Assembly: GCA_965649765.1 (NCBI GenBank)
Contig: OZ287749.1
Coordinates: forward strand, 51,026,001-51,090,000
DNA: 64,000 nucleotides
Direction of reading: 5' to 3'
From: Bispira polyomma
Taxonomy: Eukaryota
Shown here: piece after piece, positions 1 to 64,000 of the stretch
How the letters are laid out: each line of letters opens with the position of its first letter
Position numbering within the stretch: position 1 is the stretch's first letter
Translations under genes and position numbers: made by a program
The notes under the pieces: model-generated
What the model was told of the DNA's origin: nothing
Databases searched by the model: none
Seen by the model: the letters and a program-made list of their open reading frames with translations, nothing else

Positions 1-300
1 ATTAATGTATGGTAATATAAAAATACAAAGGTGAAATATTCATCGGAGGTAAAATAATTTTTCTCTGTTCAAGTTCTCTGTTCTCTCCACTCCTTAAAAC
101 TTTTAGTAGAACTTTGTTTCAAAGGGAAACATAAATGTTAATTGCATGAAAAACATGCTAAAAAGTTGTTATCTTTCTTTGCTCATCATAAAAGATATTT
201 TACTTTTGACAATGAAAATTTCACCTGAAAGAGATTTAAAAAAAGAATCTATCGCTATATGATATATTATATAATAAATGTTTCTCTCTTCTTTTGGTAG

Positions 301-365
301 ATGATGTGAAGTTTTTAACAAGACCACCTCATAAAGATGAAGAAGCAACTGATGGTGACAATTAA
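301..365 (+). CDS. Probable terminal coding exon of an unidentified upstream gene (xDVKFLTRPPHKDEEATDGDN*)
   Basis: Strong polypyrimidine acceptor tttctctcttcttttggtag ends at 300; open purine-rich frame (phase 1) to TAA at 363-365; AATAAA at 413-418. Upstream exons lie outside the window, so frame and identity are unconfirmed. Confidence 0.55.
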
Positions 366-1933
366 ATCAGAAAATTATGTAGAACACTCACAGACAAGAT
401 TACATTCTTTTAAATAAAAATGTTCTGTTGTAATGTTCGTTGTTCGTAGAAAATGGCAGTATAGATCTAAAAATATTATCTCAAGTATGTACAAGTTTTG
501 TAATTTCATCAGCTGGCATCAGTAAATCTCAAATGATTGCAGTTTTATACGAATTACTTTAGATATGACCTGTTTCAACAAGTTATTTTGTTATTTAGTT
601 GAACTATGTTACTATAAAGTTCAGTAGGTTTTTCATACATGTGTATATAAACTAACATCTGCTTTCTGTAACAATTTTAGTAAATATGTAAAATGCAATA
701 CAGTTCTTATACTTTAATTGTATTAGCTTAGAAAAAATATAGTAGTTTAACTAAAGTTAAGGATGTTTTACCAATAACCTTTTTATACATCTATTGTTAA
801 TCAAATATTAACTGAAAGTTAAGTGTGTACGTTTAATTGTTATGGTTTTTTTATAAACACTATATAGCTGTATATGCCTTAGTCTTTCAATGTTGGATTA
901 ATTACACTATACAAACCAACTCAGTAAAAGACTTTATGTTTGGTTTTGCAACAGTGAACAGGTATAAAAGTCTGGATATGAAGGCAATCTCATGAGGTTG
1001 ATACTAATTTACAGCCTAAAAATCGCCCAATATATCATATGGTAGTGCATGAGGTACTCTGTAATTGTATTTATTTCATACAAAAAGTAGAAGGAACTGT
1101 GTCTATTTTGTTATATATTGAACCACACAGTGTAAGATAAAAATAAAACTCCGCTATATGGAAGAATTTTATTAAGTACTAATATACCATAGTTATAAAC
1201 AATTTTAAAAATCTCATTTTGGCGATTTTCCATGTACATTTTAAACTGCTGTAATTTCCTTAATATGTAAGAGATTTTCCAATTTTAACTGCTATTTGAA
1301 TCGAAACGAAGTCAATATATGTCTTTAACTATAGAGCTGGTTAGCCAAGCACTGGCTGTCCTTCTCACACATTTGTGTCATTGGGTTATTTTCTATGTCT
1401 TATTTTCTTTGAATAAACAAGCTAGATGTTTAATGGATGTTAGCACTGCAATAATTTTTGCCTAGAAGCTGCCTGTGCCAAAGCCTTGGAGGAGGAGAGG
1501 AAACCCTCACTTGTTTGTGACATCATGAAAATGTATACTGTGCCATTTACTTACCAAGGCCATGTCATTAACACATACTAATGACATTGTGATGTGTAAC
1601 AGTAGCAGAAGTCAAAAGTGGCCAGAATCATTGTTTCTGAAACCCAAGCTTTCGATCAATACCCAAAACAGTGACCTACTGCACTCCAAACCATTTAGAC
1701 ACACTTTTATATGGATATTATAGATCATTTATACTATATGTATGTTTTTCTTATTATTTCATAGCTAGATTTTGATACATAAAAAAAAAAGGAAAATTGC
1801 CCCTTCTTAAAGAAATTCCCAAGATCACAGCCCATATAAGTCATTCTCACTCGGTGGTGCTTGAATACTATCGGTCATTAATATTACACGGACATAGTGC
1901 ACTAAACTTCATGGCATGTATAATTCAAGTTGC

Positions 1934-2060
1934 AATGTTACAATATCTAAACTCTCTTTCAATGTATTTGTAATTCTATCAAAAATAAACTACAGTCGTA
2001 ATGTTACAATATCTAAACTATCTTTCAATGTATTTCTAATTCTATCAAAAATAAACTACA
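1934..2060. repeat. Two-copy tandem duplication, 66-bp period
   Basis: aatgttacaatatctaaact...tctatcaaaaataaactaca starts at 1934 and again at 2000 with few mismatches. Confidence 0.9.
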
Positions 2061-2198
2061 ACAAGATAATGTATTTTGATGAAGTTTGTCTTATCCTCAC
2101 TTGTACACAATATCCACTTCTAAGAGGACCCCATTCTATTTTTAAATTATGGAAAGCTTGCAATAACCCTGACTATTGTATAATATTCATGGCAAAGG

Positions 2199-2315
2199 AA
2201 AGTGATCTAAAGGTCCAAGTGTTTGAGTCCCTTATTGGGCGAAAACTTTTACACTGATCGCTGACAGCTCTAAATAATACATTATCAACTGCAAAGACAT
2301 TGGAACTGTTGAAAT
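2199..2315 (+). pseudogene. Degenerate 3' half of tRNA-Lys plus downstream array spacer (orphan relic of the array)
   Basis: aaagtgatctaaaggtccaagtgtttgagtcccttattgggcgaaaacttttacactgat...caactgcaaagacattggaactgttg aligns to the intron end, 3' exon, terminator and spacer of the array monomer. Confidence 0.85.
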
Positions 2316-2419
2316 CTTCATTATTTCAATGGCAGACATGCTTACCTCTATAAAACTAAGAATTGCAGGAAGGATAAATAAGACAGCAAATGTAATTCTG
2401 GCTAGGTGAAGCAATGTAA

Positions 2420-3422
2420 TTGTATCCACCGATCCGGAGATCGGTGGATACTTTGGTTTAGCGTTGGCTATGCCACTGCCGCCGCCACAGAGAGATTTTC
2501 ACCGATTGTTGTTTCCGAAAAACAAGATGTCCGCTATGGGCATTTCTTTGAAAATTATCTACCTTTTTCTACTGGCTGGTTCTCATAACTAGAAGGTTGA
2601 ATCTCTTCATAGGTAATATGTATAACAGATATATATGTCCTCTACAAGCATGCAGACATTTGAACTTAAAGCTTTTGATTCAAGGTCATTCACGGAGTGC
2701 CAAAGTACCCCATCTAGCAGACTTTAAAAGTGCCTATATCTCCCTTAATTTTGGTCCTAGAGGTTTGGCATGTGAAACCAAGCTATAGGAAATCATGGGT
2801 TGGGAAGAATCTCCTGATGTGGTCAGGTTTGACATTGGGCCCCTCCTTCAAGGTCAAACGAGGATAACCAAACTTAAAAGTGCTTATAACTCGCTTATTA
2901 TTGGTTCTAAAGGTTTGCAATGTGCAACCAACTTATAGGTAATCATGGGCTAGGACTCTTATGATGTGGTCAGATTTGACCTTGGTCCCCTCTTTCAAGG
3001 TCAGACAAGGGTAGTTAAACTTAAAACTGCTTATAACTCTCTTATTATTGGTCTTACAGTTTTGAAATGTAAAACAAACCTATAGAAAATTATGGGCTGG
3101 GAGTCTTCTGATGTGGTCAGGTTTGACCTCGGGCCCCTCCTTTAAGGTCAAACGAGGATAGCTAAACTTAAAATGCTTATAACTCGCTTATTATTGGTCC
3201 TACCGTTTTGAGATGTGAAACCAACCTATAGGAAATCATGGGCTAGGACTCTTATGATGTAGTCAGATTTGACCTTGGGCCCCTCCTTCAAGGTCAGACG
3301 AGAGGAAATTGTAGGCTTCAAGCTTGGGTGCTAGCTAGAGTGCTTGCTACTGTGGGTGCTTTGTCTATTTGGTGGATACAAATATGCAGCGGTTCTCCGA
3401 TGCGGTAGGTCTGGTTATGTTT
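2420..3422 (+). mobile_element. Non-autonomous Helentron-type element (HINE; pearl/DTC84-like architecture)
   Basis: 5' subTIR TTGTATCCACC (2420-2430) within a perfect 13-bp hairpin gtatccaccgatc-cgga-gatcggtggatac (2422-2451); short GCC-type microsatellite near 2472-2487; internal tandem repeats; 3' subTIR GGTGGATACAA (3371-3381); 3' palindrome gcagcgg-ttct-ccgatgc (3386-3403); T-rich end. Confidence 0.8.
2683..3302 (+). repeat. About 4 copies of a ~147-bp tandem repeat (core of the HINE)
   Basis: Anchor aggtca at 2683, 2851, 2998, 3145 and 3291; each unit carries a tgac(c)ttg...caaggtca palindrome. Confidence 0.9.
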
Positions 3423-3784
3423 GGATTATTATTATTGTTTTGTCGGACTCTTTTCAAAAGTTGTGTCATAAATTCACATTGAGGTTTGAGTCTGCTATAT
3501 CTTCAAATTTGCCTGAAATTACGTCAGTTAGAACTTTAAACTTTGCTGACTACAGTGGATCTTTTTGCAATATTGACTATAATTTTTGGCAATTCCAAAT
3601 CGCACAAAATAATGCCAAAGATTATGTTTTGCAATTCCAAATATCCAAATATATTTAGGTACAATCATCAAGTGCGAATATAACACTGTATTTTAGGAAA
3701 AACTTTGGTGTGTATCAACACATACAAAAGTAGTTACTCCAGATGTTACATCTCAAATAATGCCCTAGATGTTTTGTGTTCTAA

Positions 3785-4859
3785 GCTCGGTTAGCTCAGT
3801 CGGTAGAGCATCAGACTTTTGAGAAAATGAGCTTTAAGTGATCTCAGGATCAAAGGTTTGAGTCCCTTATAGGGCGAAAGCTTTTACACTGATTGATGTC
3901 AGCCCTATTTAACACACAATCTACTACAAAGACATTGGAACTGTTGTTGTGTCATGAATTCATGTTGAGATATCAGTCAGTTTTCTCCATTCCAGCCATC
4001 TTGAAGCAGATAGCAAAATCTCTTTACTTTAGTTTAAACTTTGCTGACTACAGTGGATCTTTTGCAATTCCAAATATCCAAATATATTTAGGTACAATCA
4101 TCAAGTGTGAATGTAACACTGTATTTTAGCAAATGCATTGGTGGGTATCAACACATGCAAAAGTAGTTACTCCAGACAGTGGCCTGTGAAGTGTGAATAT
4201 AACACTGTATTTTAGCAAACACATTGGTGGGCATCAACACATACAAAAGTAGTTACTTTAGATGTTACATCTCAAATAATGCCAAAGATGATATGTGTTC
4301 TAAGCCTGCTTAGCTCAGTTGGTAGAGCATTAGACTTTTTTAAGACAATGGCCTGGCAGTGATTGGAAGGTCAAGGGTTCATGTCCCTTATAGGGCGAAA
4401 GCTTTTACACTGATTGATGTCAGCCCTATTTAACACACAATCAACTACAAAGACATTGGACCTGTTGTTGTGTCATGAATTCATGTTGAGATATCAGTCA
4501 ATTTTCATCATTCTAGTCATCTTGAACGAGATAGCAAAATCTCTTTACTTTAGTTTAAACTTTGCTGACTAAAGTGGATCTTTTGCAATATTGACTATAA
4601 TTTTTTGCAATTCCAAATATCCACATATATTTATATTAAGGTACAATCATCAAGTGTGAATGTGACACTGTAATTTAGCAAACGCATTGGTGGGCATCAA
4701 CACATGCAAAAGTAGTCACTGCAGATGTTACATCTCAAATAATGCCAAAGATTGTTTGTGTTCTAAGCTGGGCTAGCTCAGTCGGTAGAGCATCAGCCCT
4801 TTTAAGACAATGGCCTTGAAGTGATCTGAGGGTCAAGGTTTCGAGTCTTGTTTTGTGCG
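3785..4859 (+). pseudogene. Three degenerate tRNA-Lys pseudogenes at the left array edge (3785-3876, 4304-4397, 4767-4859)
   Basis: Recognisable A box, anticodon arm, intron and B box, with multiple stem-breaking substitutions and indels. Confidence 0.85.
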
Positions 4860-6065
4860 ACACGTTTTACACTGATTGATAACAGCCCTACTCGACACAT
4901 AATCAACTACAACGACATTTAAAGTGTTGTTGTGTCATAAATTCATTTAGAGATATCAGTCAGTTTTATCCATTCCAGCCATCATTGAAGAGATAGCAAA
5001 GTCTCTTTACTTTAATTGAAACTTTGCTGACTACAGTGGATCTTTTTGCAATATTGACTACAATTTTTTGCAAATTCCAAATATCCAAATATATTTAGGT
5101 ACAGCCCTACTTAACACATAATCAGCTGCAAAGACATTGGAACTGTTGGAGCTGTGTCATCAATTCATGATAAGATATTAGTCACTTTTCTCCATTACAG
5201 CCATCTTTGAAGAGATACCAAAGTCTCTTTAGTTTTGTTGAAACTTTCCTGACTACAGTGGATCTTTTTGCAATATTCACTATCATTCAGCCATCATTGA
5301 AGAGATAGCAAAGTCTCTTTACTTTAATTGAAACTTTGCTGACTACAGTGGATCTTTTTGCAATATTGACTACAATTTTTTGCAAATTCCAAATATCCAA
5401 ATATATTTAGGTACAGGTTTTTGCAATATTGGAACTGTTGGAGCTGTGTCATCAATTCATGATAAGATATTAGTCACTTTTCTCCATTACAGCCATCTTT
5501 GAAGAGATACCAAAGTCTCTTTAGTTTTGTTGAAACTTTCCTGACTACAGTGGATCTTTTTGCAATATTCACTATAATTTTTCGCAATTCCATATCACAC
5601 AAAAGAATGCTCTAGATGTTTTGAGTTCAAAGCCCGGTTAGCTCTGTCGGTAGAGCATCAGACTTTTAAGACAATAACCTTGAAGTGATCTGAGGGTCAA
5701 GGGTTCGAGTCCCTTATTGGGCGAAAGATTTTACACTGATTGATGACAGCCCTACCCAACACACAATCAGCTGCAAAGACATTGCAACTGTTGTTGTTGT
5801 GTCATAAATTCATGTTAAGATATCAGTCACTATTCTCCATTACAGCCATCTTTAAAGAGATACCAAAGTCTCTCGTTTTGTTGAAACTTTGCTGACTACA
5901 GTGGATCTTTTGCAATTCCAAATATCCAAATATATTTAGGTACAATCATCAAGTGTGAATATAACACTGTATTTTAGGAAACATATCAGTGGGCATCAAC
6001 ACATACAAAAGTAGTTACTCCAGATGTCACATCTCAAATAATTCCCTAGAAGATTTCTCTTATAA

Positions 6066-6157
6066 GCCTGGTTAGCTCAGTTGGTAGACCATCAGACTTT
6101 TAAGACAATTGCCTTGAAGTGATCTGAAGGTCAAGGGTTTGAGTCCCCTTTTGGGTG
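6066..6157 (+). pseudogene. B2-class tRNA-Lys pseudogene (representative; others start at 12533, 14068, 15146, 26832, 29003, 31174, 32252, 34423, 36594, 37672, 40262, 45457, 46969)
   Basis: G24C breaks the D stem, C56T hits the B box, T64C and A66T break T-stem and acceptor-stem pairs; also C4T, C17T and C72T. Confidence 0.85.
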
Positions 6158-6425
6158 AAAGCTTTTACAATTATTGATGTCAGCCCCACTTAACACACAA
6201 TCAACAACAAAGACATTGGAACTGTTGTTGTGTCATGAATTCATGTTGAGATATCAGTCAATTATCTCCATTCCAGCCATCTGTAAGGAGGATACAGTGG
6301 ATCTTTTTGCAATATTGACTACAATTTTTTGCAATTCCAAATATCCAAATATATTTAGGTACAATCATCAAGTGTGAATGTAACACCGTATTTTAGCAAA
6401 TGCTTTGGTGGGTATCAAAACATTT

Positions 6426-6448
6426 GGGTTCGAGTCCCTTATTGGATG
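6426..6448 (+). pseudogene. C-class fragment: isolated tRNA 3' end with intact B box (representative of about 41 copies)
   Basis: gggttcgagtcccttattggatg corresponds to tRNA positions 51-73, fused directly to spacer ...gtatcaaaacattt; no 5' exon or intron. Confidence 0.9.
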
Positions 6449-7143
6449 AAAGGTTTCACAATTATTGATGACAGCCCTACTTAACACATAATCAGCTGCA
6501 AAGACATTGGAAACTGTTTGAGCTGTGTCATCAATTCATGATGAGATATTAGTCACTTTTCTCCATTACAGCCATCTTTGAAGAGATACCAAAGTCTCTT
6601 TAGTTTTGTTGAAACTTTCCTGACTACAGTGGATCTTTTTGCAATATTCACTATAATTTTTCGCAATTCCATATCACACAAAAGAATGCTCTAGATGTTT
6701 TGTCTTCAAAGCCCGGTTAGCTCAGTCGATAGAGCATCAGACTTTTAAGACAATAACCTTGAAGTGATCTGAGGGTCAAGGGTTCGAGTCCCTTATTGGG
6801 CGAAAGCTTTTACACTGATTGATGACAGCCCTACCTAACACATAATCAGCTGCAAAGACATTGCAACTGTTGTTGTTGTGTCATAAATTCATGTTAAGAT
6901 ATCAGTCGCTATTCTCCATTACAGCCATCTTTAAAGAGATACCAAAGTCTCTTGTTTTGTTGAAACTTTGCTGACTACAGTGGATCTTTTGCAATTCCAA
7001 ATATCCAAATATATTTAGGTACAATCATCAAGTGTGAATATAACACTGTATTTTAGCAAACACATCAGTGGGCATCAACACATACAAAGTCGTTACTCCA
7101 GATGTCACATCTCAAATAATGCCCTAGATGATTTTGCTTATAA

Positions 7144-7235
7144 GCCCGGTTAGCTCAGTCGGTAGAGCATCAGACTTTTAAGACAATTGCCTTGAAGTGA
7201 TATGAAGGTCAAGGGTTCGAGTCCCCTTTTGGGTG
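7144..7235 (+). pseudogene. B1-class tRNA-Lys probable pseudogene (representative; others start at 8223, 9300, 10377, 11456, 12989, 15602, 16681, 17760, 19499, 21234, 22973)
   Basis: A and B boxes retained, but C40A breaks the anticodon stem and ccccttttgggtg or cccgttttgggtg disrupts the T and acceptor stems and creates an internal T4 run. Confidence 0.8.
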
Positions 7236-10200
7236 AAAGCTTTTACAATTATTGATGTCAGCCCCACTTAACACACAATCAACAACAAAGACATTGGAAC
7301 TGTTGTTGTGTCATGAATTCATGTTGAGATATCAGTCAATTATTTCCATTCCAGCCATCTGTAAGGAGGATACAGTGGATCTTTTTGCAATATTGACTAC
7401 AATTTTTTGCAATTCCAAATATCCAAATATATTTAGGTACAATCATCAAGTGTGAATGTAACACCGTATTTTAGCAAATGCTTTGGTGGGTATCAAAACA
7501 TTTGGGTTCGAGTCCCTTATTGGATGAAAGGTTTCACAATTATTGATGACAGCCCTACTTAACACATAATCAGCTGCAAAGACATTGGAAACTGTTTGAG
7601 CTGTGTCATCAATTCATGATAAGATATTAGTCACTTTTCTCCATTACAGCCATCTTTGAAGAGATACCAAAGTCTCTTTAGTTTTGTTGAAACTTTCCTG
7701 ACTACAGTGGATCTTTTTGCCATATTCACTATAATTTTTCGCAATTCCATAACACACAAAAGAATGCTCTAGATGTTTTGTGTTCAAAGCCCGGTTAGCT
7801 CAGTCAATAGAGCATCAGACTTTTAAGACAATAACCTTGAAGTGATCTGAGGGTCAAGGGTTCGAGTCCCTTATTGGGAGAAAGCTTTTACACTGATTGA
7901 TGACAGCCCTACCTAACACATAATCAGCTGCAAAGACATTGCAACTGTTGTTGTTGTGTCATAAATTCATGTTAAGATATCAGTCGCTATTCTCCATTAC
8001 AGCCATCTTTAAAGAGATACCAAAGTCTCTTGTTTTGTTGAAACTTTGCTGACTACAGTGGATCTTTTGCAATTCCAAATATCCAAATATATTTAGGTAC
8101 AATCATCAAGTGTGAATATAACACTGTATTTTAGCAAACACATCAGTGGGCATCAACACATACAAAAGTCGTTACTCCAGATGTTACATCTCAAATAATG
8201 CCCTAGATGATTTTGCTTATAAGCCGGGTTAGCTCAGTCGGTAGAGCATCAGACTTTTAAGACAATTGCCTTGAAGTGATATGAAGGTCAAGGGTTCGAG
8301 TCCCCTTTTGGGTGAAAGCTTTTACAATTATTGATGTCAGCCCCACTTAACACACAATCAACAACAAAGACATTGGAACTGTTGTTGTGTCATGAATTCA
8401 TGTTGAGATATCAGTCAATTATTTCCATTCCAGCCATCTGTAAGGAGGATACAGTGGATCTTTTTGCAATATTGACTACAATTTTTTGCAATTCCAAATA
8501 TCCAAATATATTTAGGTACAATCATCAAGTGTGAATGTAACACCGTATTTTAGCAAATGCTTTGGTGGGTATCAAAACATTTGGGTTCGAGTCCCTTATT
8601 GGATGAAAGGTTTCACAATTATTGATGACAGCCCTACTTAACACATAATCAGCTGCAAAGACATTGGAAACTGTTTGAGCTGTGTCATCAATTCATGATA
8701 AGATATTAGTCACTTTTCTCCATTACAGCCATCTTTGAAGAGATACCAAAGTCTCTTTAGTTTTGTTGAAACTTTCCTGACTACAGTGGATCTTTTTGCC
8801 ATATTCACTATAATTTTTCGCAATTCCATAACACACAAAAGAATGCTCTAGATGTTTTGTGTTCAAAGCCAGGTTAGCTCAGTCGGTAGAGCATCAGACT
8901 TTTAAGACAATAACCTTGAAGTGATCTGAGGGTCAAGGGTTCGAGTCCCTTATTGGGCGAAAGCTTTTACACTGATTGATGAGCCCTACCTAACACATAA
9001 TCAGCTGCAAAGACATTGCAACTGTTGTTGTTGTGTCATAAATTCATGTTAAGATATCAGTCGCTATTCTCCATTACAGCCATCTTTAAAGAGATACCAA
9101 AGTCTCTTGTTTTGTTGAAACTTTGCTGACTACAGTGGATCTTTTGCAATTCCAAATATCCAAATATATTTAGGTACAATCATCAAGTGTGAATATAACA
9201 CTGTATTTTAGCAAACACATCAGTGGGCATCAACACATACAAAAGTCGTTACTCCAGATGTTACATCTCAAATAATGCCCTAGATGATTTTGCTTATAAG
9301 CCGGGTTAGCTCAGTCGGTAGAGCATCAGACTTTTAAGACAATTGCCTTGAAGTGATATGAAGGTCAAGGGTTCGAGTCCCCTTTTGGGTGAAAGCTTTT
9401 ACAATTATTGATGTCAGCCCCACTTAACACACAATCAACAACAAAGACATTGGAACTGTTGTTGTGTCATGAATTCATGTTGAGATATCAGTCAATTATT
9501 TCCATTCCAGCCATCTGTAAGGAGGATACAGTGGATCTTTTTGCAATATTGACTACAATTTTTTGCAATTCCAAATATCCAAATATATTTAGGTACAATC
9601 ATCAAGTGTGAATGTAACACCGTATTTTAGCAAATGCTTTGGTGGGTATCAAAACATTTGGGTTCGAGTCCCTTATTGGATGAAAGGTTTCACAATTATT
9701 GATGACAGCCCTACTTAACACATAATCAGCTGCAAAGACATTGGAAACTGTTTGAGCTGTGTCATCAATTCATGATAAGATATTAGTCACTTTTCTCCAT
9801 TACAGCCATCTTTGAAGAGATACCAAAGTCTCTTTAGTTTTGTTGAAACTTTCCTGACTACAGTGGATCTTTTTGCCATATTCACTATAATTTTTCGCAA
9901 TTCCATAACACACAAAAGAATGCTCTAGATGTTTTGTGTTCAAAGCCAGGTTAGCTCAGTCGATAGAGCATCAGACTTTTAAGACAATAACCTTGAAGTG
10001 ATCTGAGGGTCAAGGGTTCGAGTCCCTTATTGGGCGAAAGCTTTTACACTGATTGATGAGCCCTACCTAACACATAATCAGCTGCAAAGACATTGCAACT
10101 GTTGTTGTTGTGTCATAAATTCATGTTAAGATATCAGTCGCTATTCTCCATTACAGCCATCTTTAAAGAGATACCAAAGTCTCTTGTTTTGTTGAAACTT

Positions 10201-12100
10201 TGCTGACTACAGTGGATCTTTTGCAATTCCAAATATCCAAATATATTTAGGTACAATCATCAAGTGTGAATATAACACTGTATTTTAGCAAACACATCAG
10301 TGGGCATCAACACATACAAAAGTCGTTACTCCAGATGTTACATCTCAAATAATGCCCTAGATGATTTTGCTTATAAGCCGGGTTAGCTCAGTCGGTAGAG
10401 CATCAGACTTTTAAGACAATTGCCTTGAAGTGATATGAAGGTCAAGGGTTCGAGTCCCCTTTTGGGTGAAAGCTTTTACAATTATTGATGTCAGCCCCAC
10501 TTAACACACAATCAACAACAAAGACATTGGAACTGTTGTTGTGTCATGAATTCATGTTGAGATATCAGTCAATTATTTCCATTCCAGCCATCTGTAAGGA
10601 GGATACAGTGGATCTTTTTGCAATATTGACTACAATTTTTTGCAATTCCAAATATCCAAATATATTTAGGTACAATCATCAAGTGTGAATGTAACACCGT
10701 ATTTTAGCAAATGCTTTGGTGGGTATCAAAACATTTGGGTTCGAGTCCCTTATTGGATGAAAGGTTTCACAATTATTGATGACAGCCCTACTTAACACAT
10801 AATCAGCTGCAAAGACATTGGAAACTGTTTGAGCTGTGTCATCAATTCATGATAAGATATTAGTCACTTTTCTCCATTACAGCCATCTTTGAAGAGATAC
10901 CAAAGTCTCTTTAGTTTTGTTGAAACTTTCCTGACTACAGTGGATCTTTTTGCCATATTCACTATAATTTTTCGCAATTCCATAACACACAAAAGAATGC
11001 TCTAGATGTTTTGTGTTCAAAGCCTGGTTAGCTCAGTCGATAGAGCATCAGACTTTTAAGACAATAACCTTGAAGTGATCTGAGGGTCAAGGGTTCGAGT
11101 CCCTTATTGGGAGAAAGTTTTTACACTGATTGATGACAGCCCTACCTAACACATAATCAGCTGCAAAGACATTGCAACTGTTGTTGTTGTGTCATAAATT
11201 CATGTTAAGATATCAGTCGCTATTCTCCATTACAGCCATCTTTAAAGAGATACCAAAGTCTCTTGTTTTGTTGAAACTTTGCTGACTACAGTGGATCTTT
11301 TGCAATTCCAAATATCCAAATATATTTAGGTACAATCATCAAGTGTGAATATAACACTGTATTTTAGCAAACACATCAGTGGGCATCAACACATACAAAA
11401 GTCGTTACTCCAGATGTTACATCTCAAATAATGCCCTAGATGATTTTGCTTATAAGCCGGGTTAGCTCAGTCGGTAGAGCATCAGACTTTTAAGACAATT
11501 GCCTTGAAGTGATATGAAGGTCAAGGGTTCGAGTCCCCTTTTGGGTGAAAGCTTTTACAATTATTGATGTCAGCCCCACTTAACACACAATCAACAACAA
11601 AGACATTGGAACTGTTGTTGTGTCATGAATTCATGTTGAGATATCAGTCAATTATCTCCATTCCAGCCATCTGTAAGGAGGATACAGTGGATCTTTTTGC
11701 AATATTGACTACAATTTTTTGCAATTCCAAATATCCAAATATATTTAGGTACAATCATCAAGTGTGAATGTAACACCGTATTTTAGCAAATGCTTTGGTG
11801 GGTATCAAAACATTTGGGTTCGAGTCCCTTATTGGATGAAAGGTTTCACAATTATTGATGACAGCCCTACTTAACACATAATCAGCTGCAAAGACATTGG
11901 AAACTGTTTGAGCTGTGTCATCAATTCATGATAAGATATTAGTCACTTTTCTCCATTACAGCCATCTTTGAAGAGATACCAAAGTCTCTTTAGTTTTGTT
12001 GAAACTTTCCTGACTACAGTGGATCTTTTTGCAATATTCACTATAATTTTTCGCAATTCCATATCACACAAAAGAATGCTCTAGATGTTTTGTGTTCAAA

Positions 12101-12192
12101 GCCTGGTTAGCTCAGTCGGTAGAGCATCAGACTTTTAAGACAATAACCTTGAAGTGATCTGAGGGTCAAGGGTTCGAGTCCCTTATTGGGCG
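12101..12192 (+). tRNA. trnK-UUU: tRNA-Lys(UUU), 19-nt intron, T4 variant
   Basis: Consensus gene except C4T (extra G:U pair in acceptor stem); intact A and B boxes and T4 terminator. Confidence 0.7.
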
Positions 12193-13633
12193 AAAGCTTT
12201 TACACTGATTGATGAGCCCTACCTAACACATAATCAGCTGCAAAGACATTGCAACTGTTGTTGTTGTGTCATAAATTCATGTTAAGATATCAGTCGCTAT
12301 TCTCCATTACAGCCATCTTTAAAGAGATACCAAAGTCTCTTGTTTTGTTGAAACTTTGCTGACTACAGTGGATCTTTTGCAATTCCAAATATCCAAATAT
12401 ATTTAGGTACAATCATCAAGTGTGAATATAACACTGTATTTTAGCAAACACATCAGTGGGCATCAACACATACAAAAGTCGTTACTCCAGATGTTACATC
12501 TCAAATAATTCCCTAGAAGATTTCTCTTATAAGCCTGGTTAGCTCAGTTGGTAGACCATCAGACTTTTAAGACAATTGCCTTGAAGTGATCTGAAGGTCA
12601 AGGGTTTGAGTCCCCTTTTGGGTGAAAGCTTTTACAATTATTGATGTCAGCCCCACTTAACACACAATCAACAACAAAGACATTGGAACTGTTGTTGTGT
12701 CATGAATTCATGTTGAGATATCAGTCAATTATCTCCATTCCAGCCATCTGTAAGGAGGATACAGTGGATCTTTTTGCAATATTGACTAAAGTCTCTTGTT
12801 TTGTTGAAACTTTGCTGACTACAGTGGATCTTTTGCAATTCCAAATATCCAAATATATTTAGGTACAATCATCAAGTGTGAATATAACACTGTATTTTAG
12901 CAAACACATCAGTGGGCATCAACACATACAAAAGTCGTTACTCCAGATGTTACATCTCAAATAATTCCCTAGATGATTTTGCTAATAAGCCCGGTTAGTT
13001 CAGTCGGTAGAGCATCAGACTTTTAAGACAATTGCCTTGAAGTGATATGAAGGTCAAGGGTTCGAGTCCCCTTTTGGGTGAAAGCTTTTACAATTATTGA
13101 TGTCAGCCCCACTTAACACACAATCAACAACAAAGACATTGGAACTGTTGTTGTGTCATGAATTCATGTTGAGATATCAGTCAATTATTTCCATTCCAGC
13201 CATCTGTAAGGAGGATACAGTGGATCTTTTTGCAATATTGACTACAATTTTTTGCAATTCCAAATATCCAAATATATTTAGGTACAATCATCAAGTGTGA
13301 ATGTAACACCGTATTTTAGCAAATGCTTTGGTGGGTATCAAAACATTTGGGTTCGAGTCCCTTATTGGATGAAAGGTTTCACAATTATTGATGACAGCCC
13401 TACTTAACACATAATCAGCTGCAAAGACATTGGAAACTGTTTGAGCTGTGTCATCAATTCATGATAAGATATTAGTCACTTTTCTCCATTACAGCCATCT
13501 TTGAAGAGATACCAAAGTCTCTTTAGTTTTGTTGAAACTTTCCTGACTACAGTGGATCTTTTTGCAATATTCACTATAATTTTTCGCAATTCCATATCAC
13601 ACAAAAGAATGCTCTAGATGTTTTGTGTTCAAA

Positions 13634-13725
13634 GCCCGGTTAGCTCAGTTGGTAGAGCATCAGACTTTTAAGACAATAACCTTGAAGTGATCTGAGGGTC
13701 AAGGGTTCGAGTCCCTTATTGGGCG
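13634..13725 (+). tRNA. trnK-UUU: tRNA-Lys(UUU), 19-nt intron
   Basis: All four stems pair; only D-loop C17T differs from the array consensus. Confidence 0.88.
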
Positions 13726-16246
13726 AAAGCTTTTACACTGATTGATGACAGCCCTACCTAACACATAATCAGCTGCAAAGACATTGCAACTGTTGTTGTT
13801 GTGTCATAAATTCATGTTAAGATATCAGTCGCTATTCTCCATTACAGCCATCTTTAAAGAGATACCAAAGTCTCTTGTTTTGTTGAAACTTTGCTGACTA
13901 CAGTGGATCTTTTGCAATTCCAAATATCCAAATATATTTAGGTACAATCATCAAGTGTGAATATAACACTGTATTTTAGCAAACACATCAGTGGGCATCA
14001 ACACATACAAAAGTCGTTACTCCAGATGTTACATCTCAAATAATTCCCTAGAAGATTTCTCTTATAAGCCTGGTTAGCTCAGTTGGTAGACCATCAGACT
14101 TTTAAGACAATTGCCTTGAAGTGATCTAAAGGTCAAGGGTTTGAGTCCCCTTTTGGGTGAAAGCTTTTACAATTATTGATGTCAGCCCCACTTAACACAC
14201 AATCAACAACAAAGACATTGGAACTGTTGTTGTGTCATGAATTCATGTTGAGATATCAGTCAATTATCTCCATTCCAGCCATCTGTAAGGAGGATACAGT
14301 GGATATTTTTGCAATATTGACTACAATTTTTTGCAATTCCAAATATCCAAATATATTTAGGTACAATCATCAAGTGTGAATGTAACACCGTATTTTAGCA
14401 AATGCTTTGGTGGGTATCAAAACATTTGGGTTCGAGTCCCTTATTGGATGAAAGGTTTCACAATTATTGATGACAGCCCTACTTAACACATAATCAGCTG
14501 CAAAGACATTGGAACTGTTTGAGCTGTGTCATCAATTCATGATAAGATATTAGTAACTTTTCTTCATTACAGCCGTCTTTGAAGAGATACCAAAGTCTCT
14601 TTAGTTTTGTTGAAACTTTCCTGACTACAGTGGATCTTTTTGCAATATTCACTATAATTTTTCGCAATTCCATATCACACAAAAGAATGCTCTAGATGTT
14701 TTGGGTTCAAAGCCCGGTTAGCTCAGTCGGTAAAGCATCAGACTTTTAAGACAATAACCTTGAAGTGATCTGAGGGTCAAGGGTTCGAGTCCCTTATTGG
14801 GCGAAAGCTTTTACACTGATTGATGACAGCCCTACCTAACACACAATCAGCTGCAAAGACATTGCAACTGTTGTTGTTGTGTCATAAATTCATGTTAAGA
14901 TATCAGTCACTATTCTCCATTACAGCCATCTTTAAAGAGATACCAAAGTCTCTCGTTTTGTTGAAACTTTGCTGACTACAGTGGATCTTTTGCAATTCCA
15001 AATATCCAAATATATTTAGGTACAATCATCAAGTGTGAATATAACACTGTATTTTAGGAAACATATCAGTGGGCATCAACACATACAAAAGTAGTTACTC
15101 CAGATGTCACATCTCAAATAATTCCCTAGAAGATTTCTCTTATAAGCCTGGTTAGCTCAGTTGGTAGACCATCAGACTTTTAAGACAATTGCCTTGAAGT
15201 GATCTGAAGGTCAAGGGTTTGAGTCCCCTTTTGGGTGAAAGCTTTTACAATTATTGATGTCAGCCCCACTTAACACACAATCAACAACAAAGACATTGGA
15301 ACTGTTGTTGTGTCATGAATTCATGTTGAGATATCAGTCAATTATCTCCATTCCAGCCATCTGTAAGGAGGATACAGTGGATCTTTTTGCAATATTGACT
15401 AAAGTCTCTTGTTTTGTTGAAACTTTGCTGACTACAGTGGATCTTTTGCAATTCCAAATATCCAAATATATTTAGGTACAATCATCAAGTGTGAATATAA
15501 CACTGTATTTTAGCAAACACATCAGTGGACATCAACACATACAAAAGTCGTTACTCCAGATGTTACATCTCAAATAATTCCCTAGATGATTTTGCTAATA
15601 AGCCCGGTTAGTTCAGTCGGTAGAGCATCAGACTTTTAAGACAATTGCCTTGAAGTGATATGAAGGTCAAGGGTTCGAGTCCCGTTTTGGGTGAAAGCTT
15701 TTACAATTATTGATGTCAGCCCCACTTAACACACAATCAACAACAAAGACATTGGAACTGTTGTTGTGTCATGAATTCATGTTGAGATATCAGTCAATTA
15801 TTTCCATTCCAGCCATCTGTAAGGAGGATACAGTGGATCTTTTTGCAATATTGACTACAATTTTTTGCAATTCCAAATATCCAAATATATTTAGGTACAA
15901 TCATCAAGTGTGAATGTAACACCGTATTTTAGCAAATGCTTTGGTGGGTATCAAAACATTTGGGTTCGAGTCCCTTATTGGATGAAAGGTTTCACAATTA
16001 TTGATGACAGCCCTACTTAACACATAATCAGCTGCAAAGACATTGGAAACTGTTTGAGCTGTGTCATCAATTCATGATAAGATATTAGTCACTTTTCTCC
16101 ATTACAGCCATCTTTGAAGAGATACCAAAGTCTCTTTAGTTTTGTTGAAACTTTCCTGACTACAGTGGATCTTTTTGCAATATTCACTATAATTTTTCGC
16201 AATTCCATATCACACAAAAGAATGCTCTAGATGTTTTGTGTTCAAA

Positions 16247-16338
16247 GCCCGGTTAGCTCAGTCGGTAGAGCATCAGACTTTTAAGACAATAACCTTGAAG
16301 TGATCTGAGGGTCAAGGGTTCGAGTCCCTTATTGGGCG
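16247..16338 (+). tRNA. trnK-UUU: tRNA-Lys(UUU), 19-nt intron at 16284-16302 (array consensus copy)
   Basis: GCCCGGTTAGCTCAGTCGGTAGAGCATCAGACTTTTA/agacaataaccttgaagtg/ATCTGAGGGTCAAGGGTTCGAGTCCCTTATTGGGCG. The spliced 73-nt product folds into a full cloverleaf with anticodon TTT and discriminator G73, and closely matches eukaryotic tRNA-Lys3. Confidence 0.92.
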
Positions 16339-16343
16339 AAAGC

Positions 16344-16347
16344 TTTT
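16344..16347 (+). terminator. Pol III T4 terminator (representative; aaagctttt follows nearly every full copy)
   Basis: TTTT begins 6 nt after G73. Confidence 0.7.
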
Positions 16348-19064
16348 ACACTGATTGATGACAGCCCTACCTAACACATAATCAGCTGCAAAGACATTGC
16401 AACTGTTGTTGTTGTGTCATAAATTCATGTTAAGATATCAGTCGCTATTCTCCATTACAGCCATCTTTAAAGAGATACCAAAGTCTCTTGTTTTGTTGAA
16501 ACTTTGCTGACTACAGTGGATCTTTTGCAATTCCAAATATCCAAATATATTTAGGTACAATCATCAAGTGTGAATATAACACTGTATTTTAGCAAACACA
16601 TCAGTGGGCATCAACACATACAAAAGTCGTTACTCCAGATGTTACATCTCAAATAATGCCCTAGATGATTTTGCTTATAAGCCGGGTTAGCTCAGTCGGT
16701 AGAGCATCAGACTTTTAAGACAATTGCCTTGAAGTGATATGAAGGTCAAGGGTTCGAGTCCCGTTTTGGGTGAAAGCTTTTACAATTATTGATGTCAGCC
16801 CCACTTAACACACAATCAACAACAAAGACATTGGAACTGTTGTTGTGTCATGAATTCATGTTGAGATATCAGTCAATTATTTCCATTCCAGCCATCTGTA
16901 AGGAGGATACAGTGGATCTTTTTGCAATATTGACTACAATTTTTTGCAATTCCAAATATCCAAATATATTTAGGTACAATCATCAAGTGTGAATGTAACA
17001 CCGTATTTTAGCAAATGCTTTGGTGGGTATCAAAACATTTGGGTTCGAGTCCCTTATTGGATGAAAGGTTTCACAATTATTGATGACAGCCCTACTTAAC
17101 ACATAATCAGCTGCAAAGACATTGGAAACTGTTTGAGCTGTGTCATCAATTCATGATAAGATATTAGTCACTTTTCTCCATTACAGCCATCTTTGAAGAG
17201 ATACCAAAGTCTCTTTAGTTTTGTTGAAACTTTCCTGACTACAGTGGATCTTTTTGCAATATTCACTATAATTTTTCGCAATTCCATATCACACAAAAGA
17301 ATGCTCTAGATGTTTTGTGTTCAAAGCCCGGTTAGCTCAGTGGGTAGAGCATCAGTTTTTTAAGACAATAACCTTGAAGTGATCTGAGGGTCAAGGGTTC
17401 GAGTCCCTTATTGGGCGAAAGCTTTTACACTGATTGATGACAGCCCTACCTAACACACAATCAGCTGCAAAGACATTGCAACTGTTGTTGTTGTGTCATA
17501 AATTCATGTTAAGATATCAGTCACTATTCTCCATTACAGCCATCTTTAAAGAGATACCAAAGTCTCTTGTTTTGTTGAAACTTTGCTGACTACAGTGGAT
17601 CTTTTGCAATTCCAAATATCCAAATATATTTAGGTACAATCATCAAGTGTGAATATAACACTGTATTTTAGCAAACACATCAGTGGGCATCAACACATAC
17701 AAAAGTCGTTACTCCAGATGTTACATCTCAAATAATGCCCTAGATGATTTTACTTATAAGCCTGGTTAGCTCAGTCGGTAGAGCATCAGACTTTTAAGAC
17801 AATTGCCTTGAAGTGATATGAAGGTCAAGGGTTCGAGTCCCCTTTTGGGTGAAAGCTTTTACAATTATTGATGTCAGCCCCACTTAACACACAATCAACA
17901 ACAAAGACATTGGAACTGTTGTTGTGTCATGAATTCATGTTGAGATATCAGTCAATTATTTCCATTCCAGCCATCTGTAAGGAGGATACAGTGGATCTTT
18001 TTGCAATATTGACTACAATTTTTTGCAATTCCAAATATCCAAATATATTTAGGTACAATCATCAAGTGTGAATGTAACACCGTATTTTAGCAAATGCTTT
18101 GGTGGGTATCAAAACATTTGGGTTCGAGTCCCTTATTGGATGAAAGGTTTCACAATTATTGATGACAGCCCTACTTAACACATAATCAGCTGCAAAGACA
18201 TTGGAAACTGTTTGAGCTGTGTCATCAATTCATGATAAGATATTAGTCACTTTTCTCCATTACAGCCATCTTTGAAGAGATACCAAAGTCTCTTTAGTTT
18301 TGTTGAAACTTTCCTGACTACAGTGGATCTTTTTGCAATATTCACTATAATTTTTCGCAATTCCATATCACACAAAAGAATGCTCTAGATGTTTTGTGTT
18401 CAAAGCCCGGTTACCTCAGTCGGTAGAGCATCAGACTTTTAAGACAATAACCTTGAAGTGATCTGAGGGTCAAGGGTTCGAGTTCCTTATTGGGCGAAAG
18501 CTTTTACACTGATTGATGACAGCCCTACCTAACACATAATCAGCTGCAAAGACATTGCAACTGTTGTTGTTGTGTCATAAATTCATGTTAAGATATCAGT
18601 CGCTATTCTCCATTACAGCCATCTTTAAAGAGATACCAAAGTCTCTTGTTTTGTTGAAACTTTGCTGACTACAGTGGATCTTTTGCAATTCCAAATATCC
18701 AAATATATTTAGGTACAATCATCAAGTGTGAATATAACACCGTATTTTAGCAAATGCTTTGGTGGGTATCAAAACATTTGGGTTCGAGTCCCTTATTGGA
18801 TGAAAGGTTTCACAATTATTGATGACAGCCCTACTTAACACATAATCAGCTGCAAAGACATTGGAAACTGTTTGAGCTGTGTCATCAATTCATGATAAGA
18901 TATTAGTCACTTTTCTCCATTACAGCCATCTTTGAAGAGATACCAAAGTCTCTTTAGTTTTGTTGAAACTTTCCTGACTACAGTGGATCTTTTTGCAATA
19001 TTCACTATAATTTTTCGCAATTCCATATCACACAAAAGAATGCTCTAGATGTTTTGTGTTCAAA

Positions 19065-19156
19065 GCCCGGTTAGCTCAGTTGGTAGAGCATCAGACTTTT
19101 AAGACAATAACCTTGAAGTGATCTGAGGGTCAAGGGTTCGAGTCCCTTATTGGGCG
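19065..19156 (+). tRNA. trnK-UUU: tRNA-Lys(UUU), 19-nt intron
   Basis: Consensus except D-loop C17T. Confidence 0.88.
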
Positions 19157-22100
19157 AAAGCTTTTACACTGATTGATGACAGCCCTACCTAACACATAAT
19201 CAGCTGCAAAGACATTGCAACTGTTGTTGTTGTGTCATAAATTCATGTTAAGATATCAGTCGCTATTCTCCATTACAGCCATCTTTAAAGAGATACCAAA
19301 GTCTCTTGTTTTGTTGAAACTTTGCTGACTACAGTGGATCTTTTGCAATTCCAAATATCCAAATATATTTAGGTACAATCATCAAGTGTGAATATAACAC
19401 TGTATTTTAGCAAACACATCAGTGGGCATCAACACATACAAAAGTCGTTACTCCAGATGTTACATCTCAAATAATGCCCTAGATGATTTTACTTATAAGC
19501 CTGGTTAGCTCAGTCGGTAGAGCATCAGACTTTTAAGACAATTGCCTTGAAGTGATATGAAGGTCAAGGGTTCGAGTCCCGTTTTGGGTGAAAGCTTTTA
19601 CAATTATTGATGTCAGCCCCACTTAACACACAATCAACAACAAAGACATTGGAACTGTTGTTGTGTCATGAATTCATGTTGAGATATCAGTCAATTATTT
19701 CCATTCCAGCCATCTGTAAGGAGGATACAGTGGATCTTTTTGCAATATTGACTACAATTTTTTGCAATTCCAAATATCCAAATATATTTAGGTACAATCA
19801 TCAAGTGTGAATGTAACACCGTATTTTAGGAAATGCTTTGGTGGGTATCAAAACATTTGGGTTCGAGTCCCTTATTGGATGAAAGGTTTCACAATTATTG
19901 ATGACAGCCCTACTTAACACATAATCAGCTGCAAAGACATTGGAAACTGTTTGAGCTGTGTCATCAATTCATGATAAGATATTAGTCACTTTTCTCCATT
20001 ACAGCCATCTTTGAAGAGATACCAAAGTCTCTTTAGTTTTGTTGAAACTTTCCTGACTACAGTGGATCTTTTTGCAATATTCACTATAATTTTTCGCAAT
20101 TCCATATCACACAAAAGAATGCTCTAGATGTTTTGTGTTCAAAGCCCGGTTACCTCAGTCGGTAGAGCATCAGACTTTTAAGACAATAACCTTGAAGTGA
20201 TCTGAGGGTCAAGGGTTCGAGTTCCTTATTGGGCGAAAGCTTTTACACTGATTGATGACAGCCCTACCTAACACATAATCAGCTGCAAAGACATTGCAAC
20301 TGTTGTTGTTGTGTCATAAATTCATGTTAAGATATCAGTCGCTATTCTCCATTACAGCCATCTTTAAAGAGATACCAAAGTCTCTTGTTTTGTTGAAACT
20401 TTGCTGACTACAGTGGATCTTTTGCAATTCCAAATATCCAAATATATTTAGGTACAATCATCAAGTGTGAATATAACACCGTATTTTAGCAAATGCTTTG
20501 GTGGGTATCAAAACATTTGGGGTCGAGTCCCTTATTGGATGAAAGGTTTCACAATTATTGATGACAGCCCTACTTAACACATAATCAGCTGCAAAGACAT
20601 TGGAAACTGTTTGAGCTGTGTCATCAATTCATGATAAGATATTAGTCACTTTTCTCCATTACAGCCATCTTTGAAGAGATACCAAAGTCTCTTTAGTTTT
20701 GTTGAAACTTTCCTGACTACAGTGGATCTTTTTGCAATATTCACTATAATTTTTCGCAATTCCATATCACACAAAAGAATGCTCTAGATGTTTTGTGTTC
20801 AAAGCCCGGTTAGCTCAGTCGGTAGAGCATCAGACTTTTAAGACAATAACCTTGAAGTGATCTGAGGGTCAAAGGTTCGAGTCCCTTATTGGGCGAAAGC
20901 TTTTACACTGATTGATGACAGCCCAACAAACAAAGACATGACAAAGACATTGCAACTGTTGTTGTTGTGTCATAAATTCATGTTAAGATATCAGTCACTA
21001 TTCTCCATTACAGCCATCTTTAAAGAGATACCAAAGTCTCTTGTTTTGTTGAAACTTTGCTGACTACAGTGGATCTTTTGCAATTCCAAATATCCAAATA
21101 TATTTAGGTACAATCATCAAGTGTGAATATAACACTGTATTTTAGCAAACACATCAGTGGGCATCAACACATACAAAAGTCGTTACTCCAGATGTTACAT
21201 CTCAAATAATGCCCTAGATGATTTTGCTTATAAGCCTGGTTAGCTCAGTCGGTAGAGCATCAGACTTTTAAGACAATTGCCTTGAAGTGATATGAAGGTC
21301 AAGGGTTCGAGTCCCCTTTTGGGTGAAAGCTTTTACAATTATTGATGTCAGCCCCACTTAACACACAATCAACAACAAAGACATTGGAACTGTTGTTGTG
21401 TCATGAATTCATGTTGAGATATCAGTCAATTATTTCCATTCCAGCCATCTGTAAGGAGGATACAGTGGATCTTTTTGCAATATTGACTACAATTTTTTGC
21501 AATTCCAAATATCCAAATATATTTAGGTACAATCATCAAGTGTGAATGTAACACCGTATTTTAGCAATTGCTTTGGTGGGTATCAAAACATTTGGGTTCG
21601 AGTCCCTTATTGGATGAAAGGTTTCACAATTATTGATGACAGCCCTACTTAACACATAATCAGCTGCAAAGACATTGGAAACTGTTTGAACTGTGTCATC
21701 AATTCATGATAAGATATTAGTCACTTTTCTCCATTACAGCCATCTTTGAAGAGATACCAAAGTCTCTTTAGTTTTGTTGAAACTTTCCTGACTACAGTGG
21801 ATCTTTTTGCAATATTCACTATAATTTTTCGCAATTCCATATCACACAAAAGAATGCTCTAGATGTTTTGTGTTCAAAGCCCGGTTACCTCAGTCGGTAG
21901 AGCATCAGACTTTTAAGACAATAACCTTGAAGTGATCTGAGGGTCAAGGGTTCGAGTTCCTTATTGGGCGAAAGCTTTTACACTGATTGATGACAGCCCT
22001 ACCTAACACATAATCAGCTGCAAAGACATTGCAACTGTTGTTGTTGTGTCATAAATTCATGTTAAGATATCAGTCGCTATTCTCCATTACAGCCATCTTT

Positions 22101-22538
22101 AAAGAGATACCAAAGTCTCTTGTTTTGTTGAAACTTTGCTGACTACAGTGGATCTTTTGCAATTCCAAATATCCAAATATATTTAGGTACAATCATCAAG
22201 TGTGAATATAACACCGTATTTTAGCAAATGCTTTGGTGGGTATCAAAACATTTGGGTTCGAGTCCCTTATTGGATGAAAGGTTTCACAATTATTGATGAC
22301 AGCCCTACTTAACACATAATCAGCTGCAAAGACATTGGAAACTGTTTGAGCTGTGTCATCAATTCATGATAAGATATTAGTCACTTTTCTCCATTACAGC
22401 CATCTTTGAAGAGATACCAAAGTCTCTTTAGTTTTGTTGAAACTTTCCTGACTACAGTGGATCTTTTTGCAATATTCACTATAATTTTTCGCAATTCCAT
22501 ATCACACAAAAGAATGCTCTAGATGTTTTGTGTTCAAA

Positions 22539-22630
22539 GCCCGGTTAGCTCAGTCGGTAGAGCATCAGACTTTTAAGACAATAACCTTGAAGTGATCTGA
22601 GGGTCAAGGGTTCGAGTCCCTTATTGGGCG
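22539..22630 (+). tRNA. trnK-UUU: tRNA-Lys(UUU), 19-nt intron
   Basis: Identical to the consensus copy. Confidence 0.9.
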
Positions 22631-24249
22631 AAAGCTTTTACACTGATTGATGACAGCCCTACCTAACACATAATCAGCTGCAAAGACATTGCAACTGTTG
22701 TTGTTGTGTCATAAATTCATGTTAAGATATCAGTCGCTATTCTCCATTACAGCCATCTTTAAAGAGATACCAAAGTCTCTTGTTTTGTTGAAACTTTGCT
22801 GACTACAGTGGATCTTTTGCAATTCCAAATATCCAAATATATTTAGGTACAATCATCAAGTGTGAATATAACACTGTATTTTAGCAAACACATCAGTGGG
22901 CATCAACACATACAAAAGTCGTTACTCCAGATGTTACATCTCAAATAATGCCCTAGATGATTTTGCTTATAAGCCTGGTTAGCTCAGTCGGTAGAGCATC
23001 AGACTTTTAAGACAATTGCCTTGAAGTGATATGAAGGTCAAGGGTTCGAGTCCCGTTTTGGGTGAAAGCTTTTACAATTATTGATGTCAGCCCCACTTAA
23101 CACACAATCAACAACAAAGACATTGGAACTGTTGTTGTGTCATGAATTCATGTTGAGATATCAGTCAATTATTTCCATTCCAGCCATCTGTAAGGAGGAT
23201 ACAGTGGATCTTTTTGCAATATTGACTACAATTTTTTGCAATTCCAAATATCCAAATATATTTAGGTACAATCATCAAGTGTGAATGTAACACCGTATTT
23301 TAGCAAATGCTTTGGTGGGTATCAAAACATTTGGGTTCGAGTCCCTTATTGGATGAAAGGTTTCACAATTATTGATGACAGCCCTACTTAACACATAATC
23401 AGCTGCAAAGACATTGGAAACTGTTTGAGCTGTGTCATCAATTCATGATAAGATATTAGTCACTTTTCTCCATTACAGCCATCTTTGAAGAGATACCAAA
23501 GTCTCTTTAGTTTTGTTGAAACTTTCCTGACTACAGTGGATCTTTTTGCAATATTCACTATAATTTTTCGCAATTCCATATCACACAAAATAATGCTCTA
23601 GATGTTTTGTGTTCAAAGCCTGGTTAGCTCAGTCGGTAGAGCATCAGACTTTTAAGACAATAACCTTGAAGTGATCTGAGGGTCAAGGGTTCGAGTTCCT
23701 TATTGGGCGAAAGCTTTTACACTGATTGATGACAGCCCTACCTAACACATAATCAGCTGCAAAGACATTGCAACTGTTGTTGTTGTGTCATAAATTCATG
23801 TTAAGATATCAGTCGCTATTCTCCATTACAGCCATCTTTAAAGAGATACCAAAGTCTCTTGTTTTGTTGAAACTTTGCTGACTACAGTGGATCTTTTGCA
23901 ATTCCAAATATCCAAATATATTTAGGTACAATCATCAAGTGTGAATATAACACTGTATATAACACTGTATTCATCCCTTATTGGATGAAAGGTTTCACAA
24001 TTATTGATGACAGCCCTACTTAACACATAATCAGCTGCAAAGACATTGGAAACTGTTTGAGCTGTGTCATCAATTCATGATAAGATATTAGTCACTTTTC
24101 TCCATTACAGCCATCTTTGAAGAGATACCAAAGTCTCTTTAGTTTTGTTGAAACTTTCCTGACTACAGTGGATCTTTTTGCAATATTCACTATAATTTTT
24201 CGCAATTCCATATCACACAAAAGAATGCTCTAGATGTTTTGTGTTCAAA

Positions 24250-24323
24250 GCCCGGTTAGCTCAGTTGGTAGAGCATCAGACTTTTAAGACAATAACCTTG
24301 AAGTGATCTGAGGGTCAAGGGTT
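24250..24323 (+). pseudogene. 3'-truncated tRNA-Lys created by a 79-bp tandem duplication
   Basis: Runs from G1 to T55, then restarts at tcaaagcccgg. Confidence 0.85.
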
Positions 24324-24328
24324 TCAAA

Positions 24329-24420
24329 GCCCGGTTAGCTCAGTCGGTAGAGCATCAGACTTTTAAGACAATAACCTTGAAGTGATCTGAGGGTCAAGGG
24401 TTCGAGTCCCTTATTGGGCG
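24329..24420 (+). tRNA. trnK-UUU: tRNA-Lys(UUU), 19-nt intron
   Basis: Identical to consensus, but the normal 5' flank is replaced by the truncated copy. Confidence 0.82.
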
Positions 24421-25738
24421 AAAGCTTTTACACTGATTGATGACAGCCCTACCTAACACACAATCAGCTGCAAAGACATTGCAACTGTTGTTGTTGTGTC
24501 ATAAATTCATGTTAAGATATCAGTCACTATTCTCCATTACAGCCATCTTTAAAGAGATACCAAAGTCTCTTGTTTTGTTGAAACTTTGCTGACTACAGTG
24601 GATCTTTTGCAATTCCAAATATCCAAATATATTTAGGTACAATCATCAAGTGTGAATATAACACTGTATTTTAGCAAACACATCAGTGGGCATCAACACA
24701 TACAAAAGTCGTTACTCCAGATGTTACATCTCAAATAATGCCCTAGATGATTTTGCTTTTACAATTATTGATGTCAGCCCCACTTAACACACAATCAACA
24801 ACAAAGACATTGGAACTGTTGTTGTGTCATGAATTCATGTTGAGATATCAGTCAATTATTTCCATTCCAGCCATCTGTAAGGAGGATACAGTGGATCTTT
24901 TTGCAATATTGACTACAATTTTTTGCAATTCCAAATATCCAAATATATTTAGGTACAATCATCAAGTGTGAATGTAACACCGTATTTTAGCAAATGCTTT
25001 GGTGGGTATCAAAACATTTGGGTTCGAGTCCCTTATTGGATGAAAGGTTTCACAATTATTGATGACAGCCCTACTTAACACATAATCAGCTGCAAAGACA
25101 TTGGAAACTGTTTGAGCTGTGTCATCAATTCATGATAAGATATTAGTCACTTTTCTCCATTACAGCCATCTTTGAAGAGATACCAAAGTCTCTTTAGTTT
25201 TGTTGAAACTTTCCTGACTACAGTGGATCTTTTTGCAATATTCACTATAATTTTTCGCAATTCCATATCACACAAAAGAATGCTCTAGATGTTTTGTGTT
25301 CAAAGCCCGGTTAGCTCGGTCGGTAGAGCATCAGACTTTTAAGACAATAACCTTGAAGTGATCTGAGGGTCAAGGGTTCGAGTCCCTTATTGGGCGAAAG
25401 CTTTTACACTGATTGATGACAGCCCTACCTAACACATAATCAGCTGCAAAGACATTGCAACTGTTGTTGTTGTGTCATAAATTCATGTTAAGATATCAGT
25501 CACTATTCTCCATTACAGCCATCTTTAAAGAGATACCAAAGTCTCTTGTTTTGTTGAAACTTTGCTGACTACAGTGGATCTTTTGCAATTCCAAATATCC
25601 AAATATATTTAGGTACAATCATCAAGTGTGAATATAACACTGTATTTTAGCAAACACATCAGTGGGCATCAACACAGACAAAAGTAGTTACTCCAGATGT
25701 TACATCTCAAATAATGCCCTAGATGATTTCTGTTCCAA

Positions 25739-25830
25739 GCCTGGTTAGCTCAGTCGGTAGAGCATCAGACTTTTAAGACAATAACCTTGAAGTGATCTGA
25801 GAGTCAAGGGTTCGAATCCCTTATTGGGCG
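25739..25830 (+). tRNA. trnK-UUU: tRNA-Lys(UUU), intron, T4/A45/A59 variant
   Basis: Stems pair (three G:U in acceptor stem); boxes intact. Confidence 0.62.
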
Positions 25831-26397
25831 AAAGCTTTTACACTGATTGATGACAGCCCTACCTAACACAGAATCAGCTGCAAAGACATTGCAACTGTTG
25901 TTGTTGTGTCATAAATTCATGTTAAGATATCAGTCACTATTCTCCATTACAGCCATCTTTAAAGAGATACCAAAGTCTCTTGTTTTGTTGAAACTTTGCT
26001 GACTACAGTGGATCTTTTGCAATTCCAAATATCCAAATATATTTAGGTACAATCATCAAGTGTGAATATAACACCGTATTTTAGCAAATGCTTTGGTGGG
26101 TATCAAAACATTTGGGTTCGAGTCCCTTATTGGATGAAAGGTTTCACAATTATTGATGACAGCCCTACTTAACATATAATCAGCTGCAAAGACATTGGAA
26201 CTGTTTGAGCTGTGTCATCAATTCATGATAAGATATTAGTCACTTTTCTCCATTACAGCCATCTTTGAAGAGATACCAAAGTCTCTTTAGTTTTGTTGAA
26301 ACTTTCCTGACTACAGTGGATCTTTTTGCAATATTCACTATAATTTTTCGCAATTCCATATCACACAAAAGAATGCTCTAGATGTGTTGAGTTCAAA

Positions 26398-26489
26398 GCC
26401 TGGTTAGCTCAGTTGGTAGAGCATCAGACTTTTAAGACAATAACCTTGAAGTGATCTGAGGTTCAAGGGTTCGAGTCCCTTATTGGGCT
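26398..26489 (+). pseudogene. A''-class tRNA-Lys variant with G46T and discriminator G73T (others start at 28569, 30740, 33989, 36160, 37238, 45023)
   Basis: Boxes intact but gaggttc and gggct replace gagggtc and gggcg; function doubtful. Confidence 0.65.
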
Positions 26490-27475
26490 AAAGCTTTTAC
26501 ACTGATTGATGCCAGCCCTACCTAACACATAATCAGCTGCAAAGACATTGCAACTGTTGTTGTTGTGTCATAAATTCATGTTAAGATATCAGTCACTATT
26601 CTCCATTACAGCCATCTTTAAAGAGATACCAAAGTCTCTTGTTTTGTTGAAACTTTGCTGACTACAGTGGATCTTTTGCAATTCCAAATATCCAAATATA
26701 TTTAGGTACAATCATCAAGTGTGAATATAACACTGTATTTTAGGAAACATATCAGTGGGCATCAACACATACAAAAGTAGTTACTCCAGATGTCACATCT
26801 CAAATAATTCCCTAGAAGATTTCTCTTATAAGCCTGGTTAGCTCAGTTGGTAGACCATCAGACTTTTAAGACAATTGCCTTGAAGTGATCTGAAGGTCAA
26901 GGGTTTGAGTCCCCTTTTGGGTGAAAGCTTTTACAATTATTGATGTCAGCCCCACTTAACACACAATCAACAACAAAGACATTGGAACTGTTGTTGTGTC
27001 ATGAATTCATGTTGAGATATCAGTCAATTATTTCCATTCCAGCCATCTGTAAGGAGGATACAGTGGATCTTTTTGCAATATTGACTACAATTTTTTGCAA
27101 TTCCAAATATCCAAATATATTTAGGTACAATCATCAGGTGTGAATGTAACACCGTATTTTAGCAAATGCTTTGGTGGGTATCAAAACATTTGGGTTCGAG
27201 TCCCTTATTGGATGAAAGGTTTCACAATTATTGATGACAGCCCTACTTAACACATAATCAGCTGCAAAGACATTGGAACTGTTTAAGCTGTGTCATCAAT
27301 TCATGATAAGATATTAGTCACTTTTCTCCATTACAGCCATCTTTGAAGAGATACCAAAGTCTCTTTAGTTTTGTTGAAACTTTCCTGACTACAATGGATC
27401 TTTTTGCAATATTCACTATAATTTTTCGCAATTCCATATCACACAAAAAAATGCTCTAGAAGTTTTCTGTTCAAA

Positions 27476-27567
27476 GCCCGGTTAGCTCAGTCGGTAGAGC
27501 ATCAGACTTTTAAGACAATAACCTTGAAGTGATCTGAGGGTCAAGGGTTCGAGTCCCTTATTGGGCG
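27476..27567 (+). tRNA. trnK-UUU: tRNA-Lys(UUU), 19-nt intron
   Basis: Identical to consensus. Confidence 0.9.
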
Positions 27568-27909
27568 AAAGCTTTTACACTGATTGATGACAGCCCTACC
27601 TAACACAGAATCAGCTGCAAAGACATTGCAACTGTTGTTGTTGTGTCATAAATTCATGTTAAGATATCAGTCACTATTCTCCATTACAGCCATCTTTAAA
27701 GAGATACCAAAGTCTCTTGTTTTGTTGAAACTTTGCTGACTACAGTGGATCTTTTGCAATTCCAAATATCCAAATATATTTAGGTACAATCATCAAGTGT
27801 GAATATAACACTGTATTTTAGCAAACACATCAGTGGGCATCAACACAGACAAAAGTAGTTACTCCAGATGTTACATCTCAAATAATGCCCTAGATGATTT
27901 CTGTTCCAA

Positions 27910-28001
27910 GCCTGGTTAGCTCAGTCGGTAGAGCATCAGACTTTTAAGACAATAACCTTGAAGTGATCTGAGGGTCAAGGGTTCGAATCCCTTATTGGGC
28001 G
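27910..28001 (+). tRNA. trnK-UUU: tRNA-Lys(UUU), intron, T4/A59 variant
   Basis: Stems pair; B box GGTTCGAATCC. Confidence 0.72.
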
Positions 28002-29646
28002 AAAGCTTTTACACTGATTGATGACAGCCCTACCTAACACAGAATCAGCTGCAAAGACATTGCAACTGTTGTTGTTGTGTCATAAATTCATGTTAAGATA
28101 TCAGTCACTATTCTCCATTACAGCCATCTTTAAAGAGATACCAAAGTCTCTTGTTTTGTTGAAACTTTGCTGACTACAGTGGATCTTTTGCAATTCCAAA
28201 TATCCAAATATATTTAGGTACAATCATCAAGTGTGAATATAACACCGTATTTTAGCAAATGCTTTGGTGGGTATCAAAACATTTGGGTTCGAGTCCCTTA
28301 TTGGATGAAAGGTTTCACAATTATTGATGACAGCCCTACTTAACATATAATCAGCTGCAAAGACATTGGAACTGTTTGAGCTGTGTCATCAATTCATGAT
28401 AAGATATTAGTCACTTTTCTCCATTACAGCCATCTTTGAAGAGATACCAAAGTCTCTTTAGTTTTGTTGAAACTTTCCTGACTACAGTGGATCTTTTTGC
28501 AATATTCACTATAGTTTTTCGCAATTCCATATCACACAAAAGAATGCTCTAGATGTTTTGAGTTCAAAGCCTGGTTAGCTCAGTTGGTAGAGCATCAGAC
28601 TTTTAAGACAATAACCTTGAAGTGATCTGAGGTTCAAGGGTTCGAGTCCCTTATTGGGCTAAAGCTTTTACACTGATTGATGCCAGCCCTACCTAACACA
28701 TAATCAGCTGCAAAGACATTGCAACTGTTGTTGTTGTGTCATAAATTCATGTTAAGATATCAGTCACTATTCTCCATTACAGCCATCTTTAAAGAGATAC
28801 CAAAGTCTCTTGTTTTGTTGAAACTTTGCTGACTACAGTGGATCTTTTGCAATTCCAAATATCCAAATATATTTAGGTACAATCATCAAGTGTGAATATA
28901 ACACTGTATTTTAGGAAACATATCAGTGGGCATCAACACATACAAAAGTAGTTACTCCAGATGTCACATCTCAAATAATTCCCTAGAAGATTTCTCTTAT
29001 AAGCCTGGTTAGCTCAGTTGGTAGACCATCAGACTTTTAAGACAATTGCCTTGAAGTGATCTGAAGGTCAAGGGTTTGAGTCCCCTTTTGGGTGAAAGCT
29101 TTTACAATTATTGATGTCAGCCCCACTTAACACACAATCAACAACAAAGACATTGGAACTGTTGTTGTGTCATGAATTCATGTTGAGATATCAGTCAATT
29201 ATTTCCATTCCAGCCATCTGTAAGGAGGATACAGTGGATCTTTTTGCAATATTGACTACAATTTTTTGCAATTCCAAATATCCAAATATATTTAGGTACA
29301 ATCATCAGGTGTGAATGTAACACCGTATTTTAGCAAATGCTTTGGTGGGTATCAAAACATTTGGGTTCGAGTCCCTTATTGGATGAAAGGTTTCACAATT
29401 ATTGATGACAGCCCTACTTAACACATAATCAGCTGCAAAGACATTGGAACTGTTTAAGCTGTGTCATCAATTCATGATAAGATATTAGTCACTTTTCTCC
29501 ATTACAGCCATCTTTGAAGAGATACCAAAGTCTCTTTAGTTTTGTTGAAACTTTCCTGACTACAATGGATCTTTTTGCAATATTCACTATAATTTTTCGC
29601 AATTCCATATCACACAAAAAAATGCTCTAGAAGTTTTGTGTTCAAA

Positions 29647-29738
29647 GCCCGGTTAGCTCAGTCGGTAGAGCATCAGACTTTTAAGACAATAACCTTGAAG
29701 TGATCTGAGGGTCAAGGGTTCGAGTCCCTTATTGGGCG
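29647..29738 (+). tRNA. trnK-UUU: tRNA-Lys(UUU), 19-nt intron
   Basis: Identical to consensus. Confidence 0.9.
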
Positions 29739-30080
29739 AAAGCTTTTACACTGATTGATGACAGCCCTACCTAACACAGAATCAGCTGCAAAGACATTGC
29801 AACTGTTGTTGTTGTGTCATAAATTCATGTTAAGATATCAGTCACTATTCTCCATTACAGCCATCTTTAAAGAGATACCAAAGTCTCTTGTTTTGTTGAA
29901 ACTTTGCTGACTACAGTGGATCTTTTGCAATTCCAAATATCCAAATATATTTAGGTACAATCATCAAGTGTGAATATAACACTGTATTTTAGCAAACACA
30001 TCAGTGGGCATCAACACAGACAAAAGTAGTTACTCCAGATGTTACATCTCAAATAATGCCCTAGATGATTTCTGTTCCAA

Positions 30081-30172
30081 GCCTGGTTAGCTCAGTCGGT
30101 AGAGCATCAGACTTTTAAGACAATAACCTTGAAGTGATCTGAGGGTCAAGGGTTCGAATCCCTTATTGGGCG
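30081..30172 (+). tRNA. trnK-UUU: tRNA-Lys(UUU), intron, T4/A59 variant
   Basis: Stems pair; boxes intact. Confidence 0.72.
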
Positions 30173-31817
30173 AAAGCTTTTACACTGATTGATGACAGCC
30201 CTACCTAACACAGAATCAGCTGCAAAGACATTGCAACTGTTGTTGTTGTGTCATAAATTCATGTTAAGATATCAGTCACTATTCTCCATTACAGCCATCT
30301 TTAAAGAGATACCAAAGTCTCTTGTTTTGTTGAAACTTTGCTGACTACAGTGGATCTTTTGCAATTCCAAATATCCAAATATATTTAGGTACAATCATCA
30401 AGTGTGAATATAACACCGTATTTTAGCAAATGCTTTGGTGGGTATCAAAACATTTGGGTTCGAGTCCCTTATTGGATGAAAGGTTTCACAATTATTGATG
30501 ACAGCCCTACTTAACATATAATCAGCTGCAAAGACATTGGAACTGTTTGAGCTGTGTCATCAATTCATGATAAGATATTAGTCACTTTTCTCCATTACAG
30601 CCATCTTTGAAGAGATACCAAAGTCTCTTTAGTTTTGTTGAAACTTTCCTGACTACAGTGGATCTTTTTGCAATATTCACTATAATTTTTCGCAATTCCA
30701 TATCACACAAAAGAATGCTCTAGATGTTTTGAGTTCAAAGCCTGGTTAGCTCAGTTGGTAGAGCATCAGACTTTTAAGACAATAACCTTGAAGTGATCTG
30801 AGGTTCAAGGGTTCGAGTCCCTTATTGGGCTAAAGCTTTTACACTGATTGATGCCAGCCCTACCTAACACATAATCAGCTGCAAAGACATTGCAACTGTT
30901 GTTGTTGTGTCATAAATTCATGTTAAGATATCAGTCACTATTCTCCATTACAGCCATCTTTAAAGAGATACCAAAGCCTCTTGTTTTGTTGAAACTTTGC
31001 TGACTACAGTGGATCTTTTGCAATTCCAAATATCCAAATATATTTAGGTACAATCATCAAGTGTGAATATAACACTGTATTTTAGGAAACATATCAGTGG
31101 GCATCAACACATACAAAAGTAGTTACTCCAGATGTCACATCTCAAATAATTCCCTAGAAGATTTCTCTTATAAGCCTGGTTAGCTCAGTTGGTAGACCAT
31201 CAGACTTTTAAGACAATTGCCTTGAAGTGATCTGAAGGTCAAGGGTTTGAGTCCCCTTTTGGGTGAAAGCTTTTACAATTATTGATGTCAGCCCCACTTA
31301 ACACACAATCAACAACAAAGACATTGGAACTGTTGTTGTGTCATGAATTCATGTTGAGATATCAGTCAATTATTTCCATTCCAGCCATCTGTAAGGAGGA
31401 TACAGTGGATCTTTTTGCAATATTGACTACAATTTTTTGCAATTCCAAATATCCAAATATATTTAGGTACAATCATCAGGTGTGAATGTAACACCGTATT
31501 TTAGCAAATGCTTTGGTGGGTATCAAAACATTTGGGTTCGAGTCCCTTATTGGATGAAAGGTTTCACAATTATTGATGACAGCCCTACTTAACACATAAT
31601 CAGCTGCAAAGACATTGGAACTGTTTAAGCTGTGTCATCAATTCATGATAAGATATTAGTCACTTTTCTCCATTACAGCCATCTTTGAAGAGATACCAAA
31701 GTCTCTTTAGTTTTGTTGAAACTTTCCTGACTACAATGGATCTTTTTGCAATATTCACTATAATTTTTCGCAATTCCATATCACACAAAAAAATGCTCTA
31801 GAAGTTTTGTGTTCAAA

Positions 31818-31909
31818 GCCCGGTTAGCTCAGTCGGTAGAGCATCAGACTTTTAAGACAATAACCTTGAAGTGATCTGAGGGTCAAGGGTTCGAGTCCCT
31901 TATTGGGCG
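31818..31909 (+). tRNA. trnK-UUU: tRNA-Lys(UUU), 19-nt intron
   Basis: Identical to consensus. Confidence 0.9.
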
Positions 31910-32895
31910 AAAGCTTTTACACTGATTGATGACAGCCCTACCTAACACAGAATCAGCTGCAAAGACATTGCAACTGTTGTTGTTGTGTCATAAATTCATG
32001 TTAAGATATCAGTCACTATTCTCCATTACAGCCATCTTTAAAGAGATACCAAAGTCTCTTGTTTTGTTGAAACTTTGCTGACTACAGTGGATCTTTTGCA
32101 ATTCCAAATATCCAAATATATTTAGGTACAATCATCAAGTGTGAATATAACACTGTATTTTAGGAAACATATCAGTGGGCATCAACACATACAAAAGTAG
32201 TTACTCCAGATGTCACATCTCAAATAATTCCCTAGAAGATTTCTCTTATAAGCCTGGTTAGCTCAGTTGGTAGACCATCAGACTTTTAAGACAATTGCCT
32301 TGAAGTGATCTGAAGGTCAAGGGTTTGAGTCCCCTTTTGGGTGAAAGCTTTTACAATTATTGATGTCAGCCCCACTTAACACACAATCAACAACAAAGAC
32401 ATTGGAACTGTTGTTGTGTCATGAATTCATGTTGAGATATCAGTCAATTATTTCCATTCCAGCCATCTGTAAGGAGGATACAGTGGATCTTTTTGCAATA
32501 TTGACTACAATTTTTTGCAATTCCAAATATCCAAATATATTTAGGTACAATCATCAGGTGTGAATGTAACACCGTATTTTAGCAAATGCTTTGGTGGGTA
32601 TCAAAACATTTGGGTTCGAGTCCCTTATTGGATGAAAGGTTTCACAATTATTGATGACAGCCCTACTTAACACATAATCAGCTGCAAAGACATTGGAACT
32701 GTTTAAGCTGTGTCATCAATTCATGATAAGATATTAGTCACTTTTCTCCATTACAGCCATCTTTGAAGAGATACCAAAGTCTCTTTAGTTTTGTTGAAAC
32801 TTTCCTGACTACAATGGATCTTTTTGCAATATTCACTATAATTTTTCGCAATTCCATATCACACAAAAAAATGCTCTAGAAGTTTTGTGTTCAAA

Positions 32896-32987
32896 GCCCG
32901 GTTAGCTCAGTCGGTAGAGCATCAGACTTTTAAGACAATAACCTTGAAGTGATCTGAGGGTCAAGGGTTCGAGTCCCTTATTGGGCG
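32896..32987 (+). tRNA. trnK-UUU: tRNA-Lys(UUU), 19-nt intron
   Basis: Identical to consensus. Confidence 0.9.
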
Positions 32988-33329
32988 AAAGCTTTTACAC
33001 TGATTGATGACAGCCCTACCTAACACAGAATCAGCTGCAAAGACATTGCAACTGTTGTTGTTGTGTCATAAATTCATGTTAAGATATCAGTCACTATTCT
33101 CCATTACAGCCATCTTTAAAGAGATACCAAAGTCTCTTGTTTTGTTGAAACTTTGCTGACTACAGTGGATCTTTTGCAATTCCAAATATCCAAATATATT
33201 TAGGTACAATCATCAAGTGTGAATATAACACTGTATTTTAGCAAACACATCAGTGGGCATCAACACAGACAAAAGTAGTTACTCCAGATGTTACATCTCA
33301 AATAATGCCCTAGATGATTTCTGTTCCAA

Positions 33330-33421
33330 GCCTGGTTAGCTCAGTCGGTAGAGCATCAGACTTTTAAGACAATAACCTTGAAGTGATCTGAGGGTCAAGG
33401 GTTCGAATCCCTTATTGGGCG
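33330..33421 (+). tRNA. trnK-UUU: tRNA-Lys(UUU), intron, T4/A59 variant
   Basis: Stems pair; boxes intact. Confidence 0.72.
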
Positions 33422-35066
33422 AAAGCTTTTACACTGATTGATGACAGCCCTACCTAACACAGAATCAGCTGCAAAGACATTGCAACTGTTGTTGTTGTGT
33501 CATAAATTCATGTTAAGATATCAGTCACTATTCTCCATTACAGCCATCTTTAAAGAGATACCAAAGTCTCTTGTTTTGTTGAAACTTTGCTGACTACAGT
33601 GGATCTTTTGCAATTCCAAATATCCAAATATATTTAGGTACAATCATCAAGTGTGAATATAACACCGTATTTTAGCAAATGCTTTGGTGGGTATCAAAAC
33701 ATTTGGGTTCGAGTCCCTTATTGGATGAAAGGTTTCACAATTATTGATGACAGCCCTACTTAACATATAATCAGCTGCAAAGACATTGGAACTGTTTGAG
33801 CTGTGTCATCAATTCATGATAAGATATTAGTCACTTTTCTCCATTACAGCCATCTTTGAAGAGATACCAAAGTCTCTTTAGTTTTGTTGAAACTTTCCTG
33901 ACTACAGTGGATCTTTTTGCAATATTCACTATAATTTTTCGCAATTCCATATCACACAAAAGAATGCTCTAGATGTTTTGAGTTCAAAGCCTGGTTAGCT
34001 CAGTTGGTAGAGCATCAGACTTTTAAGACAATAACCTTGAAGTGATCTGAGGTTCAAGGGTTCGAGTCCCTTATTGGGCTAAAGCTTTTACACTGATTGA
34101 TGCCAGCCCTACCTAACACATAATCAGCTGCAAAGACATTGCAACTGTTGTTGTTGTGTCATAAATTCATGTTAAGATATCAGTCACTATTCTCCATTAC
34201 AGCCATCTTTAAAGAGATACCAAAGCCTCTTGTTTTGTTGAAACTTTGCTGACTACAGTGGATCTTTTGCAATTCCAAATATCCAAATATATTTAGGTAC
34301 AATCATCAAGTGTGAATATAACACTGTATTTTAGGAAACATATCAGTGGGCATCAACACATACAAAAGTAGTTACTCCAGATGTCACATCTCAAATAATT
34401 CCCTAGAAGATTTCTCTTATAAGCCTGGTTAGCTCAGTTGGTAGACCATCAGACTTTTAAGACAATTGCCTTGAAGTGATCTGAAGGTCAAGGGTTTGAG
34501 TCCCCTTTTGGGTGAAAGCTTTTACAATTATTGATGTCAGCCCCACTTAACACACAATCAACAACAAAGACATTGGAACTGTTGTTGTGTCATGAATTCA
34601 TGTTGAGATATCAGTCAATTATTTCCATTCCAGCCATCTGTAAGGAGGATACAGTGGATCTTTTTGCAATATTGACTACAATTTTTTGCAATTCCAAATA
34701 TCCAAATATATTTAGGTACAATCATCAGGTGTGAATGTAACACCGTATTTTAGCAAATGCTTTGGTGGGTATCAAAACATTTGGGTTCGAGTCCCTTATT
34801 GGATGAAAGGTTTCACAATTATTGATGACAGCCCTACTTAACACATAATCAGCTGCAAAGACATTGGAACTGTTTAAGCTGTGTCATCAATTCATGATAA
34901 GATATTAGTCACTTTTCTCCATTACAGCCATCTTTGAAGAGATACCAAAGTCTCTTTAGTTTTGTTGAAACTTTCCTGACTACAATGGATCTTTTTGCAA
35001 TATTCACTATAATTTTTCGCAATTCCATATCACACAAAAAAATGCTCTAGAAGTTTTGTGTTCAAA

Positions 35067-35158
35067 GCCCGGTTAGCTCAGTCGGTAGAGCATCAGACTT
35101 TTAAGACAATAACCTTGAAGTGATCTGAGGGTCAAGGGTTCGAGTCCCTTATTGGGCG
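35067..35158 (+). tRNA. trnK-UUU: tRNA-Lys(UUU), 19-nt intron
   Basis: Identical to consensus. Confidence 0.9.
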
Positions 35159-35500
35159 AAAGCTTTTACACTGATTGATGACAGCCCTACCTAACACAGA
35201 ATCAGCTGCAAAGACATTGCAACTGTTGTTGTTGTGTCATAAATTCATGTTAAGATATCAGTCACTATTCTCCATTACAGCCATCTTTAAAGAGATACCA
35301 AAGTCTCTTGTTTTGTTGAAACTTTGCTGACTACAGTGGATCTTTTGCAATTCCAAATATCCAAATATATTTAGGTACAATCATCAAGTGTGAATATAAC
35401 ACTGTATTTTAGCAAACACATCAGTGGGCATCAACACAGACAAAAGTAGTTACTCCAGATGTTACATCTCAAATAATGCCCTAGATGATTTCTGTTCCAA

Positions 35501-35592
35501 GCCTGGTTAGCTCAGTCGGTAGAGCATCAGACTTTTAAGACAATAACCTTGAAGTGATCTGAGGGTCAAGGGTTCGAATCCCTTATTGGGCG
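35501..35592 (+). tRNA. trnK-UUU: tRNA-Lys(UUU), intron, T4/A59 variant
   Basis: Stems pair; boxes intact. Confidence 0.72.
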
Positions 35593-38315
35593 AAAGCTTT
35601 TACACTGATTGATGACAGCCCTACCTAACACAGAATCAGCTGCAAAGACATTGCAACTGTTGTTGTTGTGTCATAAATTCATGTTAAGATATCAGTCACT
35701 ATTCTCCATTACAGCCATCTTTAAAGAGATACCAAAGTCTCTTGTTTTGTTGAAACTTTGCTGACTACAGTGGATCTTTTGCAATTCCAAATATCCAAAT
35801 ATATTTAGGTACAATCATCAAGTGTGAATATAACACCGTATTTTAGCAAATGCTTTGGTGGGTATCAAAACATTTGGGTTCGAGTCCCTTATTGGATGAA
35901 AGGTTTCACAATTATTGATGACAGCCCTACTTAACATATAATCAGCTGCAAAGACATTGGAACTGTTTGAGCTGTGTCATCAATTCATGATAAGATATTA
36001 GTCACTTTTCTCCATTACAGCCATCTTTGAAGAGATACCAAAGTCTCTTTAGTTTTGTTGAAACTTTCCTGACTACAGTGGATCTTTTTGCAATATTCAC
36101 TATAATTTTTCGCAATTCCATATCACACAAAAGAATGCTCTAGATGTTTTGAGTTCAAAGCCTGGTTAGCTCAGTTGGTAGAGCATCAGACTTTTAAGAC
36201 AATAACCTTGAAGTGATCTGAGGTTCAAGGGTTCGAGTCCCTTATTGGGCTAAAGCTTTTACACTGATTGATGCCAGCCCTACCTAACACATAATCAGCT
36301 GCAAAGACATTGCAACTGTTGTTGTTGTGTCATAAATTCATGTTAAGATATCAGTCACTATTCTCCATTACAGCCATCTTTAAAGAGATACCAAAGTCTC
36401 TTGTTTTGTTGAAACTTTGCTGACTACAGTGGATCTTTTGCAATTCCAAATATCCAAATATATTTAGGTACAATCATCAAGTGTGAATATAACACTGTAT
36501 TTTAGGAAACATATCAGTGGGCATCAACACATACAAAAGTAGTTACTCCAGATGTCACATCTCAAATAATTCCCTAGAAGATTTCTCTTATAAGCCTGGT
36601 TAGCTCAGTTGGTAGACCATCAGACTTTTAAGACAATTGCCTTGAAGTGATCTGAAGGTCAAGGGTTTGAGTCCCCTTTTGGGTGAAAGCTTTTACAATT
36701 ATTGATGTCAGCCCCACTTAACACACAATCAACAACAAAGACATTGGAACTGTTGTTGTGTCATGAATTCATGTTGAGATATCAGTCAATTATTTCCATT
36801 CCAGCCATCTGTAAGGAGGATACAGTGGATCTTTTTGCAATATTGACTACAATTTTTTGCAATTCCAAATATCCAAATATATTTAGGTACAATCATCAGG
36901 TGTGAATGTAACACCGTATTTTAGCAAATGCTTTGGTGGGTATCAAAACATTTGGGTTCGAGTCCCTTATTGGATGAAAGGTTTCACAATTATTGATGAC
37001 AGCCCTACTTAACACATAATCAGCTGCAAAGACATTGGAACTGTTTAAGCTGTGTCATCAATTCATGATAAGATATTAGTCACTTTTCTCCATTACAGCC
37101 ATCTTTGAAGAGATACCAAAGTCTCTTTAGTTTTGTTGAAACTTTCCTGACTACAATGGATCTTTTTGCAATATTCACTATAATTTTTCGCAATTCCATA
37201 TCACACAAAAAAATGCTCTAGAAGTTTTCTGTTCAAAGCCCGGTTAGCTCAGTTGGTAGAGCATCAGACTTTTAAGACAATAACCTTGAAGTGATCTGAG
37301 GTTCAAGGGTTCGAGTCCCTTATTGGGCTAAAGCTTTTACACTGATTGATGCCAGCCCTACCTAACACATAATCAGCTGCAAAGACATTGCAACTGTTGT
37401 TGTTGTGTCATAAATTCATGTTAAGATATCAGTCACTATTCTCCATTACAGCCATCTTTAAAGAGATACCAAAGTCTCTTGTTTTGTTGAAACTTTGCTG
37501 ACTACAGTGGATCTTTTGCAATTCCAAATATCCAAATATATTTAGGTACAATCATCAAGTGTGAATATAACACTGTATTTTAGGAAACATATCAGTGGGC
37601 ATCAACACATACAAAAGTAGTTACTCCAGATGTCACATCTCAAATAATTCCCTAGAAGATTTCTCTTATAAGCCTGGTTAGCTCAGTTGGTAGACCATCA
37701 GACTTTTAAGACAATTGCCTTGAAGTGATCTGAAGGTCAAGGGTTTGAGTCCCCTTTTGGGTGAAAGCTTTTACAATTATTGATGTCAGCCCCACTTAAC
37801 ACACAATCAACAACAAAGACATTGGAACTGTTGTTGTGTCATGAATTCATGTTGAGATATCAGTCAATTATTTCCATTCCAGCCATCTGTAAGGAGGATA
37901 CAGTGGATCTTTTTGCAATATTGACTACAATTTTTTGCAATTCCAAATATCCAAATATATTTAGGTACAATCATCAGGTGTGAATGTAACACCGTATTTT
38001 AGCAAATGCTTTGGTGGGTATCAAAACATTTGGGTTCGAGTCCCTTATTGGATGAAAGGTTTCACAATTATTGATGACAGCCCTACTTAACACATAATCA
38101 GCTGCAAAGACATTGGAACTGTTTAAGCTGTGTCATCAATTCATGATAAGATATTAGTCACTTTTCTCCATTACAGCCATCTTTGAAGAGATACCAAAGT
38201 CTCTTTAGTTTTGTTGAAACTTTCCTGACTACAATGGATCTTTTTGCAATATTCACTATAATTTTTCGCAATTCCATATCACACAAAAAAATGCTCTAGA
38301 AGTTTTCTGTTCAAA

Positions 38316-38407
38316 GCCCGGTTAGCTCAGTCGGTAGAGCATCAGACTTTTAAGACAATAACCTTGAAGTGATCTGAGGGTCAAGGGTTCGAGTCCCTTA
38401 TTGGGCG
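38316..38407 (+). tRNA. trnK-UUU: tRNA-Lys(UUU), 19-nt intron
   Basis: Identical to consensus. Confidence 0.9.
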
Positions 38408-38749
38408 AAAGCTTTTACACTGATTGATGACAGCCCTACCTAACACAGAATCAGCTGCAAAGACATTGCAACTGTTGTTGTTGTGTCATAAATTCATGTT
38501 AAGATATCAGTCACTATTCTCCATTACAGCCATCTTTAAAGAGATACCAAAGTCTCTTGTTTTGTTGAAACTTTGCTGACTACAGTGGATCTTTTGCAAT
38601 TCCAAATATCCAAATATATTTAGGTACAATCATCAAGTGTGAATATAACACTGTATTTTAGCAAACACATCAGTGGGCATCAACACAGACAAAAGTAGTT
38701 ACTCCAGATGTTACATCTCAAATAATGCCCTAGATGATTTCTGTTCCAA

Positions 38750-38841
38750 GCCTGGTTAGCTCAGTCGGTAGAGCATCAGACTTTTAAGACAATAACCTTG
38801 AAGTGATCTGAGGGTCAAGGGTTCGAATCCCTTATTGGGCG
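38750..38841 (+). tRNA. trnK-UUU: tRNA-Lys(UUU), intron, T4/A59 variant
   Basis: Stems pair; boxes intact. Confidence 0.72.
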
Positions 38842-39183
38842 AAAGCTTTTACACTGATTGATGACAGCCCTACCTAGCACAGAATCAGCTGCAAAGACAT
38901 TGCAACTGTTGTTGTTGTGTCATAAATTCATGTTAAGATATCAGTCACTATTCTCCATTACAGCCATCTTTAAAGAGATACCAAAGTCTCTTGTTTTGTT
39001 GAAACTTTGCTGACTACAGTGGATCTTTTGCAATTCCAAATATCCAAATATATTTAGGTACAATCATCAAGTGTGAATACAACAGTGTATTTTAGCAAAC
39101 ACATCAGTGGGCATCAACACATACAAAAGTAGTTACTCCAGATGTTACATCTCAAATAATGCCCTAGATGATTACTCTTCTAA

Positions 39184-39275
39184 GCCCGGTTAGCTCAGTC
39201 GGTAGAGCATCAGACTTTTAAGACGATTGCTTTGAAGTGATCTGAAGGTCAAAGTTTCGAGTTCCCTTTTGGGTG
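39184..39275 (+). pseudogene. B3-class tRNA-Lys pseudogene (others start at 41774, 42852, 48481, 50427)
   Basis: Intron agacgattgctttgaagtg; T arm disrupted (aaagtttcgagttccc). Confidence 0.85.
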
Positions 39276-41339
39276 AAAGCTTTTACAATTATTGATGTCA
39301 GCCCCACTTAACACACAATCAACAACAAAGACATTGGAACTGTTGTTGTGTCATGAATTCATGTTGAGATATCAGTCAATTATCTCCATTCCAGCCATCT
39401 GTAAGGAGGATACAGTGGATCTTTTTGCAATATTGACTACAATTTTTTGCAATTCCAAATATCCAAATATATTTAGGTACAATCATCAAGTGTGAATGTA
39501 ACACCGTATTTTAACAAATACTTTGGTGGGTATCAAAACATTTGGGTTCGAGTCCCTTGTTGGATGAAAGGTTTCACAATTATTGATGACAGCCCTACTT
39601 AACACATAATCAGCTGCAAAGACATTGGAACTGTTTAAGCTGTGTCATCAATTCATGATAAGATATTAGTCACTTTTCTGCATTACAGCCATCTTTGAAG
39701 AGATACCAAAGTCTCTTTAGTTTTGTTGAAACTTTCCTGACTACAGTGGATCTTTTTGCAATATTCACTATAATTTTTCGCAATTCCATATCACACAAAA
39801 GAATGCTCTAGATGTTTTGTGTTCAAAGCCCGGTTAGCTCAGTCGGTAGAGCATCAGACTTTTAAGACAATAACCTTGAAGTGATCTGAGGGTCAAGGGT
39901 TTGAATACCTTATTGGGCTAAAGCTTTTACACTGATTGATGACAGCCCTACCTAACACATAATCAGCTGCAAAGACATTGCAACTGTTGTTGTTGTGTCA
40001 TAAATTCATGTTAAGATATCAGTCACTATTCTCCATTACAGCCATCTTTAAAGAGATACCAAAGTCTCTTGTTTTGTTGAAACTTTGCTGACTACAGTGG
40101 ATCTTTTGCAATTCCAAATATCCAAATATATTTAGGTACAATCATCAAGTGTGAATATAACACTGTATTTTAGGAAACATATCAGTGGGCATCAACACAT
40201 ACAAAAGTAGTTACTCCAGATGTCACATCTCAAATAATTCCCTAGAAGATTTCTCTTATAAGCCTGGTTAGCTCAGTTGGTAGACCATCAGACTTTTAAG
40301 ACAATTGCCTTGAAGTGATCTGAAGGTCAAGGGTTTGAGTCCCCTTTTGGGTGAAAGCTTTTACAATTATTGATGTCAGCCCCACTTAACACACAATCAA
40401 CAACAAAGACATTGGAACTGTTGTTGTGTCATGAATTCATGTTGAGATATCAGTCAATTATTTCCATTCCAGCCATCTGTAAGGAGGATACAGTGGATCT
40501 TTTTGCAATATTGACTACAATTTTTTGCAATTCCAAATATCCAAATATATTTAGGTACAATCATCAGGTGTGAATGTAACACCGTATTTTAGCAAATGCT
40601 TTGGTGGGTATCAAAACATTTGGGTTCGAGTCCCTTATTGGATGAAAGGTTTCACAATTATTGATGACAGCCCTACTTAACACATAATCAGCTGCAAAGA
40701 CATTGGAACTGTTTAAGCTGTGTCATCAATTCATGATAAGATATTAGTCACTTTTCTCCATTACAGCCATCTTTGAAGAGATACCAAAGTCTCTTTAGTT
40801 TTGTTGAAACTTTCCTGACTACAATGGATCTTTTTGCAATATTCACTATAATTTTTCGCAATTCCATATCACACAAAAAAATGCTCTAGAAGTTTTCTGT
40901 TCAAAGCCCGGTTAGCTCAGTCGGTAGAGCATCAGACTTTTAAGACAATAACCTTGAAGTGATCTGAGGGTCAAGGGTTTGAATACCTTATTGGGTGAAA
41001 GCTTTTACACTGATTGATGACAGCCCTACCTAACACAGAATCAGCTGCAAAGACATTGCAACTGTTGTTGTTGTGTCATAAATTCATGTTAAGATATCAG
41101 TCACTATTCTCCATTACAGCCATCTTTAAAGAGATACCAAAGTCTCTTGTTTTGTTGAAACTTTGCTGACTACAGTGGATCTTTTGCAATTCCAAATATC
41201 CAAATATATTTAGGTACAATCATCAAGTGTGAATATAACACTGTATTTTAGCAAACACATCAGTGGGCATCAACACAGACAAAAGTAGTTACTCCAGATG
41301 TTACATCTCAAATAATGCCCTAGATGATTTCTGTTCCAA

Positions 41340-41431
41340 GCCTGGTTAGCTCAGTCGGTAGAGCATCAGACTTTTAAGACAATAACCTTGAAGTGATCTG
41401 AGGGTCAAGGGTTCGAATCCCTTATTGGGCG
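41340..41431 (+). tRNA. trnK-UUU: tRNA-Lys(UUU), intron, T4/A59 variant
   Basis: Stems pair; boxes intact. Confidence 0.72.
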
Positions 41432-44400
41432 AAAGCTTTTACACTGATTGATGACAGCCCTACCTAGCACAGAATCAGCTGCAAAGACATTGCAACTGTT
41501 GTTGTTGTGTCATAAATTCATGTTAAGATATCAGTCACTATTCTCCATTACAGCCATCTTTAAAGAGATACCAAAGTCTCTTGTTTTGTTGAAACTTTGC
41601 TGACTACAGTGGATCTTTTGCAATTCCAAATATCCAAATATATTTAGGTACAATCATCAAGTGTGAATACAACAGTGTATTTTAGCAAACACATCAGTGG
41701 GCATCAACACATACAAAAGTAGTTACTCCAGATGTTACATCTCAAATAATGCCCTAGATGATTACTCTTCTAAGCCCGGTTAGCTCAGTCGGTAGAGCAT
41801 CAGACTTTTAAGACGATTGCTTTGAAGTGATCTGAAGGTCAAAGTTTCGAGTTCCCTTTTGGGTGAAAGCTTTTACAATTATTGATGTCAGCCCCACTTA
41901 ACACACAATCAACAACAAAGACATTGGAACTGTTGTTGTGTCATGAATTCATGTTGAGATATCAGTCAATTATCTCCATTCCAGCCATCTGTAAGGAGGA
42001 TACAGTGGATCTTTTTGCAATATTGACTACAATTTTTTGCAATTCCAAATATCCAAATATATTTAGGTACAATCATCAAGTGTGAATGTAACACCGTATT
42101 TTAACAAATACTTTGGTGGGTATCAAAACATTTGGGTTCGAGTCCCTTGTTGGATGAAAGGTTTCACAATTATTGATGACAGCCCTACTTAACACATAAT
42201 CAGCTGCAAAGACATTGGAACTGTTTAAGCTGTGTCATCAATTCATGATAAGATATTAGTCACTTTTCTGCATTACAGCCATCTTTGAAGAGATACCAAA
42301 GTCTCTTTAGTTTTGTTGAAACTTTCCTGACTACAGTGGATCTTTTTGCAATATTCACTATAATTTTTCGCAATTCCATATCACACAAAAGAATGCTCTA
42401 GATGTTTTGTGTTCAAAGCCCGGTTAGCTCAGTCGGTAGAGCATCAGACTTTTAAGACAATAACCTTGAAGTGATCTGAGGGTCAAGGGTTTGAATACCT
42501 TATTGGGTGAAAGCTTTTACACTGATTGATGACAGCCCTACCTAACACAGAATCAGCTGCAAAGACATTGCAACTGTTGTTGTTGTGTCATAAATTCATG
42601 TTAAGATATCAGTCACTATTCTCCATTACAGCCATCTTTAAAGAGATACCAAAGTCTCTTGTTTTGTTGAAACTTTGCTGACTACAGTGGATCTTTTGCA
42701 ATTCCAAATATCCAAATATATTTAGGTACAATCATCAAGTGTGAATACAACAGTGTATTTTAGCAAACACATCAGTGGGCATCAACACATACAAAAGTAG
42801 TTACTCCAGATGTTACATCTCAAATAATGCCCTAGATGATTACTCTTCTAAGCCCGGTTAGCTCAGTCGGTAGAGCATCAGACTTTTAAGACGATTGCTT
42901 TGAAGTGATCTGAAGGTCAAAGTTTCGAGTTCCCTTTTGGGTGAAAGCTTTTACAATTATTGATGTCAGCCCCACTTAACACACAATCAACAACAAAGAC
43001 ATTGGAACTGTTGTTGTGTCATGAATTCATGTTGAGATATCAGTCAATTATCTCCATTCCAGCCATCTGTAAGGAGGATACAGTGGATCTTTTTGCAATA
43101 TTGACTACAATTTTTTGCAATTCCAAATATCCAAATATATTTAGGTACAATCATCAAGTGTGAATGTAACACCGTATTTTAACAAATACTTTGGTGGGTA
43201 TCAAAACATTTGGGTTCGAGTCCCTTGTTGGATGAAAGGTTTCACAATTATTGATGACAGCCCTACTTAACACATAATCAGCTGCAAAGACATTGGAACT
43301 GTTTAAGCTGTGTCATCAATTCATGATAAGATATTAGTCACTTTTCTCCATTACAGCCATCTTTGAAGAGATACCAAAGTCTCTTTAGTTTTGTTGAAAC
43401 TTTCCTGACTACAGTGGATCTTTTTGCAATATTCACTATAATTTTTCGCAATTCCATATCACACAAAAGAATGCTCTAGATGTTTTGTGTTCAAAGCCCG
43501 GTTAGCTCAGTCGGTAGAGCATCAGACTTTTAAGACAATAACCTTGAAGTGATCTGAGGGTCAAGGGTTTGAATACCTTATTGGGTGAAAGCTTTTACAC
43601 TGATTGATGACAGCCCTACCTAACACAGAATCAGCTGCAAAGACATTGCAACTGTTGTTGTTGTGTCATAAATTCATGTTAAGATATCAGTCACTATTCT
43701 CCATTACAGCCATCTTTAAAGAGATACCAAAGTCTCTTGTTTTGTTGAAACTTTGCTGACTACAGTGGATCTTTTGCAATTCCAAATATCCAAATATATT
43801 TAGGTACAATCATCAAGTGTGAATATAACACTGTATTTTAGCAAACACATCAGTGGGCATCAACACATACAAAAGTAGTTACTCCAGATGTTACATCTCA
43901 AATAATGCCCTAGATGATTTCTCTTCTAAGCCTGGTTAGCTCAGTCGGTAGAGCATCAGACTTTTAAGACAATAACCTTGAAGTGATCTGAGTGTCAAGG
44001 GTTCAAATCCATTATTGGGCAAAAGCTTTTACACTGATTGATGACAGCCCTACCTAACACATAATCAGCTGCAAAGACATTGCAACTGTTGTTGTTGTGT
44101 CATAAATTCATGTTAAGATATCAGTCACTATTCTCCATTACAGCCATCTTTAAAGAGATACCAAAGTCTCTTGTTTTGTTGAAACTTTGCTGACTACAGT
44201 GGATCTTTTGCAATTCCAAATATCCAAATATATTTAGGTACAATCATCAAGTGTGAATATAACACTGTATTTTAGCAAACACATCAGTGGGCATCAACAC
44301 ATACAAAAGTAGTTACTCCAGATGTTACATCTCAAATAATGCCCTAGATGATTTTGCTTATAAGCCCGGTTAGCTCAGTCGGTAGAGCATCAGACTTTTA

Positions 44401-47400
44401 AGACAATAACCTTGAAGTGATATGAGGGTCAAGGGTTCGAATACCTTATTGGGTGAAAGCTTTTACACTGGTTGATGACAGCCCTACCTAACACATAATC
44501 AGCTGCAAAGACATTGCAACTGTTGTTGTTGTGTCATAAATTCATGTTAAGATATCAGTCACTATTCTCCATTACAGCCATCTTTAAAGAGATACCAAAG
44601 TCTCTTGTTTTGTTGAAACTTTGCTGACTACAGTGGATCTTTTGCAATTCCAAATATCCAAATATATTTAGGTACAATCATCAAGTGTGAATATAACACT
44701 GTATTTTAGCAAATGCTTTGGTGGGTATCAAAACATTTGGGTTCGAGTCCCTTATTGGATGAAAGGTTTCACAATTATTGATGACAGCCCTACTTAACAT
44801 ATAATCAGCTGCAAAGACATTGGAACTGTTTGAGCCGTGTCATCAATTCATGATAAGATATTAGTCACTTTTCTCCATTACAGCCATCTTTGAAGAGATA
44901 CCAAAGTCTCTTTAGTTTTGTTGAAACTTTCCTGACTACAGTGGATCTTTTTGCAATATTCACTATAATTTTTCGCAATTCCATATCACACAAAAGAATG
45001 CTCTAGATGTTTTGAGTTCAAAGCCTGGTTAGCTCAGTTGGTAGCGCATCAGACTTTTAAGACAATAACCTTGAAGTGATCTGAGGTTCAAGGGTTCGAG
45101 TCCCTTATTGGGCTAAAGCTTTTACACTGATTGATGCCAGCCCTACCTAACACATAATCAGCTGCAAAGACATTGCAACTGTTGTTGTTGTGTCATAAAT
45201 TCATGTTAAGATATCAGTCACTATTCTCCATTACAGCCATCTTTAAAGAGATACCAAAGTCTCTTGTTTTGTTGAAACTTTGCTGACTACAGTGGATCTT
45301 TTGCAATTCCAAATATCCAAATATATTTAGGTACAATCATCAAGTGTGAATATAACACTGTATTTTAGGAAACATATCAGTGGGCATCAACACATACAAA
45401 AGTAGTTACTCCAGATGTCACATCTCAAATAATTCCCTAGAAGATTTCTCTTATAAGCCTGGTTAGCTCAGTTGGTAGACCATCAGACTTTTAAGACAAT
45501 TGCCTTGAAGTGATCTGAAGGTCAAGGGTTTGAGTCCCCTTTTGGGTGAAAGCTTTTACAATTATTGATGTCAGCCCCACTTAACACACAATCAACAACA
45601 AAGACATTGGAACTGTTGTTGTGTCATGAATTCATGTTGAGATATCAGTCAATTATTTCCATTCCAGCCATCTGTAAAGAGGATACAGTGGATCTTTTTG
45701 CAATATTGACTACAATTTTTTGCAATTCCAAATATCCAAATATATTTAGGTACAATCATCAGGTGTGAATGTAACACCGTATTTTAGCAAATGCTTTGGT
45801 GGGTATCAAAACATTTGGGTTCGAGTCCCTTATTGGATGAAAGGTTTCACAATTATTGATGACAGCCCTACTTAACACATAATCAGCTGCAAAGACATTG
45901 GAACTGTTTAAGCTGTGTCATCAATTCATGATAAGATATTAGTCACTTTTCTCCATTACAGCCATCTTTGAAGAGATACCAAAGTCTCTTTAGTTTTGTT
46001 GAAACTTTCCTGACTACAATGGATCTTTTTGCAATATTCACTATAATTTTTCGCAATTCCATATCACACAAAAAAATGCTCTAGAAGTGTTGTGTTCAAA
46101 GCCGGGTTAGCTCAGTCGGTAGAGCATCAGACTTTTAAGACAATAACCTTGAAGTGATCTGAGGGTCAAGGGTTCGAGTCCCTTATTGGGCGAAAGCTTT
46201 TACACTGATTGATGACAGCCCTACCTAACACAGAATCAGCTGCAAAGACATTGCAACTGTTGTTGTTGTGTCATAAATTCATGTTAAGATATCAGTCACT
46301 ATTCTCCATTACAGCCATCTTTAAAGAGATACCAAAGTCTCTTGTTTTGTTGAAACTTTGCTGACTACAGTGGATCTTTTGCAATTCCAAATATCCAAAT
46401 ATATTTAGGTACAATCATCAAGTGTGAATATAACACTGTATTTTAGCAAACACATCAGTGGGCATCAACACAGACAAAAGTAGTTACTCCAGATGTTACA
46501 TCTCAAATAATGCCCTAGATGATTTCTGTTCCAAGCCTGGTTAGCTCAGTCAGTAGAGCATCAGACTTTTAAGACAATAACCTTGAAGTGATCTGAGGGT
46601 CAAGGGTTCGAATCCCTTATTGGGCGAAAGCTTTTACACTGATTGATGACAGCCCTACCTAGCACAGAATCAGCTGCAAAGACATTGCAACTGTTGTTGT
46701 TGTGTCATAAATTCATGTTAAGATATCAGTCACTATTCTCCATTACAGCCATCTTTAAAGAGATACCAAAGTCTCTTGTTTTGTTGAAACTTTGCTGACT
46801 ACAGTGGATCTTTTGCAATTCCAAATATCCAAATATATTTAGGTACAATCATCAAGTGTGAATATAACACTGTATTTTAGGAAACATATCAGTGGGCATC
46901 AACACATACAAAAGTAGTTACTCCAGATGTCACATCTCAAATAATTCCCTAGAAGATTTCTCTTATAAGCCTGGTTAGCTCAGTTGGTAGACCATCAGAC
47001 TTTTAAGACAATTGCCTTGAAGTGATCTGAAGGTCAAGGGTTTGAGTCCCCTTTTGGGTGAAAGCTTTTACAATTATTGATGTCAGCCCCACTTAACACA
47101 CAATCAACAACAAAGACATTGGAACTGTTGTTGTGTCATGAATTCATGTTGAGATATCAGTCAATTATTTCCATTCCAGCCATCTGTAAGGAGGATACAG
47201 TGGATCTTTTTGCAATATTGACTACAATTTTTTGCAATTCCAAATATCCAAATATATTTAGGTACAATCATCAGGTGTGAATGTAACACCGTATTTTAGC
47301 AAATGCTTTGGTGGGTATCAAAACATTTGGGTTCGAGTCCCTTATTGGATGAAAGGTTTCACAATTATTGATGACAGCCCTACTTAACACATAATCAGCT

Positions 47401-47612
47401 GCAAAGACATTGGAACTGTTTAAGCTGTGTCATCAATTCATGATAAGATATTAGTCACTTTTCTCCATTACAGCCATCTTTGAAGAGATACCAAAGTCTC
47501 TTTAGTTTTGTTGAAACTTTCCTGACTACAATGGATCTTTTTGCAATATTCACTATAATTTTTCGCAATTCCATATCACACAAAAAAATGCTCTAGAAGT
47601 TTTGTGTTCAAA

Positions 47613-47704
47613 GCCCGGTTAGCTCAGTCGGTAGAGCATCAGACTTTTAAGACAATAACCTTGAAGTGATCTGAGGGTCAAGGGTTCGAGTCCCTTATTG
47701 GGCG
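47613..47704 (+). tRNA. trnK-UUU: tRNA-Lys(UUU), 19-nt intron
   Basis: Identical to consensus. Confidence 0.9.
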
Positions 47705-48046
47705 AAAGCTTTTACACTGATTGATGACAGCCCTACCTAACACAGAATCAGCTGCAAAGACATTGCAACTGTTGTTGTTGTGTCATAAATTCATGTTAAG
47801 ATATCAGTCACTATTCTCCATTACAGCCATCTTTAAAGAGATACCAAAGTCTCTTGTTTTGTTGAAACTTTGCTGACTACAGTGGATCTTTTGCAATTCC
47901 AAATATCCAAATATATTTAGGTACAATCATCAAGTGTGAATATAACACTGTATTTTAGCAAACACATCAGTGGGCATCAACACAGACAAAAGTAGTTACT
48001 CCAGATGTTACATCTCAAATAATGCCCTAGATGATTTCTGTTCCAA

Positions 48047-48138
48047 GCCTGGTTAGCTCAGTCGGTAGAGCATCAGACTTTTAAGACAATAACCTTGAAG
48101 TGATCTGAGGGTCAAGGGTTCAAATCCCTTATTGGGCG
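48047..48138 (+). tRNA. trnK-UUU: tRNA-Lys(UUU), intron, T4/A57/A59 variant
   Basis: Stems pair; B box GGTTCAAATCC still fits the consensus. Confidence 0.68.
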
Positions 48139-49992
48139 AAAGCTTTTACACTGATTGATGACAGCCCTACCTAGCACAGAATCAGCTGCAAAGACATTGC
48201 AACTGTTGTTGTTGTGTCATAAATTCATGTTAAGATATCAGTCACTATTCTCCATTACAGCCATCTTTAAAGAGATACCAAAGTCTCTTGTTTTGTTGAA
48301 ACTTTGCTGACTACAGTGGATCTTTTGCAATTCCAAATATCCAAATATATTTAGGTACAATCATCAAGTGTGAATACAACAGTGTATTTTAGCAAACACA
48401 TCAGTGGGCATCAACACATACAAAAGTAGTTACTCCAGATGTTACATCTCAAATAATGCCCTAGATGATTACTCTTCTAAGCCCGGTTAGCTCAGTCGGT
48501 AGAGCATCAGACTATTAAGACGATTGCTTTGAAGTGATCTGAAGGTCAAAGTTTCGAGTTCCCTTTTGGGTGAAAGCTTTTACAATTATTGATGTCAGCC
48601 CCACTTAACACACAATCAACAACAAAGACATTGGAACTGTTGTTGTGTCATGAATTCATGTTGAGATATCAGTCAATTATCTCCATTCCAGCCATCTGTA
48701 AGGAGGATACAGTGGATCTTTTTGCAATATTGACTACAATTTTTTGCAATTCCAAATATCCAAATATATTTAGGTACAATCATCAAGTGTGAATGTAACA
48801 CCGTATTTTAACAAATACTTTGGTGGGTATCAAAACATTTGGGTTCGAGTCCCTTGTTGGATGAAAGGTTTCACAATTATTGATGACAGCCCTACCTAAC
48901 ACATAATCAGCTGCAAAGACATTGGAACTGTTTAAGCTGTGTCATCAATTCATGATAAGATATTAGTCACTTTTCTCCATTACAGCCATCTTTGAAGAGA
49001 TACCAAAGTCTCTTTAGTTTTGTTGAAACTTTCCTGACTACAGTGGATCTTTTTGCAATATTCACTATAATTTTTCGCAATTCCATATCACACAAAAGAA
49101 TGCTCTAGATGTTTTGTGTTCAAAGCCAGGTTAGCTCAGTCGGTAGAGCATCAGACTTTTAAGACAATAACCTTGAAGTGATCTGAGGGTCAAGGGTTTG
49201 AATACCTTATTGGGTGAAAGCTTTTACACTGATTGATGACAGCCCTACCTAACACAGAATCAGCTGCAAAGACATTGCAACTGTTGTTGTTGTGTCATAA
49301 ATTCATGTTAAGATATCAGTCACTATTCTCCATTACAGCCATCTTTAAAGAGATACCAAAGTCTCTTGTTTTGTTGAAACTTTGCTGACTACAGTGGATC
49401 TTTTGCAATTCCAAATATCCAAATATATTTAGGTACAATCATCAAGTGTGAATATAACACTGTATTTTAGCAAACACATCAGTGGGCATCAACACATACA
49501 AAAGTAGTTACTCCAGATGTTACATCTCAAATAATGCCCTAGATGATTTCTCTTCTAAGCCTGGTTAGCTCAGTCGGTAGAGCATCAGACTTTTAAGACA
49601 ATAACCTTGAAGTGATCTGAGTGTCAAGGGTTCAAATCCATTATTGGGCGAAAGCTTTTACACTGATTGATGACAGCCCTACCTAACACATAATCAGCTG
49701 CAAAGACATTGCAACTGTTGTTGTTGTGTCATAAATTCATGTTAAGATATCAGTCACTATTCTCCATTACAGCCATCTTTAAAGAGATACCAAAGTCTCT
49801 TGTTTTGTTGAAACTTTGCTGACTACAGTGGATCTTTTGCAATTCCAAATATCCAAATATATTTAGGTACAATCATCAAGTGTGAATATAACACTGTATT
49901 TTAGCAAACACATCAGTGGGCATCAACACAGACAAAAGTAGTTACTCCAGATGTTACATCTCAAATAATGCCCTAGATGATTTCTGTTCCAA

Positions 49993-50084
49993 GCCTGGTT
50001 AGCTCAGTCGGTAGAGCATCAGACTTTTAAGACAATAACCTTGAAGTGATCTGAGGGTCAAGGGTTCGAATCCCTTATTGGGCG
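49993..50084 (+). tRNA. trnK-UUU: tRNA-Lys(UUU), intron, T4/A59 variant
   Basis: Stems pair; boxes intact. Confidence 0.72.
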
Positions 50085-51496
50085 AAAGCTTTTACACTGA
50101 TTGATGACAGCCCTACCTAGCACAGAATCAGCTGCAAAGACATTGCAACTGTTGTTGTTGTGTCATAAATTCATGTTAAGATATCAGTCACTATTCTCCA
50201 TTACAGCCATCTTTAAAGAGATACCAAAGTCTCTTGTTTTGTTGAAACTTTGCTGACTACAGTGGATCTTTTGCAATTCCAAATATCCAAATATATTTAG
50301 GTACAATCATCAAGTGTGAATACAACAGTGTATTTTAGCAAACACATCAGTGGGCATCAACACATACAAAAGTAGTTACTCCAGATGTTACATCTTAAAT
50401 AATGCCCTAGATGATTACTCTTCTAAGCCCGGTTAGCTCAGTCGGTAGAGCATCAGACTATTAAGACGATTGCTTTGAAGTGATCTGAAGGTCAAAGTTT
50501 CGAGTTCCCTTTTGGGTGAAAGCTTTTACAATTATTGATGTCAGCCCCACTTAACACACAATCAACAACAAAGACATTGGAACTGTTGTTGTGTCATGAA
50601 TTCATGTTGAGATATCAGTCAATTATCTCCATTCCAGCCATCTGTAAGGAGGATACAGTGGATCTTTTTGCAATATTGACTACAATTTTTTGCAATTCCA
50701 AATATCCAAATATATTTAGGTACAATCATCAAGTGTGAATGTAACACCGTATTTTAACAAATACTTTGGTGGGTATCAAAACATTTGGGTTCGAGTCCCT
50801 TGTTGGATGAAAGGTTTCACAATTATTGATGACAGCCCTACCTAACACATAATCAGCTGCAAAGACATTGGAACTGTTTAAGCTGTGTCATCAATTCATG
50901 ATAAGATATTAGTCACTTTTCTCCATTACAGCCATCTTTGAAGAGATACCAAAGTCTCTTTAGTTTTGTTGAAACTTTCCTGACTACAGTGGATCTTTTT
51001 GCAATATTCACTATAATTTTTCGCAATTCCATATCACACAAAAGAATGCTCTAGATGTTTTGTGTTCAAAGCCAGGTTAGCTCAGTCGGTAGAGCATCAG
51101 ACTTTTAAGACAATAACCTTGAAGTGATCTGAGGGTCAAGGGTTTGAATACCTTATTGGGTGAAAGCTTTTACACTGATTGATGACAGCCCTACCTAACA
51201 CAGAATCAGCTGCAAAGACATTGCAACTGTTGTTGTTGTGTCATAAATTCATGTTAAGATATCAGTCACTATTCTCCATTACAGCCATCTTTAAAGAGAT
51301 ACCAAAGTCTCTTGTTTTGTTGAAACTTTGCTGACTACAGTGGATCTTTTGCAATTCCAAATATCCAAATATATTTAGGTACAATCATCAAGTGTGAATA
51401 TAACACTGTATTTTAGCAAACACATCAGTGGGCATCAACACATACAAAAGTAGTTACTCCAGATGTTACATCTCAAATAATGCCCTAGATGATCTC

Positions 51497-54048
51497 TCCA
51501 GGTTAGCTCAGTCGGTAGAGCATCAGACTTTTAAGACAATAACCTTGAAGTGATCTGAGGGTCAAGGGTTGGAGTCACTTATTGGGCGAAAGCTTTTACA
51601 CTGATTGATGACAGCCCTACCTAACACATAATTAGCTGCAAAGACATTGCAACTGTTGTTGTTGTGTCATAAATTCATGTTAAGATATCAGTCACTATTC
51701 TCCATTACAGCCATCTTTAAAGAGATACCAAAGTCTCTTGTTTTGTTGAAACTTTGCTGACTACAGTGGATCTTTTGCAATTCCAAATATCCAAATATAT
51801 TTAGGTACAATCATCAAGTGTGAATATAACACTGTATTTTAGCAAACACATCAGTGGGCGTCAACACATACAAAAGTAGTTACTCCAGATGTTACATCTT
51901 AAATAATGCCCTAGATGATTTCTTTTCTATGCTCGGTTACCTCAGTAGGTAGAGCATCAGACTTTTAGTACAATTGTCTTGAAGTGATCGGAGGGTCAAG
52001 GGTTCGAGTCCCCTATTGGGTGAAAGCTTTTACAATTATTGATGTCAGCCCTACTTAACACACAATCAACAACAAAGACATTGGAACTGTTGTTGTGTCA
52101 TGATTTCATGTTGAGATATCAGTCAATTATCTCCATTCCAGCCATCTGTAAGGAGGATACAGTGGATCTTTTTGCAATATTGACTACAATTTTTTGCAAT
52201 TCTAAATATCCAAATATATTTAGGTACAATCATCAAGTGTGAATGTAACACCGTATTTTAGCAAATGCATTGGTGGGTATCAAAACATTTGGGTTCAAGT
52301 CCCTTATTGGATGAAAGGTTTCACAATTATTGATGACAGCCCTACTTAACACATAATCAGCTGCAAAGACATTGGAACTGTTTGAGCTATGTCATCATTT
52401 CATGATAAGATATTAGTCACTTTTCTCCATTACAGCCATCTTTGAAGAGATACCAAAGTCTCTTTAGTTTTGTTGAAACTTTCCTGACTACAGTGGATCT
52501 TTTTGCAATATTCACTATAATTTTTCGCAATTCCATATCACACAAAAGAATGCTCTAGATTTTTTGTGTTCAAAGCCCGGTTAGCTCAGACTTTTAAGAC
52601 AATAACCTTGAACTGATCTGAGAGTCAATGGTTGGAGTCCCTTATTGGGTGAAAGCTTTTACACTGATTGATGACAGCCGTACCTAACAGATAATCAGCT
52701 GCAAAGACATTGCAACTGTTGTTGTTGTGTCATAAATTCATGTTAAGATATCAGTCACTATTCTCCATTACAGCCATCTTTAAAGAGATACCAAAGTCTC
52801 TTGTTTTGTTGAAACTTTGCTGACTACAGTGGATCTTTTGCAATTCCAAATATCCAAATATATTTAGGTACAATCATCAAGTGTGAATATAACACTGTAT
52901 TTTAGCAAACACATCAGTGGGCATCAACACATACAAAAGTAGTTACTCCAGATGTTACATCTCAAATAATGCCCTAGATGATTTTTCTTCTAAGCCCGGT
53001 TAGCTCATTCGGTAGAGCATCAGACTTTTAAGACAATTGCCTTGAAGTGATCTGAAGGTCAAGGGTTCGAGTTCCTTATTGGGTGAAAGGTTTCACACGT
53101 ATTGATGACAGCCCTGCTTAACACATAATCAGCTACAAAGACATTGGAACTGCTGTTGTTGTGTCATCAATTGATGTTGAGATATTATTCACTTTCCTCT
53201 ATTACAGCCATCTTTGAAGAGATACCAAAGTCTTTTTTAGTTTGGTTGAAACTTTGCTGACTACAGTGGATCTTTTGCAATATTGACTATAATTTTTACA
53301 ATTCCAAATCACACAAAATAATGCCCTAGATGTTTTGTGTTCTGGTCTAGAGTTTGCAATATTGACTATAATTTTTTGCAATTCCAAATATATTTAGGTA
53401 CAATCATCAAGTGTGACTATAACACTGTATTTTAGCAAACCCATTGGTGGGTATCAACACATGCAAAAGTAGTTACTCCAGATGTTACATCTCAAATAAT
53501 GCCAATGATGATTTGTCTTCTAAGCCCGGTTAGCTCAGTCGGTAGAGCATCAGACTTTTAAAACAATGGCCTTGAAGTGATCTGAGGGTCAAGGGTTTGA
53601 GTCCCGTTTTGTGCGAAAGGTTTTACACTGATTGATAACAGCTCTACTTAACACATAATCAACTACAAAGACATTTCAAGTGTTGTTGTGTCATGAATTC
53701 ATGTTAAGATATCAGTCCGTTTTGTCCATTCCAGCCATCTTTAAGGAGATAGCAAAATCTCTTTACTTTAGTTTAAACTTTGCTGACTACAGTGAATCTT
53801 TTGCAATTCCAAATATTCAAATATATTTATGTACAATCATCAAATGTAAATATGACACTGTATTTTAGCAAACACATTGGTGGGTATTAATACATACAAA
53901 AGTAGTTTCTCCAGAAGTTACATCTCAAATATTGCCCTAGATGTTTTGTGTTCAAAGTCTGGTTAGCTCAGTTGGTAGAACATCAGACTTTTAAAAAAAT
54001 GCCTCTGAAGTGATCTGAGGGTCAAGGGTTCGAGTCCCTTATTGGGCA
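51497..54048 (+). pseudogene. Degenerate tRNA-Lys copies at the right array edge (~51497, 51931, 52575, 52994, 53524, 53957)
   Basis: Progressively more substitutions; the 52575-52651 copy lacks 15 bp of the D arm. Confidence 0.85.
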
Positions 54049-54382
54049 GAAGCTTTTACACCGATTGATGACAGACCCACCTCACACATAATCAACTACA
54101 AAGACATTTCAAGTGTTGTTGTGTCATAAATTCATGTCGAGATATTAGTCACTTTTCTCCATTACAGCCATTTTTGAAGAGATAGCAAAGTCTCTTTAGT
54201 TTTGTTGAAACTTTGCTGACTACAGTGGATCTTTTGCAATATTGACTATAATTGTTTGCAATTCCAAATATCTAAATATATTTAGGTACAATCATCAAGT
54301 GTGAATATAACACTGTATTGTAGCAAACACATTGGTGTGTATCAACGCATTCAAAAGTAGTTACTCCAGATGTTACATCTCA

Positions 54383-54955
54383 GTGACTTATTACCAGGGT
54401 AATATAATTCAGCATTCTCACCAAAGGCAAGGTTACTTTAAAGGTTTTCTTAGTAGGTGTCAGTTATTCCAGGGATTCTCCAAGTGGGTATCAAAGACAC
54501 AGTTATTCTGTATGAGGTAGAAACTTGAGGTACGATACAGAGTGGGGATACAGAGTGGGGAAAAAATATACCCCATATTTTGATTTTCCCTCATGGAGTT
54601 TTTAGGAAGTCCTATAGGAGGAAATACTCTTAGCATAAGGATCCAAGATGATATTCATGGGGATTATGCCAAAGATTACAGTCCTTGGAATAGAGGCAGA
54701 TTGGAGTAATTAGATTTAAGGGAACAGTCTATGATTTAAGGAAACAGGGGGTAATATATCAGTCTCTGGATGAATGCTTATTCCGCAGTAGATGAATATA
54801 TGACCCCAGGGGAAAGGGTAAAACCTTATTCCTCAGTATTAATTGATCTCCAAAGTCATGAAAGAATACATTATCCTACTCTGGTAAGGGCTCTCTGTAT
54901 TAGGTTTGAACCAGAAAACCAGTTGCGATTGAACAAGGCTCAGTTATAGGGTAGA
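54383..54955 (+). mobile_element. Non-array insertion containing a degenerate Gypsy/Ty3 Gag-like fragment
   Basis: The array breaks abruptly at 54382. Frame 54833-54946 reads SVLIDLQSHERIHYPTLVRALCIRFEPENQLRLNKAQL, resembling the LV.AL..RFEP.NQ...Y.AQL motif I recall from invertebrate Gypsy Gag proteins. No LTRs seen. Confidence 0.45.
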
Positions 54956-55032
54956 CAGACATTCGAACTGTTGAAATAATAATTTTAAAGCACTCCAGGT
55001 TTTACATTTGAATGGTGATCCATATTCTTCAA

Positions 55033-55070
55033 GCCTGGTTAGCTCAGTCGGAAGAGCATCAGACTTTTAA
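55033..55070 (+). pseudogene. Orphan 5' half of tRNA-Lys
   Basis: gcctggttagctcagtcggaagagcatcagacttttaa, preceded by degenerate spacer (actccaggtttacat); similarity ends at the 5' splice site. Confidence 0.85.
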
Positions 55071-55585
55071 AGAGTTCACGCAATTATGAAAGTATTCATC
55101 TGTGATAAAATATGCCATTTTGAGATTTAAAGGGTTAATTAATCACCTTGAAACAAAGATCTAATTTAAAAGCCTGATTATAAGTATGTCATTGTGTAAT
55201 AAACATCCATAGCAGATAATTTTGACACAAATATGATTAAATGTCAAGAATGGATTGGTGAGATACCTTACTACAATGTTAATGACTTTATACGAAAAGA
55301 CAACAAAACCTAAGTCGATTTTTAAAAACAGAAATAAAGTGTCCCTAAAGTTGAAGAAATAATGAAAGTACTTTGAGTGTACAAAGTTAAAGTATAGCTT
55401 AATGAAGTGATAATAATGAAATAAAAAGTAATATTTCTCTGAAATTTTCACATCTTATATAAACTTGAAAAGCAGATGAATAAATGATTTCATGAAAAGC
55501 CGGAATCCCAAGTGGAATACACATATATTAAGTGGAAATATCTTTCAGCAAAGCTGAGACGAACATAAATAATTCTCTGTTATAT

Positions 55586-55591
55586 TTTATT
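55586..55591 (-). promoter_or_regulatory. Candidate polyadenylation signal of the LAS2-like gene
   Basis: AATAAA on the minus strand about 125 nt after the stop codon; AT-rich context weakens the call. Confidence 0.35.
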
Positions 55592-55714
55592 CTCTTCTTA
55601 TCTTACAATGTGAAAATATAGAAAACTAATTACACAAATATATAGAAAAGTAAATTACATCTATATTGCTCCTCTGAATATTTTACAGTGAAATATTCAG
55701 ATAATATCAAACAT

Positions 55715-55817
55715 TCAAATAATATCATAATCATCTTCTTGGTTTTCCGCGACCATTTCCTGCTCATCTGGAGTAAAATGAACTAAGTCTTTTAGCTTCG
55801 TCAAATGCTCCATGGCT
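55715..55817 (-). CDS. LAS2: LAS2/C18orf54-like gene, terminal exon (KAMEHLTKLKDLVHFTPDEQEMVAENQEDDYDII*)
   Basis: Acceptor ttttttctgttcag; phase 2 matches the previous exon; TGA at 55717-55715. SLTKAMEHLTKLKDLV resembles the LAS2 C-terminal SLQKALHHLSRLRDLV motif as recalled. Confidence 0.82.
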
Positions 55818-56829
55818 CTGAACAGAAAAAAGGTAATATTGAAAGAAAATGTGCAAAAGAACATAATGTTAAGATATAAAAAGATAAATTATTTAAAGTT
55901 TGATGCCTTTTTAGTACAATGAAATGTACTCTGTCAATGCTGAATGGGAAACAATCTCAAACTCTCCACTGAATATCTGAACCATTTAGAAGTTCCAGTG
56001 AGTAGTAACCGACACATAGATACAATACACAAGATCAATACTCTAAGGTCAAAGGCCAAAATGAGATCAGAAACAAGGATGCTGTCCAATTATTGATACA
56101 AAATGAAATGAAATTCCTGCAACAAGTATATCACTAAGGTTTAATTAAGAAAATATTTTTTAGGTCAAAGTCATTACTAAGGCTGCATATTTTTATTCAA
56201 GTGATTTAAGATTTTAGTACTTTTTTCATTGAGCTCTTTTAATGATACCAATAAGAGAATCCTTAGATCCAGTCATACAGACCATGACATATATAGAATA
56301 GTTCTTGTGATATAATTCATAAAAAAAATTATATTTGCTATAAGTAGCATATATTGACTTACAATCTGTACTTTCAACTTATAAAAATTCAAAAGAGCTT
56401 ATTTCAATCTTTAAACATTTACTTTTACAAATAACCTTTTTAGTTTGATAAAACTTCTACCATCTCCGCTAAAATCTTGTCCTCTCTATTGTTTTAAAAC
56501 TTGTTTTTATTTATTTTTTAAAAGAAATTTTATTTTATTTTTTCCAACATTCTTTTTCTGTATTCTCCACTATATTTAGGTCTGTTGGTGGCCTTATTAG
56601 TTTTACTGCAGTGGCCTTGTGTCTTGTAAATTCAATTTATTAAACATTTGCTTTATGGGTATATCTTGACCTCAAAATTACCTTTCTTGACAAAAACTGA
56701 AGTTCTATTTTAATCAAGACATGTTTAAATAGTATATCGGTGTGAACAAAAATTTTATTAATAAAGGAAATCAGTAAATAACGACTTTAGAAGGCTATCG
56801 AATAAACATGAAGTAACAATAGTTCTTAC

Positions 56830-56930
56830 TTGGTTAAGCTTGGTGCCCCTTGAGAGTAACTAGTTGAAAGTAACTTCTTGGTTTCTGGGGACAACAGCTT
56901 GCTAATAGAATCATTTAAGGGAAGATCTAC
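56830..56930 (-). CDS. LAS2: LAS2/C18orf54-like gene, internal exon (VDLPLNDSISKLLSPETKKLLSTSYSQGAPSLT)
   Basis: cag acceptor and gtaaga donor; 101 bp, phase 0 to 2, open frame. Confidence 0.82.
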
Positions 56931-57440
56931 CTGTATAAATAAATATTTACATACACATCATGTCTCTGAGTCAATGGGCAGCCTGAAAGGAAATACAAAT
57001 CCTTAAAATGCATGGTATATGCCATAGTAGAACGTCCAATTCGGTAGAATTTAAAATTGGCATTTTACAAAGTTTATGTTAGCAATTCTACTTATATAAT
57101 GTCCAATTCTGTTTATTATAATTACTTCTATGAATTCCCTAAATGATCAACGAGACTACATATGTAACTCCCAAGTAATTTTAAAAATAGATTTCGGCAC
57201 AAAGGATGAAAATAACAGTAAAGTTTGAATACATATAACACTACAATAAATCCGGGCTGGCAATGGGAACAACTGGATATTTCTGTCCGATATATTTGAT
57301 CTAAAGCACACTGTTAATGTTAACACAGTAAGGAAGTTGGCATTTTACTAATATAGGTGCATTTATATATGACTGCCGACCTTCCGATCACTAGGCTAAC
57401 TATATTGCCTGGCTACTAGGCCATGGGAGACCACAATACA

Positions 57441-57689
57441 TTTGAATTGGGATATTTAACATCCACTCTAGTACCTGTTTAGGTTATATTGGGATGGGTA
57501 GTTCGAAATGCTGGAGGAAACACTGCATACAGTTGATCAAGGTTCTGCACTGAAACCAGCGGCCCACAGTAAGGAACCACCACCTTTCCCACATAGGCAT
57601 CGACGGGATTCAAACTCACGCCGCCCAGAGGTGAGAGACCAGTGATTGTGAAGCGCAATGCTTGCTAACCACTAGGCCACCGCGGCCCC
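57441..57689 (-). mobile_element. tRNA-derived SINE (possibly MetaSINE-type) in an intron
   Basis: Minus strand begins GGGGCCGCGGTGGCCTAGTGGTTAG (A box), then GAGTTTGAATCCC (B box), a non-tRNA body TGTGGGAAAG...CAGAACCTTGATCAACTGTATG...TTTCCTCC, and a tail ...GTGGATGTTAAA. GC-rich island in an AT-rich intron. Confidence 0.75.
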
Positions 57690-57717
57690 GAGACCACAAT
57701 ACGGGCTCAACCCTTAC

Positions 57718-57867
57718 CAGCTCCCCATTCTCAGATCCCTCCACTGGACTAGTAGTCTCCTCCTTGACTGATGTCCCCAGACTCTGGACTGTAAACAACA
57801 TGTTCTTTAAGGCCTCCAGGGGGCCTGGTGGTTGTGACATATCTCCTCCTGGAATACCTGGCTGGCT
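57718..57867 (-). CDS. LAS2: LAS2/C18orf54-like gene, internal exon (SQPGIPGGDMSQPPGPLEALKNMLFTVQSL...ENGEL)
   Basis: tttacag acceptor and gtaagg donor; 150 bp, phase 0 to 0. GPLEALKNMLFTVQ resembles the LAS2 GPVEALKQMLFNLQ motif as recalled. Confidence 0.85.
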
Positions 57868-58338
57868 CTGTAAAGAATATCTAACACAGATGATCATATT
57901 CACTTTTAAATTTAATTTAGTATAATTGTCAAACTTTCTCAGCACTTGTTTTGTTTTTTGATCTTACCAAATTACAAGGCTCTAGAATAAAATGACAATC
58001 TGAATCCCCAAATTATTAATGATGATTAAAAAACAAAATTCGAAGTTGGAAAGGTTTTTGCTGAAGATCATTTTCATAACATAAGTTACATAACCACAAA
58101 ATAGAATTTCAAAATATGTCAAAACAATTCAACAAAAAACAGAGTTTTAATCCCTGTCAACAAAAACAGTAGCAAGGCTTTGATTTTCTGTCAAGAGAAT
58201 TTGAAATTCCATCAAAAGATTTGACAGATATTATTAGTTTCTTTTGACAGCACATTATAAATTCTGTCACACTATATCACAGAAATTTTATGTTGTTTAC
58301 ACAATAGCTGACTTTTTTTAGCAGAATTTATTGCTTAC

Positions 58339-58438
58339 CCCAGCTTCAGCCATACAGTCAGCCATGAACTCTTCAAACATATTCTTTGACCCAACATCAA
58401 CTCCATTGTTGGATGATGAGACAGGCTGAGGCAGTTTG
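58339..58438 (-). CDS. LAS2: LAS2/C18orf54-like gene, internal exon (FKLPQPVSSSNNGVDVGSKNMFEEFMADCMAEAG)
   Basis: tgtgtag acceptor and gtaagc donor; 100 bp, phase 2 to 0. Confidence 0.82.
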
Positions 58439-59184
58439 CTACACAAAATGAGGCACAGCAGGAAAACACCGTAAGTGAGGACCTATATATCTATCTAGTG
58501 TTCACCTATACCAGTGTTCTTGCCTGTATCTGTTTTCACAGAGGGAAACAATAGACTTAAACTCTTCACACAGCCTTCACACACCTTTTCTGTACATATG
58601 CGGATGGGAATGACATAAATTCAATTTGTTTGCATGGTTAACTTAATGTGTTGTATTCCGAGAATACTGATATGGACACAGAAAGGTCTAGTACTACACT
58701 AGTAACTCCATTGTTAAAAGTTTTGGAGAGCAAAAACTTTAACTGGTTAACTTTTTTATGTGTTGTGAATACTGATATGGTTAAGGACATGGATACAGGT
58801 GAACACAACACAATAGATTTCTTAGTGGAGAAATCTATTGTTAACAGTTTTGGAGATTGAAAGAAGTAAACTGCAGATGTTCATCCTGTAATCGTAAGGT
58901 AATATGTCTACTAGTCATCTCATTTTAAAAGTCACTTTTATAAGCATAATATTTTTTACATAAGTTGGGTACTTAATTATCCTGTATTATAATTCGGATG
59001 CGTTAATAGCCTGTTTTTAAATTAACGCTTTTTACAGCTGTTACTTGTAAATAATAACCCCTAGTAGTGGTAGTAACATAGAGGCTTAGCTAATAATATG
59101 AGGATTAGCAACCTAGATGTTAATAGGCTACTTGAATGTATTGTGTAACAAAAACTACCTGTATATGTAAAGTAACTTAACGGC

Positions 59185-59400
59185 ATGGTATATAACATCT
59201 TATTGTACCTCGACGGTGAATCCAGTGACCCTATTGGTTAAAATACGATCACGTGACATAATATAAAACCTGATATGGCCCACTAAAACTTTGATATGGC
59301 CCTCTGAAATTTTTTTGAAATGACGGCCCTCAAGCCATATTGGCCATGTCCTCAGGTGCATATATATCCCAGTATGGCCCTCACAAACAGCTTATATTCT
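59185..59400. mobile_element. Possible small non-autonomous DNA-element relic
   Basis: Locally repeated (t)atggccc/ggccct motifs, a cacgtg palindrome and a ctattggtta motif; family not assignable by eye. Confidence 0.3.
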
Positions 59401-59618
59401 GATATTATATACAATGTTTGGCTTTATGACTTACATATCGTGGGACTGAGCCAGTCAGAACTCTCACAAAGTAATCAGCTTTTTTTTAACCTTTTCTTTA
59501 CTGTCCAAGTACAGCCAATAATCTCCATATTTCCAATCAAACTGTATGGAGCAATTTGATAGGCCAAATACTTAAGAAAAGTCACTGAGAATACCAGAAT
59601 TTTCCAATGACTACTCAC

Positions 59619-59760
59619 AAAGCAGGCAGTTTCTCCCAGGGCCTGTCACCTTCCAGTACAGCTTCTGTGGTCAGGCTGTCTTGAGTATCATCAGACGTGA
59701 GAAATTCAGACACAGTAGGAACTCCAGACAATAGCTTCTGGATCCTCTCCAGATAACCTC
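59619..59760 (-). CDS. LAS2: LAS2/C18orf54-like gene, internal exon (GGYLERIQKLL...EAVLEGDRPWEKLPA)
   Basis: ttattacag acceptor and gtgagt donor; 142 bp, phase 1 to 2. LEGDRPWEKLPAFKLPQPV resembles the LAS2 EADRSWENIPVTFKSPVPV motif as recalled. Confidence 0.85.
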
Positions 59761-60238
59761 CTGTAATAAGAATACATGTAAACTGATAAAGAACACAGAA
59801 TATACTTAACACATTTTAACATTACGAGTTTGTGTCTTTCAATAGTGATTGGTAAACTACAAAAAAAAATACTAGTGACCTGAATGGGTACCAAGTTTCC
59901 TGAGTTTTTACCAGTAACTACCACCTTAATCATATTTTGTTGAACGGATTACCCCATTAAAAATTTGTTTATTGGTCAAAGAGTTTGAAAATCCCTTCTA
60001 AAATGATAAGCCCATATGTTATTTGTAACTCTCTAAATGTGCTGTCTTTTTCGGTCAAGGTTTGTTAAATTTACCGGGTTTTTTCAATACCACCTTTGGT
60101 GAATATGATATTGTCCCGATTGTAGTGGGAGACTCATAATTCATAAAATAATAGGGCTAAAGTGAGTTCATTGAATAGAATGTTCATATAAACGAGGTTA
60201 CAGTGTAACAAGTACATCTGTATCTGTGTTATACTCAC

Positions 60239-61819
60239 CTTGTCCCGTAGCACTGTGTACCTCAGCATTAGGAGATTGTCGCAATCCTTCACCCAGCGTG
60301 CCCACACTACTCGCACTGTCATCTATATCCCTCATCAAACCTTTCAGGAACTCTTTATACTTGGCTTCCTTAATATCTCTTAGTGATGTATCATTTTTGC
60401 TGACTCGGGAGTCTTCTCTTTTTGAGTATTTACTATACCTGTCCATACTGGTATCGAGAGGTGTATCAAATGGGTTTCTGAGTACATGCATGTCTGATTT
60501 ATCTAGTAGAGTCAGGTGACCATTGCTTGGCCTTGGAAGAGAATTTGACCTTGGTTTCCTGTCAGGTGGAGCAAACCCTGAAGGATCACATGTCAGCAGG
60601 TCATCAGTAGTAAAACTCACACGACTCATGGCTCCTCTAGTCTTTCCTGGGGACATGGTCTTTAGGATGCCAACATTTCCACCACCGACAAAACTTGTTT
60701 TTACCGGGGTACCGGTGTGCACCTTAGACAAGTCAAAACTCCCTTGCAATTCTGCAGAATGCGCTGCTGGTTTTGAGTGTCTTGTATTAAGATCATGTAG
60801 TTGGAGACCCTGTCCTATGCTTGACTTACTCGTTTCCAGGTCAAACCTCAGCTGCTTGGTTCCAATGTTGTCCTCTCTCACTTCCCGTTTCGGGGTACTA
60901 GAGACTTTTATCAGCCCTGGTTTGTGGGGTAAGGCCCCCTTCATCATATGACCAGTAATAATACTACTACTAGTACCATCAGATTCTGCTCCAGATGCCA
61001 TGTCAATATAACTGCCCTGTGGATTCTTACCAAAACCATGTTTATTAGCCTTGCCAGGTCTCCTGTTACCATCACCCATGTAACCACCTGTACTAGTTTG
61101 GGATTTCATGCTCACATCTGCCATTGCTTTTCCCCTAACTCCACCCATGGCTACGGAGTCCTTCGTACTTAATCCTGAGAGATTCTGTGTGGTACTGTTC
61201 CTGGCACCTGTCCTATCTTGCAGTTTTGAATCCGACAGAAGAGATCGATTAGCCCTTTCCTCAAGCTTATTAATTCTCCTCAGTGTTTCATCAACAACTG
61301 TCGTCCCTGTTCTTTCTGTATCATGAGCTCTGTATCTTTCATCACTCCTACTCAAACTCACATCTGGTTTTTGAAACGATTGTTGCTGCTGCAAATTGGT
61401 AGCCAGATGCTCCATATGGTCCCTTTCCTTGGTAAGATGTGTAGAAGTATTCATTCCATTATGACTATACTGCCCTGATGCTGACCATGGATCACTCCTT
61501 GGAAGGCTATCTTTTGATGAGTATCCACTAGCAGTCCTACCATCAGAATTAGTCCAATAGGCTCGAGGTTGTGAGGCAAGCAAAGGATTGGGGCTATCTA
61601 CTGGACCACCACCACTCTTGTGTGTTGAGAAGTCCCTAGACTTTGTTACATCAGAAGTTAGAAGACCAGTTCCTGTAGGTCTTGCATCCAACAATGTCTC
61701 AGTATCTGTACTGCCAGCAGACGGCCGACCTCCAGGTTGCATGCTTCTAGTTGGAGAGGGCAAACGATCATTCTCTAGTCTCTTCATTAGCTTCATACTG
61801 GCAGACAAGGAGCTTCTCA
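60239..61819 (-). CDS. LAS2: LAS2/C18orf54-like gene, large 1581-bp exon encoding an S/T/G-rich, probably disordered region
   Basis: 540-codon ORF trimmed by acceptor tgtgtttcag (61820) and donor gtgagt (60238); phase 1 to 1; contains SFTTDDLL, resembling LAS2 SLTTDDLL as recalled. Confidence 0.88.
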
Positions 61820-62768
61820 CTGAAACACAAGATTATTATAGTCTAAAGTAGCTTCCACACTTGCCAAAGCACATCCATCCATACATGCCATCCCTACCCA
61901 TCAATGAGGCAAGAATAGCCACAAGAGGATCATTTATTTTCTTAACCTGTAGTTTTCAAGGAATAATTTTCTGATTTCTAGTGTGATCTTTATCATTCTT
62001 TGACGATGTTCTCCAGTATCTTAGGTGACAAATTTTGATGCAAAAATAACGAAATTTATAATATATACAGAAGTACATAACCATTTCTTCCAACTTATGC
62101 CATCCATGTATCTTAACTTTTGAATGAGTAAAAAACTGACAGTATTAGCACTGAAACTGCAATCTTACATATTAAAACACTGAGCAATGCATAATTAGAT
62201 GGCGCCAATTGGCAGCATTTAAGATGTCTATAACTGCAACCGGGGCTAGGACACAATAACAGAGAACGATCATTTAAGTGGTAATCCGAGCCAGTATGTG
62301 TATGTCTGTATATTGTTGTCAGCATAACAGTGGCAGATATATAAGGCCCAATTTATAAACCTTCTATTATCTGAACAAAATCTTGCTCTCTTTACATGTT
62401 CGGACACTAGAGGTTCTATTTGCACAAGTACATATGGTGTTATAACTTTTGCAAGTTAGTTCCTCCTGATATTGATTGCATACTTTAACTATCAATTATT
62501 TCTTAAGAGTGCTTCACACGTCTTACAGGTACTTGTCATATCATTAAATAGATATCAACGACACTATAAATCCAGATGCTTCAGTACAAGGTTAAGCGGT
62601 TGAGAAAACACTTACATATTACATTTTACAGCCACTAATTTATAAACCTTACACTGATAATCATGATGGTAAATTACAATCAAGAAACGCTGATAACAAA
62701 ACATTCACCTACATATTAAATGACCCTTTGTCCAGAATACTATGTAAATATAATGTCAAATAAAGCTA

Positions 62769-62941
62769 CAGTGTAACCCTGTTAAGTCGAATTTGAAGGG
62801 ACCATAAAAATCTGTTCTACTTAACAGAAATTCTATTTAACAGGATAAATTTTTATTAGAAATATAGCAATGGGACCTTAAAGTAAGTTCTATTTAACCA
62901 GTAATTCCACTTATCAGAGTTCTACTTAAAGGGGTTTGGCT
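62769..62941. mobile_element. Degenerate Tc1/mariner-pogo-type MITE
   Basis: TA then CAGTGTAACCCTGTTAAGTCGAA at the left; imperfect inverted TTCTACTTAAAGGGGTTTGGCT at the right; internal repeats of ttcta(c/t)ttaac. Confidence 0.55.
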
Positions 62942-63248
62942 TTTTTGCCATTTTGCAAAAATAATATGCGACAAAAAATAGAATTCATAGGCAATATGTC
63001 AGTGTTTTTGGGTGTGTCTTGCTGCAGTAACTGCATATATTTACATTTGTTACACTCTCATTTCCAGCACTCAGATTACCCATTAGAGTACAGTGTACAC
63101 TACCACACTGGACCAATAAAAAGCTAACATATTTTTACTATTGAGACTGCTTAAAGTGCTTATATCACAGTTAATACTATTATCAGACATAGAAGCTCAC
63201 ACAGCCATAAATCTCATGACCACTAAACGTAACAGCAGCCGAGAGTAC

Positions 63249-63341
63249 CTGTTTCTCTGTCAGCTTCCTCCAGTTTTTGATAGGACTCTCTCACTATCCT
63301 AGAAATGGTACTCTCAGTCTCAGCTTTCCCATGATCCAACC
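63249..63341 (-). CDS. LAS2: LAS2/C18orf54-like gene, first exon visible in the window (LDHGKAETESTISRIVRESYQKLEEADRET); the gene continues upstream
   Basis: tatacag acceptor and gtactc donor; 93 bp, phase 1 to 1; splices in frame to the large exon (G+TG = Val). Confidence 0.75.
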
Positions 63342-64000
63342 CTGTATAATGATGTGATAACAAAGTGTTAAGCATAATCATAGTCTCACACACCATTCTG
63401 TTACACCACATGACAATTAATATTAGTCTTTCTTGCAGAATTCTGTCACATTAATTTTTAAAGTTCACTTATGTCATTCTGTTCTTCCATACAACTAGAA
63501 ATCGTAGTGTTACAATCGACTTTGTTTTATTTAGCATTCAATTTCAACAGAAAGTACTGGTTTCTTTCAGTGCCTAGTTTACATGCCTGGTTATAATTAA
63601 AATCCTACAGCATGGACCTCTGTCTAGAAAAACAATATCATACAATAGTGTCTGTCTATTGATAGATTTATACGAAAGTTTTGAAATCAAAAACAGCGGT
63701 TGTATCATAGATAACATATTACAAGTTTAAATTTGTATTGTGAATTTGTGATGATAATGTTAAAAATATAGTACAATAAATAACAGATTGTATCTGACTT
63801 CTGGAAAATATTGATTTTTTTAATGACTCATCCATATATGATATCATAGAATTTATAATAATTACTTTTATCATTTACCACTGTTGTGAACATGTGTACA
63901 TGCACTTCTGAATGTACAAATGAATAAATACATGTACACGGGCATTCATAATACCGGTCGTGTGATAATACCATCCATTGCATTTTTAAAAACTTAAACG

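What the first reader, a model, noticed from the sequence alone, without database searches (positions are those of the whole stretch)
3535..54382. A 51-kb satellite-like array made of a single intron-containing tRNA-Lys(UUU) gene
Seen: about 94 co-oriented 92-bp tRNA-Lys loci plus about 41 fragments in one continuous array with no other isotype; about 22 copies have intact stems, boxes and terminator and are interleaved with defective ones. Known: tandem tRNA arrays exist (Entamoeba tRNA-STR arrays, human 1q23 cluster, Arabidopsis Ser-Tyr-Tyr array). Inference: a single-isotype array behaving as higher-order satellite DNA may be a copy-number-variable Lys(UUU) dosage locus or a Pol III/TFIIIC chromatin domain. 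This is the best candidate for an undescribed system in the window.
Basis: partly seen in the sequence, partly recalled or inferred. Interest (0 to 1): 0.85.

Follow-up and report, generated by a model that had tools for sequence, protein, structure and literature searches.

The report
Tandem lysine-tRNA array, probably germline-transcribed
One ordinary lysine tRNA gene was copied head-to-tail about 94 times; this animal stores many of its tRNA genes in such arrays (a known arrangement), and the pattern of mutations in the copies suggests they are read in the germ line while slowly decaying.

Summary
The array is real: 93 full 92-nt tRNA-Lys(UUU) loci, 2 partial copies and 41 T-arm fragments, all on +, built from a 434-bp unit with higher-order repeats; 28 copies pass an intactness test. 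It is not an undescribed system. The same genome has tandem arrays of Ala(UGC) (also single-isotype), Thr, Ser/Leu and Lys(CUU), and the scan noted Asp, His/Asn and Phe/Arg arrays on other DNA. All six dispersed Lys(UUU) genes, and 40 marine metagenome contigs, carry the same canonical intron. Among recent copies the tRNA is not more conserved than the spacer. It is more variable: new variants concentrate in the gene and the 20 nt upstream, at 3-10 times the spacer rate even without CpG. Fragments lacking the A box show no such excess, and three other arrays repeat the pattern. This matches the published footprint of transcription-associated mutagenesis, which is indirect evidence of germ-line Pol III transcription under relaxed selection. 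The closest known cases are the Xenopus and zebrafish oocyte-type tRNA clusters and the Arabidopsis tRNA arrays. No read-depth or RNA evidence could be obtained.

The parts
3535..54382 (+). Whole tandem array: 434-bp basic monomer (92-nt gene + 342-bp spacer), plus 644-660-bp units that add a ~220-bp truncated monomer; higher-order periods of 1078/1079, 1512, 1739, 2171, 2590 and 3249 bp
27476..27567 (+). Representative intact class-A gene: exon 1 27476-27512, 19-nt intron 27513-27531, exon 2 27532-27567, T4 terminator 5 nt downstream; exons identical to the dispersed genes
5632..51588 (+). Class A monomers (55 copies, spacers about 2% apart; 28 intact, 27 with point defects)
6066..52022 (+). 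Class B monomers (about 30-32 copies, spacer 16% from class A, all structurally defective), carried along in the higher-order repeats
6426..52310 (+). 41 truncated monomers that start at the T arm (B box, no A box); internal control that lacks the mutation excess
3535..5631 (+). Old diverged left edge (copies at 3785, 4304, 4767; 85-91% identical to other units, all defective)
52586..54382 (+). Old diverged right edge (copies at 52586, 52994, 53524, 53957; all defective)
2200..2311 (+). Detached 3'-half remnant of the unit with downstream spacer, separated from the array by a dispersed repeat
55033..55070 (+). Detached exon-1-only remnant beyond the right edge

Best explanation
A tandem tRNA gene array (homocluster) of the animal's only Lys(UUU) gene family. 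SHOWN: a 434-bp monomer carrying a canonical intron-containing gene diverged into an intact lineage (A), a defective lineage (B) and a T-arm fragment (t). Blocks such as A-B-t and A-A-t-A-B-t were then re-amplified as higher-order repeats, with old decayed copies left at both edges. SHOWN: lineage A kept exons identical to the dispersed genes while its flanks drifted about 20%, yet its recent copies mutate faster in the gene and just upstream than in the spacer. INFERRED: the array grows and shrinks by unequal crossing-over. Many copies are loaded by TFIIIC/Pol III and transcribed in the germ line, which mutates them (transcription-associated mutagenesis). Redundancy removes selection on single copies, so intact genes decay and are replaced by re-amplification (birth and death inside a tandem array). 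The intact copies probably add to the Lys(UUU) pool after normal TSEN splicing, but exact copy number is probably loosely constrained.
For: Unit and higher-order map. Intact copies fold as a cloverleaf with the anticodon-intron helix. Class A vs the C4 copy: exons 0/73 differences, intron plus flank 22/96, p=2e-6; edge and B copies carry 4-10 exon changes. Within class A, exon diversity 0.050 vs spacer 0.020; class B 0.060 vs 0.008. Non-CpG variant density relative to distal spacer: -20..-1 is 7-10x, exons 3.4-5.7x. Using only variants shared by at least 2 copies: 10.4x (p=2e-7) and 3.8x (p=5e-4), hot sites at -7 to -15. PMC6130373 reports the peak 10-15 nt upstream of tRNA genes, with flank divergence highest at active loci. 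Fragments without the A box: 3/23 vs 12/167, not significant; full class A 12/23 vs 12/167, p=6e-6. Replication in pooled Ala, Thr and Ser/Leu arrays: inner 5' 3.6x, gene 2.4x, inner 3' 5x; gene CpG 14x but distal CpG 1.7x. Other arrays in the genome.
Against: No RNA or chromatin data. The strict filter that drops alleles seen in other monomer classes reduces the 5'-flank excess to 3.4x, p=0.075 (exons stay at 6.1x and 3.5x), so short gene-conversion tracts may explain part of it. The full-vs-truncated contrast is only p=0.06-0.09. Defective class B shows the excess too. The inner 3' flank excess is absent in this array when only shared variants are counted. Variants were counted as distinct alleles, not as events on a resolved tree.
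Confidence: 0.68

Rival explanations
1. A selected maternal (oocyte-type) dosage locus: arrays supply tRNA for egg stockpiling while the six solitary genes serve the soma, as in Xenopus and zebrafish. This differs from the best explanation only in that copy number and stage-specific switching are under selection.
For: Array-plus-solitary layout for both Lys isoacceptors (28+6 intact UUU; 32 of 36 CUU matches in two clusters). Heritable transcription-like footprint implies germ-line activity. Precedent in 10.1101/869651 and PMC1635290.
Against: No expression data. About two thirds of full loci are defective and were amplified together with intact ones. No purifying signal among recent copies. 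The Arabidopsis array was judged to drift neutrally in copy number (PMC2886086).
Confidence: 0.2
2. A silent tRNA-derived satellite: never transcribed since amplification; the gene-centred variant excess comes from methyl-CpG decay and from conversion or crossover between monomer classes at the gene, their best-matching part.
For: CpG sites are the hottest, 28x among shared variants. The array is CpG-poor (o/e 0.24). Several upstream variants recur across classes.
Against: The excess holds without CpG and for class-private alleles in exons. The same T-arm CpG is nearly invariant in 40 fragments. Distal CpGs in other arrays are not hypermutable, 1/52.
Confidence: 0.15
3. A TFIIIC/Pol III chromatin boundary or domain, in which B boxes (including those of the fragments) matter more than tRNA output.
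For: 41 fragments keep a nearly invariant B box; precedent for tRNA genes as barriers (PMC1635290; PMC4041453).
Against: Fragment B boxes are no more conserved than their spacer. B boxes in full copies mutate freely. No tRNA was seen in 17 kb downstream of the last matched exon in a relative, though synteny there is unresolved.
Confidence: 0.05
4. Assembly expansion of a much shorter array.
For: Exact internal repeats up to 3.5 kb; read depth could not be checked.
Against: No gaps. Every 4-kb word is unique and 81% of 1-kb words are unique. There are 48 gene alleles, and higher-order period changes region by region, which an assembler would not invent.
Confidence: 0.04

Closest known systems
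Arabidopsis tRNA Ser-Tyr-Tyr array and Pro homoclusters (PMC2886086; PMC13578239)
   Same: Dozens of tRNA genes in tandem, intron-containing members, expansion by unequal crossing-over with concerted evolution; homocluster means one isotype.
   Different: Here the monomer is only 434 bp, has three diverged monomer types in higher-order repeats, and about two thirds of loci are defective. The host is an animal, and many isoacceptors are arrayed.
Xenopus oocyte-type tRNA repeats (3.18-kb unit) and zebrafish maternal-type tRNA clusters (PMC1635290; bioRxiv 10.1101/869651)
   Same: Large tandem clusters alongside a few solitary genes of the same anticodon; germ-line activity (shown there, inferred here).
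   Different: The Xenopus unit carries 8 tRNA genes of several isotypes. Oocyte-specific expression is measured there and untested here. The host here is an invertebrate.
Human 1q23.3 tRNA VNTR (PMC4041453)
   Same: Tandemly repeated tRNA genes forming a macrosatellite.
   Different: That unit is 7.3 kb, GC-rich and has a conserved CTCF site; here it is 0.43 kb, 36% GC, one isotype, and copy-number variation is untested.
Other tRNA arrays of this genome: Ala(UGC) C11:11.52 Mb, Thr C3:9.93 Mb, Ser/Leu C3:12.4 Mb, Lys(CUU) C8:47.3-47.4 Mb
   Same: Tandem, short spacers, intact and defective copies interleaved, the same mutation footprint. The Ala array is also single-isotype.
   Different: The Lys(UUU) gene carries an intron, and its unit includes a B-box-only fragment.

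Membership tests
Eukaryotic intron-containing tRNA gene (canonical 37/38) | Short intron between positions 37 and 38 | tested here: met
   19 nt in the array; 19-24 nt in the six dispersed genes; definition in PMC10275265
Eukaryotic intron-containing tRNA gene (canonical 37/38) | Anticodon-intron pair between C32 and the third-last intron base | tested here: met
   G at -3 in the array, in all dispersed genes and in all 33 distinct introns from other animals
Eukaryotic intron-containing tRNA gene (canonical 37/38) | Cloverleaf, A and B boxes, oligo-T terminator | tested here: met
   28 of 93 loci; fold
Eukaryotic intron-containing tRNA gene (canonical 37/38) | Transcribed and spliced in vivo | not testable with these tools
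Tandem tRNA homocluster | At least 5 genes of one isotype within 5 kb, repeated in tandem (PMC13578239) | tested here: met
   About 9 loci per 5 kb over 51 kb, one isotype
Satellite DNA with higher-order repeats | Head-to-tail monomers, multi-monomer periods, homogeneous core with diverged edges | tested here: met
Satellite DNA with higher-order repeats | Heterochromatic or centromeric state | not testable with these tools
   No chromatin data
Oocyte/maternal-type tRNA clusters (Xenopus, zebrafish) | Large cluster plus a few solitary genes of the same anticodon | tested here: met
   Array plus 6 dispersed genes
Oocyte/maternal-type tRNA clusters (Xenopus, zebrafish) | Cluster copies expressed in oocytes and eggs, solitary copies in soma | not testable with these tools
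   Only an indirect germ-line mutation footprint
tRNA-derived SINE | Many dispersed copies with a tRNA-unrelated body; intron lost on retroposition | tested here: not met
   Six dispersed copies, all complete intron-bearing genes; spacer found only in the array and at one C4 locus
Entamoeba tRNA-STR arrays | Short tandem repeats in the spacers; arrays at chromosome ends (from my own knowledge) | tested here: not met
   No STR blocks in the spacer; the array lies at 51 Mb of a 108-Mb contig
Human 1q23.3 tRNA VNTR type | Multi-kb GC-rich unit with a conserved CTCF site | tested here: not met
   434-bp unit at 36% GC; CTCF binding itself untested

The most novel reading that the evidence does not exclude
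This invertebrate has a genome-wide two-tier tRNA gene system: for most anticodons, a germ-line (oocyte-type) tandem array plus a few solitary somatic genes. That would extend the Xenopus/zebrafish dual translation system to a spiralian. The arrays would also record their own transcription as a mutation footprint, with non-transcribable fragments as built-in controls.
Probability: 0.2. Interest if true: 0.65.

Novelty: new member of a known kind. Interest (0 to 1): 0.35.

Why it matters
As a structure it is ordinary: tandem tRNA arrays are known and common in this genome. Its value is as a natural experiment. About 135 near-identical monomers, with and without a complete Pol III promoter, let transcription-associated mutagenesis be read from one haplotype. 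The array-specific intron lets pre-tRNA reads be assigned to the array, so the open question of whether tRNA clusters are adaptive hubs or by-products (stated as unresolved in PMC13578239) can be tested directly in an invertebrate. The Lys(UUU) intron, absent from the human list in PMC10275265, proves widespread in marine animals; I found no paper on it in this library, which does not show it is unreported.

Tried and rejected
ARAGORN isotype calls: rejected as intron misreads. Excess conservation of tRNA over spacer across all copies: none (35/73 vs 117/260 variable sites, p=0.69). Intronless or different Lys(UUU) isodecoders: none found by two exon-1 patterns. The spliced (joined) tRNA was not sent to any search tool; it was formed only inside a local script to score stems, and one search used a pattern that requires a 12-30 nt gap. 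SINE origin: rejected. Synteny in a relative: the solitary intronic Lys(UUU) gene is conserved, but the array site could not be reached with certainty. Naming the 3' gene: no Pfam family, two unnamed homologs. Paper searches found no report of tRNA arrays or a Lys(UUU) intron in molluscs. Organism not identified.
Full report
OBSERVATION. Local BLAST with one copy finds 93 full-length 92-nt loci from 3785 to 53957, all on the + strand; the Rfam tRNA model scores 91 of them above its cut-off. There is also one 5'-deleted copy (52586), one 3'-truncated duplicate (24250) and 41 fragments that start at the T arm. The window has no N. The gene is tRNA-Lys(UUU) with a 19-nt intron after position 37; the intact allele folds as a cloverleaf with the intron paired to the anticodon loop. 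Twenty-eight loci pass a test of four stems, invariant bases, anticodon and T4 terminator; ten of them are identical in their exons to the genome's dispersed genes.

ANATOMY. The basic monomer is 434 bp. Units of 644-660 bp are a monomer followed by a ~220-bp truncated monomer that begins at gene position 70. Spacers define class A (55 copies, about 2% apart, 28 intact), class B (about 30, 16% from A, all defective) and the fragment t. These are repeated as higher-order blocks whose period changes along the array: 1078/1079 bp on the left, 1739 near 18-23 kb, 2171 and 3249 in the centre, 2590 and 1512 on the right. The six outermost copies are 85-91% identical to everything else and are all defective. 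This layered pattern is what repeated unequal crossing-over gives (inference; same model as PMC2886086). An assembly artefact is unlikely: all 4-kb words and 81% of 1-kb words are unique. Read depth could not be checked.

GENOME CONTEXT. The assembly is 1.035 Gb in 75 contigs, and the array lies at 51.03-51.08 Mb of a 108-Mb contig. The organism was not identified. A dispersed element with 147-bp core repeats beside the array (8,536 candidates) resembles those described from bivalves, so a mollusc is my inference. Two exon-1 patterns find only six Lys(UUU) genes outside the window and no other isodecoder. All six have introns of 19-24 nt with different sequences and identical or near-identical exons. 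The array therefore holds 28 of about 34 intact Lys(UUU) genes. One dispersed copy (C4:88.086 Mb) shares spacer on both sides with the array unit at about 80% and looks like an old offshoot of it. Arrays are the norm here: Thr(CGU/UGU), Ala(UGC) and Ser(UGA)/Leu(UAA) arrays appeared in a sample of tRNA hits, and Lys(CUU) has 27 of 36 exact matches in one cluster and 5 in another. The Ala array is also single-isotype, with 360-480-bp spacing and defective copies interleaved. Earlier scan notes report Asp, His/Asn and Phe/Arg arrays (not checked by me).

THE INTRON. The same intron-bearing Lys(UUU) gene occurs in 40 metagenome contigs and in one relative's contig, with 33 distinct introns of 13-25 nt, every one keeping G at the third-last position for the anticodon-intron pair. 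In the related animal the solitary copy just beyond the window's right end (about window position 66.3 kb) is syntenic and has identical exons. The intron is thus an old, splice-competent feature of the gene family, not of the array.

SELECTION. Across all copies the exons are no more conserved than the spacer (p=0.69). On the older timescale they are: class A differs from the C4 copy at 0/73 exon sites but 22/96 intron and flank sites (p=2e-6), while class B and the edge copies carry 4-10 exon changes. The expected number of exon changes on A's own branch is 2-4 and none is seen (P 0.12-0.015), so the A lineage was probably functional until its recent expansion. Conversion from dispersed genes is less likely because the intron is array-specific.

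MUTATION FOOTPRINT. Among recent, nearly identical copies the gene is more variable than the spacer: diversity 0.050 vs 0.020 in A and 0.060 vs 0.008 in B. Binned along the unit and excluding CpG, variant density relative to distal spacer is 7-10x in the 20 nt upstream and 3.4-5.7x in the exons. Counting only variants shared by two or more copies, which removes sequencing errors, gives 10.4x (p=2e-7) and 3.8x (p=5e-4). The hot sites lie at -7 to -15, and no 20-nt distal window has more than 3 variants against 11 upstream. Thornlow et al. (PMC6130373) describe this profile for transcription-associated mutagenesis: a peak 10-15 nt upstream, flank divergence highest at active tRNA genes, and base-change signatures that are not driven by CpG. 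Two controls agree. The fragments, which lack the A box, show no excess in the same T-arm segment (3/23 vs 12/167) where full class A copies do (12/23 vs 12/167; contrast p=0.06-0.09). The pooled Ala, Thr and Ser/Leu arrays independently show inner 5' 3.6x, gene 2.4x, inner 3' 5x and outer flanks near 1x, with CpG hypermutable in genes (14x) but not distally (1.7x). Caveats: a strict filter against cross-class conversion lowers the upstream excess to 3.4x (p=0.075) though exons stay significant; defective class B shows the excess too; alleles, not tree-resolved events, were counted. Since these variants are inherited, the footprint points to germ-line transcription. This is inference; no RNA was seen.

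MECHANISM. The most likely reading is a tandem tRNA homocluster turning over by unequal crossing-over, transcribed at least in the germ line, with intact copies decaying under relaxed selection and being replenished by re-amplification (0.68). Rivals are a selected oocyte-type dosage locus (0.2), a silent satellite (0.15), a chromatin boundary (0.05) and assembly expansion (0.04); the first overlaps with the main reading.

COMPARISON. It is a member of the tandem tRNA homocluster class as defined in PMC13578239. It works most like the Arabidopsis arrays in its turnover. It resembles the Xenopus oocyte repeats and zebrafish maternal-type clusters in the array-plus-solitary layout, but the defining expression pattern is untested, so I do not file it there. 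It is not a SINE, an Entamoeba-type STR array or a 1q23.3-type macrosatellite.

LIMITS. Three DNA runs of one study hold 71-73% of the words of window 52000-58000, and no RNA run was listed. The joined (spliced) tRNA was never used as a search query. In the relative's contig no tRNA lies in 17 kb downstream of the last matched exon, where our array begins after 3.9 kb, but the gene's last exons could not be placed, so lineage-specificity is unproven.

VERDICT. Real, of a known kind, and one of at least five such arrays I verified in this genome. The added value is the mutation footprint and a diagnostic intron that make its expression easy to test. Interest 0.35.

Noticed in passing
window 2400-3350: Dispersed element with about 4 copies of a 147-bp core repeat; 8,536 candidates genome-wide, also present in the relative's contig; resembles bivalve Helentron-type (HINE) or DTC84-like elements. 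It separates the 2200-2311 remnant from the array.
   Followed up: partly
window 55700-61820 (-): 3' part of a protein-coding gene with a 1.6-kb low-complexity exon, ending about 1.3 kb from the array. No Pfam family; two unnamed homologs (52% and 39% identity). The label LAS2 was not confirmed.
   Followed up: partly
L013 2292-2385 (-), about window 66.3 kb: Solitary intact Lys(UUU) gene upstream of the large exon of that gene (probably in an intron), syntenic in a related animal (L039 1674-1765). Its intron is unrelated to the array's, so it is not the array's immediate parent.
   Followed up: yes
L011 4800-5200 and 5813-5877 (C4:88.086 Mb): Intact Lys(UUU) gene flanked on both sides by array-like spacer, plus an exon-1 remnant running into a minisatellite: probable offshoot of an older version of the array.
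   Followed up: partly
window 48481 and 50427; L020 5277-5352; L023-L025: Anticodon-shifted copies inside arrays: two defective Lys copies read AUU; a copy called Lys(UUU) sits in register inside the Thr array; copies called Ala(UGC) in the Ser array are probably Ser(UGA) mutants. Possible mistranslating tRNAs if expressed.
   Followed up: no
L032 2528-2612: An 85-nt tRNA called 'Stop (tta)' by ARAGORN on C12; may be an intron misread or a suppressor-like gene.
   Followed up: no
G000 C8:47.31-47.42 Mb: Lys(CUU) cluster of 27 copies that switches strand in blocks (inversions within the cluster).
   Followed up: no
window array introns: No intron variant among 79 recent core copies (0/76 site-groups) although both exons are hypermutable; not significant against the spacer rate.
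   Followed up: partly

Follow-up and report, generated by a model that had tools for sequence, protein, structure and literature searches.

A putative TSEN-type intron of 19 nt in tandemly arrayed tRNA-Lys(UUU) genes of an animal genome

In the available parts of the literature, introns of eukaryotic tRNA genes are described as lying at the 37/38 site and as having an anticodon-intron (A-I) pair (PMC10275265), with lengths of 6-133 nt (PMC4090602). The endonuclease TSEN recognises its substrate by the tRNA body and by measuring distance (PMC10275265); in fly cells the A-I pair is needed in vivo, and an over-strong helix lowers splicing (PMC6614914). The human intron-bearing tRNAs named in the part available are Tyr-GUA, Ile-UAU, Arg-UCU and Leu-CAA (PMC10275265), and 16 intron-bearing tRNA genes are given for Drosophila. 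In a survey of 576 eukaryotic genomes, the animal tRNAs named as rich in introns are Tyr, Ile-UAU, Leu-CAA and Arg-UCU, with Lys absent from the text in the portion available (PMC12168002); figure S7 of that survey, which covers 45 tRNA species per anticodon, may bear on the novelty of the case reported here. Among eukaryotes the spectrum of tRNA introns is patchy, introns having been both gained and lost (PMC4090602), and in S. cerevisiae every gene of the tRNA-Lys(UUU) family is intron-bearing (PMC6582322, PMC10275265, as far as available). No report of Lys(UUU) introns in animals was found in the literature searched, which comprised few subscription papers and had GtRNAdb outside its scope, and the available parts of PMC8450103, PMC10886601, PMC2770079 and bioRxiv 10.1101/2020.08.25.266106 do not address them.

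The current study concerns a window of 64,000 nucleotides, i.e. the whole stretch of DNA that was analysed, in which an earlier note, made from the sequence alone, had recognised a 19-nt insert one base 3' of the anticodon of a tRNA-Lys(UUU) gene. The gene at 16247-16338 bears this out, scoring 60 bits with Rfam and keeping 21/21 stem pairs and 16/16 conserved positions, and its sequence is shared by 10 copies of the array to which it belongs. The features are as follows.

16247..16338, + strand: tRNA-Lys(UUU) gene with intact cloverleaf (Rfam RF00005, 60 bits)
16247..16283, + strand: 5' exon (positions 1-37), from the sequence; the same exon occurs in six dispersed genes with 0-1 differences
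16278, + strand: C32, from the sequence
16280-16282, + strand: anticodon TTT, from the sequence
16283, + strand: A37, from the sequence
16284..16302, + strand: intron of 19 nt at site 37/38, boundary set by the dispersed copies L031 and L036
16300, + strand: G at intron position -3, partner of C32 in the A-I pair (6/6 own intron sequences, 101/101 related introns)
16303..16338, + strand: 3' exon (positions 38-73), from the sequence
16344..16347, + strand: run of four T, likely a Pol III terminator of minimal length (runs of 4-11 T in dispersed copies)
3785..55070, + strand: head-to-tail array of intron-bearing tRNA-Lys(UUU) copies, about 51 kb (92 ungapped, 4 gapped or truncated, 40 T-arm fragments)
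2200..2240, + strand: edge relic with the last intron bases and the 3' exon only (BLAST)

From standard tRNA numbering, we take the Pol III A box to lie at about 16254-16265 in the 5' exon and the B box at about 16318-16326 in the 3' exon. In the window copy alone the junction can be shifted by one base, as intron and 3' exon both start with A. The junctions of the dispersed genes L031 and L036 are compatible with 37/38 only, and the intron was therefore placed at this site. When ARAGORN was run with the intron option, 38 window copies were called as Lys(ttt) with a 19-nt intron, whereas without it only four genes were called in the window, three of them named Leu. In related genes found elsewhere (L086, L092, L096, L113, L114 and others), use of the intron option did not prevent mis-calls, namely Stop(tta), Val(tac) or Leu. 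Such genes may thus be mis-annotated or hidden in invertebrate genomes.

The genome, probably that of a spiralian invertebrate (1,035 Mb, or 1.04 Gb, in 75 contigs), was searched with a gapped pattern of the gene, which gave 52 matches, 46 in the array and six dispersed. Two of the dispersed genes lie on contig C2 (one of them 2.3 kb past the end of the window), three on C4 and one on C6. Their exons differ from the window copy by 0-1 base, and runs of T follow position 73 (5-11 T in five of the six, four in L035). Their introns measure 21, 20, 19, 19, 19 and 24 nt and fall into four families; the 19-nt introns are related (13-16 of 19 positions identical between different variants), and those of other lengths share 8-14 positions in gapped alignments. 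Among the six distinct intron sequences of this genome, position -3 is G, -4 is A and -5 is a purine in 6/6, and these positions stand opposite C32, U33 and U34. Constant exons, divergent inserts and a constant A-I base would be the look of selected, spliced genes.

The earlier note had proposed that the intron G at -3 (16300) can pair with C32 (16278), which holds in all six own introns, and that the 3' AAGU of the intron pairs with A31 to U34. The latter complementarity is present in the window copy, but its outer pair is not conserved: U at intron position -2, opposite A31, was found in only 3/6 own intron sequences and 16/55 related ones, and the predicted partner of A31 is U39. Pairing of A31 with the intron was accordingly rejected.

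In most respects the insert has the features of a TSEN-type intron. It lies at 37/38, it is short (19 nt in the window copy, 19-24 nt in the dispersed genes), pyrimidine 32 can pair with the third-last intron base as C32:G(-3) in every own and related intron, and the exons form an intact mature tRNA with all stems and conserved bases present. Genes for TSEN and for the exon ligase were found in the genome. A bulge-helix-loop with a 3-nt 3' bulge is formable, having a 4-bp helix and -26.3 kcal/mol when the A-I pair is forced, but it is not the favoured structure. The best ViennaRNA fold of the window precursor (-29.0 kcal/mol) kept the cloverleaf and paired C32 with the last intron base in a slipped register, and forcing the A-I pair cost 2.7 kcal/mol. 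The predicted probability of the A-I pair was 0.05 in the window precursor, 0.00-0.05 in four of the five dispersed precursors folded and 0.94 in L036, i.e. its register was favoured in one of the six precursors. A weak free helix is not disqualifying, since TSEN measures distance and an over-strong helix lowers splicing in fly cells; the predicted folds simply lend the A-I register no support. Judged from the sequence, the insert can be classed as a canonical TSEN-type intron, with every testable feature present except a favoured fold.

Other classes were ruled out. A spliceosomal intron does not fit an insert of 19 nt that ends in TG and whose first and last bases vary among copies. An archaeal bulge-helix-bulge does not fit either, as forcing the A-I pair leaves a 1-nt bulge and further pairing on the 5' side and not a 3-nt bulge. 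The genes are not tRNA-derived SINEs, as they terminate with a run of T beyond position 73; the actual SINE family of the genome has, compared to the Lys(UUU) genes, a different D arm and a shared body.

The TSEN catalytic domain (PF01974) was found at two loci on C11, and RtcB (PF01139) was represented by eight exon-sized matches at one locus on C4, which together cover the model. An intronless Lys-TTT gene with the mature sequence, which the earlier note had suggested looking for, was not found in the genome searches. The exact exon-exon junction had no match in the genome. A loose 3' pattern gave 297 matches, not one of them exact, and the best 100 include every match with 1-2 mismatches; the six TTT-AA rows with 1-2 mismatches and one three-mismatch row were all SINE copies lacking an acceptor stem, and none of 13 SINE loci scanned with Rfam reached the tRNA cut-off. 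A loose 5' pattern gave 43 matches, none of them exact, namely 40 intronless Lys(CTT) genes (which serve as a positive control), one SINE and two sequences that are not tRNAs. Exact matches to the 5' exon, among the best 100 of 150 rows, belonged in 63/63 cases either to the array (57) or to the six intron-bearing dispersed genes. Thus no intact intronless Lys(UUU) gene was found in four pattern searches of an assembly that may be incomplete. A CUU anticodon cannot read AAA. Given both points, splicing of the Lys(UUU) intron is likely to be obligatory for the decoding of AAA in this animal.

Most of the 297 loose 3' matches look to belong to a dispersed, tRNA-headed SINE family (L041, L059-L078, L248), in which the anticodon arm and variable loop resemble spliced tRNA-Lys(UUU) and the D arm differs. 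This family could be a retro-copy of the spliced tRNA, or could derive from another tRNA; its body recalls, as we take it, the cores of Meta/Deu-type SINEs.

The reading that we favour, with a probability of roughly 0.88, is that the insert is a eukaryotic tRNA intron of the ordinary kind. TSEN would excise it and RtcB would join the exons, and its removal would be needed for the reading of AAA codons because no intronless gene was found. In the proposed pathway, Pol III would transcribe the gene from its A and B boxes, and TSEN would bind the tRNA body and find its cut sites through distance and the A-I pair, cleaving after A37 and before A38. RtcB would then ligate the exons, perhaps with circularisation of the intron as in Drosophila. 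The intron is likely to be old in the lineage, and selection probably keeps only what splicing needs (G at -3, A at -4, a purine at -5), while its length and middle drift. The claim of the earlier note that this is a real TSEN-type intron is well supported by the six dispersed genes, whose introns have diverged around a constant A-I pair and between conserved exons, by the lack of any intronless gene in the searches made, and by the presence of TSEN and RtcB genes.

Compared to the canonical TSEN/RtcB introns of human and Drosophila, those described here are alike in site, short length, the C32:G(-3) pair, an intact tRNA body, intron variation within a family and the enzyme genes, and differ in isotype, Lys not being reported for the former. 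That the isotype is unusual for animals, as had been proposed, agrees with the available parts of the sources, in which Lys is absent from the intron-bearing tRNAs named for humans and for animals at large. The tRNA-Lys(UUU) genes of S. cerevisiae share the isotype and the presence of an intron in every gene of the family. Yeast, however, uses the ligase Trl1, whereas an RtcB gene is present here, and its family introns are near-identical, whereas four families occur here. Virus-like and archaeal-like contigs (five viral, two named GVMAG) carry Lys(UUU) genes with the same site and G at -3, but their exons differ from the window gene at 8 or more positions and some have an encoded CCA end. Tandem tRNA arrays and tRNA-derived satellites show the same head-to-tail amplification, higher-order repeats and decaying copies; the unit of the present array differs in carrying an intron-bearing gene, and two thirds of its copies are damaged.

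Metagenome contigs were scanned for this anticodon arm followed by a gap of 8-38 nt, and at least 127 stretches were obtained, of which 126 loci were read. The pattern finds intron-bearing genes of one stem type only, and so gives neither a ratio to intronless genes nor counts by phylum. The 126 loci held at least 101 distinct introns of 10-32 nt, and 101/101 had G at -3. As the pattern left this base free and the background share of G is 0.23, the conservation of G(-3) lies beyond chance. In 70 loci, at least 56 distinct genes lay within seven exon differences of the window gene; among the matches listed, these comprised 22 exon types and 55 distinct introns, with G at -3 in 55/55, and the commonest exon type (18 loci) was one base from the window exons. 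A run of four T was present at 71/72 gene places of the 56 near-identical genes.

Some of these contigs carry protein-coding sequence. The genes in L096 and L141 adjoin an ORF for a Cip/Kip-type inhibitor (20 homologues for the L096 protein), and that in L135 lies between ADAMTS-type thrombospondin exons. We take Cip/Kip-type and ADAMTS-type domains to be animal, and the three contigs are on this basis likely to be animal. Among 110 ORFs flanking the metagenome genes, 103 had no Pfam match. In L093 (121-1380), an animal-type intron-bearing tRNA-Lys(UUU) gene stands beside an ORF with bacterial-type hisI and rsmH (MraW) domains, and this contig may be chimeric; the other contigs with near-identical genes bear no such marker. 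In the tRNA gene clusters of L091, L138, L145 and L156, Lys(UUU) genes with an intron are found alongside others without one. The more distant scan matches look archaeal or viral, five of them being on viral contigs (L243-L247), where Lys(UUU) genes have short 37/38 introns with G at -3. Candidate introns in Asn(GTT) genes were rejected: what ARAGORN had called as such in L120, L186 and L204 proved to be Tyr genes, and neither of the two matches in the genome under study is a tRNA.

The intron family is thus likely to be widespread among invertebrates and overlooked, and not peculiar to this genome. The novelty that the earlier note had made dependent on such introns not being widespread in invertebrates looks at least partly lost, given the 56 distinct near-identical genes in metagenome contigs.

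The census of the array rests on BLAST with the gene 16247-16338 as query, which found 137 places in the window, all on the + strand; Rfam RF00005 gave 91 tRNA matches there. Of the 92 ungapped copies (92 nt each), 28 are intact and 64 are damaged, i.e. have broken stems or have lost conserved bases, and 10 copies are identical in their exons to four of the dispersed genes. Spacings are commonly 434 and 645 (291+354) nt, and the 434 and 291+354 nt units combine into blocks of about 1.08, 2.17 and 2.59 kb. These higher-order repeats co-amplify intact genes, pseudogenes and the 40 T-arm fragments. A 79-nt internal duplication lies at 24250/24329, and an unrelated 147-nt tandem repeat (3.9 copies) at 2724-3302 of the window, just left of the array.

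The ungapped copies hold seven intron variants, all ending in AAGTG, and the five classes of intron middle that had been described all exist in the array. Retention of the terminal AGTG, which was said to extend to relics, was found in 92/92 ungapped copies and in three relics (2149, 4304 and 4767), whereas the deletion relic at 52560 lacks it, having C in place of G(-3). Variants numbered 13 in the first 13 nt of the intron against one in the last 6 (P about 0.04, computed post hoc). This retention is weak evidence of selection, because most of the copies that keep the intron end have broken exons; as proof of selection it was rejected, the 64 damaged copies of 92 having the same intron end, and shared recent descent explains most of it. 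The proposal that the intron is under selection therefore stands in so far as the dispersed genes keep their exons and the A-I pair, and not on the strength of the array and its relics.

At C4:88.086 Mb (L035/L253) lies one intact gene whose flank matches the array unit over about 350 nt (79% identity), followed 0.8 kb downstream by a truncated second copy. This locus is likely to be a relative of the array's founder. The array itself, which is related to this locus, is likely to have arisen recently, when the 19-nt intron family was amplified in tandem, and to consist mostly of decaying copies. Tandem tRNA arrays were also observed elsewhere in the genome: Lys(CTT) with Ala(AGC) and Ser(AGA) at C8:47.31-47.41 Mb, Lys(CTT) repeats at C7:48.22 Mb with an Asn gene called beside one copy, and arrays of unassigned isotype at C3:9.93 and 12.4 Mb and at C11:11.52 Mb. 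The genome-wide Rfam census of tRNAs scored 63 of 154,496 candidates.

Twenty-four sequencing runs were matched to the window. No run on record as RNA among them contained more than 0.05 of its words; only X22-X24 contained at least half, and the share of 0.05-0.08 in the other 21 does not count as evidence. X22-X24 come from one organism, their kind is not on record, and they look like DNA. Contigs of X22, X24, X1 and X11 were compared with the 3' part of the intron, the 3' exon and its flank. Those of X22 and X24 correspond to genomic sequence flanking the dispersed genes. Two short pieces came from X1 and nothing from X11, and no joint across the intron was readable. In X22, pieces of the array had a depth of 454-1463, compared to 16.7 for a piece of a single-copy relative. 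This depth fits a real array, and X22 may be source data.

The 64 damaged copies and the 40 T-arm fragments amplified alongside raise the possibility that the intron family is real but that the array, including the copy at 16247, is a silent tRNA-derived satellite, with the six dispersed genes alone supplying tRNA-Lys(UUU). This would concern the copy and not the type of intron. It agrees with the copy's run of only four T, compared to 5-11 T in five of the six dispersed genes, but the dispersed L035 likewise has only four, 28 array copies are intact, 10 of them equal the exons of four dispersed genes, and the genome keeps other tRNAs in tandem arrays. A silent array is on balance doubtful, though it deserves to be kept in mind. 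That the insert is not spliced at all, the copies being dead or repurposed and the working tRNA-Lys(UUU) coming from an intronless gene that is absent from the assembly or escaped the searches, is in contrast very improbable. No spliced RNA was seen in the runs examined, the A-I register is not the one favoured at minimum energy, and the pattern search lists covered the best 100 of 297 and the best 100 of 150 matches. Against this, 40 intronless Lys(CTT) genes did come up in these searches, G(-3) was present in 101/101 introns among the matches listed, and exons that are constant across three chromosomes beside diverged introns would be the signature of selected, spliced genes.

It is also conceivable that the intron is retained for a task beyond being spliced, either for an intron-dependent modification of tRNA-Lys(UUU) or as free or circular intron RNA. 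Every intact gene that was found has the intron, as do 22 exon types on metagenome contigs. Modifications that depend on an intron have been described for Tyr, Ile, Phe and Leu tRNAs (PMC10485636, PMC12168002, in the parts available), and the late phase of respiratory growth is slower in yeast from which the Lys(UUU) intron is missing. The same yeast study, as far as available, found the intron to be dispensable and the tRNA level unchanged on its loss (PMC6582322), and neither the length (19-24 nt here, 10-32 nt elsewhere) nor the middle of the intron is conserved. Such a function appears unlikely, and the reading as an ordinary intron removed by TSEN and RtcB is retained.

While this mechanism is textbook, the value of the case is comparative. 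The lists of intron-bearing animal tRNAs rest mostly on model species, and the present genome and the animal-like contigs add Lys(UUU), for which the intron-bearing genes are here apparently the sole source. As a bolder and improbable extension, tRNA-Lys(UUU) might be a fifth, overlooked intron-bearing family of animals, with an intron that is ancient and obligatory for AAA decoding throughout the spiralians and perhaps in further invertebrate phyla, that the vertebrate and insect models have lost, and that is kept for modification or as intron RNA. If the intron did extend across phyla, the ancestral set of animal introns would be redrawn, and a natural comparison with and without the intron would be available for the role of tRNA introns.

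Several further observations were made in the genome. An open frame of 544 codons on the - strand of the window (60198-61832) has no Pfam match and three homologues at 35-52% identity, and is probably a large exon. The mitochondrial genome (L209-L210, on C75; 15,503 nt) is read with the invertebrate code, and its genes are divided between the two strands, with seven tRNAs clustered after cox3. Its COX1 is at most 76% identical to any of the 120 matches listed, the best being annelids at 74-75%, and forms a long, unplaced branch in a tree of 37 rows. On C13, a Hox cluster includes a Post2-like homeodomain and another that is followed by KLTGP, which we take to be the spiralian signatures of Post2 and Lox5.
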